Assembly: GCA_963816905.1 (NCBI GenBank)
Contig: CAWFMQ010000014.1
Coordinates: forward strand, 172,715 to 236,714
Direction: 5' to 3'
DNA: 64,000 nt
Origin: an uncultured Chloroflexia bacterium
Lineage (GTDB): Bacteria > Chloroflexota > Limnocylindria > Limnocylindrales > CSP1-4
In this document: positions 1-64,000 of the stretch, in pieces
Layout of the letters: each line of letters opens with the position of its first letter
Position numbering within the stretch: the first letter of the stretch is position 1
The notes under the pieces: model-generated
The model's input: only the letters and a program-made list of their open reading frames with translations
The model's database searches: none
Told to the model about the DNA's origin: nothing
Program-made: the position numbers and the translations under genes

Positions 1-8
1 GTCGACCC

Positions 9-767
9 ATGACCCTGTTCGTGAGCGCGCTGGCGACCGCAATGCTGATTGCGGCATGCGGCGGGTCCGCGACGCCCACGCCGGTGCCCACGCTGTCGCC
101 GACCGTGGCGGCGGCGACTCCGGCCCCGGTCATCACTGCCGCACCGGAAACCCCTGCCCCGGCGACGACCGCGCCGTCGGCTCCGGCTGAGACGATTCCG
201 CCCGCCACGGGTGGGCTGCCGACCCTCCCGGTCGAGAGCCTGCCGCCCATTCCGTCGTACAGCCTGCCGCCCATTCCGTCGTTCAGCTTCACGCCGGACA
301 CGGCACTCGAGGCGATGTTCCCCAAGACGATCCAGGGCCAGCCGGTGAAGGTCCAGTCGCTGCACGCGAGCGACATCGCCGACTCACTCGGCCAGAACCC
401 CGAACAGAAGGCGCTCACCGAGGCGTTCCTGGCGTCCCTGGGCAAGACCATCAACGACGTCACGATCGCGATCGGACAGGTCAGCCTGGAGAGCGGTCCC
501 GAGACCATCACGGCCACCCGGGTCGCCGGAGCGGATGCCAGTGCGCTGCTGCAGGGGGCGATCCAGTTGACCGTGCAGGAGCAGACGAACTCGAGCGACT
601 ACGCCACCGCGACGGTGAACGTCGGGGGCAAGAACGTCACAACGATGACCAACACGAAGGATTCGACCGCGAACGTCGAGTACTTCTACTCGTACGGCGA
701 CACGGTCTTCGAGGTCAGCACGAGCGACCCGGCCATCGCGGCGACGCTGCTCGGCTCGCTGCCCTGA
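9..767 (+). CDS. Secreted lipoprotein, hypothetical (Pro/Ala/Thr-rich linker + C-terminal globular domain)
   Basis: N-terminal signal peptide with lipobox LIAAC; low-complexity PT/PA-rich linker; tandem LPPIPS(Y/F)S motif. No family recognised. Confidence 0.55.
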   Translation: MTLFVSALATAMLIAACGGSATPTPVPTLSPTVAAATPAPVITAAPETPAPATTAPSAPAETIPPATGGLPTLPVESLPPIPSYSLPPIPSFSFTPDTALEAMFPKTIQGQPVKVQSLHASDIADSLGQNPEQKALTEAFLASLGKTINDVTIAIGQVSLESGPETITATRVAGADASALLQGAIQLTVQEQTNSSDYATATVNVGGKNVTTMTNTKDSTANVEYFYSYGDTVFEVSTSDPAIAATLLGSLP

Positions 768-830
768 CCGGCCTGAAATAGCCCTGATGGCCCCGGGCGC
801 ACTCGGCTCGCCGAGGGCGCCCGCTCGGGC

Positions 831-2213
831 TCATCCACCGGACAGGCCACCCTCCCGGACGACCCGGTGCACGGCGCGAGCGTACATGGCGACCGCCTCG
901 TCGACATCGGCCTCGGTCATCACCCCTGACGTCCATGCATGGTTGCCGCCGAGGATGTCGAGCCCCTCCACCATCTGCGCCCCCTGCATCAGCCTGAGCA
1001 GCGGCTGGCGAGTGCCTTCGAGCAGGCGCGCCGTCTCGACCGCGTCGGTGAACTCGACCGGATCGTGGAGCGGCGGGAGGTCGTCGCCGTTGACGATCCT
1101 CACGGACGAACGCGTGCCGTAGGCGCAGCCGCGAACCCCGGCCTCCTTCATCACCAGGTTCAACCCCAGCCTGAGCCGGTCGGCCATGTCGGCCGCCCGG
1201 TCCTGCACGGACCCGTCGGCGAGCAGTTGCGTCGCAACGACCCCGACCGCCGCCGACAGCGGATTCCCGCTGTACGTGCCCATGTGGCGAACGCGCCCGT
1301 GGCGGTTCCACTCGGCGTCGTCGCGGAAGGTGATGTCGGACATGACGTCGGCCCTGCCGGCGACGGCGCCGGACGGCACACCGGCGCAGATCGCCTTCGC
1401 GAAGCTCGCCAGGTCCGGCGTGACGCCGTAGTACTCCTGTGCCCCGCCGGGCGCCATGCGAAAGCCCGTGACGACCTCGTCGAAGATGAGCAACGTGCCG
1501 TAGGCGCGGGTCAGGTCGCGGACAGCCTCCAGGTAGCCGGGAGGCACCGGGACCGTCCCGCCGACCGGGCCGTCGGCCTCGAGGATGACGGCCGCGACAT
1601 CGCGAGGGCGGAGCGCGTCCTCCATCGCTGCGAGGTCGTTCAGGGGGACAGCGCGCATCGTCGATGCGAGCGCCCTGGGCACACCGCTGGTGAACGGCTC
1701 GTCGTACGGGGGCAGGTAGCCGATCATGCCGTAGTCGTGCCAGCCGTGGAAATGGCCGTGGATCCGGACGATGACGTCACGGCCCGTGTGGCCGCGCGCG
1801 ACCCGCATGGCGAGCATCGTCGCCTCGGTCCCGCTGAGGACGAAGCGAACCATCTCCGCGCTCGGGACCATCCGAACGATGTTTTCCGCCCACTCGATCT
1901 CCAGCGGCGTGGGCGCCGACGCGTTGGTGACCTGCCCGGCCTGATCCTGGAGCGCTTTCACGATGGCGGGATGCGAATGGCCCAGCATCAGCGCGCCGTG
2001 GCCACAGCACAGGTCGACAAACTCGTTCCCGTCGACATCCCACTTGCGGCATCCGGACGCGTGATCGACATAGACGGGGAAGGGAACGATGCGTCGCAGG
2101 TCGTGGTGGACGCCGGACGGGCTGACGGCACGGGCGCGTTCCCAGAACACCGCCGAGCCCGCGAACCTGGCCCGGTACGCCGAATCGATGCTCATTCCGG
2201 TGTCCACGGCCAT
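831..2213 (-). CDS. Class III PLP-dependent aminotransferase (glutamate-1-semialdehyde 2,1-aminomutase-like)
   Basis: Long intact ORF with motifs typical of AT-III/HemL family (LIFDEVVTGFR, TYSGNPLS). The real start may be an internal Met. Confidence 0.75.
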   Translation of the reverse strand: MAVDTGMSIDSAYRARFAGSAVFWERARAVSPSGVHHDLRRIVPFPVYVDHASGCRKWDVDGNEFVDLCCGHGALMLGHSHPAIVKALQDQAGQVTNASAPTPLEIEWAENIVRMVPSAEMVRFVLSGTEATMLAMRVARGHTGRDVIVRIHGHFHGWHDYGMIGYLPPYDEPFTSGVPRALASTMRAVPLNDLAAMEDALRPRDVAAVILEADGPVGGTVPVPPGYLEAVRDLTRAYGTLLIFDEVVTGFRMAPGGAQEYYGVTPDLASFAKAICAGVPSGAVAGRADVMSDITFRDDAEWNRHGRVRHMGTYSGNPLSAAVGVVATQLLADGSVQDRAADMADRLRLGLNLVMKEAGVRGCAYGTRSSVRIVNGDDLPPLHDPVEFTDAVETARLLEGTRQPLLRLMQGAQMVEGLDILGGNHAWTSGVMTEADVDEAVAMYARAVHRVVREGGLSGG

Positions 2214-2966
2214 CGTTTCTCCCGATCCGTCGGCGGTTGGCGTCAGTTGCGCGGCCGTCGAGCCCAGGCGGGAATCGGCGACGCGCCACAGCCTACGGCG
2301 CAGCTGCGTTTCGCGCGCGGCGGAGGGCGCGCCAGGCGGTCAGGGAAGGCGCCCGAAGTCGCCCGCCGACGACGCAGCTGCCGGCGCACGCGGCTGCGCC
2401 GCGGGCTGGTCCTGCCCGCTCCTCGTCACGCCCGTTCGGCACGCGTCGCGGCCGCTCGCAGACGACTCGCCGCGGCCGGGCAGGCGCTTCGCGCCGCGCG
2501 ATGCGGCGAGGCTCGCGACCGGTGCCGGTGTGCTGGGAGGTGCGAGTGGGCCGGCCACACGCCTGACGCGGGCGAAGGGATCGCGGGCGTGGCGGCGAGC
2601 CGAGTTGTATCTCAAATCGGACGCCATTGGCCTACTACAACGCCTGGCGGGTTCCGGATTGTCACAGATCGGCGGCTCGATGCCGGATTGAGCAGAAGTA
2701 GCGCCACCGACGCGATTCTTCCGGACGCACGCAGCCGAAATGTGGCAAACCGGCCGGCGCGGGTGGCCCTCACGCATGTTCACAAGCCCCAGGCGCTCGG
2801 AACGACCGACGCGAGGGTGCCCGCGAGGGCCGGCGGAGCACTGGCGGGTGCAACTCGCACGTCCGCTGCACAAGGAGCGCCGACCGGCGACTTCGCCGGA
2901 CAGGGCGCCGAGCGTGCGACCCGCATCGCGTCACCGGGAGCATGATGGGGAGAAACGGAGGTTCCC

Positions 2967-3816
2967 ATGCCCGAACCGCGAATCCTGGTGACCGGTCTCA
3001 TGTTCGGCGAGTCGCCGCGGTGGCACGAGGACCGCCTGTGGTTCTGCAACTGGGGCAGGCAGGAGGTCGTTGCCGTCGACCTCGACGGCAGGAGTGAGGT
3101 CGTCCTCCGCGTGCCGACCACGATTCCGTTCTCGCATCGACTGGCTGCCCGATGGTCGCCTGCTCGTCGTCTCGGGGCGAGAGGGACTGCTGCTGCGGCA
3201 GGAGCCCGATGGGTCGCTCGCCACGCACGCCGACCTCAGCGCGATCGACCACGGTTTCAACGAGATCGTGGTGGACGGCCGCGGCAACGCCTACGTCAAC
3301 GGCGGCGGCTTCGACCTGATGGCCGGCGAGGCGTTCGCTCCCGGCATCATCGCCCTCGTCACGCCCGACGGCTGCGCGCGACAGGTGGCCGATGGCATCG
3401 CCTTCCCGAATGGCATGGCCGTGACCGGCGACAACTCGACGCTGATCATCGCCGAGTCGTACGGCCGGCGGCTGACAGCGTTCGACATCGCCGCGGACGG
3501 CGGCCTGTCGAACCGCCGTGTCTGGGCCGACCTCGGTGATGGCTATCCGGATGGCATCTGCATCGACGCGGAGGACGCCGTCTGGTACGCGGACGTCCCC
3601 AACATGCGCTGCGTGCGGGTCGGTGAAGGCGGAGACGTGCTGCAGACGGTCAACCTGGACCGCGGGTGCTTCGCGTGCATGCTCGGCGGCCCGGACGGGA
3701 CGACGCTGTTCATGATGGCGGCCGAGTGGCACGGTGCCGCAAAGATGGCCGAGGCGGAACCGACAGGCCAGGTGTTGACGATCGAGGCGCCATGGCCGCA
3801 CGCTGGTTGGCCGTGA
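2967..3816 (+). CDS. SMP-30/gluconolactonase/LRE family protein (apparent +1 frameshift near 3140)
   Basis: RBS GGAGAAACGGAGG before ATG 2967. N-terminus is in frame 0, the remainder in frame 1 (ORF 3070..3816). Family motifs: IAFPNGMAV, GYPDGICID. Confidence 0.7.
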
Positions 3817-4040
3817 GACGTGGAGTTCGGCACTCGTCGGGGCGAGCGAGGGGCCCGGCGGCGAACGCCGCGCGCGTGACAGGCGACGAACTCCGCGCCG
3901 ACTGCCGCCGATGGCGGATCAGCCGCACATGGGGCGCTTCCCGCTCGATCTGGCGAACCGCGACGTGTGCGGGCCGCCACCGGGCAGCGTCCGACGTGGT
4001 AGGTTTCGTTTGCACGGGATCCGAGGATCCCGCGGCCCGG

Positions 4041-4116
4041 GCGGGAGTAGCTCAGTTGGCAGAGCGTCAGCCTTCCAAGCTGAATGTCGCGAGTTCGAAC
4101 CTCGTCTCCCGCTCCA
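4041..4116 (+). tRNA. tRNA-Gly (anticodon UCC)
   Basis: Manual cloverleaf fold: acceptor GCGGGAG/CTCCCGC, D-arm GCTC/GAGC, anticodon loop CTTCCAA, T-arm with TTCGAAC loop, discriminator U plus encoded CCA. Confidence 0.85.
4070..4116 (+). repeat. 47-bp direct repeat (attL-like) = 3' half of tRNA-Gly
   Basis: Identical 47-mer GCCTTCCAAGCTGAATGTCGCGAGTTCGAACCTCGTCTCCCGCTCCA occurs again at 15310-15356. Confidence 0.8.
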
Positions 4117-4289
4117 ATTCTCGTTTTGTGCTCGTGGCGACACGATAACTGCGTCGCGCCTGCATCGGATGGAGCGGCGAATGTGCCCCATCCGGGTGCT
4201 ACAACGCTTCGTCAAGCCCAGCTCAGTTGGGACCGCGGTTGCACCAGGCGACCGCCCGGGGGACCCGTCGCATGGGTGCAAAAGCGAGC

Positions 4290-4900
4290 TACGCCGCCGC
4301 AGAGGCTCAGCCTGCATCGGCCAGCCCGGCAGGAACATGGGCACGCGTGCGGCGTAAGCGCCGTAAGGCGCTCCCGAAGTAGTCGGTCAGGAGCCGCTCT
4401 TCGGCCCGCGACCGAGCCACGAACGCGGGGTGTAGCGCCAGCCACCAGAACCGGTCGGTCCGACCACGTCAACTTCGTCGACGACTCGGCGACGGCTGCC
4501 GACACGCGCCCCGAGGTCCAATGGCCGGGATTTCTGGCGGTGGTTGGCCGCGCAGATGAACCGCACGGTAGCCGCTCACGCACGGCGCCCCGCGAAGTAC
4601 GGCGCCCACAGCCCGATCTCGACGCCGAACGCGGTGTGCCCGAGGAGCATGGTCCGGTTGAGCCGGACCGGAGACCGAACCAGCCGTAGCCCAACGAGGG
4701 GAACAGGACGACGAGCGGTAGCGCGGCCGTCGCGATGCCGAACACCGTGCCTGTCGGGAAGCTCGGTCGCCCATTCCCGCGACGCGGAAGCAGCAGGAAT
4801 GCCTGCGTGAGGATGATGCCCGTGCCGTAGTGCGTGAGGAGACCCAGCCCGAGCTCACCGCGCCGCGCCGGTTCGCTCCTGATGTCATCGTGGCTCCCCC
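4290..4900 (-). pseudogene. Possible ICMT/PEMT-family membrane methyltransferase remnant (multiple frame changes)
   Basis: Minus-strand fragments ...RTDRFWWLALHPAFVARSRAEERLLTDYFGS / AYGAYAARVPMFLPGW resemble the C-terminal EE..L...FG..Y..Y...V.R motif of isoprenylcysteine carboxyl methyltransferase-like proteins. The fragments lie in different frames. Confidence 0.25.
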
Positions 4901-5783
4901 GGCCGCGCCCCAGGTCGGCGGCCCAGCGGCCGATCATGTCCGGGCCGAGACGGTCGGAGGAGAAGGCGGTCCCACCGAGTCGACTGGCGGCCACCATGGC
5001 GACGTCCATGGTGATGGTCGCCAGCACGCCCGCGGGAGCCCCGGCCGGGACACGGATCGAGCGGCTGTCACGGACGCGAATTGCCCGGCCATTATCCGTC
5101 GCCGCCGCGGGCTCTCGGAGGCGGATATGACCAGAGACCATGCTGAAGGCGGTCGCACCGGAAGCTACTGGAGCCGATGTCATCGGCCTCGCCCGGATCG
5201 CCCCATGACCGTGAAGCAGCGACAGCGACAGGTCCGAATGGCTCTGCGCTGGCCACGGATGCGACGACGTGTGGCCGAACCACCAGACGGACGGGCATCG
5301 GGATGGCTGCGGCGAGCAACGGTCGCGGAGGCGGATGATGCGGTCATGGCGTTCGCGGGGGCGACAGCGGCGTCTCCCGACTGGCGCCTCGGGCTGTGGC
5401 TGGGCAGCGCAGGGTTGCTCGGCGGGGCCATCGGGTGCGACTCCAGCCTCGGCTGCCTGAGCGTCGGCTGCGGCGCGGGCTTGGAGCGCTGGCGGTGTGC
5501 CTGGCGATCGGGTACCTCGACGCAGCGATCGTCAGATAATGAACCCGCATGTTCGCGCGCACCGACGCAGGCGCGGGCCCTCGGGACGCGGAACCACTGC
5601 GGGAGGGCTGCAGGCGAGCGTCCTCGTTCCGGACGATGGCTCGAACGTTCGTATGGGCTCGCGCTTGACGAGCACCAGACCAGCCGGCTCGCCGATCACC
5701 AGCCGACCTGCTGTTCGGCCCGTCGCATCAGGGCCGTCTGCATCTGTCATATCTCAGCGCGCGTTGAGACAGTTCGCACTGAG

Positions 5784-6534
5784 ATGTTGCTCGTCCTCAC
5801 CCCGCTGCTCTTCGGCCTGTCGTTCCTCTCGGGAATGATGGGCCTCGGGGTCGCCTTCGTCGCGATCCCGGTCCTGGGCCTCTTCGGCTACGACCTCAAG
5901 GACGTCATCCAGCCCTGGGCGCTGCTGCTCAACGGCCTGACCGCGATCAGCAGCGCGGTCGTCTTCTGGCGGGCCGGGATGGTCGATCGGCGCGGGCGCG
6001 GCACTGCTCGTGGTCATCACGACGATCGGCGCGCCACTCGGCGTCTGGCTCCTCAGCTTCGCCTCGACCACGCTCGTGTGGTGGCTGTACGTGGGGGTGC
6101 TCGTCTTCCTCGCGGTCCGGATGCTGCTGCCCAAGCGAAAGGCCAGCGAGGACCTCGCGACGATCACCGACAAGGCTCGGCTCGAGGCGGGGGCGGCGGC
6201 CGTGCCCATCTCGGTCTTCGCGGGCTTCCTGGGCGTGGGGCCCGGGTTCCTCCTCATGCCGACGCTGACGCTCGTGGGCTACTCGGCGCGTCTCGCGGCC
6301 GCGACCAACTCGGTGGCGGTGATCCTGCCCTCGTTCTCCGCCTTCGCCGGCCACCTCGGGACCGCCACGTTCGACTGGCTGACCGTGATCGTGACCTCGA
6401 TCGCGGCGGTCATCGGCGCCTGGCTCGGCGCCCGTTTCACGGCCGGACGAGTCAAGAGCGCAACGCTCTCGCGGATCTTCGCCGTCGCGCTCATCATCCT
6501 CGCGCTGCAGCGCGCCTGGATCCTCCTCTCGTGA
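5784..6534 (+). CDS. Sulfite exporter TauE/SafE family membrane protein (frameshift near 5985)
   Basis: ATG 5784 (MLLVLTPLLFGLSFLSGMMGLG...) in frame 0 continues in ORF 6010..6534 (frame 1). Multi-TM DUF81/TauE pattern with two Gly-rich half-domains. Confidence 0.7.
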
Positions 6535-7016
6535 GCACGCCCACCGAATCCGGAACGCGGCTGGTCCGGACGACGCACGAGGTGCACCCGGTGAACCTGC
6601 TCGATGCCGCGAGCGCCCCCGGCGAGCGCACCCGCGTCCACGGCGTTCTCTGGGACGGCGTCCTCAACGCCACGCCCGAGGACACGCTCGACGGCCCGTT
6701 GCCGATCGAAGCGCTGCTGGCGGCACTGGCCGGCTGTGTCATCCGCACCCTCCGCTCCGTGACCGACGCGGCGCACGTCCGCTTCGAGCACGTGCAGTTG
6801 CATGTCGCCGCCGAGCGATCCGACGATCCGCCGGCCATCACCCGCATCCGCCTCGACATCGCCGCCGACACCGAGGTCGCGGTCGAGGAGGCCCGCCGCC
6901 TGGTCGAGCTCGCCCTTCACAACGGCACGATCACCCGCACCGTGGCGCGCGGGACCTCGCTCGACGTTCACCTTGCACTCAACGGCACGCCCACGGAGGT
7001 GACCTATGCCGACTGA
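6531..7016 (+). CDS. OsmC/Ohr family protein
   Basis: GTG 6531 overlaps the tauE stop. ~160 aa with OsmC signature ...ALLAALAGCVIRTL.... Confidence 0.65.
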   Translation: MSTPTESGTRLVRTTHEVHPVNLLDAASAPGERTRVHGVLWDGVLNATPEDTLDGPLPIEALLAALAGCVIRTLRSVTDAAHVRFEHVQLHVAAERSDDPPAITRIRLDIAADTEVAVEEARRLVELALHNGTITRTVARGTSLDVHLALNGTPTEVTYAD

Positions 7017-7335
7017 ACTGATCGTCATCCCTCAGCTGCGGATGGATCTGCCGGCGCCCCGGGTCGACGACGCCGTCGCCGCGGCGGCGCTCATCGCCGA
7101 CCGGACGCGCGCGGGCATCCTGCGCATGCTGCGCGACGGGCCGCACTGCGTGTGCGAGCTGGCCGCCGCCCTGGGCGAGCGACAGAACAACGTCTCGATG
7201 CACCTGGCGCGACTTCGCGAGGCCGGCCTGGTGCGCCAGGTCCGGCACGAGGGCGACGCTCGCCGGGTCTACTACGAGCGCGACGAGGCGGCCCTGGCGG
7301 CGGCCGGCCGCGCCATCGCCGAGGTGCTCGCATGA
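7006..7335 (+). CDS. ArsR/SmtB family transcriptional regulator
   Basis: 109 aa. HTH ...ILRMLRDGPHCVCELAAALGERQNNVSMHLARLREAGLV... with a CVC metal-site motif. ATG overlaps the osmC stop. Confidence 0.8.
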   Translation: MPTELIVIPQLRMDLPAPRVDDAVAAAALIADRTRAGILRMLRDGPHCVCELAAALGERQNNVSMHLARLREAGLVRQVRHEGDARRVYYERDEAALAAAGRAIAEVLA

Positions 7336-8398
7336 CGACGCTCGCGGTCCGCCGGGCGCACGTGCCTCTGCCGCTCGTCGTCGGCGCGCCGTCGGCGTCT
7401 GGCTCATCGCCTGGATCCTCAACGCGCCGCTGGCGGACTGGGCCGCCTTCACCGCCCTGGGGCTTGAGCGCGGCAGCCACCTCGGTGAAGCCGTGGCCTT
7501 CTTCCTGCTCGACGTGCCCAAGGTGCTCCTGCTGCTGCTCGGCATCGTGACCGTCGTTACGCTCATCCGCGGCTTCTTCTCGCCCGAGCGGGTGCGATCG
7601 GCACTCGTGGGCCGGGGGCTCCTGGCGGGGACCTGCGCGGCCGCCTCGTTCGGCGTCGTGACGCCGTTCTGTTCCTGCTCCGCGGTGCCGCTCTTCATCG
7701 GCTTCGTGGAGGCAGGCGTCCCGCTCGGCGTCACCTTCGCGTTCCTCATCAGCAGCCCGATGGTCAACGAGGTCGCGCTGGTGCTGCTGTGGGGCCTCTT
7801 CGGACCCTGGATCGCGCTCACCTACATGGCCGCGGGCCTGGTCGTCGCCGTCGTCGGCGGCCTGGTCATCGGCCGGCTGCACATGGAGCGCTTCGTCGAG
7901 GACTACGTCTGGGCCCTGCAGGGCACCGGCACGGCGACCGTCGAGGTGCAGCTCACCTGGGCGGAGCGGCTCTCCGACGCCTGGCGCTACACGAAGGATC
8001 TTGTGCGGCGGATCGCGCCGTATCTCCTCATCGGGATCGGCATCGGCGCGTTCATCCACGGCTACGTGCCGACGGAGCTCGTGGCCTCGATCGGCGGGCG
8101 GGGCAACCCGCTCGCGGTGCCGCTCGTGGTGCTCATCGCGATCCCGCTCTACTCGAACGCCGCGGGCACCATCCCGATCGTCCAGGCGCTGCTGGCCAAG
8201 GGCATGCCGATGGGCACCACCCTCGCCTTCATGATGGCCATCACGGCCATCAGCCTGCCCGAGTTCATCATCCTGCGCCGCGTCATCAAGAAGCCCCTCA
8301 TGGCGGTCTTCGCGACGGTCGTGACGATCGGGGTCCTGTTCATCGGCTACCTGTTCAACGTCCTCATCCCGCTGACTCGGAAAGGAGTTCCACCGTGA
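7332..8398 (+). CDS. DUF318/ArsP-like permease (TPFCSCS motif); frameshift near 7385
   Basis: ATG 7332 in frame 0 ([13 protein letters not shown]..), then the body in frame 2 (ORF 7493..8398). Conserved TPFCSCS motif as in organoarsenical efflux permease ArsP. Multi-TM. Confidence 0.65.
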
Positions 8399-8634
8399 AG
8401 AAGATCGAGGTCCTCGGACCCGGCTGCAACAACTGCAAGGCGCTTGAGAAGGCGGCCCGCCAGGCGGTGGCGATGGCCGGTGTCGATGCGGAGGTCGTGA
8501 AGGTCACCGACTACCGCGAGATCGCCGCCTACGGCGTCATGCACACGCCCGGCCTCGTCATCGACGGCAAGGTCGTGAGCGCGGGCCGGATCCCGAGCGC
8601 CGGCGACATCGCGGAGTGGCTCTTCGAGGACTGA
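8395..8634 (+). CDS. Thioredoxin-family 'redox-active disulfide protein 2'
   Basis: GTG 8395 preceded by GGAAAGGAG. 79 aa: [18 protein letters not shown]... Canonical partner of DUF318 permeases. Confidence 0.75.
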
Positions 8635-8728
8635 GGCGTCGTCGACGGCCCGGAACCTGCCGTTCGGCAGGTCGGAATCGGGCCAACAGACAAACGGCGG
8701 TTGTACAAACGCGCGTTAGGGTGTCGGC

Positions 8729-9148
8729 ATGGAGCATGACCCGCACGCCGTCACGCACGTCGCCTGCAGCGAGAGCGATCTCGCCGCGCTGCAGGCCATC
8801 GCCGAACCCAATCGGGCCCGGATCATCGAGTTCCTGGGTCATGGCGAGCACTGCGTCTGCGATGTCGGAGGCGCCCTCGCCATGAGCCCGGCACTCGTGT
8901 CGCACCATCTGCGCGTGCTCCGGGCGAACGGCCTGCTCCTCGAGCGGCGCAGCGGGCGCTGGGGGTACTACGCGCTCGACCTCGACCGGCTGGCTCGTCT
9001 GCGTGCCGTGGTCGTCGAGCTGCTCACCCCGACCAGTGCCGCCGCCAGCGCCTGCCTGTGCTCGGATTGCGGCCCCGCGAAGCAGACCGTGGGTACACGC
9101 CGCGATCCGTTCCGGCGGCTGCCGGTGTTCACCGGGACCGCCCGATGA
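8729..9148 (+). CDS. ArsR family transcriptional regulator with Cys-rich C-terminal tail
   Basis: HTH ...RIIEFLGHGEHCVCDVGGALAMSPALVSHHLRVLRANGLL...; C-terminal ...ACLCSDCGP.... Confidence 0.75.
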   Translation: MEHDPHAVTHVACSESDLAALQAIAEPNRARIIEFLGHGEHCVCDVGGALAMSPALVSHHLRVLRANGLLLERRSGRWGYYALDLDRLARLRAVVVELLTPTSAAASACLCSDCGPAKQTVGTRRDPFRRLPVFTGTAR

Positions 9149-9501
9149 GCTGCCCGGTCCTGGTGGTCGGGTTGCCATCGCCGGCGGGCTGCCCGTCCGC
9201 CCAGACCTGGCGCACCGCGGCCGAGACGCTCGAGAGCCGCCTCCTCGCGCGCTTCGGGCCTGCCGTCAACTTCGAGTACGCCGAGCTGTTCAGCCCCGAC
9301 ATGGTCGGCCATCCCGACGTCGAGGCGTGGGTGGCGGCGGGCGAGGCGATGCCGCCGATCGTCGTCATCGACGGTGTCCGTCGCTTCGCCGGCGGCAAGC
9401 TGCTCTTCTCGGCCATCGAGCGCGCCGTCGCCGAGATCCTGGCGCGGCAACCGGTGTCCCTCGGAGCCGACGCTGGATCTGCGGGTGCGAGCCGTGGGTG
9501 A
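9145..9501 (+). CDS. ArsD-like protein lacking the Cys12-Cys13 metalloid-binding pair
   Basis: ATG 9145 overlaps the arsR stop. C-terminal half ...AWVAAGEAMPPIVVIDGVRRFAGGKL... parallels the ArsD thioredoxin-like fold (..LPLLLLDGETVMAG..). The N-terminus has only a single Cys (PAGCPS). Confidence 0.4.
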   Translation: MSCPVLVVGLPSPAGCPSAQTWRTAAETLESRLLARFGPAVNFEYAELFSPDMVGHPDVEAWVAAGEAMPPIVVIDGVRRFAGGKLLFSAIERAVAEILARQPVSLGADAGSAGASRG

Positions 9502-9570
9502 GGTCACCGATGGCCGGTCGCACCCCACCGATCCCTTCGAGCGGGGCTCGTGCTGCCCACCGGGTCAGTG
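9500..9570 (+). pseudogene. ArsD N-terminal fragment (DPFERGSCCPPGQCGPVFE)
   Basis: Short stretch in frame 2 carrying the vicinal-Cys CCxxGxCG motif of ArsD. It diverges after ~25 aa. No start codon. Confidence 0.4.
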
Positions 9571-9749
9571 CGGCCCGGTGTTCGAGACATCGCTCCTCGA
9601 ACTCCTGGTCAGGGGCGTTCGCCGGCGCCTCGATCGCCGGCGGGACGCTGCGAGCGCTGGTCCTGCCAGGCGCCCGCTGACCGACGTTTCGGAATTCACC
9701 CCGCCGTCGGTGCCGACACCGGCATCGCGGACAGCAAAGGATGTGCCGC

Positions 9750-10106
9750 ATGACTGACCAAGTCCCGGGCCGGGCGGCTCCCGATGTGGAACTCTTCGAC
9801 CCGCCGCTGTGCTGCCCGACCGGGCTGTGCGGTCCCGTGCTCGACACCACGCTCGTCGATCTCGGCGAGGCGTGCATCACGCTCCAGGCCGAGGGCCATA
9901 CCGTCGTCCGCCACATGATGACCGCCGAGCCGCAGGCCTTCATGCGCAACCGCGACGTCTTCGAGCTCATCCGGGCGCGCCAGCTCGACGTGCTGCCGAT
10001 CACCGTCGTCCGGGGCGTGGTCGTCAAGACCGACGCCTACCCCAGCCTCGACGAGCTCCGCGACGCGCTCGAGCCACCCCGTCGACGCCGCCGCACCCGC
10101 GCATAA
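9750..10106 (+). CDS. arsD: Arsenical resistance metallochaperone/repressor ArsD
   Basis: RBS AAAGGA 8 nt before ATG 9750. ...ELFDPPLCCPTGLCGPVLDTTLVDL... matches ArsD (FDPAMCCSTGVCG) over its full ~115 aa length. Confidence 0.75.
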   Translation: MTDQVPGRAAPDVELFDPPLCCPTGLCGPVLDTTLVDLGEACITLQAEGHTVVRHMMTAEPQAFMRNRDVFELIRARQLDVLPITVVRGVVVKTDAYPSLDELRDALEPPRRRRRTRA

Positions 10107-10128
10107 CCGGCCCCCGAAAGGATCCCTC

Positions 10129-12000
10129 GTGACCAAGTTCCTGTTCTTCTCCGGTAAAGGCGGCGTCGGCAAGACGACCATGGCCTGCGCGACCGCAGTG
10201 GCCGAGGCCGACGCGGGTCGACGCGTGCTGATCGTCACCACCGATCCGGCGTCGAATCTCGCCGACGTCTTCGAGCAGCCGATCGGCCACGCGATCACCG
10301 CCATCGAACGGCGTGCCCAACCTCTGGGCGATGGAGATCGATCCCGACAAAGCGACCGCCGAGTACACCGATCGGACGCTCGCGCCCATCCGGGCGTGTT
10401 CCCCCCGCAGATCGTGCGCGTCATGGAGGAGCAGCTCGCCTCGCCCTGCACCGCGGAGGTGGCCGCCTTCGATCGATTCGCGGACTTCATCGACCCGGGC
10501 GCCCTCGACGTTGCGTCCGACCCGCGACCTTCGACCTCGTGATCTTCGACACGGCACCGACCGGGCACACCGTCCGGCTGCTGGAGCTGCCCGAGGCGTG
10601 GTCGAAGAGCATCTCGGAGGCCGAGGCGGGCAGCGGGCCAGACGTGCATCGGCCCGGCGGCGGCCATCGCCGACGCCAAGGCAAGTACGAGCGGGCACTC
10701 GCGGCGCTCCGCGACCAGGAGCGCGAACGCGCTTCGCGTTCGTGCTCCAGCCCGAGGCGACCGCGATCGCCGAGACCAAGCGAGCCGGCGCCGAGCTGGC
10801 CCGGCTGGGCATCGTGACCACCGAGCTGATCGTCAACGGGATCCTGCCGGCCGAGGAGGCGGATCGACGCCCTTCTTCGCGCTCGCGGATCGCGATGCAG
10901 GAGCGCTACCTCGCGCGAGATCGCGCCGGCAGCTGCCCGTGCCCACCCGCCGCGTCCCGCTGCTCGACGGCGAGGTGCGCGGCATCGCCCGGCTGCGGGC
11001 CTGGCGCCGCTCCTCGCCGATGCCCAGCGCCGCCGGCCCGGTCTTCGGCCGCGGTCGATCGCGGCGCCTCGGACGGCGCACCCACGACACGGCCGCCGCG
11101 ATCGCGACCCTGCGGCCGGCGGCCGGACCGCGGACGGTCTTCTTCGCCGGCAAGGGCGGCGTCGGCAAGACGGCGGTCTCCTGCGCCACCGCGGTCTGGT
11201 CGGCCGGCCAGGGCTACCGGACCCTGCTCGTCACGACGGATCCCGCGGCGCACATCGGCGAGGTCCTGGGCGAAGTCGTCGAGACCGAGCCGACGCCGGT
11301 CGCATGGCGTCGACGGCCTCTGGGCGGCGCGCGTCGATGCCAAGGCCGCGGCGATCGCCTACACCGACCGGATCATCGCCGACGCCGTCGCGCGCGGCCG
11401 CAGCCCGCAGTCGATCGCGGCGATGCGCGAGGAGCTCGACTCCCCGTGCACCGAGGAGATGGCGGCGTTCGACCAGTTCATCGAGCTCGCCAGCCGGCAC
11501 ACCTTCGACGTGACGATCTTCGACACGGCACCGACCGGCCACACGATGCGCCTGCTCGAGCTCCCGATCGACTGGAGCCGCCAGCTCGACGTCAAGGTCT
11601 TCGCGTCGGTCGACGGCGATGCGGCCGACGACGTCGCCAAGGCCCGCTTCGCGGGCGTCATCGACATGATGCGCGACCCCGCGCGGAGCACCTTCGCCTT
11701 CGTCATGTACCCGGAGGCGACCCCGATCGTCGAGGCCAGCCGCGCGATCGACGAGCTCGCCTCGCTCGGCATCCCGCTCGGGCTCGTCGTCGCGAACATG
11801 GTCCTGCCCGAGGAGGCCTGCCGGACACCGTTCGCGCGGGCCCGTCGGCAGATGCAGCAGGCGCTACCTCGGCGACATCGAGGGACGCTTCACGGCGCCC
11901 GTCCTCGAGGTGCCGCTCCTCGACGGCGAGGTCATCGGCCTCGAGCGGACTCAGCGAGCCCTCTTCGCCGCCGGCCATGGGCCTGGTCGCGGTTCCCGCA
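10129..12000 (+). pseudogene. arsA: Arsenite-translocating ATPase ArsA (two-domain), many frameshifts
   Basis: N-half FFSGKGGVGKTT ... DTAPTGHT; second half FFAGKGGVGKTA ... FDTAPTGHTMRLLELP. Both halves are split over all three frames (ORFs 10129.., 10313.., 10539.., 10939.., 11910..). Confidence 0.8.
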
Positions 12001-12897
12001 TAGCCGGAGGCACCGATGCTTCAACAGCAACCCACGATCCGGCGGCTCGCCGCCGCCAGCCAGGCCGCCGAGATCGATGCCTCGCGGCCGGCGCGACCTT
12101 CGGGCCGAGCCTCGCGCGACCCCGGAGTTCGTCCGCCTCTGCTCCGGCGTCGGCGCGCGCTGGGAGCGGATCCGGTCGCCCAGGCCGCGATCAGCGCATA
12201 CGAGGCGAGAAGCAGGAGGACTACCGGGTCGAGGCGGCGATGAACCTGCTCGAGCCAGGAGCGAGAGCGACCGGCCGAGCTCGGCTGCTCAACGCGCGAT
12301 GTATCGCCGTGCCCTCCGTGGTGGCCTACGTCGCGGCCCACGGCCGCGTTCGGGGACCTCTGCCGCGAGACGTCGGCGGTCATCAGCGGCCTGATCGGGA
12401 TCGACTTCGCCGCCAACAGCCGCTCCGGCGGCTGCTGCGGCGGTGAGGGAGGACACCATGCTCAGCACCGAGACTCCACGAGGCGGCCGTCGAGTTCGGC
12501 CGCGCTCTCCGCCAGGCGCCCGCCGTGTCTCGCCTACCGCGCGGCCGAGGCGGCGCTCGACGCGGATCCCGGTCGCCCAGGCCCTGATGGCGGACCTGCG
12601 CCGACCAGCAGGCGTTCATCGCGGCCCAGCAGCGCGGCGAGACGCCGGGCCCGAGCGCAGATCGAGGCCCTGCGGCTGGTGCCAGGCGGACGTCCGGGCG
12701 AACGAGACGATCATGGCCCACCTGCGGGCCACCAACGACGTGAAGGCCTTCCTGCCGACGGTCGCCACCGAGGTCAGCCGGGCGCTCGGCACCGACTACG
12801 CGAGGCTCATCGCTCCGACGAGCTGCTGAAGACCGACGCGGTGGACCGCGCCGAAAGGAGGTAGCGAATCCGGGTCCATGACGAGCGGATGATCCCG

Positions 12898-14150
<1,253 letters not shown>

Positions 14151-14303
14151 GCCGTGCGGCGCACGTCGGCCTTCGTCCGCCCATCACCCGAGCCAGCGCA
14201 TCGCGGCGCTCGACAGGTCCTCTTTCGGTGTAGGCGATCCCGCCGTTAGCGAGGGCGGAGGGGGTCGAGCGAGGGGGCCGCGGGGAGGCGATCGAAGGGC
14301 AGC

Positions 14304-14606
14304 ATGCGGGCAGCCGCCACCGCGAAGCGGGAGAACGGCTACCGCGAGTACAGCGACAGGGACCTCGCCCTGCTCCGGCTCGTGGTCAGCCTGCGTCGCA
14401 TCCGCCTCGGTCCCGAGGATGCCGGCCGCCTTGCGCGACTGTGCCTCGAACGCGGCGCCGTCGATGTCGACCTCGCACCGCTCCTCGCCGACCAGCGCGC
14501 GGCCATCGCCCGCCAGCGGCAGGACCTCGACCGCCTGGAGGACGAGCTCCTCGATCTCGAACTCACCATGTCTGCCGCGGGTCGCGCGGCCAGGGAGGGT
14601 AGGCCA
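14304..14606 (+). CDS. MerR-family regulator remnant (lacks N-terminal HTH helix), read in-frame into arsC
   Basis: ...NGYREYSDRDLALLRLVVSLRRIRLGPEDAGRL + coiled-coil matches the MerR effector/dimerisation region. No HTH was found in the frames checked upstream. No stop before the ArsC Met. Confidence 0.35.
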
Positions 14607-15071
14607 ATGTCCGACGCGCCGATCCACGTACTTTTCGTCTGCACGGGTAACTCGGCTCGCAGCCAGATCGCCGAGGCGCTCCTCGCTTACATCGGCGGCT
14701 CCGACTTCGAGGTCCGTTCCGCCGGAACCGAGCCGAGGGGAGTGGACCCGTACACGGTGCGCGTGCTCGGTGAGATGGGCATCGACTGGTCGCGGGCTAC
14801 CAGCAAGCCGATCGGCGACTTCCTCGGCGAGCAATTCGATTACGTGATCACCGTCTGCGACCGCGCACGCCAGACGTGCCCGGTGTTCCCTGGGTCGGAG
14901 AACTCGCTCCACTGGGGTCTGCCCGATCCTGCCGAGGTCGAGGGCAGCGATGAGGAGATGCTTGCCGCCTTCCGGACAACCCGCATGGCGCTGACGCAGC
15001 GGCTCCGTCCGTTCATCGAGGTCTCCCTCCGCGCGGCCGGCCGCACCCACCGTTCGGTGCTGGCCGGCTGA
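14607..15071 (+). CDS. arsC: Arsenate reductase, LMW-PTPase family (thioredoxin-coupled ArsC)
   Basis: RBS GGGAGGG 8 nt upstream of ATG 14607. HVLFVCTGNSARSQIAEALL (CX5R P-loop) ... DYVITVCD. Confidence 0.8.
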   Translation: MSDAPIHVLFVCTGNSARSQIAEALLAYIGGSDFEVRSAGTEPRGVDPYTVRVLGEMGIDWSRATSKPIGDFLGEQFDYVITVCDRARQTCPVFPGSENSLHWGLPDPAEVEGSDEEMLAAFRTTRMALTQRLRPFIEVSLRAAGRTHRSVLAG

Positions 15072-15309
15072 GAAGCGCACACTCGTGAGGTGCGCGCGCC
15101 CGATCGCTGAAGGGGCGAGCGAGCCAAGGCCATCCAGTGCGGCTTATGGTCGATGGCGATCGGGCTGGGCTGATGACTGATCGCGGGTGACGGCGACCCC
15201 ACTCATGGTGAACTACCAGAAGACGGCACGGGGGCCCCGCGAAGACACGATAACTGGACACGTTTCGCGCGGCTCTCGGAGCACGCTGCTGCTGCGCTCA
15301 GACGTCGCG

Positions 15310-15356
15310 GCCTTCCAAGCTGAATGTCGCGAGTTCGAACCTCGTCTCCCGCTCCA
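15310..15356 (+). repeat. 47-bp direct repeat (attR-like), partial tRNA-Gly 3' half
   Basis: Exact copy of 4070-4116. The upstream sequence cannot form the 5' half of a tRNA (no GCGGGAG acceptor strand). Confidence 0.8.
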
Positions 15357-15619
15357 CCCCCTGCGTTATTCACGTGGGAACGTCCTTGGCCGCTTCGTGC
15401 TCGCGCCGGGCGTGAGCGGTGCGCGTGGTTTCCCACGCAAATACAACAGGGGGCCGCTCCACTCCTCCCCGATCGTCCCGGCTGAATGCCGCGTCGGGAC
15501 GGGCCGCCCGTTGTCGCAAGGCCGCATCCGCCGCCCCGTCGGTGATCAGAGGCGGCGGAGACGTGACCCGGGAGTCCCCGCCCTGCGGAGACTGGGCGGG
15601 TCCGGTGCCCTGGCGAACC

Positions 15620-16741
15620 CTATTTGAACTGGTACGAGACCGGGATCTTTGTCTGGAAGAGCAGCCTGGTCTGGTTGGCGTTCCACATCTGAATGCGGAT
15701 CTGGTCCACCTTCACGGTTCCGTCGCTGATCGTGAACCAACCGCTGGCTGAACCGGTGCCCACCGGGTAGAGTGGCGATGGGTGTGCGGCATAGTTCGGG
15801 GTCAGCGCGCCACTCGTGAAGGGGCGCGCGAAGATGCGCACGCCGCCGGCGACGTTCGTCGTGTAGCTCATGACGAGCGTGACGCGGTCACCGAACTTGA
15901 GGATGTTCGGATTCGCCGGCCTGAGGGTGATGGAGTTCACGACGTTGGTCGGCGCCCTGAACTGGTAGGTGACCGGGACGACCGCCTGGAAGAGCAGCCT
16001 CGTCTGGTTCGCGTTCCACATCTGGAACCGGACCCCCGTCACGGTCGGCGCGCCACTGGTGATGGTGAACCATCCGCTGCCGGTCCCGGTGCCGACCGGA
16101 TAGAGCGGCGAGCCGGAAGCGGCATAGCTGGGGGTCAGGGAGCCACCGGTGAGAGGGCGCGCGAAGATGCGTACGCCGGCCGCCAGTGTTGTCGTGTAGT
16201 TGAACGAGACCGCGACCCGCTGGTTCCGCTTCAGCACGTTCGGCGTCGCCGTCAGCCCGATGTGGCTGATGACGTTCTTCGTGGCGCTCGTGAACTGGTA
16301 GTGGACCGGAATGAAGGCCTCGAAGAGGAGCGTTGTCTGGTTGGCGTCCAACACCTGGAAGCGGATCTGATCCACCGTCACGTTGCCGGTGGTGATCGTG
16401 AAGTTCCCACTTCCGACACCGGTCCCGACGGGATAGAGCGGCGAACCCGAAGCGGCGTAGCTGGGGGTGAGCGCGCCTCCCGTGAAGGGCCGCGCGAAGA
16501 TCCGCACTCCTCCGGCCTCACTGGTGGTGTAGCTGAAGGAGATGGTGATGCTGTCGTTGTCCTGGAGGATGTTCGGGGTGCGAGGTGCCAGCGAGATCTG
16601 CGTCACCAGGTGATCGGCCGAGATCGCAGGGCCCACCGCCGGCCCCGGGGCCGCAAAGGCCGCCGCGGGCACCGAGGCCGGCAGCATTAACGCCACGAGC
16701 AGAAGCGCGCTCGAGATCCAACGAAGAGTTGTTCTCTTCAT
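15620..16741 (-). CDS. Secreted protein with three tandem ~112-aa repeats (uncharacterised beta-rich domain)
   Basis: ATG at 16741 with GGGAGGA upstream. Signal peptide MKRTTLRWISSALLLVALMLPASVPAAAFA. Three repeats (...GGVRIFARP(F/L)TGG(A/S)LTP(S/N)YAA..SPLYPVGTG..) are also visible as ~336-bp DNA repeats. Confidence 0.6.
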   Translation of the reverse strand: MKRTTLRWISSALLLVALMLPASVPAAAFAAPGPAVGPAISADHLVTQISLAPRTPNILQDNDSITISFSYTTSEAGGVRIFARPFTGGALTPSYAASGSPLYPVGTGVGSGNFTITTGNVTVDQIRFQVLDANQTTLLFEAFIPVHYQFTSATKNVISHIGLTATPNVLKRNQRVAVSFNYTTTLAAGVRIFARPLTGGSLTPSYAASGSPLYPVGTGTGSGWFTITSGAPTVTGVRFQMWNANQTRLLFQAVVPVTYQFRAPTNVVNSITLRPANPNILKFGDRVTLVMSYTTNVAGGVRIFARPFTSGALTPNYAAHPSPLYPVGTGSASGWFTISDGTVKVDQIRIQMWNANQTRLLFQTKIPVSYQFK

Positions 16742-16899
16742 CCCCACAGCCCCATCCTCCCTGAGCAGACCAGTGCTCACTCCGCCATTGGGTCGGCCTC
16801 GATATTGGCCCTATGCGACCTTCGAGGCGACCACATGCAAACCCAGCGGTGGGAACCCATCGGGCTCCCGTGCCTTCCCCCCGCCTGGAGGCGCCCAGT

Positions 16900-17600
16900 A
16901 TGGAGGCTGCGTCGTCGAATAGATAGCGCGAAGGTGGACAATTCGGCCGACACGGACGCGCGCAGTGGCGTCCATCGTTCGGACGTCGAGAGCAGGCCCT
17001 CGCCCGGGGTGCGCGTCACCGCGACGATCGATGGGGCCTTCCCACCGCTCACGGATCCCCCGGTGCGTCACGGGCCCGCGCGGCGATCGACCCGGTCGAA
17101 GAAGAGCCCCGACTCCGCTTCGCCCCGTCCGGGCCGCGTCTCCCTCCCGCGCCAGGCAATGACCGAGCTCGACCGTCGCGAGCGGCAGGAGCCGGGATCC
17201 CCCCGCCGAACGGAATGAGCCAATCGCCCGTACCCGGGACTCGTGGACATGCACGGGTCCGGCGTCAAGGTCCAGGGTCGGGCTGCCGGTCGCGCTGATC
17301 GCGATCCCCGCAGAGCCGCCGTCGGCGAACGCGACCGCGAACACCAGCCTCGCGTCGGTGCCGCCCGGGACCGTAGCAGGTAGCGGACACCGAGCGCCTT
17401 GCCGAGTCCACCGCCCGGCTGATACGCGATGGCGGTCAGGCGCGGATCCCCTGCCAGCTCCACCAACCGCACGAGCGCGAACGTGAGCAGGCCCAGCCAG
17501 TCGGGGTGCTGGGCGGCCTGCTTGCTCTGGTCGAGCTGCTGTCCGGCCAGCTCGACCTCCTTCTCCCGCTCGCGAGGGCGCCATGGAGGAGCTGGTTGCC
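16900..17600 (-). CDS. Hypothetical protein, apparently frameshifted
   Basis: Protein-like stretches across two minus frames (..DWLGLLTFALVRLVELAGDPRLTAIAYQPGGG.. / ..ARLVFAVAFADGGSAGIAISATGSPTLDLDAGPVHVHESRV..). No family assigned. Confidence 0.2.
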
Positions 17601-18219
17601 CGATCGGGGGCTGCCGCCGCCTGGTTGGTGACGCCGTTGGCCGCCTGGCCGAGCACGAGGTCAGCGCATTCGCGAGCTGATCGACGCGGGCGGCCGGCTC
17701 ACGGCAGTGCCCGCAACCCGCTGATGGGCCGGTCGATGGAACGCCATGTGAAACGGGGCGCGACGGTTCCGGCGGGTGACGTCCCACGAGGCGGTGAGCC
17801 GAAGTTCGGACGGGAGCAGCCGTTGCCACGGGGCGTCGGCTGGTGCCGGGCCGAAGCCAACCCGGTACCTGCACCTTCGCCATGCCCGCCAGGTTCATGG
17901 CACGCTCCTTGAGGCGAGGGAGTTGCCGCTGTCGCTGATTCGCCCCGGGGGGGAGCCACCCGTCCGGGGACCGCTGTCAGACCTCGCCACGGACCCCTCC
18001 GCGGGGGTGACGAGGACTGACCGGGGCCAAGCTACTCGTTACGTCGGCCGACTGCAAGACATGTTGTGCCGGCCGGAGGGTGCGCGTCTCGAACGTGGTC
18101 CGTTCCCGGCGTGACCGTGAGGAGACGCTGACGCCTCGTTCGTCGGTCGGGACGGGAAGGCACGAAGATGACGTGCGCCCTTGCCAGCGCCGTGCGCACG
18201 CATATGATCCGCTCGCCAG

Positions 18220-20151
18220 ATGGTCAGGCGCACTCGGTCCATGGTTCTCTCGGCGGCGGTTCTCCTCGTCGCCGCCGCCTGTACGGCATCGCCACCGGTG
18301 GCGACTCCCGCCGCGACCGCGGCAGCCACATCGGGTTCGACGAGTGCCGCCACCGGCATCACGTCGCCGCCCACGCCTGCCGCCCTGAGCCCGGCCCCCT
18401 CGACGTTCCCGTCGCCTGCGGCTTCCTCGCCGATCGAGTCCCCGGCGCCGGCCTCGCCCGCACCGTCGGCGCCCGGGTTCGTACCGGGACCGGGCTGGCA
18501 GTCAGTCCTGGCGCAGATCGGATCGGATGGGACCGTCTCGAAGGCGGCCGCGGTCCAGGCGTTCTCGCTGGCATTCGGACCGCTCCCCGACGTCACGCCG
18601 CCGAGCGGCGCTCCCGGTTCGGTCCGCTCCGGCACGCTGGCGCTCCGCCTGCTGGTCAGCTTCTGGGACCAGCTGACAGCCGGGCAGCGGAGCGCCGCGA
18701 TCGCGCTCATCCCCGAGTTGGGCGGGCTCGGCAATACGGCGACGACGCCGGCCCTGGTCGCGGCGCCGGCGGTTGTCCGGCACGCCGGCGTGCCCGCCAC
18801 GAACGTGCCGCCCATGGCCCCGAAGCGGAGCAACGCCTTCTACACGCAGCTGGCCCAGCAGATGTTCGCCGAGATCGGCGCACACCTGACGACGCCTCTC
18901 TCGATCGGGCTGACGCTCGACGCCCACGTCGGTTCGGTGCAGCTCGCGAGTTCGGGCATGGAGACCGGCGTCTACAACGCCGCCGGCGGCATCACCGGCA
19001 AGCCGTCGAAATGCGTGATCGTGGTGTCTCCGCTCGGCGACGCTGCGAGCGACGCGGACGTGAACGCGATGATGGCCCACGAGACCTGGCACTGCTACGA
19101 GGGCGCGGTCATCGGCCTGGCGCGGTATTGGAGCCAGAACCCGGCTCCCTGGATCATGGAGGGTGAGGCCGACTGGATCGGCGCGACTCTCTTTCCGGAT
19201 GCGCCGACGAACCAGGGCGGCTGGCCCGACTACATCGAGAAGCCCGGCGCGATGCTGTTCACGCGCGCCTACTCGGCGCTCGGTTTCTACGCGCAGCTGG
19301 CCGCGGCCGGGATCGACCCGTGGGGCAAGCTCGTGCCGATCCTCGAGGCAACGAGCAACGCGGCGGCCTTTGTGGCTGCCGGTGCCGACGCCGATCCGTT
19401 CCTGGACTCGTGGGCATCCAGCTACCTGCGGGACCCGACGCGGGGAGCGCCGTGGGAGATCACCGGTCCGGCGGCACCCGGCGACACGGTCCGCGCCACG
19501 CCCACGGTCATCCAGCTCTCCAACGGCGGCTCGGCCCACGAGTCCGCGGCGCCGTACACCAACCTGATCGCGGTTCTGGGGTCGTCGCCGGACGTCATGA
19601 CCGCGACGTTCTCCGGGCATACCCGCGTCTCGGATGGTGCCGGCCACGACTACCTCGTCGGTGGGTCCGCCGCGTTCTGCCTCTTGAACACCGGCTGCGT
19701 GTGTCCCGGGGCTTCCGCGGAGCCTCCGCCGCTGCCGCTCGAGGGCGGAGCCGTGGCGCTGGCGGTCACGGGCGGGACGGGGGGTGCCGACGGAACCCTG
19801 GCCGGCATCTCATTTGCGGACTTCTGCTCGCCCATGACGGGAACATGGGTGGGCACGTGGCGCAACGACAACGGGCGGGCCCACGGCGACCTGACCGCCA
19901 CGTTCGTCCAGAAGGGCACTACCTTCTCCGGCACCGGCGAGGTCACGGGGAACACCTGCGTACGGCATGCGAACCTGACCGGCACCATCAACGGGGTCAA
20001 TATCACGTTCGGGTTCGCATCGGCCGCACGGCCAGTGACGTTCACCGGGGTCCTGAACAGGTCATCGATGTCGGGCACCTGGGAGGCGGTCGCCTGCGGC
20101 ACCGTGCAGGTCACGCTGACTGGGACATGGGAGTCGACGAAACAGAAGTAG
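18220..20151 (+). CDS. Lipoprotein, putative zinc metallopeptidase (HExxH)
   Basis: Signal peptide + lipobox (LVAAAC); long Pro/Ala/Ser linker; HETWH motif (MMAHETWHCYEG). 643-aa intact ORF. Confidence 0.55.
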   Translation: MVRRTRSMVLSAAVLLVAAACTASPPVATPAATAAATSGSTSAATGITSPPTPAALSPAPSTFPSPAASSPIESPAPASPAPSAPGFVPGPGWQSVLAQIGSDGTVSKAAAVQAFSLAFGPLPDVTPPSGAPGSVRSGTLALRLLVSFWDQLTAGQRSAAIALIPELGGLGNTATTPALVAAPAVVRHAGVPATNVPPMAPKRSNAFYTQLAQQMFAEIGAHLTTPLSIGLTLDAHVGSVQLASSGMETGVYNAAGGITGKPSKCVIVVSPLGDAASDADVNAMMAHETWHCYEGAVIGLARYWSQNPAPWIMEGEADWIGATLFPDAPTNQGGWPDYIEKPGAMLFTRAYSALGFYAQLAAAGIDPWGKLVPILEATSNAAAFVAAGADADPFLDSWASSYLRDPTRGAPWEITGPAAPGDTVRATPTVIQLSNGGSAHESAAPYTNLIAVLGSSPDVMTATFSGHTRVSDGAGHDYLVGGSAAFCLLNTGCVCPGASAEPPPLPLEGGAVALAVTGGTGGADGTLAGISFADFCSPMTGTWVGTWRNDNGRAHGDLTATFVQKGTTFSGTGEVTGNTCVRHANLTGTINGVNITFGFASAARPVTFTGVLNRSSMSGTWEAVACGTVQVTLTGTWESTKQK

Positions 20152-20393
20152 GGCGCAGGTCGACGCCGGGAGGGCGGGCCACCGACTCGGGTCCGTGTGG
20201 CCTCGGGCCGCGGACGAGGGCTGGTCCCGGCCGCCGCGCCGCAACTCATCCGTGGACGCCCGCGGGTTTCGGGTTTCGAAGACGCGCAGGGACGGCAATG
20301 GGAGGCTGATCGGGAACCGACACGACCGCAGGCGGGATCTTCGCGCTCGGTACCAGCGAGGTTCGCGCCCAAGACAGGTAAGATCCCCGGCAG

Positions 20394-20750
20394 ATGACGC
20401 AATTCGCGAACGGCCACGACATCGATCCCCAGGTGGCGCCGAGCGGCCCGGGCTGCGTCGAGTGCCTCGCCTCCGGTGGATGGTGGTTCCACCTGCGCCG
20501 TTGCGCGCTGTGCGGCCATATCGGGTGCTGCGACGCCTCCCCTTCGCAGCATGCGAGTCACCATGCATCCGATTCGCGGCATCCGGTCATCCAGAGCTAC
20601 GAGCCCGGAGAGGAATGGTTCTGGGACTACGCTGCGGAGGAGGAGGTCGAGGGACCGGCCCTCGCCCCGCCACGCCATCACCCGCTCGACCAGCCCACTC
20701 CCGGACCGGCCGGACACGTGCCGCGGAACTGGCAGCGATTGCTGCACTGA
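20394..20750 (+). CDS. UBP-type zinc-finger domain protein
   Basis: CVECLASGGWWFHLRRCALCGHIGCCDASPSQHASHHASDSRHP...EPGEEWFWDY: typical zf-UBP small protein of actinobacteria. Confidence 0.7.
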   Translation: MTQFANGHDIDPQVAPSGPGCVECLASGGWWFHLRRCALCGHIGCCDASPSQHASHHASDSRHPVIQSYEPGEEWFWDYAAEEEVEGPALAPPRHHPLDQPTPGPAGHVPRNWQRLLH

Positions 20751-21115
20751 CACGCCCGCGTGCGCGGGCGGACTTGACCGGAGGCCCGCGAACGCGGTTC
20801 GAACGGGCGTTGTCATCGAATGCCTCCTCAGGGCATGCGCTCGGGCGCCGGCCCGCTGACGGCGACCTCACCGCTCTGGATCAGCCCGATCTGTGCCAGG
20901 TCGTCCGGAGAGAGCCGGAACTCGGCCGCCGGAGCAGTCTGGCGAAGCTGCTGCGGCGGCTCGCCTGGGACTACCTGGTCGTGAGCCGCACCGATGGTGG
21001 GTTCAGCCCGGCGGCACGTGAACTGCTGCGACGCGTCCTGGCACCGCTCGAGAGCAGCGGCCTGGCGGCTGGGGGGCATGCGCCGGTCGGCTGATCGCGT
21101 CGCGCCATCCGGCCG

Positions 21116-21559
21116 TCACGCGGCGAGCGGCTCCGTAGGCGTGACCAGCACGATCGAGATGGGTCGGTCCGTCCGGGCCTGGTATCCCTCGTACCGGTGG
21201 TGGTTGTTCTCGTTGGCGAGCCGCCAGAGGCATGGATAGTCGGGATTCGCCGCTTCGACGACGCGGGCGCGGCCGGCGGCGCGGCGACGCGCGACCTGCA
21301 GTTCCACCTCCGGCGAGGCCGTGATGTTGAGCAGCCACCCCGGCGGTCGAGGGAGGCCGGCGTTCGAAGCCACGAGAACGTAGTCGGCACCGTCGCGCAC
21401 GTAGGTCAGCGCCGACGTCCGGACCTTGCCGGTGCGTCGGCCGGTCGTGCGGAGGAGGAGCGTCGGAACGCCGACGAGCCGGTGGCCGATCCGTCCGCCG
21501 GTTCGTTCATAGACGGCCTGGTGCATGCGGAGGAATCCGTCCTGGAGCCGCGACTGCAT
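21116..21559 (-). CDS. Deazaflavin (F420)-dependent nitroreductase family protein (DDN/PNPOx-like)
   Basis: ...GVPTLLLRTTGRRTGKVRTSALTYVRDGADYVLVASNAGLPRPPGWLLNI... matches the DDN family. The start may alternatively be at 21613. Confidence 0.75.
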   Translation of the reverse strand: MQSRLQDGFLRMHQAVYERTGGRIGHRLVGVPTLLLRTTGRRTGKVRTSALTYVRDGADYVLVASNAGLPRPPGWLLNITASPEVELQVARRRAAGRARVVEAANPDYPCLWRLANENNHHRYEGYQARTDRPISIVLVTPTEPLAA

Positions 21560-21958
21560 CGCTTGGAGGTTGCTCACCCGGGCAGTGTGACCGGCCCGTT
21601 CACGGGCGTCCACCGGTGTAGGCTTCCGGCAGGCGGCTCGAGCCCGTCGTGCTCGTTTTCCGGATCGCCGGCGGTCCGTGACCTGCCGGCCCCGCGGAGG
21701 CAGGCGCGCACGTCCGGCAATTCGTCACGCCGCCGGGAGCACCGCCAAGAAGGTCAACCCTGAGAATGTCCGGATCTGCCGGCACACCTCGACGCCATCG
21801 CGCCCCGGCAGCATGAGAGCGAGGATGACGGCGTCGGGTGCTCCGCGCGCACCAGCGCCAGCCGGTCCGGCCGTGCGGGCCGAGAAGCGCCGTGTCCCGC
21901 CGCAGGCCGCGCGAACGCTGCTCGACCCAGGGGGGCCTACACGATCTCGCCTGAAATT

Positions 21959-22294
21959 TCAGCCGGATGGCAGCGCAGCACGAACGGCCGCCGCGATTGC
22001 CGGCAGATCGCGCTCGACCGTGGTCTTGAGCACCGCCAGGTCGACCTTCGCGTAGTCATGGACGATCCGATTGCGCATCCCTCGGAGCGCGGCCCAGGGG
22101 ACCGACCCGATGGCGGCCGCGGTTTCTGGCGAAAGCCGCCTGGCGCACTCCGCCACCTGCGTGATCCGCATGATCACCGCGTCGACGGTTTCGGGCACCG
22201 ACGTCCAGTCGGCTCCGCGGCGCGACGCATACGCGACCGCCGTCTCCGCGTGGATGACGATCTGGCCGAGCAGGTCGCGGTCGCGCTCATCCAT
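21959..22294 (-). CDS. hepT: HepT-like toxin (DUF86, RX4HXY motif)
   Basis: 111 aa; RNRIVHDY motif. The ATG overlaps the upstream MntA stop. Confidence 0.8.
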   Translation of the reverse strand: MDERDRDLLGQIVIHAETAVAYASRRGADWTSVPETVDAVIMRITQVAECARRLSPETAAAIGSVPWAALRGMRNRIVHDYAKVDLAVLKTTVERDLPAIAAAVRAALPSG

Positions 22295-23141
22295 AGATCA
22301 CCACGCCCTCCTGCTCGGCTCGTTCCCGGATGTCCGGACGGAGCGTCGTCGGCTCCACGACGTCGACGTCGCGGTCGAACAGCGCTTCCAGTGCGCGGCG
22401 AAGGTCCGTCTCTGACGTGAGCGATCGCTCGACTCCGGGCCGGTGCTCGACGAGCACGTCGATATCGGAGTCGGCGCGAAGGTCTTCGCGAACGGCTGAT
22501 CCGAATACCGTCACGCGGTTCAGCCCGAACCGGCGCACCAGGTCATGGAGTCGTCGCTGCGACGGCCGCGGAATGTCCGGGTTGAGGTGTCCGAGCCGGC
22601 GCGCGGAGGGGGAGCCATGCCGCACGCGATCCGGAAACGACCGCATGACCCGGCCCTTGTGTACCTGGGTCTTCTCGGCTCGTTCGCGAAAGGACGGGTC
22701 GTCGAGGAGGCGGTCCCGGAGCTCGTCGTGGTCGATGAGGAACACATTCGGCGCGCCCGCCGAGAAGCGCCGCAGGGCACGCCGGAGAGTGACAAGGTCC
22801 CGGGGCTCTGCAGTCCAGGTCGTCACGACGAGCCAGCCGGCCTGGTCACGGCCCGCGAACTCGACGGCCGGGCTCGCACACAGGACGGTCCGGATGACCT
22901 GGTCGAGCGGCTTCCGATTCGCCGCGAGCACGAGAAGCGCCTCCACCACGGCTCCCTCGGCCAATCGGTACCGCCGATCCTCGCGACGCACCGCCCCCTC
23001 CTCGATGAGCAGCCCGAGTGCACGCTGCGCGCTCGACACCTCGACTTCCAGCGCGTGTGCGACGTCGCTGAGCGAAACCGCGCCCAACTGTTCGAGGGCG
23101 AGTGACGCGAGGCCGGCGACCTCGGAGCGAAGGAGGCTCAT
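22287..23141 (-). CDS. mntA: MntA-like nucleotidyltransferase antitoxin with ~180-aa N-terminal wHTH extension
   Basis: C-terminal ...RVTVFGSAVREDLRADSDIDVLVEH (GS-x9-DxD NTase motif). The N-terminal 180 aa carry an HTH-like stretch. Single uninterrupted ORF. Confidence 0.7.
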   Translation of the reverse strand: MSLLRSEVAGLASLALEQLGAVSLSDVAHALEVEVSSAQRALGLLIEEGAVRREDRRYRLAEGAVVEALLVLAANRKPLDQVIRTVLCASPAVEFAGRDQAGWLVVTTWTAEPRDLVTLRRALRRFSAGAPNVFLIDHDELRDRLLDDPSFRERAEKTQVHKGRVMRSFPDRVRHGSPSARRLGHLNPDIPRPSQRRLHDLVRRFGLNRVTVFGSAVREDLRADSDIDVLVEHRPGVERSLTSETDLRRALEALFDRDVDVVEPTTLRPDIRERAEQEGVVIYG

Positions 23142-23207
23142 GCAGCGATGTTACGCTCGTAGCATAGAACTGTGCGCGGCGACGCCGCCGCGAGGCGCGA
23201 CGACCGA

Positions 23208-24161
23208 TCAGCCCCGGAAGCGCACCTCGAACCGCTCCGCCTCGTCGGTCAGCCAGGCCAGATCGTCGGCGCCCAGATCCAGGTCCGCCGCTCGAACGTT
23301 CTCCTCGAGCTGCTCGATCGTGCGCGCCCCCGGGATCGCCACGACGTTCGGGTGCGAGAGCAGCCACGCAAGTGCGACCTGCGCCCTGGTTGCTCCATGC
23401 GTCTCTGCAACCTCGGTGACCGCCGCGACCAGCGGCCGGGCCAGCCTGCGCCCGCGCTCCCGGTAGAGCGGGTTCATGCGCCGCACGGGGCCCGCAGCCG
23501 CCCGTCGGTCGGCCGAACCGCGATCCGGTTCGGACGCCAGCAAGCCCTGGCCGAGCGGGCTGTAGGCGACGATCAACCGGCCGCGCTCGCCGGCATAGGG
23601 CACCAGCTCCCAGCGAGGTGCGGGGCTGGCCAGGCTGAACCGCACCTGGTTGGCAATGACGGGGAGGCGCAGCGCCAGCTCGGCCGCGCGCCACCGGGAC
23701 AGCGAATGGTTGCTCACGCCGACACGCACGACGGTTCCGCTCTCGACCAGTGGCCGCAGGGCGGCCATCGTGCGCCGCGGCGACACGAACGGATTTGCCC
23801 AGTGGACGTAGTAGAGGTCGAGCGGATGCCCGCCGAGGCGCCGCACGCTTCCCTCGGCCTGGCGCTGGACCATCGGGCCGGTGGGCATGACCGGAATGAA
23901 CTTCGTGGCCACGGTCAGCTCCGAGCGCTGCTCGGCCCCCAGCTGCCCCACCACATCGCCGACGATCTGCTCCGATCGGCCGAAGGCGTAGACCTCGGCC
24001 GTGTCGATCAGCGTAACGCCGAGCTCGACGGCCCGACGAACGAGCGCAGGCGCCATCTCTCGCGCGTAGTCGTCGCCGTAGCCCCACCCGCCGGGTCCGA
24101 ACTGCGCGGTCCCGAGCCCGATGACGGAGACCCGGAGGCCGTCGACCTGGACGTGGCGCAT
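23208..24161 (-). CDS. Aldo/keto reductase
   Basis: ...VIGLGTAQFG...DTAEVYAFGRSEQIVG... AKR family motifs. Met at 24161. Confidence 0.8.
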   Translation of the reverse strand: MRHVQVDGLRVSVIGLGTAQFGPGGWGYGDDYAREMAPALVRRAVELGVTLIDTAEVYAFGRSEQIVGDVVGQLGAEQRSELTVATKFIPVMPTGPMVQRQAEGSVRRLGGHPLDLYYVHWANPFVSPRRTMAALRPLVESGTVVRVGVSNHSLSRWRAAELALRLPVIANQVRFSLASPAPRWELVPYAGERGRLIVAYSPLGQGLLASEPDRGSADRRAAAGPVRRMNPLYRERGRRLARPLVAAVTEVAETHGATRAQVALAWLLSHPNVVAIPGARTIEQLEENVRAADLDLGADDLAWLTDEAERFEVRFRG

Positions 24162-24277
24162 GGCGGCATGGTCCCACACCGACCCGGGGCGCGTGGGCTC
24201 GTTCCGCCTCGCCGCAGCCGACCCCGACCGCGCCGCAGGCACCCCTTCCGGTTGACGGCACCCCGACAATCGGCAGC

Positions 24278-24688
24278 GTGGATGCCGGGGACCGAAGGCG
24301 TCGGACTGTCACCGATCTGCTGGAGTCGGCGCGCGGCTGCATCGATCGCCTCACGCCGGCCGCCGCCCTCGCGGCCATGTCGACTGCCGGCGCGCTGCTG
24401 GTCGACACGCGGTGTGCCGAGAACCTCCGCGAGCAGGGCACGATCCCGGGATCCGTCCACGTGCCGCTGTCGGTCCTGTACTGGCGTCTCGACCCCGCGT
24501 CCGGCCACGACGATCCGCGCCTCTCGGACCCGGACCGCATGGTCGTGCTCATCTGCGCCCACGGATACAGCTCGAGCCTTGCCGCGGCGACGCTGCGGGA
24601 CCTCGGCTTCTCGCGGGCGACGGATGTCATCGGCGGCTTCGAGGCCTGGGTCGCGGGAGGCCTGCCGGTCGAGCCGTGGGGCGGCTGA
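24278..24688 (+). CDS. Rhodanese-domain protein
   Basis: Single rhodanese domain with catalytic Cys loop (VVLICAHGYSS). Confidence 0.7.
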   Translation: MDAGDRRRRTVTDLLESARGCIDRLTPAAALAAMSTAGALLVDTRCAENLREQGTIPGSVHVPLSVLYWRLDPASGHDDPRLSDPDRMVVLICAHGYSSSLAAATLRDLGFSRATDVIGGFEAWVAGGLPVEPWGG

Positions 24689-24764
24689 CCGCTGGGCGGT
24701 CCGGCCAGTGACGCCAGGACCGGATCGACTCGTCGCCGGCGTAGATGGACCGCAGCCAGGTCCG

Positions 24765-25413
24765 TCAGTCGCGGGGCAGCTCGATCAAGCCTCGCTCGAT
24801 CGCCCGCGTGACGGCCGAGGTCCGGTCGGTCACGCCGAGCTTCTCGAAGATGTGGGCGAGGTGGGTCTTGATGGTCGCCTCGCTGATACGCAGCGCGTGC
24901 GCGATCTCCTTGTTGGACGCGCCGCGGGCGACCAGCGCGACGACCTCGAGCTCGCGCCCCGACAGCGCCTCGGCCCCTGTGCCCGGACGAGGCGCCAGCG
25001 CGGTGCATGAGGCGAGCGGCGACCGAGGGAGCAAGGGGTGCACCGCCGGCGACGACGCTGCGCGCCGCGGCGAACAACGTCTCGCGCGGCGCGTCCTTCA
25101 GCATGTACCCGGCTGCTCCGGCCTCGACCGCCCGCAGGATCTGGGCGTCTGAGTCGTAGGTCGTCAACACGAGGACGGGCGGTGGGTCGGGCAGCCGCCG
25201 GATGCGGGCGATCGCTTCCACGCCATCGAGGACCGGCATCTGCAGGTCCATCAGCACGAGATCGGGTCGGGTCGCCAGCACCTGCTCGATGGCCTGCGCA
25301 CCGTCGGCGGCCTCGCCCACGACCGCGAAGCCGGCGTCGGTCTCGAACATGCCACGGAGGCCGGTTCGGACGACGGGGTGATCGTCGACGATGAGGAGGC
25401 GGATGACGGTCAT
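24765..25413 (-). CDS. NarL/FixJ-family response regulator (receiver + LuxR HTH); frameshift in linker near 25000
   Basis: Receiver MTVIRLLIVDDHPVVR...DLQMP (frame of 25413). LuxR HTH ...LSGRELEVVALVARGASNKEIAHALRISEATIKTHL... (ORF 24765..25043). Confidence 0.75.
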
Positions 25414-26723
25414 CGCGCAACCAGCTCCGGCGTGGGCTCAGGCGCCGGGGCGGGCGCGGGCAGGCTGACCGCGATCGTGGTGCCCTCGCCGGGCGCGCTC
25501 TCCACCGCCACGCTGCCGCCGAGCGCCTCGGCTCGCTCGCGCATGCCGAGCAGGCCGAGACCGCCCGCAGGACCCGGCGCGAGCGCGGTCGGGTCGAAGC
25601 CGCGACCGTCATCGGCCACGTCGAGGGTGACCTCGCCGGGGAAGTACGAGAGCGTGACGGTGACGTGGCTGGCCGCCGCGTGGCGGCGGACATTGGCGAG
25701 CGCCTCCTGCGTCGCGCGCAGGAGCGTGACTTCCACGTCGGGGTGGAGGGTGCGCACGGTCCCTGTGACGGTGACATCGGTGGGCGGCCCGTCCTGGGCG
25801 GCGGCCGCGGCGACCCGCTCGATCGCGCCCGGGAGCCCGCCACCGGCGAGCGCGTCGGGTCGCAGCGCCCAGGCCAGGCCGCGCGCCTCGGCCAGGCTGC
25901 TACGGGCCACACCTTCCGCTTCCTGCACGTGGTGCCGCGCCCGCGACGGATCGGTATCGAGCGAGACGTCGGCAGCCTCGAGGTGGGCGACCACGCTCGC
26001 GAAACCCTGGGCGAGCGTGTCATGGATCTCGCGCGCCAGGCGGCCGCGCTCCTCCTGGACGCCTTCTTCGCGTTCGGCCGCAGCCAGCTGGCGGCGCGTC
26101 CGCTCGAGCTCGTCGATGAGCCGCCGGCGCTCCAGGCTCTGCCGCGCGATCGCCCCGATCCAGAGCGACATCGCGAACCCGAAGGCGATCTGGACGAGGT
26201 CCGAGGCGATGTGCGGCGCGGCGTCGGCGAGCTGCCAATCGTAGAGATTGAGCTCGGAGAGCGTGAGCGCGATCGCGAGGCCGATACGCTCCCACGACCA
26301 CGGCCGAGCGCCTGGCATAGAGCAGGAAGAAGATCTGCGGGTAGAGCGAGAACTCGAGGTAGCGCGAAGTACGGATTCAGCTGGAGCAGGATCCCGAAAC
26401 AGAGCGTGACCGCCGCCGCATACGGCACGGCGTAGTCGAACCACCAGCCCCACTGCCGGGGATGGCGCATGAACATCGCGACGTACAGGACGAGCAGCAG
26501 GCCCGCGAGGGCGACGGCGACGACCATCGCCTCGACCGTCATGCTCCAGGAGATGCAGCGCGAGCGCTGTCGCGACGACGATCGTCGCGATGTTCCAGAC
26601 GTGCCACAGCGGGAGGCTGCGCACCCATACGTCGGACGGCGCCGCGGTCGCCGTCGCATTACCAGCGGCGGCGACACCAGCGGGTATGTTGGACGGTGCG
26701 GGCGCCATGCTCATCCGCGTCAT
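25410..26723 (-). CDS. Sensor histidine kinase (HisKA_3/NarX-DesK type)
   Basis: N-terminal TM region; H-box ...LAREIHDTLAQGFASVVAHLEAA...; HATPase_c G-boxes. 4-nt overlap with the response-regulator start. Confidence 0.8.
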   Translation of the reverse strand: MTRMSMAPAPSNIPAGVAAAGNATATAAPSDVWVRSLPLWHVWNIATIVVATALALHLLEHDGRGDGRRRRPRGPAARPVRRDVHAPSPAVGLVVRLRRAVCGGGHALFRDPAPAESVLRATSSSRSTRRSSSCSMPGARPWSWERIGLAIALTLSELNLYDWQLADAAPHIASDLVQIAFGFAMSLWIGAIARQSLERRRLIDELERTRRQLAAAEREEGVQEERGRLAREIHDTLAQGFASVVAHLEAADVSLDTDPSRARHHVQEAEGVARSSLAEARGLAWALRPDALAGGGLPGAIERVAAAAAQDGPPTDVTVTGTVRTLHPDVEVTLLRATQEALANVRRHAAASHVTVTLSYFPGEVTLDVADDGRGFDPTALAPGPAGGLGLLGMRERAEALGGSVAVESAPGEGTTIAVSLPAPAPAPEPTPELVAR

Positions 26724-26739
26724 CGTAGACTCGCGCGAC

Positions 26740-27552
26740 CTACGCGAACTGCGTTCCGACGAACCGCCGGTAGATGAGGAGCGCGGCGACGCCGGAGGCG
26801 ATGCCCCAGCCGACGACCCAGGCGAGGTCGACGATCGGCTGCACCGGGATCGGCAGTCCGGTCATCGACTGCGCGAGCATGGACAGGTGGTACGTGGGGG
26901 TGAACTCGGCGACCTGGCGGACCGACGGACGGGAGATCGTCGAACGTCCATGAAGACGCCGGCGGTGAGCGAAAGCGGCATCAGGATGAGGAGATTCACC
27001 GCACCGGCGCTCCCGGGGCGAACCAGGAAGCCGACGAGGAAGCCGATCGGCGCGAGCACGAGCGAGCCGACGAGGAGGAGTGCCCGCGGTGGCGAGCCAC
27101 TGTCTCGAGCGGCAGCCGGGCACCGGTCGCTAGCGCCCTCGATCCCGAGCAGGACCATGATCGCGGTGGAGGCGACGAGCACGAAGGCGAGCTTCGCGAC
27201 GAGGTACACCGCGGCCGGCATCGGGGTGACGCGGGCGAGCCGCAGGTCGCCCCGCGCCCGCTCGTCGGCGATCGTATGGCCGATTCCGGAGAGGGAGACG
27301 CTGAGCACGCCGAAGATGCTGAAGACGACGATGAGGTAGCCGCCCACGGTGCCACCGCCGGGCACGGGCTCCGGCGGCCCGCGAGATGCCGATGATCGGT
27401 AGAAGAACAGCGGCAGGGCGATGGCCGCCATCGCGAAGTCGGGTGCGCGGAGGTGGCGGCGCAGCTCGGCGGCAGCCTGGAGCGCGAAGGGCCGCAGGCG
27501 TGGGCGGTCGACGCCCGGGTCGGGCCGGGGTCGTAAGCGTCAGGGTGTTCAT
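26740..27552 (-). pseudogene. ABC-2 type transporter permease (two frameshifts)
   Basis: TM-rich segments across three minus frames (ORFs 26740..27123, 26862..27431, 27130..27666). ATG overlaps the upstream ATPase stop (ATGA). Confidence 0.55.
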
Positions 27553-28470
27553 GACTCGGTCTCCTGCACGAGGTCGAGGAACGCCGTCTCGAGCGCCCGC
27601 TCTTCGACGGTGACCTCCTCGACTGGGTTGCTCCGTTGAACAGCCGCCCCAGGACCGCCTCGGCATCGACGGCCACGATCTCGAGGCGCGACCCGGTTCG
27701 CTCGACGCGGACCACGCCGGGCCATGCCGCGACGATCGGCCGGGTCGAGGTCGGCCCGCACGTGGATCGTCTTGCCGCCGGCCTGTGCCTTGACCTGCGG
27801 CGGGGTGCCGTCGCGCACGATCGGCCGTGGTTGATGACCACGATGCGGGTGGCGAGCGCGTCGGCTTCCTCGAGCAGATGGGTGGCGAACAGGACCGTGG
27901 TGCCCTGCGCGGCGAGGTCGGTGACGACGTCCCAGAAGCGGCGCCGGCTCTCGACGTCGAGGCCGGTGGTGGGCTCGTCGAGGACGACGAGCTCGGGATC
28001 GCCGCAGAGCGCGAGGGCGAAGAACAGGCGCTGGCGCTGGCCGCCCGAGAGCTTGCCGGCGCGGCGACCCTCGAGGCCCGTCGAGCCCCGCCGCGGCGAT
28101 CACCTCGGCGGCGCGCCGGGGATGCGGGTAGTAGCTGGCGAAGAGCTCCACGAGCTCGGCGACCGTGAGCATCGGGGGAACGCCGGACTCCTGGAGCATC
28201 GCGCCCACCGGGCGCGCGCCTGCGGGTGCTCGGGCGGCAGCCCCAGCAGCCGGACCGTGCCGGCGGTAGGCGCGGCGCAGACCCAGGATGAGCGAGAGCG
28301 CCGTCGTCTTCCCGGCGCCGTTGGGGCCGAGGATCGCCGTGATCTCCCCGGGCCGGACGACGAGGTCGACGCCGCGGAGCGCCTCGACCGCGCCGTAGCG
28401 CTTGGTGACGCCGCGCAGCTCGACGACCGGGGTCGGGGTGAGGGTGAACGCTGGAACCGCGTCAAACTGT
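27549..28470 (-). pseudogene. ABC transporter ATP-binding protein (frameshifted)
   Basis: Walker A ...GPNGAGKTT..., signature/Walker B region and C-terminus ...[19 protein letters not shown]... lie in different frames. No clean start codon. Confidence 0.6.
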
Positions 28471-28836
28471 GCGAAACCTGGCTGGCGATGCGATGGTCAC
28501 GAGGGTTGTCTCCGAGCTGCCGGTGTTCTGCTTCCGGACCTGCTCGCAGTGTCCGTCGCGGCGCAGGCGCGGACCATCGGTCGCCCATCCACGCCGGGGT
28601 CGGATGATCGGACGATGGGGTCCCCCATTCGGGGGATACGGGACGACGCCTCGCTCACATCGTGGCCGCCTCGGGCACCGTCGCTCGACCGCGCGACGGC
28701 CATGAAGGCGGCAGGGGCGTTCCCCGCCGAGGGTGTCATGGACAAGCGCTCATCGCGGCACCCTCCTCCGTTGGCGGACCGCGATGGCGAGTCGGACGGC
28801 CGTTGGCCGTTTGCGGGCGAGCAGGTAGTCGACTTC

Positions 28837-29466
28837 TCAGCGAAGTCCGTAGCCGAAGCGGGCGGCCGCGACGCGAAGCGCGATATCGAGACCGCGATGG
28901 GAGAGCGGCGTGTTGAATGTGGGATGCGACGGCAGGGCGTCCTCGCTGCGCTCGTAGAGCACCACGTTCGTGTCGGGCTCGCCCGCCATGCAGGAGCGGT
29001 AGGCGAGGCCGGCGACGTCCCGGTAGGCCTCGTGGATCGCCCGCGACCAGGCCTGACTGACCGAATGCGGTCCCGTGGCGAGCGCCTGGCTGCCGCCGGC
29101 CCGGGTCGGCCACGAGCCCCGCAGATCGAGCAGCACAAGCGGCGCGTCGATGCGGAATGCACAGAGGTACGGCTCGTCGATCCAGCGGTCGATGAGGCGC
29201 GTTCGTGAGAAGACCTCGGCGAGACATCCCGGCGCCTGGAGTCCCGCGTACAGGATCCTGCGATCGGCACACTCGCCCGTCGGCAGCGGGTGATGGTCGA
29301 ACCTGCCCGCTGCAACTGGGCCGTACGAACGAAACGAGGACCAGGTCGCGGGATGGGGCCCGGCCATGGCATAGACGCGCCACAGGATCGATCCGACGTC
29401 GAGGAGCACCGTCTCGTCACCCAGCGCCGGCAAGGGCTCCCGGGGACGGCGGGGTAGACGTACCAC
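28837..29466 (-). CDS. RES-domain toxin
   Basis: ...GRFDHHPLPTGECADRRILYAGLQAPGCLAEVF... carries the R-E-S signature. GTG start directly after the antitoxin stop. Confidence 0.6.
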   Translation of the reverse strand: MVRLPRRPREPLPALGDETVLLDVGSILWRVYAMAGPHPATWSSFRSYGPVAAGRFDHHPLPTGECADRRILYAGLQAPGCLAEVFSRTRLIDRWIDEPYLCAFRIDAPLVLLDLRGSWPTRAGGSQALATGPHSVSQAWSRAIHEAYRDVAGLAYRSCMAGEPDTNVVLYERSEDALPSHPTFNTPLSHRGLDIALRVAAARFGYGLR

Positions 29467-29469
29467 GAC

Positions 29470-30087
29470 TCAGAGATCCGCGGCGACGGCTCGGACGGCG
29501 CCGATGTCTCCTCCACTCGCGAGCCAGTCAATCGGCGAAAGGCTCGTGCCACCGGTCTGCAGCTCCGGATCCGGCAGCGCGAGCCAGTTCCAGACCGCCA
29601 CCGGATGCAGCGCATCGCGGATCAACGGAAGGACCCTGGCAAGCCCGCGGATCTGCTCGTGCTCGCTGAATTGCCGGCGCGGCAGGAGCCACGCATCGTC
29701 CTCGCGGATGCCGAACAGCGTCCGCGCGCGGAGCCGCTGGCGAACCCGCGACGGGTCCACGCCCAGAAGCCTCGCAGCCTCTTCGACCGTGAGCGACGTT
29801 AGACGCAGTCCCTCGAACGTCGCACGGGTCTCGGCGGCGACATCTGGCACGCGATCGGCGAGCGCGTGCATCACCAGCCCGCCACCTTCCAGTAGTTCGA
29901 TTGTCGGGACATCGAACGATGTCGGAACCGGCTCGTTCTGCCTCGCCTCGCCGATCGCCTCCCCGAGCGCGTCGAACACGGACTCAATCGGAACCCCGTG
30001 CCTCGACGCCGCCGATCGCAGCGTGTCCACGACTTCCCTGGCCGCTGCACGCGCGGCCGAGTGTTGTCCCTGCGGGTAGGCTCTCAT
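29470..30087 (-). CDS. Xre-family antitoxin with DUF2384 (RES toxin partner, MbcA/ParS-like)
   Basis: HTH ...LTVEEAARLLGVDPSRVRQRL...; C-terminal W/P-rich DUF2384-like region. Start assigned to Met at 30087. Confidence 0.55.
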   Translation of the reverse strand: MRAYPQGQHSAARAAAREVVDTLRSAASRHGVPIESVFDALGEAIGEARQNEPVPTSFDVPTIELLEGGGLVMHALADRVPDVAAETRATFEGLRLTSLTVEEAARLLGVDPSRVRQRLRARTLFGIREDDAWLLPRRQFSEHEQIRGLARVLPLIRDALHPVAVWNWLALPDPELQTGGTSLSPIDWLASGGDIGAVRAVAADL

Positions 30088-30467
30088 GGCCCCAGAGTCC
30101 GACTCCGGCCGTCTTCCCGACGAGCGTGTCACCAGAACAACTCCCGTACCATCCTGATCAGGAGACCACGGTAGTCCATCGTCTGGTGCCATGTCAAGCC
30201 GGCAACGGCGAGACAGCCGGCAACGGCGAGACTGTGTTGGTCGGCGACGTCGTCGACTTGGCACGGCTGCAGGGCATACTGTCGCAGGTCGGCGAACTCG
30301 GCCCGGTGCCGTCGCTCGTGAGCCGGATGGATCCCGTCCCATCTGGCCGGCCGAACCCGGCCCCGCGACGGGGCACAAACGAGAAGGGCCCCGGAGGTCG
30401 CGCAACGCCGTGATGCCGGGTGAGGTCGGAGCAACGTGATGCCACGTCGGGCAGGAGGGACGAGCGA

Positions 30468-31374
30468 GTGACGAACCAGTCGACCCCCGTGGTGCGCAGG
30501 CACGGCAACTCCTACGACATCTTCATCCTCGTCCTGACCATCATGTCGCTGGCGATCATGGTGCTCCTGCTGCTGCCCCTCGCCCCCGCGGAACTCGACA
30601 CGCTCAGGGTGTACGACAACCTCATCTGCTTCATCTTCATCGGGGACTTCCTCCTGTCCCTCTCCGGTTCGCACCCGCGCAGCGAGTACTTCATCCGGCG
30701 CCGTGGCTGGATCGACATCCTGGGATCGATCCCCAGCCTGGGCATCATCCCGGCCTTCGGGCTCCTGCGCCTCTTCCGGCTCTTCCGGCTCGCCCGCATC
30801 TCCCGCATGCTGCGCGGCCAGCGGAAGAAGGAGCTGATCAGCGACATCATCCACAACCGCAGCCAGTACGCGACGTTCATCACACTGCTGCTGGCCATGA
30901 TCGTGCTGGTGAGCTTCGAGCCTGCTCGTGCTGCAGTTCGAGAGCCGCGCGCCGAATGCGAACATCCTCACCGGCGGCGAGGCGCTGTGGTGGTCGGTCG
31001 TGACCATCACGACGGTGGGCTATGGCGACTTCTATCCGGTCACGGATCTCGGCCGGCTTGTCGCCGTCTTCGTGATGTTCGCGGGCGTCGGCATCATCGG
31101 CGCGCTGGCGAGTATCCTCGCCAGCCTGCTGGTCTCACCGGCGCCGGCGGACGAGCCCGAAGAGGCGGCCGGGGACGAGCCAGCGGCAGGCGCGGCCACG
31201 GCCGGCCAGGCGATGGTGACGGACGGTGGGGCGCAACTCGTCCCCGGCGGCATCGACACGGAACTGGCTCGGACACGCGCGGAGATGGCGCAGACCCGGG
31301 CGGAGATGGCGGAGCTGCGTCGCCAGATCGCAGCAGTGGCGGTGCCGGCGGCAAGCCAACAACAGGGATCGTGA
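30468..31374 (+). CDS. Voltage-gated-like K+ channel (ion_trans, S4 + TVGYGD filter); frameshift near 30915
   Basis: GTG 30468 with GGAGGG RBS. S4 LRLFRLFRLARISRMLRG in frame 0; pore ...WWSVVTITTVGYGDFYP... in frame 1 (ORF 30928..31374). Confidence 0.7.
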
Positions 31375-31638
31375 TCCGGGGGCTGTCCGCCTACGAGACC
31401 GGATGGGCCCAGCGTTTCCATGTGCCGATCCGGACGAACGGGCTCCGAGCCGCCGGTGAGCTCACCGCCCCGGCTGCCGCGTCGATCCAGCGGCGCGAGC
31501 GCCGCCACCTCGTACAGCACCAGGGGACGGGCCCCGTCGTCGGCGCGACCCACATGGTGATCCGGACTGGCGTTACATGAGACGCGGCCCGGGCACGGCC
31601 ACCGCGCCCGGGCAGGGCTCCACTGGGGCGATCAGACC

Positions 31639-32211
31639 TCAGGCGTCCACGTGGCGCCGCAACCGGACGAGGTAGACGAGTGCGACGGCGGCAAACGCCA
31701 ACTGGACCATCACCATCAGGCTGTCCAGGTCGACTCCCTGGTCATTCGGGTCCGGGCTGATCATCCACGGCGCGGTGGCGCCCATGGCGAGGTGGAAGTT
31801 GAGGCTCATGAAGGCGCCGACGATGGCCGTGAGAGCCATGATCCCCAGGAGCAGGCTTCGCTGGTTCAGGCTCATTCGCGACCAGCGCACGAGCCACACG
31901 AGGGCGGTGGCGATGAGTGTCACGCCCACGCACACTTCTCCGATCATCACGAGGTAACCGAACATCTGGGCGTTCGGGATCACGAACCCGTCGATGAAAT
32001 CCTTGTACCAGCCGGTCTGGTCCTGCGTCGAGTCGGACAGGGTCCCGGCCAGCGTGCCCGGGAAGTTGTCGGCCAGGATCTTGGAGAGGCCCGACATGAG
32101 CCACTCGTAGCCCAGGAACAGCTGGACGGCGAGGAATCCTGCCAGCAGCGGTCTGGTATCTGCAGTCGCAGCGGGACCGGCGACGCGAGGAATGCCGATC
32201 GCAACGTTCAT
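31639..32211 (-). CDS. DoxX-family membrane protein
   Basis: Four TM helices with a DoxX-like pattern. Start at internal Met (MNVAIGIP...). Confidence 0.5.
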   Translation of the reverse strand: MNVAIGIPRVAGPAATADTRPLLAGFLAVQLFLGYEWLMSGLSKILADNFPGTLAGTLSDSTQDQTGWYKDFIDGFVIPNAQMFGYLVMIGEVCVGVTLIATALVWLVRWSRMSLNQRSLLLGIMALTAIVGAFMSLNFHLAMGATAPWMISPDPNDQGVDLDSLMVMVQLAFAAVALVYLVRLRRHVDA

Positions 32212-32442
32212 GACGAGAACCTCCCACATTCCCGGGCTCGACGAGGGCCAGGTTGCACTCGGTTGGGGTCTCAGCGGCGTACGGATTCGTGAAACCGCTC
32301 GGGAGCGTAGACGGAGTGCTGTGGCAATGCGAGTGCCAATCGGATCATTCGCGGCGGTCGCCGGGCCAGGGCGACGGCGCATCGGCGACCGCTGTGCCGC
32401 CCAGGACAGGTCAATCGCTGCTTGCCCGCCCTCGAGCCGCGT

Positions 32443-32823
32443 TCACGTGGTGCCATCGGCCGGTGGCCGGCCGGCCTGCATGGTCTCCGCCGGTGCGGAA
32501 CCTGGTGCGGCGGTGGCCTTCGCCCCACGGTAGCGCGCCTCGAAATTGTCGATCAAACGTCGCCGCTCGCGCATCACCGCGGCCCACTCGTCGAGAGCCG
32601 CCCAACCCGCCTCGGTGAGGATGTAGTCGCGGCGCTGTGGTCCCGTCGGCTCGGACGACCAGGTCGAGGCGACCTCGCCGACCGCCTCGAGGTCACGCAA
32701 GGTTTTGTAGACCTGCCCGACGTCCACGTCCTCGCCGCTGACACCCATCTCCTGCAGCTGGCCAATGAGGCCGTAGCCGTGCGCCGATCCCTCGGCAAGT
32801 AGCGCCAGCACGAAGGGCTCCAT
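32443..32823 (-). CDS. PadR family transcriptional regulator
   Basis: ...FVLALLAEGSAHGYGLIGQLQEMG...GQVYKTLRDLEAVGEV... PadR wHTH. Confidence 0.7.
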   Translation of the reverse strand: MEPFVLALLAEGSAHGYGLIGQLQEMGVSGEDVDVGQVYKTLRDLEAVGEVASTWSSEPTGPQRRDYILTEAGWAALDEWAAVMRERRRLIDNFEARYRGAKATAAPGSAPAETMQAGRPPADGTT

Positions 32824-33219
32824 CCAGCGGCGGCGTCCGCCGAGCGGCGCCCAGCCGCGATGCCTCGGCAGGCCGTCGGATTCGGGTCCGGAAGCCGGAA
32901 CGGTCGGACCGCCGACCCGAGGCCCGCCGGGTTCCCCTTCGCCATTCATATGCCGCGAGCTTATGGGCTGGGCGCGGATCTGTCGAACGAATTCGGAGGA
33001 CGGCCGCGTCGGCGGCCCGCCCGGGGCACCGGTCGAAACCGGCCACCGGCTATCGTTCGGCTCGACCGTGCAATCCCTCGTTGCTGTTTGCGATCTTCGT
33101 GGCCGTGGTGATGGCGACGATCGCCGGGCCCTCGACCCTCCCAGGTCGTTGGTTCACCAGATGACCCCCATACTCCGGCGCAGGAGCCATACGGACCTTT
33201 GGTCGGCCACGGCGGTCGG

Positions 33220-34404
33220 TCACACCCCAGGTGAGGTCCTCAGCCGGTAGGCGAAGAGCGCGATCGGCCGGTAGAGCACGTGGGCGAACTTGCCGAACGG
33301 GACCAGGATCACGAGCGCCATCGCCACCGCGACGTGTACCAGGAATACCGGGTAGCCCCAGGCCGGAGCGTCCGGCAGGTAGAGCCCGAGTTCCAGGACG
33401 AACCCGGTTACGCCGGCGACCCACAGCAGGCCCAGGAAGGACCAGTCCGAGACCGTCGACCGCGCCGATGAGCGGTCGCTGTGGCGCATCCGCCGCCAGG
33501 CCAGGATCGTCGTGCCGTAGACGAGCGCCAGGCCGGCGATCGTCCCCAGCAGGCGGACCGGGTACCAGATCGGCACCGCGGTTCCCGTCGGCTTGATTCC
33601 GGCGATCTCCAGCCCGTAATCGAGGAGCGTCGCGGCGAGCAGTCCCAGGAAACCCCACATCGTGACCGCGTGGATGAACCAGCGGCGGAGGTAGAGCGGC
33701 CGATCCTCGACCGCGTCCGTACACTCCTCGCGGAAGCGGGTCTGAGCAAGGGACTCGCGCCCGATCGAATACCAGGCGGCGTCGGCAAGGCGCCGGGCGG
33801 TTGTGCGTCGCGGCCGTGCGGCCGGCGCCTCCCCCGACGCACTCGCGGTGCCGCCGCGCCCCCGGAACATCCGCCGCGTCATCTCGACGAGGCCGGCGAT
33901 CGCGGCGATCGCGAGCACGATCAGCACGATGAGGCCCAGGTTGTGGATGAATCCCGACGGAATGAAGTCGAACAGCGCCAATGTGGAGCCATCCGTCGGA
34001 CCGCGGACCGAGTACATGAATCCGGCGAGTACCGCGATCAGCGCGGTGATGAAGATGCCGGCGAAGATCCGCGAGCTGCCGAGGAACCGTGCCAGTCGCG
34101 TTCGGTCGTAGCTGGCGACGGCGTAGCGACGCGCGGCGGCCATGAAGTCCCCGGGGTCCGCGTGCGTCGGACAGGCGTCCGAACACTCGCCGCAGCCGTA
34201 GCAGAGCCACAGCTCCGGGCTCGAGAGCAGCTGCTCCTTCATGCCAAGCTGCGCATACCGGAACATCCGGCGCGGGAACGCGCTCCCATCGGTCGAGAGC
34301 GGGCAGATCGCGGAGCACACGCCGCAGTTGAAACAGGCCGAGATGTCGCTCGCCCCGTAGTGCCTGAGGTCCGTGAGAAGGTTGCTGTCGACCTGCGCGG
34401 TCAT
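33220..34404 (-). CDS. QmoC/HdrE-like membrane subunit (N-terminal 2x[4Fe-4S] HdrC-like + C-terminal NarI/HdrE-like TM domain)
   Basis: CFNCGVCSAICP ... CYGCGECSDACP, followed by ~5 TM helices with conserved His. 4-nt overlap with the upstream small ORF. Confidence 0.7.
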   Translation of the reverse strand: MTAQVDSNLLTDLRHYGASDISACFNCGVCSAICPLSTDGSAFPRRMFRYAQLGMKEQLLSSPELWLCYGCGECSDACPTHADPGDFMAAARRYAVASYDRTRLARFLGSSRIFAGIFITALIAVLAGFMYSVRGPTDGSTLALFDFIPSGFIHNLGLIVLIVLAIAAIAGLVEMTRRMFRGRGGTASASGEAPAARPRRTTARRLADAAWYSIGRESLAQTRFREECTDAVEDRPLYLRRWFIHAVTMWGFLGLLAATLLDYGLEIAGIKPTGTAVPIWYPVRLLGTIAGLALVYGTTILAWRRMRHSDRSSARSTVSDWSFLGLLWVAGVTGFVLELGLYLPDAPAWGYPVFLVHVAVAMALVILVPFGKFAHVLYRPIALFAYRLRTSPGV

Positions 34405-34655
34405 GCGGTGGGGTCCTTTCGCTCCAGCGCCGCGTACCGGAAATAGCCTTCGTCGTTGGCGCCCTTCAACTCGTGGAGATACCCGTACCGGCGCATGCCC
34501 ATCACCCAGAAGACGACCTCGTGGGTCGGTCGGCCGAGTTCGGCAGCGATCTCCGGGACGGTCCGGGCGCCACCCTCGAGGAACCGGAGGATCCGCGCGT
34601 GCATGAGCGGCTCCTCCCGGATGACCTCACGCGGGTCCCTGTTGACGACGCTCAT
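34401..34655 (-). CDS. Small (84 aa) hypothetical protein, translationally coupled within the hdr operon
   Basis: ATG with GGAGG RBS. ATGA overlap with the hdrA stop and with the qmoC-like start. Possible wHTH-like fold; no family recognised. Confidence 0.4.
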   Translation of the reverse strand: MSVVNRDPREVIREEPLMHARILRFLEGGARTVPEIAAELGRPTHEVVFWVMGMRRYGYLHELKGANDEGYFRYAALERKDPTA

Positions 34656-36493
34656 GCCACTGCCTCCGGGACCAGGCTCACCTTGCGGACCGTGTTCTTG
34701 ACGCTGTGCGAATTCCCGGGCTCGTGCGGGGAGGTCGGGAGGGGGGCCTGCCCCCCTCCAGCCAACTTGTCGATCATCGCGGTGATCTGGGCGCTGGTGT
34801 AGCCCAGCAGGTCGATCGCGTCCTCCGGACACACCGGGACGCAACCGCCGCACCCCTTGCAGCCGGCAGCGGCGATGGACGCGATATCGCGGCCGTTCAG
34901 CCACAGCTTCTCGATGGCGCCGTACGGGCAGGCGTCGACGCACTTCCCGCACCATGTGCAGGCATCTGGGTCGACGATCGCCACGAGCGGATCGAGCTCG
35001 GCCGTGCCCTTCTTGAGGACGGCGGCGCTCTGGGTGACCGCCGCAAGGCCGGAAGCAATCGCCTCCGTCGAGTTCTTGGGTCCCTGGCAGGTCCCGGCGA
35101 TCAGCACGCCTTCCACCATCGTCTCGACCGGGCGCAGCTTGGGATGGATCTCGCTGTAGAACCCGTCCGTGCCGAGCGGCAGCTTGAGGAGGCCCGTGAG
35201 CCCCTCGTTCTTCCGCGGCACCATCCCCGTGACCAGTACGACCAGATCCGCCGGGATCGCGAGCTCTTCCCCGCCGGTCAGGAGGTCCTTGACGGTGACC
35301 ACCAGGCGTCCGGCAGCGTCCCTGGCGACCGCAGGGGGCGCGTCGTCCGGGTACTTCACGTAGACGGCACCGCGCTTCCGCGACTCCGTGTACAACAGCT
35401 CGAACTTGCCGTAGGTGCGGACGTCGCGCGCGAGGTGGTACTGGTGGACCTTCGCATCCAGGTCGGCGACCTTGATCGACGCGTGTGCCGTGGCGGCACA
35501 GCAGTAGCGCGAGCAATACTCGTTGGAGCCCGGTTCGCCCGCCGGTTGCCGGCTGCCGACGCAGTAGATGTAGACGACGTTGCGGACGGGCTTCCCGCGG
35601 TAGCGGAGCGAACCGCTCGAACCGTCGACAAGCTCCTTGAACTCGGGCAGGGTCACGACACCGTCGATGCCGTAGCCGAACTCGCCGTCCGCCGGCTGGT
35701 AGGTGTCGAAGCCGGTGGCCACGACCACCGAACCGACCTCGACCTGGACCGTCTCGGGCGTCCCGCCGTCGATCCGGATGCCGGCGGTGTAGTTGCCGAA
35801 GCTGCCGGACCTGCTGACGACCTCGGCGCTGGTGAAGACCGTAACGCGCGGGCGCCTGGCGATCTCGTCCTGCAGCCTCGCCACGAGCGCATGGCCGTCC
35901 TTGCCGTTGGGATACATTTCGCCGAACCCGCCGACCCAGCCGCCGAGTGCCTGCTCGCGTTCGACCAGGAAGACCTCGAGCCCGATGTCGGCGAGTCCGA
36001 CCGCAGCCCGCATGCCCGCGATGCCGCCACCGATGACGAGCGTCCGCGGGGTGGTCTTGACTTCGATCGGCTCAAGCGGGGTCGTCAGCCGCGTCCGCGC
36101 GATCCCGGCCTTCAGCAGGCAGATGGCTTTGCCTGTTGCGCCGGGACCGTCGTCCGTATGGGCCCAGGAGCACTGCTCCCGCACGTTGACCTGCGTGTAC
36201 TCGAACGGGTTGAGCCCGGCCCGCTTGGCCGCGCCGCGGAACGTGTGGACGTGCAGCTTGGGCGAGCACGAGGCGACGACGAGCCCGTCGAGCCCCTGCT
36301 CCTCGATGTCCGAGACGATCTGCTGCTGCCCGGCGTCGGAGCAGGCGAACATGGTCGACCGGGTGACCACGACGTCGGGGTTGTCGCTGACGGCGGCCAC
36401 GACCTCGTCGACATCCACGTAGTCGGAGATGTTGCCGCCGCAGTGGCAGACGTAGACGCCGATCCGGCGTTCGCCGGTGGGTTGCTCGGTCAT
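34652..36493 (-). CDS. hdrA: Heterodisulfide reductase subunit A-like flavoprotein (HdrA/QmoA-B family), full length
   Basis: N-terminal Cys domain IGVYVCHCGGNI...VNVREQCSWAH; FAD fold LVIGGGIAGMRAA; ...CSRYCC...; C-terminal CTWCGKCVDACP/CKGCGGCVPVCP ferredoxin. Start ATG 36493 overlaps the upstream stop (ATGA). Confidence 0.85.
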   Translation of the reverse strand: MTEQPTGERRIGVYVCHCGGNISDYVDVDEVVAAVSDNPDVVVTRSTMFACSDAGQQQIVSDIEEQGLDGLVVASCSPKLHVHTFRGAAKRAGLNPFEYTQVNVREQCSWAHTDDGPGATGKAICLLKAGIARTRLTTPLEPIEVKTTPRTLVIGGGIAGMRAAVGLADIGLEVFLVEREQALGGWVGGFGEMYPNGKDGHALVARLQDEIARRPRVTVFTSAEVVSRSGSFGNYTAGIRIDGGTPETVQVEVGSVVVATGFDTYQPADGEFGYGIDGVVTLPEFKELVDGSSGSLRYRGKPVRNVVYIYCVGSRQPAGEPGSNEYCSRYCCAATAHASIKVADLDAKVHQYHLARDVRTYGKFELLYTESRKRGAVYVKYPDDAPPAVARDAAGRLVVTVKDLLTGGEELAIPADLVVLVTGMVPRKNEGLTGLLKLPLGTDGFYSEIHPKLRPVETMVEGVLIAGTCQGPKNSTEAIASGLAAVTQSAAVLKKGTAELDPLVAIVDPDACTWCGKCVDACPYGAIEKLWLNGRDIASIAAAGCKGCGGCVPVCPEDAIDLLGYTSAQITAMIDKLAGGGQAPLPTSPHEPGNSHSVKNTVRKVSLVPEAVA

Positions 36494-39196
36494 GCCGGCA
36501 CCTTCAGCCCTTCCAGGTGTGCTGCCGCCCCCGCGACCGCCGCACCCGCGTGGAGGATCGAGTCGGTGATGTCTCGCGCGCCCGCCGCAGCACCGGCCAC
36601 GAACACGCCGGGAATGCTGGTTCGGCCGGGACTCAGGTCCTCGTCGGGTTCGCCGACGTAGCCGTACTCGTCCGGGGCCAGGGCGTTCAACGGGAAGAGG
36701 CCTTCGGCGTCGTGGTTCGGCTGGACGCCGACCGCCAGGACGACCAGGTCGTACTCGGCGTCGACGAGCGCCCCGCCTCCCTCGATGTCCTCGTAGCGCA
36801 GGACGAGGTTGCCGTCGTCCTTCTCGGTGACCTTTGCGACGCGCCCCTTGATGTAGTTGGCGCCCATGGACTTCGCGCCCTCGTAGAACTCGTCGTAGCG
36901 CTTGCCGGCCGCCCGGATGTCCATGTGGTGGACGGTGACGTCGGCGAGCGGCAGGGCGCCCATGATCAGCTGGTTCTGCTTCACGGAGTACATGCAGCAG
37001 AACTTGGAGCAGAGCGGGTTGTCCACGGTTTCGTCGCGTGAGCCGGTGCACATCACGTAGGCGATGCGCTCGGGCACCTTGCCGTCGCCGGGCCGCAGGA
37101 CGGTGTTGAAGGGCCGGGTCGGCGCCAGCAGGCGGTCCATCTGCATGCCGGTGATGACGTTCTTGTATGTCCCGAACCCGTACTGCGGCTTGAGGTCCGC
37201 ATTGAAGAGCTTGAAGCCGGTGGCCACGACCACCGCGCCGACCTGGACGTCGAACTCGTGTTCCCGCATCCGCAGGTCGATGGCGTAGGCCGGGCACGCG
37301 GTGATGCACTGCCCGCACTCGGAGCAGACGCCGCAGTCCAGGCAGCGCCCGGCACCCGCCAGTGCCTCCTCCTCTGTCATCGGCGGCTCGAGCTCGAGGA
37401 AGCCGGCCGGGCTGCCGACCACGGCCGCCGCGATGGCGGCCGGTCCATCGACGTGCGTGTAGGTCGTCTGCCGCGCCAGCACCTTCTGCTTGTCCGCAAT
37501 CGGCAGCGGGAGGTCGAACCCCGTCAGGGCCTCGCCGCGGAGCCAGCGGTCGAGCATGAACGCCGCTCGGCGCCCCTGGCCGACGGCCTGCGCGATGTCC
37601 GACGCACCCGTGACGACATCGCCCGCCGCAAACACCTCCGCCACCTCGGTCTGCAGCGTCCCGCGATCGACCCTGATCGTGGAGTTGCCGTTGACCTTGA
37701 GCCGCCCGGCGAACGCGACCGTGTCGGGCGTCATGCCGATCGCGACGATCACGGCGTCGCAGTCGATGACGAACTCGCTGTTGGGGATCGGTTCGGGCCG
37801 CCGACGGCCGGAGGCGTCGGGCCGGCCGAGACGCATGCGGGCGCACCGGAGGCCGGTCACGCGACCCGTCGGCCCCGCCGACGACCTCGACCGGGGCGAC
37901 CAGGAACTCGAAACGGACGCCCTCCAGCTCGGCGTCGTGGACCTCGGGGCCGTGCGCCGGCATCTCCTCGCGACCGCGGCGATAGGCCACTCGCGTTTCC
38001 CGGCGCACCGAGCCGGAGTGCGGTCCGCGCCGCGTCCATGGCGACGTTGCCGCCACCGACGACGACAACGCGCTTCCCTGCCAGGTCGGCGGGCCGGTCG
38101 AGCTTGACCGCGCGGAGGAACTCGAGGCCGGACAGGACGCCGGCGCGCTCCTCGCCCGGGACGCCGAGGCTCGTCGAAAGCGGAGTGCCGGTCGCCAGCA
38201 GGACCGCGTCGTAGCCCGCGGCGCGCAGGTCTTCGACATCCTCGACCGGGCGTCCGTGGCGATCTCCACGCCGAGCGCCGTGACGTTCGCGATGTCCTGC
38301 GCCACGACTTCCGGTGGCAGGCGGTAGCCCGGAATGGCGAGGCGGAGGAATCCACCCGGCTCCGACGCCGACTCAAAGATCTTGACCCTGTATCCCTTGC
38401 GCGCCATCTGCCAGGCGGCGGTCAGCCCGGTCGGGCCGGAGCCCACCACGGCCACCGACTTCCCGTTCAGGGGCGGCGGCTCGATGCCGGGCCCGTCTGC
38501 TCCCGCGTAATGCCGGTCCGCGACGAACCGCTTCAGGCGGCGGATCGGCAGCGTGCCCTCGAGGCTGCCCCGCGTGCACTCGCTCTCGCACGGCGCGTAG
38601 CAGGCACGACCCAGCGTGCCGACGAGCGGCGTCGCATCCAGCACCAGCTGGAACGCCTTCTCGTATTCCCCGCTGCGGATCAGCGAGACGTACCCGTGGG
38701 CCCTGATGCCCGCCGGGCAGGTGAAGCTGCACGGCGATTTCCCGTCACGCTCGATGACCGCCTTCTTGGGCACTGCCTGCGGGAACGCGATGTACGCCGC
38801 CCGGCGGGCCACCAGGTCCGCGTTGAACTGGTCCGGCACCGCGACCGTGCAGGCCTGCTCACACAGCTGGCAGCCGGTGCAGGCCGCCTCGTCCACGTAG
38901 CGCGGCTTCTGGCGCACGGTGGCGTGGAACCGGCCGTCCCCGTCGGGCGTGATCCCACGGACCTCGCTGTAGGTGAGCGCCGTGATGTTCGGGTGGTGAA
39001 TGGTGCCCGCCATCTTCGGCGTGGAGATGCAGCTGGCGCAGTCCAGGGTCGGGAAGACCTTGCTGAGCAGGATCATCTTCCCGCCCACGCTGGCTTCCTT
39101 CTCCACGAGCAGCACCTTGTAGCCCATGTCGCCGAGCTTCAGCGCGGACTCCATGCCGCCGATTCCGGCGCCGACGACCAGGACGTCGTACTCCAT
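36490..39196 (-). CDS. HdrA-like protein whose ferredoxin-insert region carries a GltD/NfnB-like NAD(P)H-binding module; >=3 frameshifts
   Basis: HdrA N-part (MEYDVLVVGAGIGG...FPTLDCASCIS...HPNI...CTGCQLCEQAC...YIAFPQAVP) runs directly into a GltD-like module (CPAGI...LIRSGEYEKAF...GRACYAPCESECTRG...VAVVGSGPTGLTAA...VAYRRGREEMPA...AAGDVVTGASDIAQAVGQGRRAA). The HdrA C-part follows (CLDCGVCSECGQCITACP...VVVATGF...CTGSRDE...CSKFCC...). The pieces are spread over three frames. Confidence 0.65.
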
Positions 39197-39199
39197 CGC

Positions 39200-39643
39200 T
39201 CAACTCACTTCGGACGGCCCGAGCTGGGCCAGCGCGTCCGAGAACTGCTGCATGTGCCGGGTGAACTGCTCGGCGCAGACGGAACAGATGGCGGCCATCC
39301 GCACGCGTGACGGCGCATGGCCGCGTTCCTTGAGCAGCGCCTGCGACTCGGCCATGATTCGGGAGGCGCGGTGGGCGCAGTCCGGGAGATAGGCGCATTC
39401 GTCGCCGTCCGAGGCGACGAACACGCCGTCGAACCCACGCTCGATGGCGCGCAGGATCCAGGCCGGCTTGATGCCGCTGGTGCAGGGCAGCCCGATGACC
39501 ACGACGCCGGGCGAGTAGTGCATGTGGGCACTTCCCGCAAGGTCGATGCCGGGGTCCGAGATGTTGTTGGTGGAGAAGACCAGGATCCTCGGGGCGGATC
39601 CCGACCCTCGCTCCGGCGCCACGGGGACGGCGAGCGCGCTCAT
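39200..39643 (-). CDS. mvhD: MvhD/FlpD-like protein (methyl-viologen-reducing hydrogenase delta subunit family)
   Basis: ILVFSTNNISDPGIDLAGS...VVVIGLPCTSGIKPAWILRAIERGFDGVFVASDGDECAY. RBS AGGAG. Stop overlaps the downstream start. Confidence 0.8.
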   Translation of the reverse strand: MSALAVPVAPERGSGSAPRILVFSTNNISDPGIDLAGSAHMHYSPGVVVIGLPCTSGIKPAWILRAIERGFDGVFVASDGDECAYLPDCAHRASRIMAESQALLKERGHAPSRVRMAAICSVCAEQFTRHMQQFSDALAQLGPSEVS

Positions 39644-39731
39644 CGGGTCATGGCTCCTGACTGCGTGTCGTTGGGAGAAATGGGCGGAGGCCGTTGGTGG
39701 CGGCGCTCCGCCCGGGGGTCGTATCCGGTGG

Positions 39732-39995
39732 CTACTTCCCGCGGCGGACGAACACGCGGTCGTAGCCCTCAGCCTGGAGGGAGCCGAGGAACGCGTGGCC
39801 GACCTTCGCGGACCAGGCGCCGATGTCCGTCTTGGTGACGGGATCGGTTGACCAGATCTCGATGACAGAGCCGATGGGCACGGTGCCCATGCCCTTCTTG
39901 GCCTCGAGCAGCGGGCCGGGGCAGGCGGCGCCGCGCGCGTCGATGACCTTGGCGACGACGATGGTCTCGAGCTCGGGTGCGGTTGCGATTGCCAT
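39732..39995 (-). CDS. tusA: TusA-family sulfurtransferase (CPxP motif)
   Basis: 87 aa; ...IDARGAACPGPLLEAKKGMG... Confidence 0.8.
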   Translation of the reverse strand: MAIATAPELETIVVAKVIDARGAACPGPLLEAKKGMGTVPIGSVIEIWSTDPVTKTDIGAWSAKVGHAFLGSLQAEGYDRVFVRRGK

Positions 39996-40013
39996 TGCGG
40001 TCTCCTTTGGGGT

Positions 40014-40376
40014 TCAGTAGGTAAGGACGTTGGTGGCCGAGGTGACCTCGGCGACAAAGCGGCCGGCGGCGACGATCTCCGCGCCCTCGATGAGCGCGTC
40101 CGCGCCGATTTCGCGGCTCTTGAGACACGGCGAGCACACGAGCAACTTCCCGCCGAGTTCGCGGAAGTCGCCGAACAGCCTGGCCAGCGGCGGGAACCCG
40201 GCGGCCTCGACCATCTCGATGGTGCCGGCGCGGGCGAGGAGGACACCGTCCGCCTGGAGGCCGACGACGACCTCGACGTCCGAGGCCAGTGCGGCGGCGG
40301 CCATCACGAACGGGATCGTCACGTGCTCCGGGTGGTCCGGGCCGTGCGTGACCATGAATACGAGCTTCTCTGCCAT
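40014..40376 (-). CDS. DsrE/DsrF-like family protein (DsrE3-type)
   Basis: MAEKLVFMVTHGPDHPEHVTIPFVMAAAA...LLVCSPCLKSREI...; ~120 aa. Confidence 0.75.
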   Translation of the reverse strand: MAEKLVFMVTHGPDHPEHVTIPFVMAAAALASDVEVVVGLQADGVLLARAGTIEMVEAAGFPPLARLFGDFRELGGKLLVCSPCLKSREIGADALIEGAEIVAAGRFVAEVTSATNVLTY

Positions 40377-40408
40377 GAATGTGTCCGTCTCCGGGTGCGA
40401 ATGACCGA

Positions 40409-40819
40409 TCAGATGAAGAGGAGCTGGCCGTCGTCGGCACTCAGGAAGAACGTCGCGACACCGCTGACGCCGTCCACGACCGGATCCAGCTGGGACGGTT
40501 CGAGCTTCAGCAGGTCCATCGAAGCCGAGCAGGCCTGGATGTTCACCTCGCCGAGTTCCTTGACCTGCCGGAACGTGTCCAGCCACTGGAGGGCGGCCGG
40601 GACCTTCTGGTCGACGAGCTGCCGGTCGGCGGGTCCCGCCTCCGCGGAAAGGCCACGGGCGTGGCCGGCGCGATCGGTTCGGAACGCGTCGAGTGCCCAG
40701 AACTGGAGCAGGACGTTGACCGGCTTGCCCAGTGCCGCGGCGCCGGCGGCGAGGATCGCGGCGGCCTGGAGCTTGTCGTCGGTGCCGGAGAAGAGAACGA
40801 GCGAGAGCGTGTCTGACAC
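40409..40819 (-). CDS. DsrE/TusD-like family protein
   Basis: 136 aa; ...LSLVLFSGTDDKLQAAAILAAGAAALG...IQACSASMDL... DsrE-fold pattern. Confidence 0.6.
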   Translation of the reverse strand: MSDTLSLVLFSGTDDKLQAAAILAAGAAALGKPVNVLLQFWALDAFRTDRAGHARGLSAEAGPADRQLVDQKVPAALQWLDTFRQVKELGEVNIQACSASMDLLKLEPSQLDPVVDGVSGVATFFLSADDGQLLFI

Positions 40820-40828
40820 GGGGCGGCC

Positions 40829-41188
40829 TCAGCTATGAACGGCGGTGGGTTGTGGTGGGGCGCTGCATGCGGCGGCCAGGTCGCCGAGCCGCGAGATCTG
40901 GCGGAGGAGGACCTGCCGCATCAGCTCGCAGGCATCGACGACGCCGCCGTCGGTCAGCTGGTAGCGGACCTCGCGCCCGGTGCGGACGGCCTCGACGAGC
41001 CCCGCCGCACGAAGCGCCGCCAGGTGGCGCGACGCGGCCGGCTGCGGGATCTCGAGGTGATCGGCGAGCCGGCCGACCTCCCACGGTCCGTCCGCGAGGA
41101 GGTGCACCATCTCGAGCCGGCGCGGATTGGCGAGGGCCATCAGGACGGCGGCCTGCAGGGCGTAGATGTCGTCCACGGGTCGGAACAC
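40829..41188 (-). CDS. ArsR/SmtB family transcriptional regulator (first gene of hdr/tusA operon)
   Basis: ...NPRRLEMVHLLADGPWEVGRLADHLEIPQPAASRHLAALRAAGLVE... Confidence 0.7.
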   Translation of the reverse strand: MFRPVDDIYALQAAVLMALANPRRLEMVHLLADGPWEVGRLADHLEIPQPAASRHLAALRAAGLVEAVRTGREVRYQLTDGGVVDACELMRQVLLRQISRLGDLAAACSAPPQPTAVHS

Positions 41189-41236
41189 GTGCGGCTCCCC
41201 GGCAATTCGGCGCGCGACGTCGCAGCGATCGAGGGC

Positions 41237-41729
41237 TCAGAGCTCGACGCGCGCCGCGTGGTCCAACGCGACCACGAGGCCCTCGGCCGCGCTTCTCGTC
41301 GAGGTTGTGCTCGAGGATCGGGATGTAGAGCGATTCCTCGCGCAGGTGGACCTTGAGGATCGAGTACAGGCGATACAGGACCCGGGTAAGCTCGATCAAT
41401 TCGGCGCCCGGCGCGCCGGGTTTCACCAGGCGGTCCGACAGGTCGCCGAGTTGCGCAATGAGCCTTCGGATCTCGGCGTGCTCCCGCTCCATCGGTGCCA
41501 TCGCGAGCCGGCAGGACAGCAACCGGTCCAACTCGGGATGCACGGCCGCCTCGACCGCTTCCATGTGCGGCAGGAGCGTCGTAACGAGGAACTCGTGCTC
41601 CGATGCGACCTTTGCCGCGAGATCCTCTCGAGGCAGGTCGCCAACTGCGTCTGCGAGCCGGCGCAGCTCCTCCACGTGGGCCATCAACCGCTCACGATGC
41701 TCTGTCGAAACCTGGGTCAGAGTCGGCAT
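41237..41729 (-). CDS. Hemerythrin-like (HHE cation-binding) domain protein; apparent frameshift near the C-terminus
   Basis: ...LLPHMEAVEAAVHPEL...MEREHAEIRRL...LYRLYSILKVHLREESLYIPILEHNL... The terminal ~18 aa lie in another frame. Confidence 0.55.
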
Positions 41730-42043
41730 GGCCGAGCCTCCTGTCGTGATCGCGAGGCGAGCCGTTCGCCGTCGCGAGCTTGGTCGTACATGGCGGCAGC
41801 TGTCATAGTTGCGATGCTGCTATATGCCTCCGGACACTATACCCCAGATGTCAACGCCTGACATAGGTGTCTCCGCGCCGCGGGCACGCCCGGCGTCATC
41901 GAGCGGCACGCTGGGCTGGGCGCGTGCTCGCGATCGATCGAGAGCCCGCCGCGATCGCTGCCGCGGAGGCAACGACCCCATCTCACCGCCTTCGCCGCTT
42001 GAGTCTGCGGCTCAAGCGGCGGTTGCAGATGCAGCCGGCAGCT

Positions 42044-43156
42044 CTATCCAGACGGTCGCACCACCCTCGGGCTGATTCTCGCCCCGACTCGCCCGCCGTG
42101 CGCCTCGACGAGTGCCCGCACGATCGACAGGCCAAGCCCGCTCGTTCCCGTCCGTCGATCCCGCGACGGATCGGCCTGGTAGAGGCGATCGAACACCCTC
42201 GGCAGGTCCTCCGGCGCGATGCCGCTGCCAGAGTCGTCGACGGCGATCCGGACGCGAGATCCGAGCCGGTGCGCGGTGATACCCACTCGGCCGCCGCGCG
42301 GGGTGTGCCGCAGGGCATTGTCCGTCAGGGCCGCCAGGACCTGCCGGAGTCGGTCGGGATCAGCGTCGACGACGCAGCCGGGCTCGATGTCGGCCGATAT
42401 CCGGATCTCCTCCGCCATCGCCCGCGCCTCGAACGCCGCAACGTCAGCGTCGGCCATCTCGGCGACATCGACCGGTTGGCGCTGGAGTAGCAACTCGCCC
42501 GCCTCGGCGAGACTGATCGTCCGCAGCTCGTCGACGATCCGGCTGAGCAGCTGCGTTTGTTCCCGGATCGTTCGCATGTATCGCACGTCCGGCGCGAAGA
42601 TCCCCTCCTCGATCGCCGCTGCCGTGCCCTCGATGACGGTGAGCGGCGTACGCAACTCGTGCGCAGCGTCCTGCATGAACCGGCGGCGCTGTGCGTCGGC
42701 CCGTTGCAGGTCGGCGGCCATCTCGTCGAACGACCGCCCGACTTCGCCGAACTCATCGCCCCGATCACCGAGCCCAGACCGACGGCTGAGTTGGCCCAAT
42801 GCCACCGCGCGCGAGGCGTGGGCGAGCTGGGTGAGGGGCCGCGCCATCCGATTGGCAGCGAAGAAGCCGACCAACGAGGCGGCGAGCGCGGCCGCCAGCG
42901 CCAGCCCGATGAGCGTCACGGTGGTGTCCTGCTGCACCTGGGCGGCGTGGATGCCTGCCCCCGGTCCGGGACCGGGGCCGTTCCCTCGCCCCTGGCCAGG
43001 TCCGCGTCCGCTGGGTACCGGGGCCTGGCTGGCCGTCTCCGACTCCAGCAGCGCGAAGCCCCTGCCGACGATCTGCGGCGTCCCGATCGAAACGACCGCG
43101 GCGGTAGCGAGCGCGACGGCAGCGAAGCCCAGGGCGATCTTGACGCGGAGGCTCAC
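42044..43156 (-). CDS. Sensor histidine kinase (HAMP-HisKA-HATPase_c)
   Basis: Two TM helices; HELRTPL H-box; G1/G2 boxes. GTG start overlaps the response-regulator stop. Confidence 0.8.
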   Translation of the reverse strand: MSLRVKIALGFAAVALATAAVVSIGTPQIVGRGFALLESETASQAPVPSGRGPGQGRGNGPGPGPGAGIHAAQVQQDTTVTLIGLALAAALAASLVGFFAANRMARPLTQLAHASRAVALGQLSRRSGLGDRGDEFGEVGRSFDEMAADLQRADAQRRRFMQDAAHELRTPLTVIEGTAAAIEEGIFAPDVRYMRTIREQTQLLSRIVDELRTISLAEAGELLLQRQPVDVAEMADADVAAFEARAMAEEIRISADIEPGCVVDADPDRLRQVLAALTDNALRHTPRGGRVGITAHRLGSRVRIAVDDSGSGIAPEDLPRVFDRLYQADPSRDRRTGTSGLGLSIVRALVEAHGGRVGARISPRVVRPSG

Positions 43157-43848
43157 GTGCCGTCCGTGGCTCGGGACGCGCGGTATCCGACGCCGCGCAC
43201 CGTCTCGATGTATGCGCCACCGTCCGGCCGCGGACCGAGCTTCGCCCGCATGTTCTTCACATGGCTGTCGATCGTACGGTCGAGCGATTCGAACGATTGC
43301 CCGAACAACTGCTCGCCGATCTGCTCGCGCGTCCACGCACGGCCAGGTTGCGCGACGAGGGTCGCCAGGAGATCGAACTCTGTCCGGGTGAGGGGCAGGA
43401 TCTCGCTGCCGCGTCGCGTCTCGCGGGCAATCGGATCGACCACGAGGTCGAAGTGGGTCAGCACGGCGTCGACGACCGGTCGCTCGAGCCGTCGCAGCAC
43501 AGCCCCCACTCTTGCGACGAGCTCGCGCGGTTCGAACGGCTTGGTGACGTAGTCGTCGGCGCCGAGCTCGAGCCCGGCGACTCGATCGATGACATCGTCT
43601 CGCGCCGTGAGCAGGATCACCGGGACCACCGATCCGGCCGAGCGAAGTGCTCGCAGCACATCGAAACCGGACCGTCGAGGAAGCATGACGTCGAGGACGA
43701 GCAGGTCGGGGTGGGCCCCCTGGGCGACGGCGATTGCCGCGTCGCCGTCTGCGGCGGTGAGCACCTCGTACCCCTCGCGCTCGAGGTAACCGCGCACGAA
43801 CTCGACGATGTGCGGCTCGTCGTCCACGACGAGGATCCGGGCATGCAT
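43153..43848 (-). CDS. OmpR-family response regulator
   Basis: MHARILVVDDEPHIVEFV... receiver + winged-helix ...YIETVRGVGYR... Confidence 0.85.
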   Translation of the reverse strand: MHARILVVDDEPHIVEFVRGYLEREGYEVLTAADGDAAIAVAQGAHPDLLVLDVMLPRRSGFDVLRALRSAGSVVPVILLTARDDVIDRVAGLELGADDYVTKPFEPRELVARVGAVLRRLERPVVDAVLTHFDLVVDPIARETRRGSEILPLTRTEFDLLATLVAQPGRAWTREQIGEQLFGQSFESLDRTIDSHVKNMRAKLGPRPDGGAYIETVRGVGYRASRATDGT

Positions 43849-43921
43849 TGGCTCAGCATAGGCGGACGGCCGGACCCGCAGAGGCCCGACCGTCCGACCA
43901 GATGTGACGGTTCGCGTTGGA

Positions 43922-44449
43922 TCAGTGATGCGCGGGTCCGTGCGGTCCGGTGCCGTCGCAGTCGCCGGGTCCGGGGCCGCCGGTACCGGCGCCGGATCCA
44001 TCACGGGCCCGCGTCCTGTCGCGGTTGGCCGAGGCGCCCTGTGGGCCGGCGCCGACGGCAGCGCCCTGCATGCCACTGGGCGCCGTGCTCGATACCGCCG
44101 TCTGAGCGCGGGACTGGAGCTGCGTCCGCAGTTGCGCCGCCTGCGCGTCGGTGAGCGCGCCGTTTGCGACGCGCGCCTGGATGCGGCTGGTCCACTGCGT
44201 GACGAGCGCGTCGACAACCTTCTGGACCGCGACCTTCTGGCGCGCGGCGATCTGGGCGAGGCTCAGGTTCTCGTGGCGAAGCTCGCGGATCTGGGCGTCG
44301 CTCAGGCCGAGGACGGAGGCGACTGTCCCGCCCGACGTCGCGCTCGGCGAGGACGTGGGAGCGGCCGTGGGGCTCGCGGCGGCGACCGACGCGGCGAAGA
44401 GGAGGGAACCCAATACGGTGCCGCCGATCGCGGCCATCATCCTGCGCAT
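43922..44449 (-). CDS. Secreted hypothetical protein upstream of the two-component system
   Basis: Signal peptide MRRMMAAIGGTVLGSLLFAASVAAASP; Gln/Ala-rich helical region; Gly-rich C-terminus. Confidence 0.45.
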   Translation of the reverse strand: MRRMMAAIGGTVLGSLLFAASVAAASPTAAPTSSPSATSGGTVASVLGLSDAQIRELRHENLSLAQIAARQKVAVQKVVDALVTQWTSRIQARVANGALTDAQAAQLRTQLQSRAQTAVSSTAPSGMQGAAVGAGPQGASANRDRTRARDGSGAGTGGPGPGDCDGTGPHGPAHH

Positions 44450-44713
44450 TCGCAGTTCTCCTGTACGGCCCTTGCGGGCTGGATTGCCCGGCTGGGAAAG
44501 CAGCCGGGTTCTGAGGGCCCGAGCATCGGATCGGCGAATGGACGGGTCATGGAGTCGGCGGACAGGTTGCATGAAGTCGCCCGGGGTCGAGCCGCTCCCC
44601 CACCAGGGGCGCCCGGTACCCCGGAACCGGGCCGCCGTTGTCAGCTACTTGCGCAACCATGCAAGGACATGCTACGCTCCCTGCGCCGCGGGATCGGCCC
44701 GCGGATGGACAGG

Positions 44714-45094
44714 ATGAAGGTGGGGATGAGCCACTCGAACAGTCGGGACCCTGAGCAATACCGACTCCACGCTGAGGTATGCAGAGTCCTGACAGACCCC
44801 AAGCGGTTGATGCTCCTCGAGATCCTGCGCGACGGCGAGCGGTCGGTCGGCGAGCTCGCGAACGAGCTGGGCAGCACACTCGCCAACACGAGCCAGCACC
44901 TGGGCGTCATGCGATCCGCCGGGCTCGTAGAAACGCGCCGGAACGGAACGACCATCGTCTACCGGCTCGCGGAGCCCGAGATCGTCGAGGCCTGCGACGT
45001 CATCCATCGCATCGTCGACCGTCGCCTGGCGACGCGAACCGGAGCCCGCCGGCGGTTCGAGCCGGCCGTGTCAGCCGGCAGCACACCGAGGTGA
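44714..45094 (+). CDS. ArsR family transcriptional regulator
   Basis: ...LTDPKRLMLLEILRDGERSVGELANELGSTLANTSQHLGVMRSAGLVE... Confidence 0.75.
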   Translation: MKVGMSHSNSRDPEQYRLHAEVCRVLTDPKRLMLLEILRDGERSVGELANELGSTLANTSQHLGVMRSAGLVETRRNGTTIVYRLAEPEIVEACDVIHRIVDRRLATRTGARRRFEPAVSAGSTPR

Positions 45095-45096
45095 CC

Positions 45097-45502
45097 ATGT
45101 CCAGCGCCACCCAGTACGCATTCGGAACTCGAGTCCGCGGATCCATCGGGGATCTGCGTCCACGTGTCGAGGCAGCCCTGAAGGTCGAGGGCTTCGGCGT
45201 CCTCACCGAGATCGACGTTCAGGCGACGATGAAGGCGAAGCTCGGCGTCGATCGGGCGCCGTATCTCATCCTCGGCGCCTGCAACCCGTTGCTCGCCCAC
45301 CGGGCGCTCGAAGCCGACCCATCGGTGGGCGTGCTCCTTCCCTGCAACGTCGTCGTCCGGGAGGACGGCCCCGACACGATCGTCGAGGCCATGGATCCGG
45401 TAGCCGCCCTCGGAATCGTCGAATTCACCGAAGATCGAGCCAATTGCGCGCGAGGCCCGCGAGCGCCTCGAGCGCGTCATCAGCAGACTGGAGTCCAGGT
45501 GA
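45097..45502 (+). CDS. DUF302 domain protein (frameshift near 45432)
   Basis: RBS GAGGTG; ...EGFGVLTEIDVQATMKAKLG...YLILGACNP...LLPCNVVV.... The true C-terminus ...IEPIAREARERLERVISRLESR lies in another frame. Confidence 0.6.
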
Positions 45503-45777
45503 TGAGTCTCAATCCCTCGTCGAAGCCCGCGTCCGGGCACCGCGTCATCATGTTTTCGACGCCAACGTGCCCTTGGTGCAACCGGGCCAAGGGCTATCTC
45601 CGGAGCCGCAGCATCCCGTTCCGCGACGTGGACGTGAGCCGTGACCCGGTGGCCGCCCGCGACCTGGTCCGACGGACGGGCCAGATGGGCGTACCCGTCA
45701 TCGAGATCGACGGACGGCCGATCGTCGGCTTCGACCAGCCGCGCATCGACGCGGCACTCGGTTTGCATCTGAACTGA
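45502..45777 (+). CDS. Glutaredoxin-like protein (CPWC active site)
   Basis: ...HRVIMFSTPTCPWCNRAKGYL...VPVIEIDG...; TGATG overlap with the DUF302 stop. Confidence 0.7.
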   Translation: MSLNPSSKPASGHRVIMFSTPTCPWCNRAKGYLRSRSIPFRDVDVSRDPVAARDLVRRTGQMGVPVIEIDGRPIVGFDQPRIDAALGLHLN

Positions 45778-45790
45778 CAGGAGAAGGGTC

Positions 45791-46090
45791 ATGTCCAACC
45801 AGGTCCAACCGCTCGGCAGCCGGGTCCTCGTACGCCTCCTGCCGGAAGAGAGCGTGACCAAATCCGGGCTCTACCTCCCAGACACCGCGAAAAGAGAAGC
45901 CGCAGCGCGGTGAGGTCGTGGCGATCGGCGACGAAACGACAACGATCAAGGTCGGCGTCGGAGACAAAGTCCTGTTTCCCGAATACACGGGAACCGAGGT
46001 CCGGATCGAGGGCGAGGATCACCTGATCATCGATGGCACGGAGCTGCTGGCCACTCTCCGGGACGCCCCGGTTGCCGTTGCCGTCGTCTG
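45791..46090 (+). CDS. groES: Co-chaperonin GroES (frameshift in an A-run at ~45893)
   Basis: MSNQVQPLGSRVLVRLLPEESVTKSGLYLPDTAK then a +1 shift, ...EKPQRGEVVAIGD...EYTGTEV.... The indel sits in an AAAA homopolymer. No groEL follows. Confidence 0.65.
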
Positions 46091-46865
46091 ACCTACCGCG
46101 GCGCGTTTCAATGGCACCCTGCCCGACACCTTTCGGCGGGCCCCTCCGGTTATGCACATCAGGCTGGTAGGCTCGCCGGTGATCGACTCCGACTACTGGA
46201 CCCGCCTTGCGTCATTCGAGATCGAGCACTGGTCGGATCACGAGGAGGACACTCGGACTGCGCTCGGGGAACCGCACTACTTCCACCTGGTCGAACTCGT
46301 CGCTCGGCGTGTGACGCTCGACTGATTTGCCCACCGAGGTGACGCCCTCCTGGCAGGCACGCGCGGACCGAACGACTCGACCTGATGGCGGCCGATCGAA
46401 TGGCCTGTTTGGCGCTCCACCCGAGCCGGATCGACGTCAGCGCAGCCAGCGCGACCGGCCGCGGCGCGATCGGGTTCGGTGACTGCGGCCAGGCGGTTCC
46501 TCGCCAGCGAGCCGCGGCCTCTTGGTTTGCAGGACAGGCCAGATGGCTCTGGCCTCCGCGACGAGATGGGACACGTACACTCCGCTGGAGAGCACCAGGA
46601 AGGCGCTCACGAGGCGGACCCACGTGGCCCATTCGTCGCGGCCCAGGGCGCCGAGCGATCGGCGGCGGCGCCGTCGGCAGCGGCGCCAGTGGTTCCGGCT
46701 TGACGTGCACGCCTCCCGCCGATCAACCGCGTCACCCGGCGATCCCCGGCCCCGCGTGGACGCGGGTGCCACCGGACCTCGGCGCCCAGCGCGCGGTCGT
46801 GGACCCGAGAGCCGCGGACAGCTCGGCTCGCCCAGTGAAAAGGGCGGGCCGGCTATGCTGCCCGC

Positions 46866-48000
46866 GTGCCCTTCGGACTGATCAGCATCACGCCCGACCC
46901 GATCATCTTCGAGATCCCCGGCACCTTCGTCCGGATCGGCTGGTACGGCCTTGGCTACGTCGTGGCCGTCGCCGTGATGATGTGGGTGAGCCAGCGGGAG
47001 GCCGTATGGCGCGGCGTGGACCCGGGCCACATCCTGAACGCGCTGATCATCGTGGCCGCGTGCGCCATCGTCGGGGCTCGGCTGTACCACGTCATCGACC
47101 AGTCGGGCTACTACAGCCAGAACCTCCCCGCGATCGTGCTGCCCCCATACAGCGGCCTTGCCCTCTACGGCGGCATCGCGGGCGCGCATCGTCGGCATCC
47201 TGATCTACACGCGGCGCCACACCATATCGCTCCAGCTGGCGCTCGACATCTGCGTGCCGGGCACCCTGTTCGCCCAGGGCATCGCCCGGTGGGGCAACTT
47301 CTTCAACCAGGAGCTGTACGGCCCGCCGACGAACCTTCCCTGGGGCATCACCATCGGCTGCGACCATCGGGTCGCGCCGTACTACTGCCCCGGCGATCCC
47401 AACCTGGCCGCCGGCGCGGCCGCCTACCCGGTCGACACGACGGGATTCCACCCGCTGTTCTTCTACGAGTCGGCGCTGGACATCCTTGGTGGCTTCGTGG
47501 CCCTCTGGCTGTCCCGCCGCCACATCGACCGCCTCCGCGACGGCGACCTCGCCTCGTTCTGGCTGATCTGGTACGGCTCGGTCAGGTTCATGCTCGAGAC
47601 CTTCCGCTTCGACTACGACTGGAAGCTGCTGGGCATCATGCCCACTGCCATGGCGATCGGCTTGCTCGTGGTGGCGTTCGGGATCATATCGATCATCTGG
47701 CGCCATCGCTCCCCGCGGCCGATCGAGCCGGAGAGCGGTGAGCGTGAGGCTGACGGTAGGCCAGCATTGCACGACATGCCCGAGCCGGACGATCCCAACA
47801 AGGCGCCTCGGCTAACAACGGAGCCAGCCGACAGTGGCGCAAACGTCACGCTCGCCTCGCGCGCAGCCGCGCCGATAACCGCTGCCCCGGTGCTCTGGTG
47901 GGAGGTTGCATGCTTGCTCAAATGTGCGCATGGCTTCATCTGTACGGGCCGTTGGTTGCCTGTTGCCGGGACCGATTGGATCTATGGAGAACTGGCATGA
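46866..48000 (+). CDS. lgt: Prolipoprotein diacylglyceryl transferase Lgt (1-nt indel near 47185)
   Basis: N-part ORF 46866.. (GWYGLGYVVAV...), continuing in ORF 47158..48000 (...GIARWGNFFNQELYG...). Indel in a GCGCGC run. Long C-terminal tail. Confidence 0.8.
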
Positions 48001-48064
48001 GTTGATGCTTCCAACGCGGCGCGCGCCCGTCTGCGTGCCCCGAACCTGAAGGGAGCAACGAGTC

Positions 48065-48160
48065 TTGGCGAGAGAGACCTCAACAGTGCTGCTCAAGGGC
48101 GACGGGCTCCCGTTCGTCGCCCCGACCGGCACCGGACATTCGTTCGCCCTGGACGCACCC
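48065..48160 (+). pseudogene. OsmC-family gene 5' fragment (paralog of 62457..)
   Basis: ...TVLLKGDGLPFVAPTGTGHSFALDAP matches the N-terminus of the OsmC at 62457, then diverges. The ~130 bp upstream are ~78% identical to 62320-62455. Confidence 0.4.
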
Positions 48161-48357
48161 TGTACCAGCTCTACGCCTTTTCGAGATCCACCTCGCAGAG
48201 GAGAGTTGTACGCGCCTCAGGGGTACCGGTACTTTCGGCCCCCATGCGGTGTGCACCGGCACCGTGTCTGCAGGCGGCCGGCCTCGCGGCGCTCGGGCTA
48301 CCATCTCGGCACGGTGAGGCTGATCCGCGGTAGACCTCGACAGCGCGCCGGGCCTGC

Positions 48358-49207
48358 ATGCCGCTGACGGCGGGCGGCGACCTTGCGCTCCTGCTCGTGA
48401 GCGGGTTCGCCGGCCTGCTGGGGGCTCTCGGCGGCGTCGGGGGAGGCCTGCTCGTGGTGCCGGCGCTCACCCTGCTGTTCGGTGTCGACATCCGCCTGGC
48501 AGCGGGCGCCAGCATCGTGGCCGTCATCGCGACCAGTTCGGGCGCTGCCGCGGCCTACATCCGCGACGGCCTGGCGAACCTGCGGATCGGCATGTTCCTC
48601 GAAGTTGGCGACGACCACCGGCGCTGTGGTGGGCGCGCTCGTCGCGGGGTTCGTGGCATCCGAAATGCTGTTCCTGGTCCTCGGGATCATCCTGTTCGCC
48701 TCCGCCGGCATGCAGCTGCTGCGCCTGGCGGAGGATGCGCCCCCCGCGGACGACACCGCGGCCATGCACTCGCGACTGCAGCTTGGCGGGGAGTACTACA
48801 GCGTGCGGCTGCAGCGGTTCGTCCGCTACGTCGCCCGACGCGTCCCGCTCGGGTTCGCGCTGATGTGGGTCGCCGGCCTGGTCTCGGGCCTGATCGGGAT
48901 CGGGTCGGGCGCGCTCAAGGTCGTCGCCATGGACGCAGCCATGGGCCTGCCGATGAAGGTGAGTTCGGCGACCAGCAACTTCATGATCGGCGTGACCGCG
49001 GCCGCCTCGGCCGGGATCTACCTCGCGAGAGGGGACGTGGACGCGCGGATCACCGTCCCGGTGGCGCTCGGCGTGCTGGCCGGCGCGGTCGCGGGCGCCC
49101 GGTTGCTGCCGCGCATCTCCGGCCGCGCGGTGCGCCTGATCTTCATCCCCATCCTGCTGGTGATCGGGGTGGAGACGGTCCTGCGGGGCCTCGGGGTCGG
49201 GATATGA
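48358..49207 (+). CDS. Sulfite exporter TauE/SafE family protein (1-nt indel near 48600)
   Basis: ORF 48358.. N-part + ORF 48482..49207; DUF81 two-half-domain TM pattern. Confidence 0.75.
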
Positions 49208-49563
49208 GCGAGCGGCGCTTCGAGCTGGCCGTCAGCGTGGTGCTCATCGCCGGAGTTGCGGCCAGTGCCATCCTCATGGGGATCGGCTTCCTGGCGTCCT
49301 TCCTCGTGGGCTGGGGCGGCTCGCTGAGCGGAGCGCCTCCGCAACCGTTGGACGCGACGTCGTTCACGGACCTCGCGGACGGGCTGCGCGACCTGCGGCC
49401 GATCGCGATCGCCCAGGCCGGCCTCCTGCTGCTCATCGTCACACCCGTCGCCCGCGTCGCCATCGCGGTCGTGGGCTTCGCCCTCCAGCGCGATCGCGTG
49501 TATGTCGCGATCGCCCTCGCCGTCCTCGCGGTCCTGCTCACCTCGCTGCTCGCGGTCCGCTGA
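49204..49563 (+). CDS. DUF1634 family membrane protein (TauE partner)
   Basis: ATGA overlap with the tauE stop; 119 aa, 3-4 TM helices. Confidence 0.6.
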   Translation: MSERRFELAVSVVLIAGVAASAILMGIGFLASFLVGWGGSLSGAPPQPLDATSFTDLADGLRDLRPIAIAQAGLLLLIVTPVARVAIAVVGFALQRDRVYVAIALAVLAVLLTSLLAVR

Positions 49564-49829
49564 CCCGGAGTCCACAATCAGACCGTGCCCTCCGGGTCCA
49601 TCTTCACAGGATCGGGCACTGCAGGCGGGAGGCCGGCCATGGCCAACGAGACACCGACGGCGCAGGTGGTGAACGGCCAGGCCGGCGACCTGGTGCTCGT
49701 CGCACACCGGGGCGATCGTTCGGTGCTGCTCGCCATGGACCTGCCGCACGAGAAGGCCGACCGGCTCGCCGGCTTCGCGCTGTACCGCACGCCGCCGGGG
49801 AAGCGGACGGGGCCGCTTGCCGCTCCGGC

Positions 49830-50444
49830 CTACGCTCGCCGCCTCGCGACCAGGAGCGCATCGATCGGACCCCGCTCGGGAGGCGTGACGCGCCTGGCGA
49901 TCTCGGCGCGCTCGACCTCGAAATCGGGGTCGGCGTCGAGGAGGTCGCGGCCGATCTCCGCCGCGGTGAACAGCACGTCGGGGTCGCGCGGCCCGCCCTC
50001 GCCCTCGTCGAGGTTCGAGCGATCGTGGCCGACGACGACCAGGCGACCACCCGGCGCGACGGCTCCTGCCGCCCCCGCGTAGATCGGCCGACGGTCCGTG
50101 TCCGTCGGCAGGTGCAGGTAGACGATCGCCACAAGGTCAAAGGCCCGCTCCGGCGGCGCCCAGGAGAACAGGTCGGCTTCCACCCAGCGGACCTGCACTC
50201 CGGCGGCCTCGGCCTGCTTCCGCGCGTTGTCCAGTCCTACCGGTGACCAGTCGACGGCGGTGACGTCCCAGCCCCTCGCGGCGAGCCAGACGGCGTTGGT
50301 CCCGCTCCCGGATGCCAGCTCAAGCGCCCGCCCCGGAGTCAGGGCGGACACGGCGTCCGCCAATGCCGGGTTGGGCCCGGCACCCTCGAAGTCGCCGTCG
50401 CGGTGCCGCTCGTCCCACGCGAGGCGTCGTTCGTCCGGCGACAT
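49830..50444 (-). CDS. Class I SAM-dependent methyltransferase
   Basis: ...LELASGSGTNAVWLAARGWDVTAVDWS... motif I + post-I acidic residue. Confidence 0.7.
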   Translation of the reverse strand: MSPDERRLAWDERHRDGDFEGAGPNPALADAVSALTPGRALELASGSGTNAVWLAARGWDVTAVDWSPVGLDNARKQAEAAGVQVRWVEADLFSWAPPERAFDLVAIVYLHLPTDTDRRPIYAGAAGAVAPGGRLVVVGHDRSNLDEGEGGPRDPDVLFTAAEIGRDLLDADPDFEVERAEIARRVTPPERGPIDALLVARRRA

Positions 50445-50791
50445 CACGCGGAACCCCGCGCCACCGGCCGGCCGCTGCGGATCCAGGCGCTCGTGCCGCC
50501 CCTGACCGACGCCACGTCCTCGAAGCCCCTGGCGGCGAGGAATTCCGTGGCGGAGAGGCTGCGGCTGCCGGACTCGCAGATGACGGCAATGCGCTCGCCG
50601 ACCGGCAGGTTGCCGACCCGGCGCGGCAGCTGGTTCAGCGGCACGTGGAGTGCGGCGGGGACGTGGCCTCGCAGGTACTCCCAGTCCTCGCGGACGTCGA
50701 GGACCGTCACATTCCGATCTCGCAGCAGACCGTCCAATTCGTCGACGCTGATCTCCGGCACGGATCGGCGCATGAAGGAAAACAACGGCAT
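50444..50791 (-). CDS. Rhodanese-domain protein
   Basis: 115 aa; ...TVLDVREDWEY...IAVICESGSRS... catalytic Cys loop. Stop overlaps the methyltransferase start. Confidence 0.75.
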   Translation of the reverse strand: MPLFSFMRRSVPEISVDELDGLLRDRNVTVLDVREDWEYLRGHVPAALHVPLNQLPRRVGNLPVGERIAVICESGSRSLSATEFLAARGFEDVASVRGGTSAWIRSGRPVARGSA

Positions 50792-50814
50792 TGACACCTC
50801 CTTGTGGTGGTGGG

Positions 50815-51645
50815 TCACACGACCTGCAGCGCAAGGTACCCCGCGAGCGTCAGCACGACCAGCGCGAACCCGCGCCCCAGCGTTGCGGCCGGCAGGCGGG
50901 TCGAGAAGGTACCGCCGATCAGCCCTCCGGCGATCGCGCCCAGCGTGAAGAGCACGGTGATCGCAGGGTCGATCGACGCGCCCGTGCCCAGGTGACCCAG
51001 GAGCGCCGTTCCGCTGTTGATCGCGATGATCGGTAGGGATGTGCCGATCGCCTTCGACATCGGCAAGCGGAGGACGACCACGAGCGCCGGGACGATGAGA
51101 AAACCGCCGCCGACGCCGAAGAACCCGGTGAGGAGGCCCACGCCGACCGCCGTCACGATGAACGGGCCGAAGTCGACGATCGGGCACGCCGTCGGCAGCA
51201 TCGAGCGGAGGCGAGCCCGCATTGAGTGGAATGGCAGCGACGTCGTCGGAAGGAACTCGAGCTCGGCCACCTGTCGTTCGGCGGTGCGCTCCTGGAGCCG
51301 CGCCCGGCGCCAGGTCGCGATGGCCGCCACGACCATCAGGACGACGAAGGCCGCGAGCAGCTCGCTCGGCGGCACCTCGCGATTGAGGTACCCGCCGATC
51401 GCGGTGCCTGCGATCCCCACGACGCCGAACAGCAGGGCGCGCTGCCACAGCACGTTTCCGCGGCGGGCATGCGGTAGCGTCGCCCACGCCGCGCTGATCC
51501 CGACGACGATCAGCGACATCGTGGTCGCCTCCCGGGCGGGGACGCCGAGGACGCCGACGAGCAGCGGCACGGTCAGGATGGAGCCGCCACCACCGACCAG
51601 CCCGAGCGACAGGCCGACCAGCCCCCCGAGGACGATGGAGATCAC
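50815..51645 (-). CDS. Sulfite exporter TauE/SafE family protein (intact)
   Basis: 276 aa; duplicated Gly-rich TM half-domains (GGGGSILTVPLL.. / GVGGGFLIVPAL..). Confidence 0.8.
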   Translation of the reverse strand: MISIVLGGLVGLSLGLVGGGGSILTVPLLVGVLGVPAREATTMSLIVVGISAAWATLPHARRGNVLWQRALLFGVVGIAGTAIGGYLNREVPPSELLAAFVVLMVVAAIATWRRARLQERTAERQVAELEFLPTTSLPFHSMRARLRSMLPTACPIVDFGPFIVTAVGVGLLTGFFGVGGGFLIVPALVVVLRLPMSKAIGTSLPIIAINSGTALLGHLGTGASIDPAITVLFTLGAIAGGLIGGTFSTRLPAATLGRGFALVVLTLAGYLALQVV

Positions 51646-51998
51646 GCGGTCGGGCCCGCCGGCCGGGCTTCCGGCCCCGCAACCGGACCGCGCGAGAACC
51701 CGGGCACGTGCTCGCCCGTCATCCGCTCCTGGATGCGGACCGCGATCGCCTCCTCCACCACCGCGTCCGGGTCGCGCAGTCCGCCCATCGTGGCACGCAC
51801 GCCGACGAGGCTCGCGTACAGCGGCGGGCAGGTGGGACAGGATTCCAAATGGCGCTCGACGGTCGAGCGCGTCCGGCCGTCAAGCTCGCCGTCGAGATAC
51901 GCCGAGACGTGACGGCGCGCCTGCCAGCAGCGGATCGGCTGGGCCAGGCTCGCCTGGCGCCGTGCGTCGTCCTTCGCCAGTGCGCTCACGACCATCAT
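51642..51998 (-). CDS. Anti-sigma factor, zf-HC2 type (HxxxCxxC)
   Basis: ...ARRHVSAYLDGELDGRTRSTVERHLESCPTCPP... In the same frame as the sigma-factor C-terminus with no intervening stop. Confidence 0.45.
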   Translation of the reverse strand: MMVVSALAKDDARRQASLAQPIRCWQARRHVSAYLDGELDGRTRSTVERHLESCPTCPPLYASLVGVRATMGGLRDPDAVVEEAIAVRIQERMTGEHVPGFSRGPVAGPEARPAGPTA

Positions 51999-52492
51999 CC
52001 TTCCGCGCCGCAGGCGCTGTTTCGCCGCCGGCAGCCCGATCTCCATCGACGACGGCGATCTCGGCGGCCGTCCAGCCCAGCGCGTCGTGCAGCACGACCG
52101 GCAACCGGTAGATGACCGGGAGCCGCGCCAGCGCATCCTCGAGCTCGTCGCGGAGTTCGGCCCGTTCGAGCACCCGCTCCGGCTGGACCGAGTATTCGTC
52201 GTCCTGCCAGTCGGCCTCGATCGGCGTCGATGTCCAGCTCGTCATGGTGGCGCCGCGACCGGTCGATGATCCGGTTGACAAGGCTGCGCCGCAGCCAGGC
52301 CGGGAGCGCAGCGGGGTCGCGCAGCTGGTCGCGACGCCGCCACGCCCCGATGATCGTCTCCTGGGCGCAGTCCTGCGCGAGATCGGGGTCGGCCAGCAGG
52401 CGAGCGGCCAGCCGGACGAGGCGCGGCAGTTCGCCCGCCAGCCTCGTGCCGAACTCGTCCGCGTCCGCCGGTGGGTTCGTTGCGGCCGTCAC
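51998..52492 (-). pseudogene. ECF (sigma-70 family) sigma factor, two frameshifts
   Basis: Region 2 ...DCAQETIIGAWRRRDQLRD... (ORF 51995..52492); region 4 ...LPVIYRLPVVLHDALGWTAAEIA... (ORF 51880..52281), then ...LPAAKQRLRRGR (ORF 51642..). Confidence 0.65.
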
Positions 52493-52513
52493 TGGCTCTC
52501 TTCCGTCATCGGC

Positions 52514-52726
52514 TCACCTGCCGGCCGGATTCGTGCTGATGCCGAAGACCCGGTACAGCGCGCAGAACCCGACGATGCCGGTCACGAGGGCGATGGCGCC
52601 GACGACCCACGCGAGATAGACGATCGGCGCGGCGACCCAGCCGAATGCGCCGGCGGCAATGAGTACGACGCCGAGAGCGATGCGAGCGATGCGGTCGAGC
52701 GGGCCTTCGTTAGCCTGGAGTTTCAT
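52514..52726 (-). CDS. DUF2892 (YgaP-like) small membrane protein
   Basis: 70 aa: MKLQANEGPLDRIARIALGVVLIAAGAF...IVGFCALYRVFGISTNP. Confidence 0.6.
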   Translation of the reverse strand: MKLQANEGPLDRIARIALGVVLIAAGAFGWVAAPIVYLAWVVGAIALVTGIVGFCALYRVFGISTNPAGR

Positions 52727-52985
52727 TGATGCGTCTCCTGATCGGAGCGGGTCGTTCGCCCGCTTCCATACAGAGGACGAGATCGCCGGGAGAAGCGATA
52801 CATCCATCTTCGCCGACGGCGGGGCAGGGTCGCGACCGTCCCGAACGGCCGCGCGTTCACGCCTGGACTGCACCCGGTGCGGCGGGTGATCGAGCTGCCC
52901 CAGCTCGGTCGCCGGACGGTTTGGGGCGATCGCGCGCTGAACGATGAAGCCGCTCGGCATCCGCGTCAGCGCACCGAAGCGTCCC

Positions 52986-55286
52986 CTATCTGTAGATCAC
53001 GAAGGCGTCGAGGTCCAGGCGAGCGCCCGCGGAGGTGTTGCGCAGCTCGATCGTGTGGGAAGCGCTGGTCGTCCAGCTCGTCGAGAAGAGCACCCGCTTC
53101 CACGTGGCGGAGCTCGAGCGGCAGTTCACCGTCGTACGGTAGACGCCGTCGATGTAGACCTTCACGTTGCCGCGCGACGAGCCCGTCGCGGTCACCCAGG
53201 CGATCGCCCGGCCGGTAAAGGTCGTCCCGGCGCGAGCGCCCGTGCTGGTGGACCAGTGCGTGGCGCCGCCCGAGGCGGACGCGGTGGTCTGCCTGTGCCA
53301 GGTTCCGGTGGTGTAGCGCACCGTGGCGCTGGTGTCATCGCGAATCTGCGGTGTGAACGTCGGGCCGGTGCTCCAGGGGCCGGTGTTGTACGCGTTGTCG
53401 GTCGCACGGGCGCGGAAGCGGTAGGCATGGCCCAGCGAGAGGGACATCGCCTGTCGCTCCCAGCCGTTGACAGCAACGTCCGTCCACGCGCCACCGTCGC
53501 GGCTCTGCTGCAGGTCGTAGTACCAGAGGCCGGAGCCCGAGCCGTCCGTGCCACTCCATCGCAGCAGCGTGGAACCCTTGCCGAGCGTCGAGGGCACGAC
53601 GCCCGCGGGATACGGCGCCCGGGTGATGGTCGGCGGAGTGGTATCGACCGTGAAGCCGATCGAGAGCCTGAGAGCACCCGAGTCGCCCTGGTGTCCGCCG
53701 ATCTCGATCCAGACCGTCTCGCCGGCGTAGGCACCCAGGTTCATCGCCTCGGCCCCACCCGAGCCGGTTTCATCCACGCACGGCCAGGGGTGGTAGCCAC
53801 CGCTGCCGTCTTCCCGGAACGCGTCGAGGACCGTGTCGTAACCGCTGCCGCCGGTGCTCACCGTGAATGACCCGTCGTCCGGCGCGGTGACCTCGTACCA
53901 CACGCTCGCGCGGTCGCTGTCGCAGGCGCCGCTGCTCCAGTCGTCGTCGGTCGCCCCGGACGTGTCCTGGCTGGCGTGGTACGGGTAGTCTCTGACAACC
54001 GTGGCCGTGCCCATGGTGTCGTTTTCCGGCCCGGACCAGGTCACGGTCACCGGGTCGGCCGTTGCCTGAGCAGAGCTGCCGTCGCTGTGCGCCACGAGGG
54101 CCGTATAGGTCCGTGAGGTAGCGGTGCTACTGCTCACCGACGCCGCGCAGGTCGTACCGCTGCCGCAGGTCGTCACGATCAGCCCGTCGCTCCGCCGGAT
54201 CACGACAGCGTACTCGGTGGGCCCGACGTCCCGACTGGCGGTCGCCGTGAGCGTCACCGGGGTGCCCAGGACCACGTTCGTGGCACTCGCCGAGAGGGCG
54301 ACCGACCACGATGGAGCGGCACTGTCGGTCATGCTCCAGCCCTCGAGCGCGTACTGGTTGAGGAAGGCCCACGAGATCTCGACCCAGCCGTTGCGGGCGA
54401 AGCCCCCGCCCCACGAGTTCTCGATCCACACGCCCCAGGCGTCGTACATCGGCGCGAAGACCCCATGCAGGCCGCGCGACGTCGTGCCGGCCGCCGGCAC
54501 GTCGACGTAGGGGTTCGTGTAGCTCGCCGAATTGAAGTTGGGGTAGATGGGAATGACGAGCAGCACCGGCGAGCCGCCGGAGATGACGGCCTGGACGGCG
54601 CTCCTGTAGTCGCCGCCGCCCGCGCCCGAGAACAGCAGGGAGTGGCCGAGGGTCTTGTACGGCGCAGCGGCGGTGCGCTCGGCGGACGTCGGCTGCGAGG
54701 TGTAGTCGTAGTCGCCCTGCGCGTAGTCGCTGCGGTGGGCGATGCCCTGCAATTCCATGATGCCGAAATTCCCCGGGTAGCTCGACCCGCGGTCCTGGCC
54801 CTGCGCGATCTGGGCGTAGAGATACATGGGGGCGAACGTCGCGGTCTCGCCGGTGCCGTGATCACGCAGCCAGTAGCGGTAGTAGTAGCCGCTGGACCAT
54901 GAACCGCACGAGCCGACGGGACCCTGGTTGCCCACCGGCGGCGCCCACTGGCTCAGGTCGACGGACGTCGGGTAGGTCGTGTCCTGGCGAAGTCGGGTCG
55001 CCACGGACGTCGACACGCCCCGGGTGACCCCCGGCGCGAGCTTCGCGCCGAGCGCACGTGCGCCGCCGCCCGTGCCTGCCACGGGCACGCTGCCGTCCAG
55101 CGCCTTCGGAAAGCGTCCCGTCGGCGACGCCGCCGGTCCCGAAGATGGTCCGGCAGCGCCGACCGGGCCGGCCAGCGGCACGGCGAGCGAGACCACCAGG
55201 AGCCAAGCGAGGAGCACCGCCCCGACTCGACCGATGGACGAGGTGAAGGCTCGCCGGCTCGGCGATGTGGGCACTCGCGGTCTCAT
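52986..55286 (-). CDS. Secreted papain-like (C1 family) cysteine peptidase with large C-terminal beta-rich domains
   Basis: Signal peptide; ...QGPVGSCGSWSSGYY... (QxxxGSCW-type catalytic Cys region); 766 aa intact. Confidence 0.65.
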   Translation of the reverse strand: MRPRVPTSPSRRAFTSSIGRVGAVLLAWLLVVSLAVPLAGPVGAAGPSSGPAASPTGRFPKALDGSVPVAGTGGGARALGAKLAPGVTRGVSTSVATRLRQDTTYPTSVDLSQWAPPVGNQGPVGSCGSWSSGYYYRYWLRDHGTGETATFAPMYLYAQIAQGQDRGSSYPGNFGIMELQGIAHRSDYAQGDYDYTSQPTSAERTAAAPYKTLGHSLLFSGAGGGDYRSAVQAVISGGSPVLLVIPIYPNFNSASYTNPYVDVPAAGTTSRGLHGVFAPMYDAWGVWIENSWGGGFARNGWVEISWAFLNQYALEGWSMTDSAAPSWSVALSASATNVVLGTPVTLTATASRDVGPTEYAVVIRRSDGLIVTTCGSGTTCAASVSSSTATSRTYTALVAHSDGSSAQATADPVTVTWSGPENDTMGTATVVRDYPYHASQDTSGATDDDWSSGACDSDRASVWYEVTAPDDGSFTVSTGGSGYDTVLDAFREDGSGGYHPWPCVDETGSGGAEAMNLGAYAGETVWIEIGGHQGDSGALRLSIGFTVDTTPPTITRAPYPAGVVPSTLGKGSTLLRWSGTDGSGSGLWYYDLQQSRDGGAWTDVAVNGWERQAMSLSLGHAYRFRARATDNAYNTGPWSTGPTFTPQIRDDTSATVRYTTGTWHRQTTASASGGATHWSTSTGARAGTTFTGRAIAWVTATGSSRGNVKVYIDGVYRTTVNCRSSSATWKRVLFSTSWTTSASHTIELRNTSAGARLDLDAFVIYR

Positions 55287-55753
55287 CGAACTTCCTTTCG
55301 ATCAACCTGTGCGCGACGTGCCCGTCGAGGCCGGCCCTCGATCCGTGCATCCGCATCGGAGATCGCGGAAATGGCCCACCCTCAGGGCATCGAGCGATTC
55401 GCTACTGCCGGATTGTCGACCGGGTGCGGGTGGCGGGACAGGGGCCCGACAGACTCCGGCCGGCGGTACGATCCGCCGAGTGGACGCTCCGGGCGGACAG
55501 GGTCGTCACCTTCTGACCGGCCGAGGGAGGTCCGGGCGGCATGATCGCCGCCTTCCATGAGCTCACCGAGATCGCGAACAAGGCAGCGCACGACAGCGTT
55601 GCGGGGTCGGTCCGAACCGTCGCTGGCGACGTGCGCGATCCGCTGCCGTTCGCAGCCCGGCGGAGCCGAAAAACCCCGTAGTCCTGCGGTGGCTCGCATG
55701 GCCCCTGACGACCTACGGTGCGGGCATCGGAACGCACAGCAGGAGTCAGGCAC

Positions 55754-56520
55754 ATGCTCGATCTCGCACCCCCGACCGGACCTGGTGCCGCGCGCCGGTC
55801 GACCGTCGACCACGTCGCCACGGCACTCGGCCGGGCGTTCGTGGACGCCATCGTCGCCGGTGACTTCGATCGGCTCGAGGCGCTGTTCGCGCCTGACGTG
55901 CGGTTCCGCGCGATCATCCCCGGCGAAGTACCAGGAGGCCTCGACGGCCGCCGGTGCCCGCGCGATCATCGAGGATTGGTTCGGCGGGACGGACCGCACG
56001 GGAGCTCGCTCGGTTCGACGGTCGACCTGGTCGGCGACCGACTCGCGATCGGATACCGGCTCGAACTGACCGACGACGGCGAGCGGCGCGTCGTGGAGCA
56101 GCACGTCGCGGCGACGGTCGATGGCGCGTCGTTCCGCGACCTCGCCGTCGTCTGCTCCGGCTTTCGGCCGCTCGCCACGGATCGCCGGGGCGCGTCCGCG
56201 ACGCGTGGCACGGACGCCTCGCCGGGCGATGACGACCACGCCGAGGCACCGGCGTTCACGCCGGCCGCCCACCTCGACGCCACCGGCCTCTCCTGCGCGA
56301 CCTTGACCCCGACGATCTCCGCCACGGTCCGTGGGCTCGACTTCGGCGCCGTCCTCGAGATCGTCACCGACGACCCCGAGGCCGAGGAGGGCCTGCGGTC
56401 CTGGACGAGGCTCACCGGCAACGAGCTGCGTCGCGGCCGAGGCCGGACCCGGGTCGGCCCGCCGATTCGGCATTCGTCGATCGCCGCGGGACGCGGCTAC
56501 CACCGGCAGGAAAGGGACCG
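55754..56520 (+). pseudogene. NTF2/SnoaL-like domain fused to a TusA-like domain (two internal frameshifts)
   Basis: RBS AGGAG; ...AFVDAIVAGDFDRLEALFAPDVRF..., shift, ...GARAIIEDWFGG..., shift, ...LAIGYRLELTDDGERRVVEQHVA...; then ...HLDATGLSCATLTPTISATVRGLDFGAVLEIVTDDPEAEEGLRSWTRLTGNEL (TusA fold, degenerate CPxP). Confidence 0.4.
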
Positions 56521-56524
56521 ACTG

Positions 56525-56890
56525 ATGGCCACGCATCATCGTCAACGCCACCCACGGACCGGAGGATCCGGAGCGCGCGACCATGCCGTTCGTCGTCGGG
56601 CAACGTGGCCGCGACGGCCGATCAGGACGCGATCGTGCTCCTCACGATCGACGGCGCCTGGCTCGGCGTGCGCGGACGCGCCGGACGGCGTGGCCCACGC
56701 GGGCCTGCCGGCCCTGCCGCGAGGTGATGTCGCAGTTCGTCGCGAACGGCGGCCGGATCTGGGCGTGCGGCGCGTGCACCAAGCCCCGGGGCATCACGCA
56801 GGATGACCTCGTCGACGGGCGCGACGATCGTGACGGCCGCCCAGGTCGTCGAGCTTCTTGCATCGGGCGCTGCTTCGCTTACCTTCTGAG
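56525..56890 (+). pseudogene. DsrE/DsrF-like family protein, 4-5 frameshifts
   Basis: Pieces IIVNATHGPEDPERATMPFVVG / ADQDAIVLLTIDGAWLGV / VMSQFVANGGRIWACGACTKPRGITQDDLVDG / GATIVTAAQVVELLASGAASLTF spread over three frames. Confidence 0.5.
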
Positions 56891-56893
56891 CCT

Positions 56894-59800
56894 GATGCGA
56901 ACCGTCGGGCTGATCGGTCGCGAGCACGAGATCGAGGGAGCTTCGCGCCGCCGCCGCTGCGGCGCGGCGGCGGCGCGGCGGCCTCGTGCTCGTCGCCGGC
57001 GACGCCGGGATCGGCAAGACGGCGCTCGTCGAGCGGACGCTGGAGCGGTCGCCTGCCGATCGTGCTGCGCGGGGCCGCCCGGGCCTCCGGGGCGGCCCCG
57101 TTCGAGCCGCTCGTGGCAGCGATCCGGTCCCATCCCGGCTGGCCGGCGATCGCCGCCGAGCGTGCTCTCGAGGCCGGCGCCGGCGACCGGCGCGGCCGGG
57201 ATGCCATCTGCTCGCTGTTCGGCGAGCTCGCACCCTCGGGCGGCGCGCGCGCCCGAGCCGGCGCGGCGGTGGCGGGGCCGGCCGCCGACGGCGACCCGGA
57301 CGCGACCCGCGACGCGATGTGCCGGCTCGTCGTCGAGCTCGCCCGGATCGAGCCGCTGGCGATCGTCCTCGACGACCTGCAGCGCGCCGACCACGCGACG
57401 CATCGACGCGCTGCCGATGCTCGCGCGGATCGGCCGCGCGGGAGCCGCTGCTCGTCGTCGGGATCTACCGGACCGACGAGCTGCCGCGCTCGAGCCCGGT
57501 CCGGCGCCTGCGCGTCGAGCTGCGGCGGGACGACCGGCTGCACGAGATCGTCCTCGGTCCCGCTCGACGCCGCGTCGACGGCGGCGCTCGCGGCCCGTAC
57601 CCTCGGCGCCCGACCGGACGACCTCCTGGCGCGACGGCTGTTCGACCGCAGCCAGGGCCTGCCGCTGTTCGTGGAGGAGCTGGCCGCTGCCCTCCTCGCC
57701 GACGAGGCGATCGTGATCGCCGACGGCGTCGCGACGCTCGTCGCGCGACGACCTGCCCATCCCGGAGACATTGCGCGACAGCATCCTGATCCGCGCCGAC
57801 GGCATGGCGCCCGCGGACCGCGAGGCGCTCGCGACGGCCGCGCTCCTCGGCGACGAGGTGGACGCGACGCTCGTGGACGAGCTGGCGGCGGCAACGACGC
57901 CTGGCGACGCGCCGGGGTGGAGCGCGGGATCCTCATCGCCCGCGGAGAGGGCAGCGTCGCCTTCCGGCACGGGCTCGTTCGCGAGGTCCTGCTCGACGAT
58001 CTGCCGTCGCCGAGCGGCGGACCCAGCATCGCCGGATCGCCGAGATCCTCGCGGCCCGCGGCGCGGAGCCGCTCGTCGTGGCCGAGCACTGGCTGCGCGC
58101 CGGCGAGACGCGCGAGGCCGTCGCGTGGCTCCTCCGCGCCGCCGAGGCGTCGTGCCGCGTGCATGCCTATCGGGACGCCGCGAGCGCCTACCGGCGGGCA
58201 CTCGACGAGGATCGAGGCGCGCTCGCCTCGCCGGTCGACGTGCTCGAAGCGTCTTGCGGCGTGCCTCGAGCTCTCCGGAAGTCTCGGGGAGGCGGCGAGG
58301 ACATGGGAGACGGCAGCCGCGGCGCGGGCGGTGGACGGACGGCCCGATCTCGCCGGCGAGGACCAGCGGCGGCGCGCGCGGGTGCTCGAGGTCCAGGGCC
58401 GCTGGCCCAGGGCGATCGAGGCCCGGCTGGCGGCGGTCGCTGAGTTCGAGGCGGCGGGGCTTCCCGCGGAGGCGGCGACGGAACGGCTGGCGGCCGCGGC
58501 CCATCTCCGGTCGGCGGCGGACTTCACCGCGGCGCTCGGGCTGCTCGGACCTCGCGCGCGACCGAGGCCCGCGAGGCGGGTCGGGTGGACCTCGAGGCGC
58601 GGGCGATCGGGCTCGAGGGGAACGTCCTCGCCCGGATGGGCACGGGCCGACGAGGGGCTCCGCGCTGGTCCGCGAGGGCCTGACGCTCGCGCTCGACGGC
58701 GGGCTCACGGCGGCCGCGGCCGAGCTGTTCCAGCGCCTCGCCGACTCCCTGGAGCACGCGGGCAGCTACGATCCGGCGCGGACGGCGTACCTCGAGGGCG
58801 CCGACTACTGCCGGACGCGAGCGATCGAGTCGACGGCGCAGCTCTGCCTGGCCTGCATGTCGGTGGTGCTCTGGCAGACCGGGCGACTGGTCGGAGGCCG
58901 AGCGGACGTCGCGCGAGGTGATCGCCTCAGCGGACGCGACGCAGCACGCGCGCGCCGTCGCGCGAGGGGATCCTGGGGATCGTGGCCGCCCTGCGCGGCA
59001 GCGCCGGCCGGGCGCGGCCACACCTCGAGGCGTCCCTGCAGATCGCCCGGCGGATCGAGCTGACCGCGATGGAGCTCATCTGCGAGCTGGGGCCTCGCCC
59101 TCTGCGACCGCCTCGATGGCGACGAGGCGGGCGCGGTCGAGCGGTGCCGCCGGCTGCTCGCCCGCTGGGAGCGCACCGAGGAGCGCCACTACGTCGTACC
59201 GGCCCTCCGCTGGGCCGCGACCGTGTTCGCCGAGCAGAACGACGCGGAAGGAGGTCCGTGCATGCGCCGATGCGCTGGCACGGATCGCCGCCCAGACGGC
59301 GCAGCCCGAAGCCATCGCGGCGCTGGCCGCGACGCTCGGCGAGGCCGCCTCGCTCGAGGGCGACGCGGACGCCGCGGCCGCGCATTTCGCCGGCGCACTC
59401 GAAGCCATCTCCGTCCGCGACCTGCCCTTCGAGCGCGCGGAGATCGGACGGCGCGCCGGTGTCGCCCTGGTCCGCGTCGGCCGCCGCGACGACGGGCTGG
59501 CGGCGCTCGTCGCGGCCGCCCGCACGGCCCGGCGCCTGGGCGCCACCCCGCTCGGTGTCATGGTCGCGGCGGACATGGCTGCACTCGGCGAGCCGGTCGA
59601 GCGCCGGCTCGGCGCGCGGGAAGCGCGTCGACTCGCCGACCGGGGCCTGACCCACAGGGAGCTCGAGGTCATCCGGCACGTGGCGCACGGCCTGACGAGC
59701 CGGGAGATCGGTCGGGCGCTGTTCATCAGCCCTCGCACCGTCGAGATGCACGTCGGGAGTGCGCTCACCAAGCTCGACTGTCGAACGCGAGCCGAGGCGG

Positions 59801-59937
59801 TCCAGCGGGTCGCCACGCTCGGCCTGCTGACAGCCTGGGCCGAACCTCCGAGGGCACGCCCGCCACGCTGCGCCGGCGGATCCGCGCCGGGCGTCTCGAC
59901 GCTACCAAGGTCCGACGCAATTCGACGGTTACGCTGA
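56894..59937 (+). pseudogene. LAL-family (AAA ATPase + TPR + LuxR HTH) transcriptional regulator, many frameshifts
   Basis: N-terminal MRTVGLIGREHEIEG...LVAGDAGIGKTALVE (Walker A); ...LAIVLDDLQRAD... (Walker B); C-terminal ...LTHRELEVIRHVAHGLTSREIGRALFISPRTVEMHV... The pieces are scattered over ORFs 56858.., 56986.., 57771.., 58918... Confidence 0.65.
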
Positions 59938-60095
59938 GGCTATGGAACGATACCGGGCCGGGTCGCGGCGCCGCTGATCAGGTACCATCGCGCGTCCGTG
60001 CAATCGCTGAGGCGCGCGGTTACCAAAACGACGGGAAGGAGCATTCGAGGGTGGGCGGCGGGGTGGTTGCAGGACGCGCCCGGGCGACGTTCCGA

Positions 60096-60989
60096 ATGTC
60101 CAAAACGCAAGGATCGGCCGCCGGGGCCAACCGCGGCCGCCTCGTCGCCGTACTGGTCCTGAGCCTGTCGATCCTTATCGTCGAGGCCATCGGCGGGATC
60201 GCTGCCAACAGCCTGGCGCTCCTCGCGGATGCGGGCCACATGCTGACGGACGTCGCGGGCGTCGGAATGGCGCTGCTCGCGATCTGGTTCGCCGGGCGGA
60301 GTCCGTCGAACGAACGGACCTACGGCTACCTCCGGCTGGAGATCCTCGCGGCTGTGGCGAACGCGGTGCTCCTGTTCGGGGTCGCGGTCTTCGTCCTGAT
60401 CGAAGCCTGGCGACGGCTGTCCGAGCCCGTCGAGATCGCATCGGGGCTCATGCTTGTCGTGGCACTCGTCGGGCTGGCCGCGAACGCCGCATCACTGTTC
60501 CTGTTGCGCGACGCCCAGCGCGAGAGTCTCAACATGCGCGGCGCGTATCTCGAAGTCATGGGCGACTTCGCCGGATCGGGCGCGGTCATCGTCGCGGCGG
60601 TCGTCATCGGCATCACCGGCTGGATGCCCGCCGATGCCGTCGCGTCCGCGGTCATCGGCCTGCTCATCCTGCCGCGCACGTTCGCGCTCCTGCGCGATGC
60701 GACCGACATTCTCCTGGAGGCGACCCCGAAAGGCGTCGACATGGAGCTCGTCCGGCAGCACATCCTTGACACTCCGGGCGTCGTCGACTGCCACGATCTC
60801 CACGCCTGGACGATCACCTCGGGGATGAATGTCGTGTCGGCGCATGTCCTGCTCGCCGACGGCGCGAATGCAGCGGCCACGCTCGATGCGCTCTGCGCCT
60901 GCCTCGCCGACGACTTCGACATCGAGCACTCGACCTTCCAGCTCGAGACGGCAGATCGGCGCCGGCTCGAGGAACGGAGCCATGCGTAA
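60096..60989 (+). CDS. czcD: Cation diffusion facilitator family transporter (CzcD-like Zn/Co/Cd efflux)
   Basis: ...ANSLALLADAGHMLTDVAG...; six TM helices; ...HDLHAWTITSGMNVVSAHV... C-terminal domain; 297 aa intact. Confidence 0.85.
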   Translation: MSKTQGSAAGANRGRLVAVLVLSLSILIVEAIGGIAANSLALLADAGHMLTDVAGVGMALLAIWFAGRSPSNERTYGYLRLEILAAVANAVLLFGVAVFVLIEAWRRLSEPVEIASGLMLVVALVGLAANAASLFLLRDAQRESLNMRGAYLEVMGDFAGSGAVIVAAVVIGITGWMPADAVASAVIGLLILPRTFALLRDATDILLEATPKGVDMELVRQHILDTPGVVDCHDLHAWTITSGMNVVSAHVLLADGANAAATLDALCACLADDFDIEHSTFQLETADRRRLEERSHA

Positions 60990-60992
60990 CGG

Positions 60993-61714
60993 CTACGGTG
61001 AGGAACGATCACGCCTCGCGCCCCCGGTGACCAGCGGAACCGCATCGCGCCCGGCGCCGGAGGACGGAGTCGCCAGATCGTGATGTCGCGTGAGAGCATG
61101 CGGGTCTTCGCCTGTGTGATCGCACGGATTCACATGGATCAGTGCCGTGTCGAGGCGGCGGACCTCGTGAAGGAGACTGTGCCGGACCTCCTCGGCGATG
61201 CGGTGGCACTGCGCGACGGTCCGACCAACTCGCCAGATGAGATCGACGATGCGGCGCTGATCGGCCACCGGCGGCATCCGTACCTCGACGTCAAGTAGGG
61301 CCGTCGGATTCACCCGTTCCCGTCGACTGCCGATTCCTCTCGATTTCGCCGCTGCGAGTTCCCGGAAAGCCGAATCTGCCACCACGAGACGCAAGAACGC
61401 CAGGAGCATGACAGACGCGTCCACGGTATAAGTCGGGAATTCAGGTGGCAGCAGCCGCCCGTCATACGGCTCCTCGACGACTGCGAACGCTCCCTCCGAG
61501 CCTTGAGTTTGCTCATTACGAGCTGGTTCCTGTGCAGACGATGAAGGTACCGGTACGAAGTCTTGGATCCCGACAGGTCTTCTCGAGCGAAGAGACCGCG
61601 CCCAAAGCTGTACACGCCCGCCTGCGGGTACTGATGTCCCGGATCGACGACTACTCGGTCGATGTCGAGCTCGATCACGTCACCGAGCCGAGTCCATCGC
61701 CAACCGCTATTCAT
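60993..61714 (-). pseudogene. hsdS: Type I restriction-modification specificity subunit (HsdS) fragment, single target-recognition domain, frameshifted
   Basis: N-terminal ...WRWTRLGDVIELD...YPQAGVYSFGRGLFARED... (ORF 61310..61714) and ...VEVRMPPVADQRRIVDLIWRVG... conserved region (ORF 60993..61424). Confidence 0.45.
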
Positions 61715-61722
61715 AGCCAGCC

Positions 61723-61955
61723 TCAGCCAAACGTTCGTCGAGACGCTCTTCTGCCTCCCGTAGGGCAGCCCGCATCATGCGCAACTGCTCGAGTGCCGTG
61801 GCAACGTCGACGACGTCGGCCGCCGAGCCCGTCAGGTACCGTTCGATGTTGAGGCCCCTGGCGTTGACCTCGATCTCGGAGTGCGGCACCGGTCGGACGG
61901 ACACCCCTCCCTGGCCGTCGGGATCGTCCCCAGTCCGGTAAGCCGCAACGATCAC
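61723..61955 (-). pseudogene. Probable type I R-M methylase (HsdM) C-terminal fragment
   Basis: ...GLNIERYLTGSAADVVDVATALEQLRMMRAALREAEERLDERLAEAGYE resembles the HsdM C-terminal tail. No upstream methyltransferase body. Confidence 0.35.
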
Positions 61956-62067
61956 GTCGACGTCCTCGTCGCGTAATCGGTTCTGGTTTCGGCCCTTCGC
62001 GAAGCATTTCGAGCCGTCGACGAAGAGGATCTGGCCGCGGCGCGCGGGAGCCTTCGTCGCCCTATCG

Positions 62068-62183
62068 CGAGATCGCAGCCTACGGCGTCATGCACACACC
62101 CGGCCTGGTCATCGACGGCAAGGCGGTGAGCACGGGGCGGGTCCCAAGCGCCGACGACATCGCGGAGTGGCTGAGCGAATAGG
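62068..62183 (+). pseudogene. C-terminal fragment of a second thioredoxin-like 'redox-active disulfide protein 2' (paralog of 8395..8634)
   Basis: ...[37 protein letters not shown]; ~88% nt identity to 8521-8634. No 5' part. Confidence 0.5.
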
Positions 62184-62456
62184 CAGTGCCGACCGACTCG
62201 GGTCCGGCGGCCGTCCCCGAGCAGGGCCATGCACCCTCCTCGGGCGCGGTGGCCGTCCTCAACCGGCACGCCGGCCCCCCCGGTCCAGTCGATTTGCGCC
62301 CTTGCGCAAGTGCGCGAATAGCCTGATCTACATGGGCCGTTGGTCGCACGTTGTTGGGACCGATTGCACTTATGCAGGACTGCGCATGCGTTGATGCTTT
62401 CCGAGTCGGCGCGGCAGGCCGTGTCCGCGGGCCTGAACTGAAGGGAGTCTTGAACG

Positions 62457-62972
62457 GTGGCGACGAAGACCGCATCAGTGGTGCTGGAGGGGGACGGTCT
62501 TCGATTCGCCGTCGAGACCGGGAGCGGACATACATTCGTGCTCGATGATGCCGCCGGCGATTCGGGAGCACGGCCGGCCGAACTCGTCCCGGCCGCCGTC
62601 GCGGCCTGCACGGCCATGGACGTGATCTCGATCCTGCGCAAGAAGCGCCAGGTCGTGACGCGTTACGAGGTCCGGGCCAGCGGCCAGCAAACCGAAGGCG
62701 CCCACCCGGCCGTGTTCACACGAGTCGACGTCGTCCACGTGATCGACGGCCCCGCCCTCGACATCGGAGCCGTCAGGCGCGCGATCGAGCTGTCGGCAAC
62801 GCGCTATTGCAGCGTCGGCGGCACGCTTGCGACCGGCGTCACCGAGATCCACCACGCGTACCTCGTTCACGATGAGGCCGGGGACGAACGGATGGGCGAG
62901 GTCGTCGTCACCGGTCCGCACGCGGATCCCGAGAAGCTCGGTCAGCGGTCCGCAATGGCTGTCGAGCCATAG
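62457..62972 (+). CDS. OsmC/Ohr family protein
   Basis: GTG 62457 with GAAGGGAG RBS; ...ELVPAAVAACTAMDVISIL... OsmC signature; 171 aa. Confidence 0.75.
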   Translation: MATKTASVVLEGDGLRFAVETGSGHTFVLDDAAGDSGARPAELVPAAVAACTAMDVISILRKKRQVVTRYEVRASGQQTEGAHPAVFTRVDVVHVIDGPALDIGAVRRAIELSATRYCSVGGTLATGVTEIHHAYLVHDEAGDERMGEVVVTGPHADPEKLGQRSAMAVEP

Positions 62973-62979
62973 GCCTGCC

Positions 62980-63555
62980 ATGGCTTCGAAGAAATCGCAT
63001 CGGCGTCGATCGACGGAGCCAGCGCGCCCCTCGACAACCGATCGGCCCGAGTCGATCGGCGGTCGCCGGCACGGAACCCCGCGGCGGCGCCCGTGGGTGA
63101 TCGCGGCGGCGATCGCCGTCGTCGTCGTCGGCGCCATCAGCGTCTGGGCCGTGACATCGCTCGCACCGGGCAAGAGCGGCTCCACCACCTCCGGTACGCC
63201 AAACGGCACCAGCCTTCAGCAGACCGGCGGCCCGGTGACGAACATTTCGGCCGACGAACTGGCGGTGATGCTCACCCACAAGGACTTCACGCTGCTGAAC
63301 GTCAAGACGCCCTACATCGGCGAGATCGACGGGACCGACCTCTACATCCCGTACACCGATCTCGCGGCACGCGCCTCCAGTCTTCCTGCCGACAAGGGCG
63401 CCAAGATCGTCGTCTACTGCAGAAGCGGCGCCGAGAGTGCCATCGCCGCGCAGACGCTGGTCGGCCTCGGGTATGCCAACATCGACAATCTGGACGGTGG
63501 CATGAACGCCTGGCAGGCCGGCGGTCGCTCGCTCGTGCAACGCAACCGCGGGTAG
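62980..63555 (+). CDS. Membrane-anchored single-domain rhodanese
   Basis: N-terminal basic region + TM helix (WVIAAAIAVVVVGAISVWAV); rhodanese domain ...KIVVYCRSGAESAIAAQTL... catalytic Cys. Confidence 0.7.
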   Translation: MASKKSHRRRSTEPARPSTTDRPESIGGRRHGTPRRRPWVIAAAIAVVVVGAISVWAVTSLAPGKSGSTTSGTPNGTSLQQTGGPVTNISADELAVMLTHKDFTLLNVKTPYIGEIDGTDLYIPYTDLAARASSLPADKGAKIVVYCRSGAESAIAAQTLVGLGYANIDNLDGGMNAWQAGGRSLVQRNRG

Positions 63556-63589
63556 CCGCGGCGCCCGGCCAATCTCGGAGGTGTCAACC

Positions 63590-64000
63590 GTGGGCCTGCT
63601 GGCCGCACAGCTCCGCAAGGAGCACGCAAAGCTCATGCCGCACGTGGACGAGCTCCGCGTCATCGCCGACTACGCCGCGGACATCCCTGCGGCGTCCCTG
63701 CGCGATCGGCTGCGGCGTGAGCATGCCTTCCTGACACGCGAGTTCGTCCCGCACATGCAGGTCGAGCACGAGGCGCTCTACCCGGCCCTGGGGGACTTCC
63801 CGTCGCACCAGGACAGCGCGTCTCCGATGTCGGACGCTCATCTCGAGATCGCGACCCTGATCGATGCCCTGGGCGGACACACCCACGGTTCGGACGCGAG
63901 CCTGGTACCGGAATGGGTCCTGGAGGCTCGCCGCACGCTGTACCAGCTCTACGCGCTCCTGAAGATCCACCTCGCGGAAGAGGAGCTCAACGCGCCCCGG
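63590..64000 (+). CDS. Hemerythrin-like HHE domain protein (3' partial at window end)
   Basis: GTG 63590 with GGAGG RBS; ...FVPHMQVEHEALYPAL...LYQLYALLKIHLAEEE...; paralog of 41237..41729. Confidence 0.55.
   Translation, partial: MGLLAAQLRKEHAKLMPHVDELRVIADYAADIPAASLRDRLRREHAFLTREFVPHMQVEHEALYPALGDFPSHQDSASPMSDAHLEIATLIDALGGHTHGSDASLVPEWVLEARRTLYQLYALLKIHLAEEELNAPR

Follow-up and report, generated by a model that had tools for sequence, protein, structure and literature searches.

Single-base frame breaks throughout a 64-kb Chloroflexia locus most probably reflect assembly consensus errors

We examine a single 64,000-nucleotide stretch of DNA from an uncultured Chloroflexia bacterium (GCA_963816905.1, CAWFMQ010000014.1:172715-236714), called the window throughout, in which many recognisable genes change reading frame. 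The affected genes, the position of their frame breaks and one segment of altered synteny are as follows (coordinates count from the first base of the window; +1 is a surplus base, -1 a missing one).

2967..3813, + strand: SMP-30/gluconolactonase (SGL); three shifts, +1 at ~3135, +1 at ~3493 and -1 at ~3651
5784..6531, + strand: first TauE/SafE exporter; one +1 at ~5993-5996
7332..8398, + strand: ArsP-type permease; -1 at ~7387, leaving the first 19 codons off-frame
10129..12000, + strand: ArsA ATPase; 14 frameshifts
12015..12826, + strand: two YlbF-like genes; 6 and 6 frameshifts
12925..14000, + strand: MmsA, methylmalonate-semialdehyde dehydrogenase; five +1, ending at codon 356 of 516
24777..25415, - strand: NarL-type response regulator; shift between ~24970 and 25060
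25425..26723, - strand: histidine kinase; three hidden +1 at ~26555, ~26362 and ~26286, with the frame restored
26743..28475, - strand: ABC-2 permease and ABC ATPase; ATPase shift at ~28070-28083, several in the permease by a codon model
30468..31371, + strand: voltage-gated-type K+ (Kv) channel; +1 at 30913-30915
36500..39196, - strand: HdrA-GltD-like fusion oxidoreductase; -1 at 38247, +1 at 38003, +1 at ~37870
41240..41729, - strand: hemerythrin; +1 at ~41288-41291, by which the stop and the final 16 codons are put out of frame
45097..45499, + strand: DUF302 gene; +1 at ~45422-45424, creating an in-frame fusion with glutaredoxin
45791..46088, + strand: GroES (Cpn10); +1 at ~45889-45895
46869..47700, + strand: Lgt; +1 at ~47181-47187
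48358..49204, + strand: second TauE/SafE exporter; +1 (A) at 48603
51645..52492, - strand: ECF sigma factor with a zf-HC2 domain; +1 at 52053 and at 52222-52224
55482..60106, no strand: segment missing from the ~94% identical relative (blastn collinearity break, window against L029)
56162..56886, + strand: TusA and DsrE; one frameshift in TusA, five +1 within 360 nt in DsrE
56895..59835, + strand: LAL-type (AAA_16 + GerE) regulator; 16 frameshifts, 13-14 of them +1

An earlier note on this DNA had described pervasive frameshifts in recognisable genes. They are present, and in greater number than it reported: the 64 kb hold ~78 frame-disrupting indels, which fall in 24 genes or more. These frame changes are genuinely there in the sequence and lie above background, as demonstrated by a codon-usage Viterbi model, which puts same-strand frame switches at 1.5 per kb for the window versus 0.52-0.89 per kb in comparably GC-rich control loci (among them a complete Pengzhenrongella genome) and 1.56 per kb at a locus from another long-read MAG (L008). 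For most of the claimed genes, the coordinates of a Pfam profile continue across two frames, and the sites themselves are placed by frameshift-aware protein-to-DNA alignment against intact homologues. Across ~5,900 codons restored by the frameshift-aware alignments, with ~75 frameshifts, there is not one in-frame stop. The YlbF-like pair, with its 12 shifts, had been missed in the earlier note, and the frameshift ascribed to HsdS is not borne out: all that is seen is a Methylase_S match at E=0.32 (60996-61424, - strand), beyond the range the note covered and beside a truncated hsdM fragment.

Several of the affected genes have orthologues in contigs of a relative ~94% identical to the window (ENA ERZ25039489). 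In the Kv channel, Ion_trans 4-142 and the later matches (166-226 and Ion_trans_2) fall in separate frames, and the intact 301-aa orthologue in the relative splits into aa 1-149 and 150-301, each aligned in its own frame. GroES is divided in the same manner (Cpn10 2-33 in one frame, 30-92 in another; the gene of the relative is intact at 99 aa), as are Lgt (LGT 1-93 and 94-240 in separate frames, with a surplus C at 47187 against the relative) and the second TauE exporter (Pfam 1-71 and 71-236 in separate frames), whose surplus A is missing both in the relative and in L033. The surplus base of hemerythrin is missing in the relative, where the orthologue has 163 aa, and in the JGI contig L032. 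The 282-aa ECF sigma ORF of the relative aligns piecewise, with aa 1-90, 91-146 and 147-282 each at 98% in a frame of its own. DUF302 and glutaredoxin, which share one frame in the window, are two genes in the relative.

The HdrA-GltD-like gene deserves separate mention, since the earlier note had made any reading of this chimera depend on the cause of the frame breaks. A single ORF of ~920-950 codons (931-962 stop to stop) encodes it in L004 (a complete genome), L019 and L001, and these orthologues align to the window in four frame segments. Because three relatives, one of them a complete genome, carry the gene as a single ORF, the matter is settled: judged from these sequences, the fusion is genuine and only its three frame breaks appear spurious.

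Upstream, the exporter and permease genes carry few breaks. In SMP-30 only positions 50-245 of the SGL profile fall within a single frame, and with three shifts permitted the gene aligns at 92.9% to the intact 282-aa orthologue in L031, against which the window has a surplus G at 3134. Pfam TauE 5-64 and 66-236 sit in separate frames in the first TauE gene; the 249-aa TauE of L033 matches it at 100% over aa 1-71 and 98.9% over aa 71-249, flanking the shift, and the orthologue in the short-read assembly L034 (a MEGAHIT-named contig) is whole at 249 aa. For ArsP, short-read orthologues, L034 among them, have 347 aa, to which the window aligns at 85% identity with one shift. The ArsA-to-MmsA stretch is far more heavily broken. 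Pieces of ArsA_ATPase are spread over 4 frames, and alignment to the intact 620-aa orthologue in L037 covers 615 aa (89.6%), needing 14 shifts and meeting no stop; the YlbF-like genes align to 140-aa and 122-aa orthologues in L037 at 79-80% identity, again with no stops. MmsA, with Aldedh pieces in 3 frames, aligns to P0182 (516 aa) over aa 1-350 at 94.9% with 5 shifts and zero in-frame stops. The C-terminal 160 aa of MmsA were not found anywhere in the window, and nucleotide homology to L037/L038 breaks off exactly at 14000, where the gene ends.

The regulator, kinase and ABC genes lie in a region (15-30 kb) for which a close relative was not found, so their shifts rest on Pfam and a homologue at 63-65% identity. 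In the NarL-type regulator, Response_reg shares a frame with 22849-25437 and GerE with 24768-25097. In the ABC ATPase, ABC_tran changes frame between 1-94 and 100-137. Breaks had been claimed for both ABC genes, and that in the ATPase stands; for the permease the basis is a partial Pfam match (ABC2_membrane_3 161-285 of 347) together with the Viterbi codon model only. The adjoining histidine kinase (25425-26723) had been counted among the intact neighbours and has to be removed from them: alignment to P0302 (446 aa, 63-65% identity) locates three +1 shifts which leave the ORF open and the N-terminal translation garbled.

The last cluster lies within the 55482..60106 segment. TusA (79%) and DsrE (87%) align without stops to intact 120-aa and 119-aa orthologues in L039 (NCBI) and L040 (JGI); these uphold the breaks in DsrE and in the TusA part of the gene that had been described as NTF2/TusA-like. 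Of the 974 aa of P0062, 972 align to the LAL regulator at 89.8%; this takes 16 shifts and 2 codon indels and meets no stop, and the outcome is repeated with P0064 and L039. LAL (974 aa), TusA and DsrE are uninterrupted in short-read assemblies, in JGI and NCBI contigs. JGI, Logan and ENA assemblies contain dozens more homologues of LAL and MmsA, full length and at 75-92% identity. Further on, at 61.7-62.1 kb, lies the truncated hsdM fragment, and a ZT_dimer fragment also falls within 61-62 kb. These fragments and the end of mmsA at nt 14000 look like separate structural lesions, which may be real or chimeric joins.

Quantitative inspection of the indels reveals a distinctive spectrum. The two hot segments that have homologues show 87 gaps relative to intact orthologues; 82 of these span 1-2 nt and comprise 65 insertions and 17 deletions (~4:1). 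The earlier note had placed several indels in simple runs, but this does not hold in general: only 16 of 57 +1 insertions in these segments (28%) fall in runs of at least 2, versus a background of 41%, and none falls in a run of at least 4. Collinear sequence, for its part, holds ~12 events of +1 and ~4 of -1. We find no common motif at the shift sites: TCGA, with a raw p=4e-4 on 12 sites, falls to p=0.28 on 84 sites. Bacterial mutation has a known deletional bias, and the excess of insertions together with the lack of slippage context is opposed to the natural bias toward deletion and slippage. The textbook Nanopore pattern is one of homopolymer deletions, from which the insertion-rich, non-homopolymer spectrum of the window also differs; this missing signature lowers our confidence in a specific platform, but not in an artefact.

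The indels are also unevenly distributed (index of dispersion of frame-switch density 2.3, p=5e-5). Counted against homologues, the hot segments at 10.3-13.9 kb and 56.4-59.3 kb carry 6-8 indels per kb, versus ~0.5 per kb in collinear sequence; in a third, at ~25.0-28.1 kb, the indels are counted only in part. One hot segment, that at 56.4-59.3 kb, lies in DNA which the relative is without (55482..60106), and at the positions of the other two, relatives are rearranged or none was found.

Comparison with the close relative, proposed in the earlier note as a check on both selection and indel positions, was carried out. Frameshift-bearing genes have a dN/dS of 0.163 (3,273 codons) and intact genes 0.169 (5,188 codons). 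Per segment, dN/dS is 0.03-0.22 on either side of most breaks, with higher values on one side in GroES (65 codons) and the Kv channel. Purifying selection is thus shown to keep the affected genes conserved to the same degree as the intact genes around them. Not one of the ~16 window frameshifts that can be checked against the relative is held in common, and the relative has frameshifts of its own in genes that are intact in the window: the third TauE gene, CzcD, the C1 protease, YgaP, an HdrC-like gene and OsmC. Orthologues are whole in L034, L035, L039 and L040.

We conclude, with high confidence, that essentially all of the ~78 indels of 1-2 nt are consensus errors of the assembly, and that the window most likely comes from an unpolished long-read MAG. 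The earlier note had held an indel-prone assembly to fit at least as well as pseudogenisation; the evidence now clearly favours it. The three compensating +1 shifts hidden in the open kinase ORF count on the same side. Mechanistically, the hot segments would be strain-variable DNA covered by very few reads or by mixed strain haplotypes, where the consensus would approach the indel error of raw reads, while well-covered collinear sequence would keep only ~0.5 errors per kb. Since the breaks would nearly all be single-base mistakes of the assembly, the genes are to be treated as intact and, once their frames are corrected, would count as functional on the sequence evidence. Several observations count against an artefact: the spectrum departs from the textbook Nanopore one, the hot segments are accessory-type DNA, where real pseudogenes also gather, the truncation of mmsA and the 61-62 kb fragments show some real or structural decay, and the shifts in the 15-30 kb region have their support from Pfam and a homologue of 63-65% identity.

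How else might so many frames be broken? The assembler could have picked minority frameshift alleles, or blended haplotypes, that are real variants within the population; each indel would then occur in some cells or strains, though not as the state of a working genome. The hot segments are indeed strain-variable, and a consensus of collapsed haplotypes is known to create apparent frameshifts (PMC8445201). This is largely a sub-mechanism of the assembly-error explanation, separable from low-coverage error by reads only, and segregating alleles would not look like 6-16 indels per kb in which the inserted bases are random; we regard it as very improbable. Genuine ongoing pseudogenisation, with genes lost by real frameshift mutations, we hold to be less probable again. 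It would accord with the number of genes affected, with the overlap of hot segments and accessory DNA and with the existence of lesions that are not frameshifts (the cut in mmsA, the hsdM and ZT_dimer fragments). Against it, dN/dS equals that of intact genes, with no relaxed selection; nonsense codons are entirely lacking from the restored codons; 16 independent frameshifts alongside 90% protein identity in LAL are not credible under neutral decay; the insertion bias without slippage context runs against a deletional bias; no checkable lesion is held in common with the 94% relative; and the frame of the kinase is restored by three +1 events. A real process might instead have seeded accessory DNA with single-base insertions, through error-prone repair or synthesis or as very early island decay, in which case the clusters in ArsA-MmsA, in the response regulator, kinase and ABC genes and in TusA-DsrE-LAL would be genuine; we consider this very unlikely because the genes keep ~90% protein identity and have no stop codons. 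Biological recoding, in which programmed ribosomal frameshifting or transcriptional slippage restores the frames, has next to no chance of being correct, as nothing specific speaks for it beyond a few sites that adjoin short A/G runs (for example GAAAAG in groES), while the orthologues are encoded in a single frame, the sites are without a common motif and a single gene (LAL) would need up to 16 sites in both directions.

Consensus error remains the preferred reading, and known systems can be set beside it. Pseudogene-rich reductive genomes such as those of Mycobacterium leprae and Sodalis glossinidius are marked by relaxed selection, nonsense mutations, larger deletions, IS elements and lesions shared across a lineage. 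Like the window they hold many interrupted but recognisable genes among intact neighbours; the frameshifts of the window, however, come without these accompanying traits of decay. Another parallel is the artefacts of collapsed haplotypes, where merging of diverged copies yields apparent frameshifts which allele-specific assembly corrects (PMC8445201); the hot segments are likewise strain-variable, but that case is a diploid eukaryote, and a strain mixture in this contig is our inference only. The relatives come from ENA ERZ2503xxxx assemblies with Flye-style contig_N names, which Nanopore-only Flye + Medaka MAG catalogues, acknowledging coverage-dependent errors, also use (PMC12313526); this would link the window to a Nanopore project on circumstantial grounds, though the ERZ numbers could not be connected with the MFD-LR paper. 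Residual frameshifting indels are documented below ~40x coverage (PMC9262707), and PMC9262707 and PMC12007338 describe what they do to gene calling. The problem is measured by IDEEL-type tests and handled by tools such as proovframe, Homopolish and Kastor. Compared with such residual indels in long-read (Nanopore/PacBio) assemblies, the window differs in being dominated by non-homopolymer +1 events and in a density that varies ~15-fold along one contig. It resembles them in that its indels are 1-2 nt long and split conserved genes, in that its lesions are missing from the orthologues in accurate assemblies, and in that their density apparently tracks local support.

The window is 70% G+C, and because of this composition long spurious open reading frames (ORFs) occur in all six frames; frameshifts are therefore not demonstrable from ORF lists alone. 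We segment the sequence with a Viterbi model of codon usage, which has a non-coding state besides the six coding frames and forbids stops, and scan the stop-to-stop fragments that result against Pfam. With self-trained codon tables, the model finds 1.5 same-strand frame switches per kb in the window, compared with 0.52-0.89 per kb in comparably GC-rich control loci (a complete Pengzhenrongella chromosome among them) and 1.56 per kb in L008, another long-read MAG locus. In the Pfam scan, the frame changes between the REC and GerE domains of the NarL regulator and between sigma regions 2 and 4, and eight further genes are matched piecewise.

Pfam profiles divided between frames in the window (profile positions)
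TauE, gene at 5784: 5-64, then 66-236 in another frame
ArsA: by frame 1-127, 119-153, then second half 2-58 and 61-266
Aldedh: by frame 51-166, 198-284, 289-331
ABC_tran: 1-94, then 100-137 in another frame
Ion_trans: 4-142, then 166-226 in another frame
Cpn10: 2-33, then 30-92 in another frame
LGT: 1-93, then 94-240 in another frame
TauE, gene at 48358: 1-71, then 71-236 in another frame

Comparison sequences come from several sources. The 90% cluster of the C1-protease-like ORF (52989-55286, minus strand) has one other member, on the 118-kb contig_27215 of ENA ERZ25039489. We merge two overlapping pieces of this contig (L029 and L030) into a 42,144-bp relative, R, which runs collinear with the window between 64000 and 30216 (nucleotide identity 88-95%) and from which the 4.6 kb at window 55482-60106 is absent. 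Exact-cluster look-ups add further contigs of the same assembly (L031, L033), a JGI contig (L032) and contigs of other ENA assemblies, L034 (with a MEGAHIT-style name) and L035 (with a scaffold name). Homologue searches with the frame-restored LAL regulator (AAA_16 plus GerE) and MmsA proteins yield L037 and L038, which carry the syntenic operon ArsR-ArsD-ArsA-YlbF-YlbF-MmsA, together with L039 (NCBI) and L040 (JGI), in which TusA-DsrE-LAL is present. For the HdrC-like protein, GTDB representative genomes contain relatives at 57% identity or less only, which serve as outgroups for 33-42 kb and not as a close comparator, and 15-30 kb of the window is covered by no relative found.

Nucleotide alignment of the window with R and L031 gives 109 indel events across 32.4 kb. 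To the window we also align intact orthologues with our own frameshift-aware protein-to-DNA dynamic-programming aligner, which reports zero shifts in the control genes OsmC, rhodanese, ArsD, ArsR and orf113. The LAL frames, which a Deinococcus homologue (41% identical, tblastn) could not resolve, are obtained with this aligner and closer homologues.

Frameshifts per gene in the window (frameshift-aware alignment)
SGL: 3 frameshifts, at 3135, 3493 and 3651
TauE, gene at 5784: +1 at ~5993
ArsP: -1 at 7387
ArsA: 14 frameshifts
Two YlbF-like genes: 6 + 6 frameshifts
MmsA: 5 frameshifts
Histidine kinase, 25425-26723: 3 frameshifts
Kv channel: 1 frameshift
HdrA-GltD-like: 3 frameshifts, at sites that agree with three outgroups
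Hemerythrin: 1 frameshift
DUF302: 1 frameshift
GroES: 1 frameshift
Lgt: 1 frameshift
TauE, gene at 48358: 1 frameshift
ECF sigma: 2 frameshifts
TusA: 1 frameshift
DsrE: 5 frameshifts
LAL: 16 frameshifts

The aligner sites, the breaks that Pfam supports in the ABC ATPase and the response regulator, and the codon-model switches in the ABC-2 permease (at least 3) bring the total to ~78 frame-disrupting indels, spread over at least 24 genes of 64 kb. Site 62884 is left out of this count, since comparison with L033 shows that the break there is in the relative and that the window is continuous, and an indel pair at 45135/45237, upstream of the DUF302 domain, is assignable to neither sequence. Frameshifts across recognisable genes, first described in the earlier note, are thus confirmed by Pfam frame switching, codon-model density and frameshift-aware alignment.

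Are these genes decaying, or are they misread? The earlier note had set pseudogenisation against an indel-prone or uncorrected long-read assembly, and had proposed comparing both dN/dS and indel positions with a close relative. Overall dN/dS between the window and its relatives is 0.185 (Nei-Gojobori, 9,379 codons), and frameshift-bearing genes (0.163, 3,273 codons) are as constrained as intact ones (0.169, 5,188 codons), which favours artefact. The constraint extends, in the restored frame, to both sides of most breaks: segment values are 0.05, 0.11 and 0.07 in the ECF sigma gene, 0.09, 0.07 and 0.07 in HdrA-GltD, and 0.03 and 0.20 in the TauE gene at 48358.

The positional comparison points the same way. 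Every window frameshift that can be checked against the ~94% identical relative is absent there: in R, GroES is whole at 99 aa, the Kv channel at 301 aa, hemerythrin at 163 aa and ECF sigma at 282 aa, the last of which matches three frames of the window, each at 98% identity, the frame changing exactly between residues 90 and 91 and between 146 and 147. R in turn is frameshifted in genes that the window has intact (a third TauE gene, CzcD, the protease C-terminus, YgaP, HdrC-like and OsmC), with additional shifts in the HdrA-GltD-like gene; no checkable lesion is shared. Orthologues on short-read contigs are unbroken (TauE 249 aa, ArsP 347 aa, TusA 120 aa, DsrE 119 aa, LAL 974 aa), and TauE of L033 matches the window at 100% identity before one extra base and at 98.9% after it. 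Private frameshifts are numerous in L029, L030, L031, L033 and L038 (ENA ERZ25039489 and ERZ25039462); broken calls there include an HdrC-like protein of 149 aa versus 394 aa in the window, an ArsP of 204 aa, a split ArsA, and an HdrA-GltD-like gene shattered among spurious opposite-strand calls. The quality problem therefore extends beyond the window.

The number and kind of lesions are also hard to reconcile with decay. Despite 16 shifts and two codon indels, LAL aligns over 972 of 974 residues at 89.8% identity and without a stop; ArsA, with 14 shifts, is 89.6% identical, and one YlbF-like gene has six +1 insertions within 370 nt. Frameshift-aware alignments of LAL, ArsA, the YlbF pair, MmsA, TusA and DsrE contain no in-frame stop, and neutral decay that fixed this many indels would also bring nonsense codons and eroded identity. 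Bacterial mutation has a deletional bias, and the spectrum here is the opposite: in the two densely broken segments that have homologues (10.3-13.9 and 56.4-59.3 kb), insertions of 1-2 nt among the gaps against intact orthologues number 65, deletions 17. The suggestion that indels sit in simple runs does not hold generally, since only 16 of 57 +1 insertions in these segments fall in runs of at least 2, against a background of 41%, and none of the 57 in runs of at least 4. The inserted bases (29 G, 17 C, 8 A and 3 T) follow base composition, and the pattern resembles the insertion of bases at random and not slippage during replication. The kinase at 25425-26723, previously counted as an intact neighbour, conceals three +1 events that restore the frame, so that the ORF stays open although its membrane domain is garbled. 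Of the 12 insertion sites found first, among them 3134, 30913, 45422, 48603, 52053 and 52224, 7 have a TCGA motif (a possible methylation effect) no more than 8 nt away (raw p=4e-4; post hoc, ~0.05 corrected); across 84 independent sites p=0.28, the motif also failed in the relative, and the association is probably chance.

Because six lines agree (selection, privacy, accurate assemblies, implausible counts, spectrum and hidden compensation), we conclude that the frameshifts are errors and not a biological feature, and of the two explanations first proposed it is the long-read assembly artefact that is favoured.

Frame switches are unevenly distributed along the window (index of dispersion 2.3, p=5e-5). 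Collinear sequence has ~0.5 frameshifts per kb, while 10.3-13.9 kb and 56.4-59.3 kb have 6-8 per kb; ~25.0-28.1 kb is elevated by the codon model, with at least 8 breaks as a partial count only. The segment at 56.4-59.3 kb is part of the 4.6 kb missing from R, and the ars-mmsA segment is rearranged among relatives. On the simplest reading, strain-variable DNA with very low or mixed read support would have been left with a consensus near raw-read quality. GC content is a weak candidate driver (Spearman rho 0.31, p=0.09). Paralogous TauE/OsmC/rhodanese/hemerythrin/DUF1634/ArsR modules recur at 5784-7335, 48358-51645 and 62457-64000, and L033 is a mosaic that matches several of them at 86-95% identity; such repeats could confuse assembly and polishing.

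Frame repair also clarifies gene content. A conserved cluster at 33223-41236 (minus strand) encodes an Fe-S membrane protein resembling HdrC/HdrE, a flavoprotein resembling HdrA, the long HdrA-GltD-like fusion, FlpD/MvhD, TusA, DsrE, DsrE2 and ArsR. Its synteny extends to MAGs of uncultured Chloroflexia and of Phycicoccus and to the complete genome of Pengzhenrongella phosphoraccumulans, and in these relatives the fusion is a single ORF. With its three breaks repaired, the fusion is a real conserved protein. Removal of two extra bases at 51645-52492 joins a zf-HC2 anti-sigma-type domain to ECF sigma regions 2 and 4 in one 282-aa ORF, as in the relative (L029 12794-13642), which makes it a fused sigma/anti-sigma-domain protein and not two genes. 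The TusA-DsrE-LAL triad, which in the window lies within the 55482-60106 segment missing from the 94% relative, is kept as a unit in many metagenomic contigs, including L039 (5274-8925) and L040 (3705-7356), where a P-type cation ATPase adjoins it.

A few lesions are probably not frameshift errors. mmsA stops at codon 356 of 516 (nt 14000), exactly where L037/L038 homology ends, and its remainder was not found anywhere in the window; it is followed, within 12925-15068, by an ORF with a MerR-like part (CueR profile 29-108 only) and a thioredoxin-type ArsC, whose L037 homologue lies upstream of the ars operon in inverted orientation. The stretch 60996-62087 has a lower GC (0.66), is not alignable to the relative, and contains:

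61710-62087, minus strand: N6_Mtase C-terminal fragment (profile 236-306 of 311)
within 60996-62087, minus strand, opposite strand to CzcD: ZT_dimer fragment

HsdS, earlier listed as frameshifted, comes down to a very weak Methylase_S match here, and the stretch has the appearance of remnants from a type I R-M system and from a second CzcD gene. The mmsA truncation and these fragments are either real rearrangement debris or chimeric joins, and the verdict on the frameshifts is unaffected by them. Two seemingly intact predicted secreted proteins, at 15623-16780 (minus strand) and 18220-20148 (plus strand), have no match in Pfam/NCBIfam; the 386-aa protein has three ~95-aa internal repeats ('GGVRIFARPFTGGALTPSYAA...'), and the 643-aa protein a signal or lipoprotein-like N-terminus and an HExxH motif. 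Of two toxin-antitoxin-like pairs, at 21962-23150 and 28840-30033 (minus strand), one joins HepT to an MNT nucleotidyltransferase and the other a RES-domain protein to a Rv2175c-like HTH protein; both fit an accessory-island setting.

This contig is a matter of quality control, not biology: at least 24 genes in 64 kb would be miscalled as broken, one seemingly intact kinase has a garbled membrane domain, and without frame correction any annotation, pseudogene count, metabolic reconstruction or genome-reduction claim from it would be wrong. The same caution applies to related ENA assemblies with similar private frameshifts. The sulfur, metal and arsenic genes (TauE, HdrA-like, TusA/DsrE, ArsA, LAL) should be read as functional. 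Error density can vary ~15-fold along one MAG contig and peak in strain-variable islands, the regions most mined for novel accessory functions. The useful yield is ~78 sites to correct, the density warning and an HdrA-GltD-like fusion that is real.

The relatives' assemblies ERZ25039462, ERZ25039489 and ERZ25039527 have Flye-style contig_N names, as do MAG records of the Microflora Danica long-read project, which used Nanopore-only Flye (--meta, --nano-hq) with one Medaka round and reported coverage-related errors (PMC12313526); the naming may point to a Nanopore long-read provenance. Frameshift-causing residual indels and a need for roughly 40x coverage are documented (PMC9262707). Among known systems, genuine pseudogenes are marked by relaxed selection, by nonsense mutations, by a bias towards deletions and by lesions shared with relatives, and the window, tested for each, shows none of them in its frameshifts. 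Programmed frameshifting fails as well, with orthologues here in a single frame and sites without a common motif. Although the insertion-rich spectrum does not match the classic Nanopore signature, the window matches a well-described problem, the ORF-fragmenting indels of long-read assemblies.

Follow-up and report, generated by a model that had tools for sequence, protein, structure and literature searches.

Integrative elements and phages of actinomycetes use the 3′-halves of tRNA genes as integration sites, for example, pSAM2 in tRNA-Pro and mycobacteriophage L5 in tRNA-Gly. Furthermore, ICE remnants without an integrase, among them the cis-mobilizable elements (CIMEs) of Streptococcus thermophilus, are flanked by att sites, carry only cargo genes, and are presumably derived from an integrative element by deletion. 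In Islander (Hudson, Lau and Williams 2015, PMC4383910), which works on the principle that an island lies between a tRNA gene and a displaced tDNA fragment, 3760 of the listed islands have a 3′ tDNA fragment, and an anticodon-centred attP is given for 2083.

An island of this kind is found in a 64-kb stretch of DNA (the window, i.e., the whole stretch analysed here) of an uncultured organism. Like the islands in Islander, it has an intact tRNA gene and, farther downstream on the same strand, a 3′-fragment of it that extends from the anticodon stem-loop to the 3′-end, as in the anticodon-centred attP class, and the length of 11.2 kb is within the usual size range (PMC4383910). Unlike them, the island has no integrase gene, compositional signature or documented empty site, and the Islander filter would reject it because of the missing integrase gene. 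With the pSAM2/L5-type elements it has in common an identity block of the ~40–60 bp class running from the anticodon loop to the tRNA 3′-end and repeated arm-type motifs near the core, while int, xis, replication, transfer and structural genes are lacking and the arm role of the repeated 13-mer is a putative one. As in CIMEs, attL and attR flank a region without recombination and transfer modules that harbors only cargo and is presumably deletion-derived; it differs from them in that the host is an uncultured organism of 70% GC, that no intact ICE/AICE with these att sites was found, and that mobilisation in trans is putative. The island resembles a cis-mobilizable element and belongs to an ordinary, known kind of genomic island. 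We consider it quite probable that an integrative element once inserted into the 3′-half of tRNA-Gly(UCC) and that the region is what is left of it, now fixed.

The tRNA-Gly gene and its displaced 3′-fragment

The features at the two island ends are as follows.

4041–4116, plus strand: intact tRNA-Gly(UCC) with encoded CCA (ARAGORN; Rfam RF00005, 71 bits)
4070–4116, plus strand: putative attL core, copy 1 of the 47-bp repeat, from tRNA position 30 (anticodon stem) to CCA (exact match to copy 2)
4139–4151, plus strand: 13-mer GACACGATAACTG, copy 1, 22 nt inward of attL, candidate arm-type binding site for the integrase
15244–15256, plus strand: 13-mer GACACGATAACTG, copy 2, 53 nt inside the island from attR, kept in both relatives (L081 and L083, see below)
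15310–15356, plus strand: putative attR core, displaced tRNA-Gly 3′-fragment, copy 2 of the 47-bp repeat (exact match)
15357–15453, no strand: imperfect palindrome of 97 nt just outside attR, present in L081 and absent from L083

The tRNA-Gly(tcc) gene at 4041–4116 is the sole tRNA gene called by ARAGORN in the 64 kb, and the same single tRNA is found by Rfam. The 47-mer GCCTTCCAAGCTGAATGTCGCGAGTTCGAACCTCGTCTCCCGCTCCA occurs in two exact copies, both on the plus strand; no third copy is present in the window at up to three mismatches, and no match was obtained in 100 shuffled controls. According to ARAGORN and the repeat search, the repeat begins at tRNA position 30, with the anticodon at position 34. 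Identity ends abruptly on either side of the 47-mer, and there is no residual tRNA similarity upstream of the fragment start. The second copy, 11.2 kb downstream of tRNA-Gly and in the same orientation, is called as a tRNA by neither ARAGORN nor Rfam. An initial annotation had described an intact tRNA-Gly with an exact 47-bp 3′-copy that is not itself a tRNA, and both points are borne out; a multi-copy 47-mer family, the existence of which would have spoken against integration, is not seen in the window, where the count is two.

The attR junction, with the order ArsC, 47-mer and a secreted repeat-protein gene, was also recovered in two related contigs, L081 (47/47 identical) and L083 (47/47 plus one extra C). 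Because these were assembled independently, the junction evidently is not a misassembly. The attL junction was seen in this window only. By its sequence, the repeat pair is of the anticodon-loop type of tRNA attachment sites, and its position, orientation and sharp edge support the reading as a tRNA integration scar; with the position 30-to-CCA span, the downstream same-strand fragment and the attR junction in two relatives, the integration footprint proposed earlier holds up.

Could the repeat have arisen without any integration? A second tRNA-Gly gene or a local duplication might have lost its 5′-part by rearrangement and left the 47-bp copy behind, and the intervening genes would then be native. 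In GC content and tetranucleotide usage, the island indeed does not leave the range seen elsewhere in the window, so that the k-mer/GC deviation looked for did not appear; such a uniform composition would suit native genes, as would the absence of mobility genes and the conservation of cargo and junction in related lineages. The fragment, however, starts exactly at position 30 and runs to CCA with perfect identity, which is not expected of a random deletion end point, and its orientation is that expected for an island. A decaying pseudo-tRNA, moreover, should not stay 100% identical across lineages differing by 11–16% nearby, and the paired 13-mers inside both ends also argue against this explanation, which we regard as quite improbable. 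Integration into the tRNA gene followed by fixation is the preferred reading.

The exact 13-mer GACACGATAACTG has two copies in the window, one per inner island end, and none elsewhere. In a reconstituted attP these would flank the core, like arm-type sites, although two copies are thin evidence for such a role. The palindrome outside attR is bordered by an 8-bp direct repeat, CCGCTCCA, at 15349–15356 and 15454–15461. At neither junction did the searches reveal a canonical terminator or promoter. Separately, tRNA-like scraps at 4220–4230 and 15481–15493 score barely better than chance, being equalled by 3 and 10, respectively, of 300 shuffles. A minus-strand ORF at 15620–16780, in a lower-GC patch to the right of attR, was considered as an integrase candidate and rejected: it encodes a secreted protein of three repeats without a recombinase domain.

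Cargo genes

Between the junctions, the following features are recognised.

~4560–5040, minus strand: DUF2938-family gene (Pfam PF11158, E=6e-18, profile positions 4–121 of 150)
5041–5704, no strand: 0.66-kb stretch without family match (six-frame Pfam negative at E≤1), weak minus-strand coding signal at 5342–5497 (GC3 scan)
5784–6534, plus strand: gene of the TauE/SafE exporter family, interrupted by one inserted base near 5996 (Pfam in two frames)
6531–7016, plus strand: OsmC-like peroxiredoxin gene (Pfam PF02566, E=9e-14), collinear with L130
7006–7335, plus strand: ArsR/SmtB-family regulator (Pfam HTH_5, E=6e-16)
7332–8398, plus strand: ArsP_1 (YraQ/UPF0718) permease (Pfam PF03773, E=5e-67)
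8395–8634, plus strand: MTH895/ArsE-family thioredoxin-like protein (Pfam Thioredoxin_3; NCBIfam TIGR00412, 101 bits versus cut-off 62)
8729–9148, plus strand: second ArsR-family regulator (Pfam HTH_5, E=1e-10)
9130–9501, plus strand: ORF with good coding signal (GC3 0.95), no Pfam or NCBIfam family match
9741–10106, plus strand: ArsD metallochaperone (NCBIfam NF033727 equivalog, 94.8 bits versus cut-off 90; Pfam PF06953)
10130–11963, plus strand: two-domain ArsA ATPase in at least four frames (Pfam ArsA_ATPase pieces in four ORF segments; NCBIfam ArsA)
12046–12829, plus strand: two Com_YlbF-like genes over three frames (tblastn with two PF06133 proteins of L083)
12959–14246, plus strand: MMSDH-like aldehyde dehydrogenase, frameshift-split and truncated (Pfam; NCBIfam TIGR01722; tblastn/blastn versus L083)
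14250–15071, plus strand: open frame with a MerR/CueR-like fragment without N-terminus, then a thioredoxin-type LMWP ArsC (~14628–15014)

The insertion in TauE was placed by alignment to the intact homologue in L130, a contig of another organism. The N-terminus of the ArsP_1 permease is disturbed by small indels at 7382–7399; its homologues of 80–91% identity are 347–350 aa long. In the last open frame, Pfam finds LMWPc (E=1e-20) and MerR_1 (E=0.002), NCBIfam assigns the arsC_pI258 family, and residues 29–108 of CueR are matched. Most of the gene content proposed from the bare sequence is thereby recovered by Pfam and NCBIfam (frameshifted TauE, OsmC, both ArsR regulators, the ArsP-like permease, the thioredoxin-like protein, ArsD, frameshifted ArsA and mmsA, and the MerR remnant read into ArsC), while three assignments had to be changed: the “ICMT-like remnant” is the minus-strand DUF2938 gene, the “ArsD-like” ORF at 9130–9498 belongs to no Pfam or NCBIfam family, and the “~0.9 kb with no intact ORF” holds the two Com_YlbF-like genes.

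The ars operon components ArsR, ArsD, ArsA and ArsC are all in the island, with ArsC below the equivalog cut-off and ArsA frame-split. Two copies of ArsR, ArsD, ArsA, a thioredoxin-type ArsC, an ArsP_1-family permease and an ArsE-like thioredoxin make the region similar to ars gene islands, from which it differs by the mixture with TauE, OsmC and YlbF-like genes and a truncated aldehyde dehydrogenase, and by the lack of an arsenite efflux pump: no ArsB or SBF/ACR3 match was obtained among the island segments, and the ArsP_1 permease is present instead.

The frameshifts had been taken as a sign of island decay. Genes outside the island are split as well, such as lgt and those for an ECF sigma factor, a NarL-type response regulator and an ABC ATPase, and 1-bp indels relative to a 98–99% identical relative occur once every 50–130 bp. 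Given these window-wide splits and the dense indels, errors of sequencing or assembly, not pseudogenisation, probably account for most of the frameshifts, in the cargo as elsewhere. As a lesson on method, since frameshifts are everywhere in the window, lgt included, and fit assembly indel noise, its apparent pseudogenes cannot be taken as a sign of decay. Only the truncation of the aldehyde dehydrogenase is firmly supported as a lesion: similarity to the full-length gene of L083 stops at ~13997, coverage of the Pfam profile stops at about position 331 of 461, and the truncation junction is common to the window and the close relative L081 at 99% identity.

Search for a recombinase

The absence of a recognisable recombinase, noted in the initial annotation, was examined in two ways. 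A six-frame Pfam search (E≤1) of 4100–5830 and 11940–13100 found no recombinase domain, and no recombinase family was matched by Pfam in any coding segment of the island. The suggestion that an integrase lies buried at 4.1–5.7 kb or 12.0–12.9 kb is not sustained, as these stretches hold ordinary genes (DUF2938 and the two YlbF-like genes, respectively). All Pfam matches in the island are of transport, redox, regulatory or ars functions, outside the definitions of ICE, AICE and prophage, and no integrase, excisionase, transfer or phage gene is left to link the cargo to a mobile element. As far as its recognisable domains tell, the island is integrase-less.

A recombinase might nevertheless be present and escape recognition, either as a novel family in 5041–5704 or 9130–9501 or as a known one hidden by assembly frameshifts. 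An indel-rich assembly can fragment domains, and these two stretches have a coding signal and no family. Against this, the frameshift-tolerant six-frame search found nothing even at E≤1, and the two stretches are only ≤0.67 kb and 0.37 kb long. A known integrase gene needs roughly 1 kb or more; no stretch without an assigned gene exceeds 0.67 kb, too short for a complete integrase. We judge the chance of such a hidden recombinase to be very slight, and the reading as an integrase-less remnant is retained.

Related contigs and the search for an empty site

The cargo is modular. The block from TauE to thioredoxin is found intact in L130 (83.5% nucleotide identity) in other surroundings; there, the related module is followed by an ArsB or ACR3 pump, and an ArsR-ArsP-Trx block adjoins a YlbF-like gene in a third context. 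In place of the 320 bp and the truncated dehydrogenase of the window and L081, L083 contains other genes, ~7 kb in all. Identity between the window and L081 is a mosaic, with ArsC and the dehydrogenase at 84–89% and their surroundings at 98–99%.

No empty tRNA-Gly site was found in genome and metagenome scans, and the recovered relatives, L081 and L083, carry attR and stop short of attL. A contig scan with the SGL protein encoded upstream of the tRNA gave 80 loci of ≤79% identity, none with tRNA-Gly synteny; this gene is too widely spread to serve as a synteny marker. Exact look-ups of three proteins (thioredoxin, P0001 and P0121) matched no contig, and the sole relative with the upstream aminotransferase, L087, runs away from the tRNA gene. 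Metagenome pattern scans for (a) the empty-site/attR junction and (b) attL plus the 13-mer gave no match each. The 47-mer had no match in viral contigs; a 28-mer matched 41 of them, nearly all phage tRNA arrays, and two bare fragments among these (L121 and L128) have no recognisable integrase alongside. A plasmid search yielded distant arsA and permease matches only (65–68% identity).

These comparisons also bear on a different possibility, that the island is a working, CIME-like cassette with functional attL, attR and arm sites, mobilised in trans by a tyrosine integrase from a related element residing elsewhere or arriving later. The window, L081 and L083 agree at all 47 positions of the displaced fragment, which does not function as a tRNA; over the 237 nt that adjoin attR inside the island, identity to L083 is 91–96%, versus ~84% for the neighbouring ArsC, and the sequence just outside the attR core is altered; the paired 13-mers are conserved. 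Recent strain recombination or gene conversion by the tRNA gene, however, could explain this conservation equally well, the 13-mers are just two in number, no cognate integrase was found in the examined parts of the 64-kb window, and neither of the two metagenome scans gave a circular or empty-site junction. Such a cassette seems unlikely, if less so than an origin without integration.

Origin and significance of the island

In the preferred reading, that of a fixed remnant, an element would have been inserted into the 3′-half of tRNA-Gly(UCC) by an integrase of the tyrosine type, with the anticodon loop as its site of action; the insertion event and the integrase type are inferred. Because the element would have brought its own copy of tRNA positions 30–76, the tRNA would have been regenerated at the left end (attL, 4070–4116) and the original 3′-half displaced 11.2 kb downstream (attR, 15310–15356). 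The integrase and any transfer or replication genes would have been deleted afterwards, and the island therefore could not move on its own. What remains would be three modules: TauE-OsmC-ArsR-ArsP_1-thioredoxin; ArsR-ORF-ArsD-ArsA-YlbF-YlbF-aldehyde dehydrogenase; and the MerR fragment followed by ArsC. These portable stress modules would be passed on by vertical descent, and deletions and homologous recombination between related strains would reshuffle them.

It is improbable that the remnant is not dead, i.e., that selection keeps the attR fragment and the adjoining 240-nt arm with the 13-mer intact because an integrase acting in trans still excises or integrates the 11-kb cassette or exchanges it between strains. 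If this were true, the tRNA-Gly locus would serve an uncultured high-GC soil lineage as a maintained docking site at which modules for metal and redox stress are swapped. As a fixed remnant, the locus is of slight significance except for annotation. It cleanly exemplifies an island bounded by a tRNA gene that would escape detectors relying on an integrase, such as Islander. Here, a patchwork of stress and arsenic genes of an uncultured 70%-GC organism probably occupies a former integration site.

The tRNA-Gly Gene and the Downstream Copy of Its 3′ Part

ARAGORN finds a single tRNA gene in the window, tRNA-Gly with anticodon tcc at 4041–4116 on the + strand, and Rfam returns the same lone tRNA with no other RNA over the 64 kb. 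The gene's 3′-terminal 47 bases (attL, 4070–4116), running from position 30 in the anticodon stem to the encoded CCA, are repeated exactly and on the same strand at 15310–15356 (attR), where tRNA likeness ends sharply at both borders and neither program calls a tRNA. A third copy of this 47-bp core with up to three mismatches is absent from the window, and none arose in 100 shuffles. The pair described in the initial annotation, an intact tRNA-Gly(UCC) and an exact downstream 47-bp copy unable to be a tRNA, is thus confirmed by ARAGORN, Rfam and repeat search.

In Islander, a regenerated tRNA gene and a displaced 3′ fragment define the ends of an island; of the catalogued islands, most carry the 3′ fragment and roughly half an anticodon-centred site (PMC4383910). 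The geometry of the block between the two copies (4041–15356, the island) follows this mapping principle: the tDNA with its fragment, the orientation and the sublocation are those of a tRNA island, and the integrase is missing. Probably, the island goes back to an old tyrosine-type integration into tRNA-Gly(UCC) at its anticodon loop, after which integrase and mobility genes were lost and a fixed, recombining cargo locus was left. A fragment of non-integrative origin is improbable.

Relatives and the attR Junction

Protein search with the product of an ORF just outside attR (15620–16780, − strand) returned relatives and, at 100% identity, the window's own 281-kb contig in NCBI and ENA. This ORF, in a lower-GC patch (0.66), was considered as an integrase and rejected: its product is a secreted protein of three repeats, each about 110 aa long, that has no Pfam or NCBIfam family, common in soil and other metagenomes, whose nearest named homologue (72% identical) is from a Thermoleophilia MAG and whose longer homologues finish in a T9SS sorting domain. 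The close relative L081 (ENA ERZ25039489 contig_27217), with a flank 98–99% identical to the window, shares with it the succession from repeat protein through 47-mer and ArsC to dehydrogenase, after which the contig ends. In L083 (contig_27215, same sample), of a more distant lineage with 75–89% identity to the window, the 47-mer likewise adjoins ArsC and the repeat-protein gene. Because both contigs carry it, the attR junction is real, and either older than the split of the lineages or spread among them. Both stop short of the left end of the island. No left end or empty site was found by a genome scan with the SGL protein encoded upstream of the tRNA, in the sole relative carrying the upstream aminotransferase, or in two metagenome pattern scans.

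Two strain differences lie further right. Just beyond the repeat-protein gene, 16950–18131 does not align with L081 9243–9842, the window being longer by about 580 bp, a small strain-specific difference. Furthermore, 5.5 kb at 24707–30215 are missing from L081, where 137 bp stand instead; this strain-specific insertion or deletion carries a LuxR-type response regulator, ABC-2 transporter genes, a RES-domain toxin and an HTH_17/Rv2175c-like protein, and no recombinase was found in the segments scanned.

Sequence Features of the Two Ends

Just inside the island are two exact, directly oriented copies of the 13-mer GACACGATAACTG, one 22 nt from attL (4139–4151) and one 53 nt from attR (15244–15256), and the window has no other; by our rough estimate, an exact 13-mer common to two 100-nt stretches of this composition has a chance of about 1 in 1000. 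Circularisation of the element would place the two copies on either side of the core, like arm-type integrase sites. Between the window and L083 the core is identical (47/47), the 237 nt inside the island beside the attR core, 13-mer included, are 91–96% identical, and the neighbouring ArsC is about 84% identical. Such conservation of a functionless tRNA fragment and its arm hints at mobilisation in trans. The island fits the structural definition of a CIME (cis-mobilizable element), an att-flanked remnant without integrase; a remnant that is still mobilisable in this way is nevertheless unlikely.

Directly outside the core, a 97-nt imperfect palindrome (15357–15453; 24-nt arms; predicted folding energy −50.5 kcal/mol, z = −2.3) is present in the window and L081, not in L083, and is bracketed by the 8-bp direct repeat CCGCTCCA (15349–15356 and 15454–15461). 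A small MITE-like element may have inserted into the fragment end, with CCGCTCCA as its target-site duplication; alternatively, the palindrome may be native post-tRNA sequence since deleted from L083. Just one copy was found.

Gene Content and Search for a Recombinase

Raw ORF lists are uninformative because the GC content of the window is 70%; coding segments were placed by third-position GC and then scanned against Pfam and NCBIfam.

Table. Features of the island (window coordinates, strand, feature)
about 4560–5040, −, DUF2938 gene (Pfam)
5041–5704, 0.66-kb stretch without assigned gene
5784–6534, +, TauE
6531–7016, +, OsmC
7006–7335, +, ArsR
7332–8398, +, ArsP_1 permease
8395–8634, +, MTH895/ArsE-type thioredoxin
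8729–9148, +, second ArsR
9130–9501, +, ORF of no known family
9741–10106, +, ArsD (above the NCBIfam equivalog cut-off)
10130–11963, +, two-domain ArsA, in at least four frames
12046–12829, +, two Com_YlbF-like genes (tblastn with the homologous genes of L083)
12959–14246, +, MMSDH-like aldehyde dehydrogenase
14250–15071, +, MerR/CueR fragment without its N-terminus, then thioredoxin-type ArsC, in one open frame

Most of the genes listed in the initial annotation stand in Pfam and NCBIfam, with three labels to be changed: the "ICMT-like remnant" is the DUF2938 gene on the opposite strand, the "ArsD-like" ORF at 9130–9501 has no family support in either database, and the "0.9 kb with no intact ORF" holds the pair of YlbF-like genes. 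The window also has, outside the island, an intact TauE paralogue (50447–52513) with a rhodanese and an ECF sigma/anti-sigma pair as neighbours. Another Thioredoxin_3-like sequence lies at about 62066–62182.

Integrase remains had been suspected at 4.1–5.7 and 12.0–12.9 kb. Six-frame translations of 4100–5830 and 11940–13100 with stops masked gave no recombinase in Pfam at E ≤ 1, DUF2938 being the sole match of weight, and these stretches hold the DUF2938 and YlbF-like genes instead. No island coding segment matches a recombinase, transposase, conjugation or phage family, so the statement that no recombinase is recognisable holds. The longest stretches left without assignment (0.44, 0.66 and 0.37 kb) leave no room for a complete integrase, and the homologous L081 flank is annotated without one over about 8 kb to the right. 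A recombinase that is present and went unrecognised is thus very improbable.

Frameshifts

The frameshifts had been read as a sign of a decaying island. Frame switches are, however, spread over the whole 64 kb (for example at about 25070, 28090, 47180 and 52200), and all four genes checked outside the island are split across frames: a NarL-type response regulator (receiver and GerE domains), an ABC ATPase, the prolipoprotein diacylglyceryl transferase gene lgt (profile positions 1–93 and 94–240) and an ECF sigma factor (regions 2 and 4). Against L081, the window has a 1-bp indel per 50–130 bp, mostly outside homopolymers, with substitutions of just 1–2%, a ratio at odds with the biology of coding DNA, which speaks for consensus errors in one of the assemblies or in both. 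Against its intact short-read homologue in L130, a contig of another organism, TauE has a single inserted base near 5996. As the switches are window-wide, TauE is off by a single base and many indels seem to be errors of the assembly, the frameshifts say nothing of how old or how decayed the island is, and pseudogene calls anywhere in the window are unsafe.

Judged from the alignments, one lesion is real, the truncation of the dehydrogenase. Similarity to the full-length L083 gene stops at about 13997, past which about 320 bp stand in place of roughly 7 kb of L083 sequence, and the junction is also in L081 at 99% identity.

Composition and Modular Cargo

Composition gives no support for foreign cargo: tetranucleotide distances of the island (125–202) lie within those of the remaining window (116–307), and GC is likewise within the spread. 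The window's top GC (0.757) and by far its largest tetranucleotide deviation (307, against 116–202 elsewhere) are at 56001–60000.

The comparisons with other organisms indicate that the cargo is modular. In L130, the TauE-OsmC-ArsR-ArsP_1-thioredoxin block recurs unbroken and in the same gene order (83.5% nucleotide identity); its surroundings there are unrelated, with ACR3 and a CDF transporter next in line, and the ArsR-ArsP_1-thioredoxin block lies beside a YlbF-like gene in another context in the contig L088. Known plasmids gave distant matches only (65–68% identity). Identity to L081 is a mosaic over 12978–15309, with ArsC at 84%, the dehydrogenase at 89% and the intervening and flanking pieces at 98–99% (250 nt each at 99% for those between and beside the two genes), which suggests allele replacement by recombination, or strain collapse in one assembly.

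The island is another instance of a well-known kind, with no known parent element. A tyrosine-type integrase would have inserted the element at the tRNA anticodon loop, and the integrase and all mobility genes would later have been lost, so that a fixed cargo locus, still recombining, remains. In L083, about 7 kb of other genes (12438–18881) stand between ArsC and the dehydrogenase, namely those for a metallophosphoesterase, a pyridine-nucleotide disulphide oxidoreductase, GCV_H, DGC-domain proteins, OsmC, thioredoxin, XdhC and ArsR, and the locus is therefore a variable hotspot of stress genes.

Follow-up and report, generated by a model that had tools for sequence, protein, structure and literature searches.

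The minus strand of the window, the 64,000-nucleotide stretch of DNA analyzed here, carries 10 co-directional genes between positions 41729 and 33220, as delineated by ORF translations, codon-position GC, and Pfam and NCBIfam scans. Listed in their order along that strand, together with a promoter-like site upstream and a regulator gene downstream, the features are as follows.

41836..41864, minus strand: sigma-70-like promoter match upstream of the hemerythrin gene (9/12 consensus positions; a consensus match only)
41237..41729, minus strand: hemerythrin-domain gene (Pfam PF01814, E = 1.2e-8), with one indel near 41298
40829..41188, minus strand: ArsR/SmtB-family regulator, 119 aa (HTH_5, E = 3.8e-15)
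40409..40819, minus strand: DrsE_2-family sulfur carrier, 136 aa (PF13686, E = 2.5e-14)
40014..40376, minus strand: DsrE-family sulfur carrier, 120 aa (PF02635, E = 2.7e-16)
39732..39995, minus strand: TusA sulfur carrier, 87 aa (PF01206, E = 4.7e-17), Cys in a CPGP motif
39200..39643, minus strand: stand-alone MvhD/FlpD iron-sulfur subunit, 147 aa (PF02662, E = 1.6e-28)
36490..39196, minus strand: QmoA-like HdrA of the "HdrL" type, reconstructed 902 aa, with an NfnB/GltD NAD(P)H-FAD-2x[4Fe-4S] module inserted in the ferredoxin domain
34652..36493, minus strand: QmoB-like (second) HdrA, 613 aa, with N-terminal Cys-rich, FAD, and C-terminal 2x[4Fe-4S] ferredoxin domains
34401..34655, minus strand: conserved, Cys-free, winged-helix-like protein, 84 aa (HTH_20, E = 0.003)
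33220..34404, minus strand: QmoC-like membrane subunit, 394 aa, with an HdrC-like 2x[4Fe-4S] domain and a NarI/HdrE-like membrane domain
32443..32949, minus strand: PadR-family regulator (PF03551, E = 2.1e-14), 270 nt downstream of the operon

Operon organization and frameshifts

From arsR to qmoC, three junctions are ATGA overlaps and four are gaps of 3, 9, 18, and 32 nt; an 88-nt gap separates tusA from mvhD. The initial annotation had placed these nine genes in this order on one strand, as we also find, with the hemerythrin gene just outside the unit. Its position is correct, but because it is co-directional with arsR, lies only 48 nt upstream of it, is preceded by the sole promoter-like site found in 32300-42300, and keeps the same position in the closest relative (locus L001), the transcription unit probably comprises 10 genes, beginning with hemerythrin. 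The PadR gene, whose family recurs as a neighbor in 11 loci, is probably a separate transcription unit.

Reconstructing HdrL takes three frame changes (near 38249, 38003, and 37865), all within 385 bp; the hemerythrin gene takes one, and its true C terminus (...DHAARVEL*) sits in another frame, and identity with the L001 hemerythrin is 75% through residue 144. Such clustering might be expected if the operon were a decaying pseudogene cluster in which the hdrL frameshifts are real, a reading that we consider improbable: two of the three hdrL indels lie in or beside short C runs, the out-of-frame segments still match L001 at 76% identity and show neither stops nor decay, and GC3 stays at 0.82 to 0.97 throughout the true frame. 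The relatives include Microflora Danica (MFD) MAGs, which are presumably long-read assemblies; this kind of error would fit such an origin. Since the GroES and K+ channel genes of the window are split in the same manner as the hemerythrin gene, and since L001 carries an intact 902-aa protein with which HdrL is collinear at 76 to 90% identity, the frameshifts almost certainly stem from indels in the assembly, not from biology, and the organism most likely has an intact operon.

Sulfur carriers and redox subunits

HMM scans of the individual ORFs agreed with the sulfur-carrier, MvhD, HdrA, and QmoC-like assignments made initially. TusA and the DsrE-family carriers of the window each have an intact active-site Cys, and the DsrE protein is 83% identical to its L001 counterpart. 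Among related loci, DsrE-family genes are present in 69/81, with the active-site Cys invariant in all 92 proteins. TusA is encoded in 58 of the 60 loci that have 6.5 kb or more of upstream DNA, and the signature D-A-R-x3-C-P-G-P-L-L-x-A-K-K shows little or no variation across 59 TusA proteins linked to the cluster. The carriers thus truly belong to the system and are conserved with it, as first suspected. MvhD and a second HdrA each occur in 59 of the 60 loci and an upstream arsR gene in 31. The ArsR protein of the window, which has one conserved alpha5 Cys, passes the NCBIfam HTH_metalloreg cutoff (80.5 bits; cutoff, 55) and falls below that of the BigR model (51.5 bits; cutoff, 155).

MvhD, with a C-terminal CxxC conserved in 63/65 proteins, aligns with the FlpD domain at the C terminus of canonical QmoB. 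HdrL is composite: residues 150 to 631 match NfnB-like modules and residues ∼620 to 895 match HdrA, as does the N terminus (residues 5 to 151, matching HdrA 146 to 291 and including the FPTxDCxxC motif). HdrL also matches Pyr_redox_2 (E = 2.7e-46), Fer4_20 (E = 3.1e-16), and the HdrA2 model (448 bits). Matches to PRK12771 (462 bits) and to NfnB/StnA-like structures (342 to 382 bits) confirm the NAD(P)H-binding module. The second HdrA matches HdrA 5odc_A (E = 2.8e-113) in two stretches, the best of which begins at HdrA residue 313, and the NCBIfam HdrA2 model only at profile positions 1 to 228; its identity to canonical QmoB is 28% over residues 11 to 574. It has no fused MvhD. Initially described as full length, it does have the N-terminal Cys domain but lacks the inserted ferredoxin domain and so is not. 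The two paralogs are complementary, each accessory HdrA domain occurring once in the pair: the N- and C-terminal ferredoxin domains in the QmoB-like HdrA and the inserted one in the QmoA-like HdrA.

The 84-aa ORF family is found in 61/81 loci, always between hdrA and qmoC or hdrC; the protein (AF2 model pLDDT, 73; winged-helix/Zalpha matches weak and not significant) is presumed to be a structural subunit. The QmoC-like protein matches HdrC structures (E = 1.7e-13) and has eight invariant Cys (C24/27/30/34 and C68/71/74/78), three invariant His (H245, H357, and H375), and a nearly invariant H154. The membrane anchor proposed at the outset is therefore supported, and the conserved His, as candidate heme ligands, fit a diheme b quinone-reactive module.

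Distribution of the gene family

The core tusA-mvhD-hdrA-hdrA-small-qmoC recurs in about 10 or more phylum-level groups, carried by MAGs of Chloroflexota, Actinomycetota, Bacteroidota, Acidobacteriota, Desulfobacterota, Spirochaetota, NC10, Planctomycetota, and Latescibacteria. The same order in dozens of independent contigs indicates that the operon is real and not a chance arrangement. No cultured carrier was found; the operon is part of a gene family that is widespread among uncultured bacteria and apparently never studied. An actinobacterial origin, suggested by the markers noted initially, is unproven: the most closely related operons come from Chloroflexota/Limnocylindrales MAGs, and named matches of one flanking gene are divided between Actinomycetota and Chloroflexi.

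Three architectures are seen: short HdrA with QmoC, long HdrL with QmoC (as in the window), and long HdrL with soluble HdrC and HdrB. The NAD(P)H module, although present here, is optional, as 39/60 loci have the short HdrA; likewise, the window has no CCG/HdrB protein, but sister loci with HdrC and HdrB in the place of QmoC show that the family is not strictly HdrB free. Among HdrC/HdrB-terminated loci with enough upstream DNA, 24/24 keep arsR-tusA-mvhD-hdrL-hdrA-small; TusA is thus associated with the core, not with the terminal module.

Sulfur-handling neighbors in the window and its relatives include a rhodanese, two TauE proteins, a TehB/TPMT-like methyltransferase, and OsmC; in L001, cytochrome bd lies directly 3' of qmoC. 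A flank census (145 ORFs) recovered regulators, DsrE, rhodanese, and PEMT and no Apr, Sat, Dsr, Sox, hydrogenase, or formate dehydrogenase. As the 64-kb window also has no AprA, AprB, or HdrB homolog and no CCG motif, we see no alternative terminal enzyme.

Proposed function

On balance, judging from gene content and sequence, we favor reading the locus as a most likely intact operon for a membrane redox complex of the Qmo type that is devoted to sulfur-carrier proteins and not to APS reductase. Most likely, this complex would act as a reversible oxidoreductase that connects menaquinone and NAD(P)H with sulfane sulfur bound to TusA/DsrE, with direction and catalytic site inferred; action on protein-bound persulfide, as first suggested, would be plausible, though genes that stay together need not encode proteins that bind each other or exchange electrons. 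The HdrA heterodimer would move electrons among three poles: the menaquinone pool, reached via QmoC; NAD(P)(H), reached via the NfnB-like module (ferredoxin instead in the short variant); and TusA/DsrE-held sulfane sulfur. The HdrA-type flavin would permit bifurcation or confurcation. With textbook potentials of about −74 mV for menaquinone, about −270 mV for S0/HS−, and −320 mV for NAD(P)H (Thauer 1977), sulfide/persulfide would fit as the mid-potential bifurcation partner. For this organism we favor the reductive direction, in which rhodanese and DsrE would load persulfide, e.g., from thiosulfate or polysulfide, onto TusA, and the complex would turn TusA persulfide into sulfide using NAD(P)H and menaquinol. 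In reverse, which is thermodynamically equally attractive, sulfide would be oxidized onto the carrier, and menaquinone and NAD(P)+ would share the electrons; the direction is a guess that rests on lineage-specific neighbors. The ArsR-family repressor probably governs expression. Variants with HdrC/HdrB have the one known disulfide-reducing site in the place of QmoC, so carrier-bound sulfur may be the HdrB substrate there, without an equivalent site in QmoC-type complexes.

The window subunits contain no recognized S-S catalytic site, no CCG/HdrB protein, and no identified dedicated substrate site. Together with the classic bifurcation type of all redox modules (HdrA, NfnB/StnA-like) and the persistence of the core while the NfnB insert and terminal module vary, the missing S-S site would suit a general bifurcating or confurcating NAD(P)H/ferredoxin:menaquinone oxidoreductase, FixABCX- or Nfn-like, that has no sulfur substrate; TusA and DsrE would then be merely co-regulated, a sulfur source for Fe-S cluster maturation, or regulatory partners. 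We regard this as unlikely, given the adjacency of TusA with its family-specific invariant signature across many phyla, the DsrE-family genes with intact active Cys, and the recurrent rhodanese in the flanks. To our knowledge, TusA and DsrE are not normally employed in generic Fe-S maturation.

Comparison with known systems

Subunit for subunit, the complex mirrors QmoA, QmoB, and QmoC of the canonical aprBA-qmoABC loci (L084/L085), with TusA/DsrE genes standing where aprBA adjoins qmoABC. That shared plan, the "QmoC" name sometimes given to homologs by JGI pipelines, and a full-length match to the NCBIfam qmoC model (positions 4 to 358 of 360; E = 1.9e-59) would be consistent with an ordinary QmoABC whose APS reductase partner is encoded elsewhere in the genome and which works in sulfate reduction or sulfite oxidation. 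We give that little credence: the qmoC score, 202 bits, is below the cutoff of 300, identity to canonical QmoC is 27 to 29%, TusA-linked QmoC proteins form a clade apart, and aprBA is adjacent in 0/81 loci. The second HdrA scores 383 bits with methanogen HdrA versus 181 bits with QmoB; by sequence, the window proteins resemble methanogen HdrA more than canonical Qmo. Among the hosts are MAGs of Acidobacteriaceae, Bacteroidales, and Limnocylindrales, groups that, as far as we know, are not sulfate reducers.

Least credible to us is an sHdr-type sulfur-oxidizing system, in which TusA/DsrE3 would deliver sulfur for oxidation to sulfite. The anchor and MvhD are not, as far as we know, among shdr core genes, and the sHdrA (6tjr) match is distant (110 to 139 bits). 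TusA and DsrE carriers and an ArsR-type regulator do resemble shdr loci (PMC11094781), and TauE sulfite exporters lie nearby, but defining features are missing: HdrB/CCG proteins in the window and, among the operon genes, a second HdrC and a lipoate-binding protein. We rejected this identity, in line with the initial view of a Qmo-like rather than canonical sHdr architecture.

The HdrA/GltD fusion co-located with MvhD has already been named HdrL (PMC2702500), and the whole composition, initially not recognized as a described system, has no description that we found in the searchable literature. Organisms that lack Apr/Dsr have been reported to carry a "type II Qmo" lineage, its function left open, and AprAB is known to be served by QmoABC or QmoAB-HdrCB (PMC10504309); the exchange of QmoC for HdrC/HdrB in the present family parallels that pair.

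Operon layout and gene content

The window has a GC content of ~70%, and genes were therefore called from third-codon-position GC and ORF translations. Both trace one uninterrupted coding track on the minus strand, from 41729 to 33220, and Pfam and NCBIfam scans of the translations confirm the gene list and gene order proposed in the initial annotation.

Genes of the operon, in order
Gene 1, 41237-41729 (-): hemerythrin, PF01814 (Pfam)
Gene 2 (-): ArsR/SmtB regulator (Pfam/NCBIfam scan)
Gene 3 (-): DrsE_2-family protein (Pfam/NCBIfam scan)
Gene 4 (-): DsrE-family protein (Pfam/NCBIfam scan)
Gene 5 (-): TusA, Cys within a CPGP motif
Gene 6 (-): stand-alone MvhD/FlpD (Pfam/NCBIfam scan)
Gene 7, 36490-39196 (-): HdrL, 902 aa, with a glutamate-synthase-small-subunit/NfnB-like module embedded in HdrA
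Gene 8, 34652-36493 (-): HdrA2, 613 aa, with a Cys-rich domain at the N terminus and a di-cluster ferredoxin domain at the C terminus
Gene 9, 34401-34655 (-): small protein, 84 aa, weak helix-turn-helix match
Gene 10, 33220-34404 (-): QmoC-like protein, 394 aa, matching NCBIfam qmoC over its full length (E = 1.9e-59; 202 bits, below the cut-off of 300)

The junctions comprise three ATGA overlaps, gaps of 3 to 32 nt (3 nt between mvhD and hdrL), and a single gap of 88 nt. The sole promoter-like match sits 5' of the hemerythrin gene, which is probably the first gene of the operon. A terminator scan of the operon region returned no terminator-like site, a result of little meaning at 70% GC.

Directly 5' of the operon, the same strand encodes a HAMP/HisKA histidine kinase and an OmpR-type response regulator (42047-44217, -). 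Seven more sulfur-related or paralogous genes are scattered over the window.

Sulfur-related and paralogous genes outside the operon
24278-24688 (+): rhodanese
48482-49204 (+): TauE exporter
50821-51879 (-): second TauE exporter
49830-50831 (-): TehB/TPMT-like methyltransferase
44759-45028 (+): second ArsR
56532-56825 (+): weak DsrE-like ORF
63608-63997 (+): second hemerythrin

This methyltransferase and a PEMT/ICMT-like protein of related loci are candidates for the methylation of sulfide or thiols. The window also encodes a RES-domain protein (28840-29469, -; PF08808, E = 7e-15), the RES domain being the toxin half of toxin-antitoxin pairs. An ORF of ~396 aa (15623-16810, -) has a hydrophobic N-terminal stretch and several internal repeats of ~90 residues, whose hallmark is a motif close to VRIFARPxTGGxLTPxYAAxxSPLYPVGTG. 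One tRNA gene and no rRNA were found in the window.

Frame changes and extra codons in hdrA2

Three frame changes fall inside 385 bp of hdrL (near 38249, 38003, and 37865), and the hemerythrin gene changes frame near 41298, its true C terminus lying in another frame. The GroES gene (45790-46088, +) and a voltage-gated-type K+ channel gene with a TVGYGD pore (30420-31371, +) are likewise split across two reading frames. We considered that the operon might be pseudogenized and rejected this, since the GroES and K+ channel genes are split too and the out-of-frame segments are undecayed: by tblastn, all four hdrL pieces are collinear with the intact orthologue of L001, the locus of the closest relative, at 76 to 90% identity, and the reconstructed HdrL of 902 aa has exactly the length of that orthologue. 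Assembly indels best explain the frame changes, given that cells normally require GroES and that the segments out of frame have not decayed. The assembly as a whole is prone to indels, and annotations of the contig that rely on ORFs will be broken into fragments.

The C terminus of HdrA2 has ~35 additional codons compared with L001 (613 aa versus 576 aa; 34652-34775). They hold a perfect GC-rich palindrome, GGAGGGGGG-CAGG-CCCCCCTCC, at 34738-34759. The palindrome occurs in a single copy in the window, which led us to reject a repeated element; the segment may be a small in-frame insertion or an intragenic hairpin element.

Anatomy of the redox subunits

The two HdrA proteins divide between them what methanogen HdrA (5odc_A) carries on one chain, namely, N-terminal, TrxR-like FAD, inserted ferredoxin, and C-terminal ferredoxin domains. 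HdrA2 aligns with 5odc_A (E = 2.8e-113) in two stretches that omit the inserted ferredoxin domain (residues ~229 to 312). HdrL matches only HdrA residues 146 to 291 and 289 to 565; it thus has neither the N-terminal domain nor the C-terminal ferredoxin domain (residues 1 to 145 and ~566 to 654 are missing), and it keeps the FPTxDCxxC flavin-site motif. From these complementary gaps, the two paralogues jointly hold one copy of each HdrA accessory domain.

Between the HdrA segments of HdrL (residues 5 to 151 and 620 to 895) lies a module of ~480 residues (~150 to 631) that aligns along its whole length with NfnB/StnA-like chains (9bov_A, 382 bits; 8oh5_C, 342 bits; NfnB 4ylf_B, 282 bits). It contains the Rossmann motif GGGNVAMDAAR followed by YRR, a combination that, from what is known of GltD and NfnB, we take to fit NADPH binding.

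Over its N-terminal 100 residues, the QmoC-like protein matches structures of HdrC (E = 1.7e-13). Across 18 aligned, diverse homologues, the two CxxCxxCxxxCP motifs and three histidines (His245, His357, and His375) do not vary, and His154 is close to invariant. By this residue pattern, the protein is expected to bind two [4Fe-4S] clusters and, by inference, two haems b. QmoC-type complexes have no recognized catalytic site for S-S chemistry. For the 84-aa protein, a single-sequence AF2 model (pLDDT 73; Foldseek matches in the PDB at E = 0.6 to 2) suggests no more than a winged helix; a DsrD-like identity was unsupported and was rejected.

Sulfur carriers and regulator

Beside the hdr genes, Pfam identifies TusA and two DsrE-family proteins. 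The signature DARxxxCPGPLLxAKK is invariant in cluster-linked TusA proteins, and the catalytic Cys does not vary among the DsrE-family neighbors (92/92). The DrsE_2-type protein scores 26.6 bits against NCBIfam DsrE2, below the cut-off of 210, and the DsrE-type protein matches no NCBIfam family.

The ArsR protein exceeds the cut-off of the generic family and scores 51.5 bits against NCBIfam BigR, below the cut-off of 155. Regulators of the BigR/SqrR type have conserved α2 and α5 cysteines that form a di- or tetrasulfide, and this two-Cys pattern is typical of persulfide sensors. The window ArsR and its close relatives have only the α5 Cys, and neither the paired cysteines nor the equivalog score of that type was found in the window protein. 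The α2 Cys is added just in regulators of more distant loci, where the pair is no more than suggestive of persulfide sensing.

Distribution and conservation

A QmoC-anchored scan of one genome per species returned at least 599 pattern-matching stretches, of which at least 592 were confirmed, and the best 80 were examined. All of these 80 come from MAGs, labeled as Chloroflexota, Actinomycetota, Bacteroidota, Acidobacteriota, Desulfobacterota, Spirochaetota, NC10, Planctomycetota, Latescibacteria, and Ignavibacteria. Most of the sources are uncultured Chloroflexota, Acidobacteriota, Bacteroidota, Desulfobacterota, and other lineages, recovered from soil, peat, wetland, and sediment. QmoC-like proteins form ~1,500 clusters at 90% identity and bear the pipeline labels "ferredoxin," "nitrate reductase gamma subunit," or "QmoC." A search for cultured carriers with a Syntrophaceae QmoC-like query matched metagenomic or MAG proteins only.

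The membrane protein has its best homologues in Chloroflexota "Limnocylindrales" MAGs, at no more than 78% identity, and the closest contig, L001, has a ten-gene order identical to that of the window. Limnocylindrales MAGs share the order arsR-dsrE-tusA-mvhD-hdrL-hdrA-small-qmoC, followed by genes for rhodanese, OsmC, methyltransferases, and more TusA and DsrE proteins. In L001, genes for cytochrome bd subunits I and II and two CydDC-like ABC-transporter genes lie directly 3' of qmoC on the same strand (11291-17210); the corresponding position in the window is occupied by a PadR gene and a gene for a membrane protein.

Among 60 loci with at least 6.5 kb of upstream DNA, drawn from the best ranked of the at least 592 and mapped by tblastn, TusA is present in 58, MvhD in 59, a second HdrA in 59, and ArsR in 31. 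By ORF clustering, 61 of 81 loci encode the small protein and 69 have DsrE-family genes. The initial annotation had named a neighborhood search in Actinobacteria/Chloroflexi MAGs for HdrA, GltD-like, MvhD, QmoC-like, and DsrE3-TusA genes; in these 60- and 81-locus counts, HdrA, MvhD, TusA, and DsrE-family genes recur beside QmoC across many phyla.

When 145 ORFs flanking diverse related loci were scanned with Pfam, the hits included LysR, sigma-54 activator, ArsR, and PadR regulators, together with DsrE/DrsE_2 proteins, rhodanese, PEMT-like methyltransferases, and small Nitro_FeMo-Co proteins; none of the 145 encodes an Apr, Sat, Dsr, or Sox protein, a hydrogenase, or a formate dehydrogenase. 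The small Nitro_FeMo-Co proteins (PF02579) flank four of the sampled loci. Anaerolineae-type loci have LysR regulators instead of ArsR.

Three architectures of one family

The long HdrA, with the NfnB insert, was found in 20 of the 60 loci and a short HdrA of ~430 aa, without it, in 39. Within one taxon, TusA, DsrE, and QmoC are ~65 to 75% identical to those of L001 throughout, whereas in short-type loci of the same taxon MvhD and the HdrA paralogues fall to 30 to 50%. The neighbor-joining tree of QmoC tracks taxonomy, not the long or short type. Thus, we conclude that two deep types of cytoplasmic module have been swapped on a conserved background of anchor and carriers.

One long-type cluster, found in a Thermoleophilia MAG (L082), is terminated not by QmoC but by a 104-aa HdrC-like protein and a 325-aa HdrB-like protein with a CCG domain (PF02754, E = 3.5e-11). 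The latter, used as a query against metagenomes, returned 80 contigs, 24 of them with enough upstream DNA; the order arsR-tusA-mvhD-hdrL-hdrA-small-hdrC-hdrB is present in 24/24, and drsE_2 lies 3' of hdrB in most. At six loci, one in a MAG and the others on five metagenome contigs, the HdrC/HdrB long-type cluster adjoins a short-type QmoC cluster on the opposite strand, which suggests that the paired clusters cooperate.

Loci with paired clusters
L082, 13986-20996 (-)
L088, L101, L105, L108, and L144

Proposed function

At the level of sequence, the data establish the parts list and the conservation of cofactor residues and of the TusA and DsrE active-site cysteines, as well as the near-obligate linkage of TusA to an MvhD-HdrA-HdrA-small-protein core whether the terminal module is QmoC or HdrC plus HdrB. 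By analogy with aprBA-qmoABC and aprBA-qmoAB-hdrCB, this terminal module would join the core to the quinone pool or to the thiol/disulfide pool, with TusA/DsrE standing in for the redox partner. The NfnB insert would contribute NAD(P)(H); the short form, with its ferredoxin domain uninterrupted, presumably works with ferredoxin through that domain. We lean slightly toward the sulfur carriers being the redox partners of the complex. Reduction of TusA persulfide to sulfide may be the direction of the reaction, favored only weakly. The rhodanese, the two TauE exporters, the TehB/TPMT-type methyltransferase, OsmC, and hemerythrin of the window or its relatives and the cytochrome bd of L001 suggest reactive-sulfur handling in this lineage.

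Approximate potentials are -74 mV for menaquinone, -270 mV for S0/HS-, and -420 mV or lower for ferredoxin, with NAD(P)H at -320 mV; these values make carrier-bound sulfide or persulfide a natural mid-potential partner for bifurcation or confurcation of the HdrA type. The complexes might represent an unrecognized class of flavin-based bifurcating enzyme, with TusA-carried sulfide or persulfide as the mid-potential substrate, menaquinone (QmoC) or a disulfide (HdrCB) as the high-potential sink, and NAD(P)+ (NfnB insert) or ferredoxin (short form) as the low-potential acceptor, a proposal that we consider unlikely as it stands. Run in reverse, a reaction of this kind would permit sulfur respiration by confurcation. 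Were it correct, it would add a new energy-conserving link from the sulfur cycle to pyridine-nucleotide and ferredoxin pools in many uncultured bacteria of soil, peat, and sediment.

If the complex acts on TusA-bound sulfur, it would open a new path for reducing sulfane sulfur or oxidizing sulfide without recourse to Dsr, Apr, Sox, sHdr, or SQR, and marker-gene surveys limited to those pathways would overlook it. The label "QmoC" on these proteins could lead to false inferences of sulfate reduction. To our knowledge, the mechanism of Qmo, confurcation especially, is still unsettled, and the family offers natural variants for its study, which differ in the presence of the NAD(P)H module and in having either QmoC or HdrCB.

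Comparison with known systems

All component families and the Qmo-like plan are already known. New are the near-obligate coupling to TusA/DsrE in place of AprAB; the small extra subunit, the unfused MvhD, and the optional NfnB insert; and the alternation of QmoC with HdrCB together with the wide spread in uncultured lineages. No description of the cluster was found in the searchable literature, a scope outside which most subscription journals fall, so a prior mention is possible; it is not treated in PMC8528874, PMC12142623, PMC10553843, PMC13293266, PMC12998232, or bioRxiv 2021.08.23.457424. To this extent, the initial view that the composition is not a described system holds, but one part of it has a name: the fusion of HdrA to a glutamate synthase small subunit, with an NADH site and a co-located mvhD, is the HdrL of Desulfobacterium autotrophicum (PMC2702500). 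The window protein, a GltD/NfnB-type fusion with mvhD adjacent, fits that definition. The D. autotrophicum HdrL proteins are soluble, some with selenocysteine, and are encoded beside dsr or fdh genes (PMC2702500), whereas the window fusion sits in a QmoC-anchored, TusA-linked operon. In NfnAB/Stn transhydrogenases, NfnB is a free subunit; here, it is an internal insert in the HdrA ferredoxin domain.

The MvhADG-HdrABC complex of methanogens (PDB 5odc) is the best structural match for both HdrAs and the HdrC-like domain, and it shares a stand-alone MvhD and the conserved FPTxDCxxC flavin-site motif. The present system has no hydrogenase and no HdrB, distributes the HdrA accessory domains over two paralogues, and fuses the HdrC-like domain to a quinone-reactive membrane domain.

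The sHdr systems (PMC11094781) share TusA and DsrE-family carriers, an ArsR-type regulator, and adjacent HdrA-like genes. The window operon differs in lacking HdrB1/B2, the HdrC1/C2 pair, and LbpA and in having a membrane anchor, MvhD, and the NfnB module. A CCG or HdrB protein hidden elsewhere in the window was considered and rejected: no CCG motif turned up in a regex search of all six frames of the window, tblastn with an HdrB-like query found no HdrB homologue there, and neither PF02754 nor LbpA-type (lipoate-binding) domains occur among the ten operon proteins. The absence of HdrB/HdrC CCG-domain proteins reported earlier is thus borne out by regex, tblastn, and Pfam, and with it the assignment as Qmo-like rather than canonical sHdr.

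Canonical Qmo, of sulfate reducers and Chlorobi, is the presumed link between the menaquinone pool and a cytoplasmic sulfur redox partner. Like the window operon, QmoABC comprises a short HdrA, a long HdrA that begins with a Cys domain, an MvhD module, and a QmoC that combines an HdrC-like di-cluster domain with a NarI/HdrE-like membrane domain; the window subunits correspond one to one to QmoA, QmoB (plus a separate MvhD), and QmoC. Two distant relatives, L084 and L085, carry the canonical arrangement [sat]-aprB-aprA-qmoA-qmoB-qmoC, with MvhD/FlpD fused to the C terminus of QmoB. In the window, by contrast, mvhD is separate, 5' of hdrL, and HdrA2 ends after its ferredoxin domain; there is an additional 84-aa subunit, the QmoA counterpart has an NfnB/GltD insert, and TusA/DsrE are the neighbors where canonical QmoABC has aprBA. 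An aprBA pair elsewhere in the window was rejected, as no AprA or AprB homologue was found in the 64 kb; none was found in the flanks of 81 related loci either. Identity to canonical QmoC and QmoB is 27 to 29%, and in the neighbor-joining tree TusA-linked QmoC proteins form a clade separate from L084 and L085. Both HdrAs score higher against 5odc_A than against Qmo (HdrA2, 383 bits versus 181 for QmoB; HdrL core, 323 bits versus 149 to 153 plus 82 to 92 for QmoA), an approximate comparison, since the programs differ.

"Type II" Qmo, of Ammonifex degensii and Vulcanisaeta moutnovskia, is nearer to typical hdrA than to bacterial qmoAB and is found in organisms with or without Dsr/Apr (PMC10504309). 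The present family resembles it, by description only, in its HdrA-nearer proteins and in having no adjacent aprBA; the TusA/DsrE linkage, small subunit, NfnB insert, and three architectures go unmentioned for it in the parts of PMC10504309 consulted. The QmoAB-HdrCB arrangement of Gram-positive sulfate reducers shows the same exchange of QmoC for HdrC plus HdrB as the TusA-linked family. Unlike in QmoAB-HdrCB, the swap in this family occurs in clusters free of aprBA, and the window itself represents the QmoC form.

Follow-up and report, generated by a model that had tools for sequence, protein, structure and literature searches.

An HdrL-type (type III) HdrA with an embedded NfnB/GltD-like module, most likely frame-broken by assembly error, in an uncultured Chloroflexota bacterium

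The window, a stretch of 64,000 nt from an uncultured Chloroflexia bacterium, carries an HdrA gene into which a complete NfnB/GltD-like module is inserted (Table 1), and which is broken by three single-base indels. It is very probable that this is an HdrL-type ('type III') HdrA whose frame breaks are assembly errors and from which an intact 901-aa protein is made. The architecture is not new: HdrL was described in 2009, the NfnB-like insertion of ANME-1 HdrA in 2022 and 'type III HdrA' in 2025. The gene is an ordinary member of this family, HdrA-like flavoproteins that carry their own NAD(P)H-oxidising module.

Table 1. Coordinates of HdrL, its parts, its frame breaks and its neighbours in the window
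Feature	Position	Strand	Evidence or remark
HdrL / type III HdrA gene	36490..39196	minus	901 aa once three single-base indels are repaired
HdrA N-terminal part, residues 1-151	38744..39196	minus	aligns to 9sfi_A residues 146-290
NfnB/GltD (NfnL)-like module, residues 152-617	37345..38743	minus	Pfam, PDB sequence matches, Foldseek
HdrA C-terminal part, residues 618-901 + stop	36490..37344	minus	aligns to 9sfi_A residues 289-562
Indel 1, one base missing in C-run (CCC; orthologues need four bases)	38248..38250	minus	frame 0 to frame 2
Indel 2, one extra base within CCGGG	37999..38003	minus	DNA alignment
Indel 3, one extra base within GGGT	37864..37867	minus	DNA alignment
DsrE2-like gene	40819..40409	minus	Pfam PF13686; DsrE pair spans 40014..40819
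DsrE-family gene (DsrE)	40376..40014	minus	Pfam PF02635; DsrE and DsrE2-like in 40 and 60 of 81 loci
TusA sulfur-carrier gene	39732..39995	minus	Pfam PF01206; 78/81 loci
FlpD/MvhD-like gene	39200..39643	minus	Pfam PF02662, 99.7 bits; adjoins HdrL orthologue in 79/81 loci
Partner HdrA gene, 613 aa	34652..36493	minus	78/81 loci
Conserved 84-aa protein	34401..34655	minus	75/81 loci
QmoC-like membrane subunit	33220..34404	minus	NCBIfam NF038018 and Pfam

A reading made from the sequence only had placed an HdrA N-terminal part, a complete GltD-like module and an HdrA C-terminal part, in this order and with a corrected size of ~900 aa, at 36490-39196 of the minus strand. These coordinates are exact (start ATG at 39196, stop codon at 36492-36490), the order is confirmed by Pfam and by matches to HdrA and NfnL structures, and the size agrees with the repaired product. 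The N-terminal part carries GxGxxG for FAD binding, FPTLDCASC and one of the two CxxCxxCxxxC motifs of the inserted ferredoxin domain, namely the first (C106/109/112/116); its cysteines are invariant in 121 sequences. The module of ~467 residues is complete and has sites for two [4Fe-4S] clusters, FAD and NAD(P)H. The GltD-like motifs hold up in Pfam profile searches, which find Fer4_20 at residues 153-230 (59.6 bits against a cutoff of 25.8) and Pyr_redox_2 at residues 247-541 (156 bits). The cysteines of the two-cluster Fer4_20 domain are C156, C160, C199, C203 and C207, and the Rossmann motifs are VAVVGSGPTG for FAD and VVVVGGGNVA...YRR for NAD(P)H. A poorly conserved linker (557-617) closes the insert; just past its boundary, in the C-terminal part, stands a C618/C621 pair (RCLDCG) that is read as cluster ligands of the insert. 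The second CxxCxxCxxxCP motif (C624/627/630/634) and the remainder of the thioredoxin-reductase-like FAD domain follow, with C716 and CSKFCC (C729/733/734), while a C-terminal ferredoxin domain is absent from residues 618-901. All 23 cysteines are conserved across the 121 sequences, 21 of them in every sequence and two in 98-99%.

Among solved structures, the insert is best matched by the NfnL-like domain of NfnA (9bov_A, E = 7e-112); 9n5u_A and the NfnB/NfnL chains 4ylf_B and 5jca_L are further PDB sequence matches, and the identities of the insert to its best structural matches are 36-40%. The HdrA structures 9sfi_A and 5odc_A match HdrL in two stretches. Foldseek aligns the insert with 5jca_L and 4ylf_B at a TM of 0.76 and an rmsd of 2.7-3.0 Å, and the AlphaFold model of the repaired protein has a pLDDT of 86-93 over all three repaired sites with a pTM of only 0.49. 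The NCBIfam HdrA models score far under their cutoffs (449 versus 1100 and 323 versus 1400).

In canonical HdrA (9sfi_A, 8rvv_A), '...FPQAVP...IDK' runs straight into the second CxxCxxCxxxC motif. The insert of HdrL is bounded by '...AVIERD' (about residue 151) and CLDCGVCSECGQCITACP (618-635), and alignment to canonical HdrA makes the insertion a clean cut separating both cluster motifs of the ferredoxin domain. The junction had previously been put at a CPAGI motif common to both families, as a natural insertion or a recombination. This position is rejected: CPAGI (residues 160-164) is part of the insert, its counterpart in the NfnL-like domains of 9bov_A and 9n5u_A being 'CPAH'. Recombination at a shared CP(A/V)G is not supported, whereas the insertion stands, its orthologues being single proteins of ~900 aa.

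Database searches matched HdrL along its entire length (100%) at E = 0, which puts the observation far outside chance. The 7257 hits at E <= 1e-20 include partial, single-domain matches, but the best 120 of them are all 894-934 aa long, cover 97-100% of the protein and are 73-84% identical to it. A relative is encoded in at least 562 GTDB genome stretches. Aligned with more than 100 intact ~900-aa proteins, the repaired HdrL shows no gaps at the three indel sites. The orthologue is a single-frame ORF of ~900 aa in all 81 related loci, not the separate genes that had been envisaged as the opposite outcome, and the clade is hosted by Chloroflexota, Actinomycetota and Gemmatimonadota-type MAGs. 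These comparisons support a natural, conserved domain insertion in one continuous protein rather than three genes. The assembly is visibly error-prone, and the HdrA-GltD-HdrA order could itself be an artefact, either a chimeric misassembly or an HdrA fragment, a gltD and a second HdrA fragment lying side by side. This is extremely improbable and counts as refuted, given that the same one-ORF arrangement of 894-934 aa recurs in thousands of independent assemblies and in several phyla, that the Fe-S ligands flanking the insert on both sides are invariant, and that the arrangement is already published for HdrL and type III HdrA. Separately, L015 gave one additional HSP, on the opposite strand, which is spurious.

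The indels in HdrL were defined by DNA alignment against five orthologous sequences. At least three frame changes had been predicted, at about 38100, 37990 and 37880; three single-base indels were indeed found, but at about 38249, 38002 and 37865, the first prediction being ~150 nt off. All lie within 385 nt, in the kilobase where the G+C content of the neighbourhood peaks (0.73), and their net shift of +1 puts the C-terminal 458 residues out of frame. Each falls in a short G or C run, as might be expected if programmed ribosomal frameshifting or transcriptional slippage made the protein from the unaltered sequence. Within 385 nt, the frame would have to slip three separate times, once by -1 and twice by +1; the 81 orthologous loci all keep their frame there, the runs are not conserved in them, and like breaks are scattered at random over other genes. 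Such recoding has a negligible probability and is effectively refuted by the single-frame orthologues.

Ab initio frame labelling recovered the three breaks of HdrL exactly, together with about 20 in other genes, bringing the window to about 23 frame breaks in at least 10 unrelated genes, which include lgt and genes for a K+ channel, TauE, ArsA and a sigma factor. Extra bases account for 18 of the 23 and missing bases for five. In the Ion_trans, LGT, TauE, ArsA and Aldedh genes, one and the same Pfam domain passes from one frame to a neighbouring one, its profile positions running on without interruption. The break sites include 47186 in lgt, two within 175 nt in the sigma-factor gene (flanks 83-96% identical to locus L081) and at least five in a regulator at 57-59.8 kb. 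Breaks of this kind, predominantly extra bases, affect many unrelated genes of the 64 kb, and for this reason those in HdrL are most likely sequencing errors, that is, single-base errors of the assembly and not biology, and the organism would almost certainly make the intact protein.

The sequence-only reading had left the choice between an inactivated gene and an assembly artefact; the artefact is retained, and inactivation is much less likely. The clustering of breaks in HdrL, the sigma-factor gene and the regulator weighs against assembly error in that it calls for a local cause, presumably one such as low coverage at high G+C. A genuine pseudogene, its three indels true mutations and its protein lost, would account for a frame that is objectively broken three times. 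We nevertheless regard it as unlikely. Similar breaks affect the unrelated genes listed above, lgt and the sigma factor included, and every partner gene of the HdrL operon is intact. The 19 genes matched to L081 at >60% identity contain no mid-gene in-frame stops, the sole in-frame stop being in a TehB-like methyltransferase, some 15 residues short of the end of its L081 counterpart, and large deletions did not come to light in genes matched to L081. The out-of-frame segments of HdrL are conserved like their flanks (75-76% identical to the homologue P0001, against 72-84% for flanking insert segments). Finally, bacterial mutation is biased to deletions, and the excess of extra bases runs against this bias.

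The gene order TusA-FlpD(MvhD)-HdrL-HdrA-small protein-QmoC-like is conserved. A gap of 3 nt separates FlpD from the HdrL start codon, the ATG of the partner HdrA overlaps the HdrL stop (ATGA), and the remaining junctions down to QmoC abut directly or overlap; these junctions point to translational coupling. In the partner HdrA, an FAD domain is flanked by a Cys-rich domain at the N-terminus and a 2x[4Fe-4S] ferredoxin domain at the C-terminus. The QmoC-like protein joins an HdrC-like 2x[4Fe-4S] domain to a NarI/HdrE-like domain, matches NF038018 (qmoC) over its full length at 202 bits, under the cutoff of 300, and has eight conserved cysteines (98-100%) and four invariant transmembrane histidines in 65 orthologues. 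The 84-aa protein has no significant family match in the window, and its L081 orthologue has a faint PF0610-like_N hit. Nearby, the HdrL cluster encodes neither an HdrB-type catalytic subunit nor an NfnA/NfnS partner, and aprBA is absent from the annotated genes of the neighbourhood and of L081.

By description, the window's protein resembles HdrL1-3 of Desulfobacterium autotrophicum HRM2 and Sfum_0824 of Syntrophobacter fumaroxidans (PMC2702500, PMC5947623), large HdrA-like proteins with a GltD-type NAD(P)H-binding part and an adjoining mvhD; one HdrL locus is also in tandem with hdrA. The known HdrLs, however, come from anaerobic sulfate reducers, some with selenocysteine, and lie beside hdrBC, dsr or fdh, whereas the protein described here lacks selenocysteine and is partnered by a QmoC-like membrane subunit and TusA/DsrE, without HdrBC. 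ANME-1 HdrA9-11, or type III HdrA, share its topology, a ~500-aa NfnB-like insertion within the inserted ferredoxin domain of HdrA (PMC9012536, PMC12054007), and class A9 likewise derives from the short HdrA6 form without N- and C-terminal domains. These are archaeal, comprise nine sequences only and occur in an HdrBC or Mvh context, in contrast with the large bacterial clade found here. The NfnB/NfnL subunit of NfnAB (NfnSL) and the NfnL-like domain of NfnA/StnA (Bfu-type NfnABC, StnABC) have the same Fer4_20 two-cluster domain, FAD and NADPH site, and 9bov_A and 9n5u_A also the RCLxCG cysteine pair after the flavin domain; here, though, the module is embedded in the HdrA ferredoxin domain and is neither a subunit nor an Fdh/NuoG-like fusion. 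Canonical HdrA of MvhAGD-HdrABC (5odc, 8rvu, 9sfi) shares the thioredoxin-reductase-like FAD domain with DCxxC and C-x12-C-x3-CC, the inserted 2x[4Fe-4S] ferredoxin domain and the Lys after CC (K739, residue 409 of 9sfi_A), but HdrL has no cluster domain at the N-terminus and no ferredoxin domain at the C-terminus, has the inserted one split and carries Asp687 in place of Glu356.

QmoABC of sulfate reducers and some sulfur oxidisers likewise combines two HdrA-like flavoproteins with an MvhD-like element and a QmoC that joins an HdrC-like Fe-S domain to a di-haem b membrane domain; it differs in that MvhD is a separate protein in the window and QmoA has no NfnB-like insert. 'Type II' Qmo proteins, nearer HdrA, are found in organisms that have no Apr or Dsr (PMC10504309).

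A role of the insert in feeding NAD(P)H electrons to the HdrA flavin/Fe-S relay would match published hypotheses. NAD(P)H entry has been proposed for HdrL (PMC2702500), with NADH as donor (PMC2702500, PMC5947623), and for the NfnB-like insert of type III HdrA (PMC12054007), and the homologous NfnL-like domain of NfnABC is an NADPH-oxidising entry point (PMC11829005). Unlike the GXGXXG motif of the ANME-1/type III proteins, taken as NADH, the second Rossmann motif here is GGGNVA (GxGxxA) followed by YRR, which points to NADPH by the rule of the ANME-1 studies. NAD(P)H, probably NADPH, would reduce the FAD presumed to occupy the insert. Electrons would leave this FAD by way of the insert's pair of [4Fe-4S] clusters, cross the cluster pair of the split ferredoxin domain and reach the HdrA-type FAD. 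Exchange with the quinone pool, in either direction, may then run via the co-translated partner HdrA, the [2Fe-2S] protein of MvhD type and the di-haem/Fe-S subunit of QmoC type. Electron bifurcation or confurcation involving a third partner is a further possibility for the complex. Overall, the conserved TusA–MvhD–HdrL–HdrA–small protein–QmoC-like cluster suggests a Qmo-like membrane complex linked to NAD(P)H, with HdrL as the subunit of NAD(P)H entry.

As given, the minus-strand sequence of HdrL, an HdrA-type flavoprotein split by an NfnB/GltD-like module, is broken in frame three times. When the three minus-strand frames are read between 38350 and 37700, the coherent protein passes from '...GVEIATDA' in frame 0 to 'PVEDVEDLRAAGYDAVLLATG...NVAMDAARTALRLGA' in frame 2, returns from frame 2 to frame 0 with 'ETRVAYRRGREEMPAH...VEVVGGADG', and then moves from frame 0 to frame 1 with 'RVTGLRCARMRLGRPDASGRRRP...'. 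The sequence-only reading, largely right overall, had called for at least three frame changes; the need for three stands, while their positions are here corrected to the indel sites. With a C added to the CCC run (38250-38248), and with CCGGG at 38003-37999 and GGGT at 37867-37864 each shortened by one base, the coding sequence has 2706 nt, begins with ATG at 39196, stops at 36492-36490 and encodes 901 aa.

This 901-aa reconstruction is well supported. The repaired protein has 7257 protein matches at E <= 1e-20, the nearest that bears a name coming from a Thermaerobacter sp. MAG, and the search for homologous fused proteins that had been proposed shows the best 120 of the 7257 to be all 894-934 aa long, with an identity of 73-84% and a query coverage of 97-100%. 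In an alignment with ten homologues all three repaired sites are gap-free, 'TDAPVEDV', 'RLGARETRVAYRRG' and 'GADGRVTGLRC' lining up with 'T..PV.D', 'RLGA.ET.VAYRRG' and 'G.VTGLRC', respectively. At the DNA level, comparison with five orthologous loci leaves the window with one missing and two extra bases, and otherwise free of indels over 500 nt. An AlphaFold prediction of the corrected protein, also among the checks suggested beforehand, is locally confident at the repairs (pLDDT 86-93 for blocks of ten residues near positions 317, 400 and 444) and gives the insert an NfnL-like fold; the model as a whole is moderate (mean pLDDT 70.4, pTM 0.49, Fe-S regions <50), and conclusions are drawn from it only for the immediate surroundings of the repairs and for the fold of the insert.

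The window has a G+C content of ~69%, and wrong frames without stops are very long. The ORF list includes a 1514-aa 'ORF' (34652..39196, minus) that spans HdrL and the separate downstream partner HdrA gene, mostly out of frame; it is no giant fusion protein but an artefact that the indels produce where high G+C leaves the wrong frames with few stops.

That a GltD/NfnB-like module interrupts HdrA is agreed upon by Pfam, solved-structure matches and Foldseek. Behind an N-terminal FAD-binding start, Pfam finds Fer4_20 (PF14691) at 153-230 (59.6 bits) and Pyr_redox_2 (PF07992) at 247-541 (156 bits), with weak 4Fe-4S matches at 95-119 and 623-649; the TIGR01316 gltA model is covered in full at 316 bits, under its cutoff of 472. 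In a sequence search of solved structures, residues 150-630 resemble the NfnL-like domain of NfnA from Bfu-type NfnABC (9bov_A, E = 7e-112), and also match StnABC (8oh5_C), T. sibiricus NfnA (9n5u_A), NfnB/NfnL (4ylf_B, 5jca_L) and GltD, while the two ends match methanogen HdrA (9sfi_A, 8rvu, 5odc, 7bkb) as two stretches. Foldseek returns the same ranking, with a TM of 0.76 and an rmsd of 2.7-3.0 Å to 5jca_L and 4ylf_B. In its domain order, a two-cluster Fer4_20 domain first and then a double Rossmann fold for FAD and NAD(P)H, the insert is like an NfnB/NfnL-GltD protein. To map the insertion point, HdrL minus the insert was aligned to 9sfi_A: positions 146-290 of the latter correspond to HdrL 5-150 and 289-562 to HdrL 620-891. 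The two stretches adjoin at 289/290 and both ends of HdrL are therefore contiguous in HdrA, so that, on this alignment, the insert separates the first CxxCxxCxxxC motif of the inserted ferredoxin domain from the second. The junction had been put at a CPAGI motif shared by both families; this does not hold, as CPAGI lies within the insert, where it aligns with 'CPAH' of 9bov_A and 9n5u_A. A GltD/NfnB-like FAD/NAD(P)H module inside the HdrA polypeptide, splitting its inserted ferredoxin domain, is the arrangement of HdrL or type III HdrA; the architecture of the gene is real and already described.

All 23 Cys of HdrL are conserved in an alignment of 121 sequences, 21 of them in every sequence and C451 and C479 in 98-99%. 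In the FAD domain, the invariant C53, C56, C716, C729, C733 and C734 fit one cluster; C106/109/112/116 and C624/627/630/634 fit the two clusters of the split ferredoxin domain, and the invariant C156, C160, C199, C203, C207, C618 and C621 fit two clusters of the NfnB-type module, all assignments being predicted from conserved positions. The Cys ligands of the FAD domain and the flavin-site Lys (K739, invariant) are shared with canonical HdrABC, whereas an invariant Asp687 replaces the flavin-site Glu; the roles of these residues in HdrA are as described in PMC12054007. The second Rossmann motif reads GGGNVA and is followed by YRR, which suggests NADPH by the rule quoted in PMC12054007 together with family knowledge. 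HdrL contains neither the N-terminal cluster domain nor the C-terminal ferredoxin domain of HdrA and falls below the NCBIfam cutoffs for canonical HdrA (NF040770, 449 bits vs 1100; NF041778, 323 vs 1400).

Related loci bear on the cause of the frame breaks. The HdrL orthologue is single-frame in all 81 of them (all HSPs share one frame in 80, and the extra opposite-strand HSP in the remaining locus, L015, is spurious). A conserved programmed frameshift is thereby excluded, and the five DNA-aligned orthologues have no indel at these sites. Three separate genes are likewise rejected: the orthologues form one ORF in the 81 loci and the best 120 of the 7257 proteins are continuous. A chimeric assembly is rejected because the same arrangement recurs in homologous proteins, in GTDB relatives and in L081, an independent metagenome scaffold and the closest relative.

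The gene could also be a real pseudogene whose indels are present in the DNA of the organism, as its disruption in the given sequence would have it. Yet identity to the closest homologous protein is 75.9% and 75.0% in the out-of-frame segments and 83.6% and 72.0% in the flanking insert segments; the shifted segments show no added decay. Decisively, like breaks run through unrelated genes across the window, ~23 in total including the three in HdrL, in at least 10 genes besides HdrL; 18 of the 23 belong to the extra-base class. These were located by homology and codon-usage Viterbi labelling, which replaced a plot of G+C by codon position and a GC3 ORF filter that were too noisy to locate frame changes. 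The Viterbi labels place all three HdrL breaks no more than a few bases from the repaired sites and mark ~20 more same-strand frame changes whose boundary lacks a stop codon; ORF homology to related loci gives abutting matches in different frames in genes other than HdrL; and in five genes one Pfam domain is divided over two frames at consecutive profile positions (first frame/next frame: Ion_trans 4-142/167-226, LGT 1-93/95-235, TauE 1-69/72-236, ArsA 2-58/61-153 and Aldedh 53-166/200-277).

Mid-gene in-frame stops are absent from the 19 window genes matched to L081 at >60% identity, the sole in-frame stop among them falling in the TehB-like methyltransferase ~15 residues before the C-terminus of its L081 counterpart; the comparison is restricted to called L081 genes, a stop-to-stop ORF census of related loci being uninterpretable because spurious frames are conserved too. 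Many single-base indels, mainly insertions, the lack of mid-gene nonsense and the involvement of genes such as lgt are together typical of an assembly left unpolished or with poor coverage, not of gene decay. All three HdrL indels lie inside a local G+C maximum (0.73 at 37500-38499, 0.67-0.70 around it), where high G+C may have led to locally poor coverage or polishing. Of the two earlier options, an inactivated gene or an assembly artefact, the frame changes in HdrL are thus most likely assembly errors. A pseudogene is improbable, with a small residual chance. Same-species sequence was looked for without success: a degenerate DNA pattern accepting either allele retrieved no same-species contig spanning indel 3 (37865) from the metagenome collection, exact matches to the QmoC-like and TusA proteins are not on record, and identity reaches only 78% at the best GTDB locus. 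For genome scans this is a caution, since at 69% G+C frequent single-base indels meet kilobase stop-free wrong frames, and real genes consequently look like multi-frame puzzles.

Features of the HdrL cluster and of other parts of the window, with frame breaks
Feature	Coordinates	Strand	Frame breaks	Remarks
tRNA-Gly (anticodon TCC)	4041-4116	+		only RNA-family match in window
TauE-like gene	5781-6527		5984	
ArsA	10931-11821		11305	
Aldehyde dehydrogenase	13169-14111		13521-13618, 13870	
NarL-type regulator	24686-25421		25017	REC and HTH in different frames
ABC ATPase	27824-28451		~28271, ~28078	
K+ channel	30468-31317		30920	
QmoC-like	34404..33220	minus		
84-aa protein	34655..34401	minus		
Partner HdrA	36493..34652	minus		N-terminal cluster and C-terminal ferredoxin domains; start overlaps HdrL stop (ATGA)
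HdrL	39196..36490	minus	~38249, 38002, 37865	one base missing, then one extra base each
FlpD/MvhD	39643..39200	minus		3-nt gap to HdrL
TusA	39995..39732	minus		
DsrE	40376..40014	minus		
DsrE2-like	40819..40409	minus		
ArsR-type regulator	41188..40829	minus		
Hemerythrin of HdrL cluster	41240-41729	minus	~41295	start 41729
Second ArsR-like match	44759-45028			
DUF302-like and glutaredoxin-like ORF	~45100-45777			candidate, by eye
lgt	46866-47685		47186	
TauE	48352-49201		48601	split vs ten loci
Third TauE	51645..50818			
Sigma/anti-sigma gene	51696-52675		52222, 52047	flanks 83-96% identical to L081
Secreted-looking protein, 766 aa	52986-55286	minus		signal-like N-terminus; repeated Ser/Thr-rich, Ig-like segments
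Large LuxR-family regulator	57053-59829		at least 5	ab initio labelling only
OsmC	62457-62963			
Rhodanese	63025-63549			
Second hemerythrin	63608-end of window			
TehB/TPMT-like methyltransferase				sulfur/redox-stress type
YgaP-like membrane protein				sulfur/redox-stress type

HdrL is part of a conserved cluster (table). Of the 81 loci, several of which are truncated, 79 have FlpD next to HdrL, 78 have TusA, 78 HdrA, 75 the small protein and 70 the QmoC-like gene. DsrE genes often lie upstream, as do an ArsR-type regulator and a hemerythrin. In L081 the cluster occupies 7454-15850 in the same gene order, with an intact 902-aa HdrL gene 84% identical to that of the window, and is followed by cytochrome bd oxidase genes (cydABDC). 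Most hosts are Chloroflexota MAGs of the Limnocylindria type; the rest belong to Actinomycetota, Gemmatimonadota and Bacillota, plus a single Dormibacterota-type MAG. Overall, the cluster occurs in several hundred or more genomes from soil and freshwater (Chloroflexota, Actinomycetota, Gemmatimonadota and Bacillota), with no apr or dsr seen close by. The QmoC-like protein matches NF038018 (qmoC) over its full length (E = 2e-59, 202 bits, under the cutoff of 300), and its eight Cys and four transmembrane His, 98-100% conserved in 65 orthologues, fit two [4Fe-4S] clusters and two haems b. The 3′ end of the partner HdrA gene (34660-34760, minus) has an in-frame insertion of ~30 codons relative to L081, 'KLAGGGQAPLPTSPHEPGNSHSVKNTVRKVS', which holds a perfect 10-bp palindrome, GGAGGGGGGC/GCCCCCCTCC, at 34738-34759; the window has no further copies of it. 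More genes of a sulfur or redox-stress type surround the cluster (44700-45800, 49794-51645, 52523-52726 and 62454-64000), named solely from their resemblance to genes annotated in L081.

An mvhD neighbour is shared with described HdrL/type III HdrA. The Syntrophobacter fumaroxidans proteome includes HdrL (PMC5947623). In type III HdrA the insert is proposed to block the ferredoxin site and to pass electrons from NAD(P)H via Fe-S clusters to the flavin (PMC12054007), and in NfnABC the domain homologous to the insert is the NADPH-oxidising entry point (PMC11829005); the coupling of NAD(P)H to HdrA suggested in the sequence-only reading is therefore the published one. Among their annotated genes, neither the cluster nor L081 shows an HdrB (CCG-domain) gene, and HdrC-like sequence is confined to the N-terminus of the QmoC-like protein. 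Unlike in QmoABC, linkage to aprBA is absent, with no such gene among the annotated genes of the window neighbourhood or of the 22.7-kb L081. 'Type II' Qmo proteins, which are nearer to HdrA and occur in organisms without Apr or Dsr, have a function noted as open (PMC10504309).

The best reading of the cluster is a Qmo-like membrane complex with HdrL as its predicted NAD(P)H entry subunit; its electron path, its quinone link, any bifurcation and any role for the TusA/DsrE carriers are inferred. More tentatively, and less likely than not, the products of the TusA-MvhD-HdrL-HdrA-84-aa-QmoC-like cluster might form a so far uncharacterised complex of Hdr/Qmo type that is bound to the membrane and linked to NADPH; the window copy would then be a normal working member and the breaks sequencing errors. 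This complex may be a flavin-based bifurcating NADPH:quinone/ferredoxin oxidoreductase; alternatively, it may be an NADPH- or quinone-linked system that acts on TusA/DsrE-bound persulfide sulfur.

What was taken for a novel, possibly inactivated interrupted HdrA is not unusual after all, and this gene does not extend what is known of the HdrL/type III HdrA architecture. It does show that architecture to be common in bacteria beyond the anaerobic sulfate reducers and methane-cycling archaea of the original descriptions. The sole point of some interest is a large uncharacterised bacterial clade with a conserved Qmo-like, sulfur-carrier-associated cluster; tied as it is to a QmoC-like quinone-interacting subunit and sulfur-carrier genes, this HdrL clade is a reasonable target for biochemistry. 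The lineages concerned look aerobic, judging by cydABDC next to the cluster in L081, and if true, either complex would extend Hdr/Qmo-type chemistry into aerobic-looking lineages.
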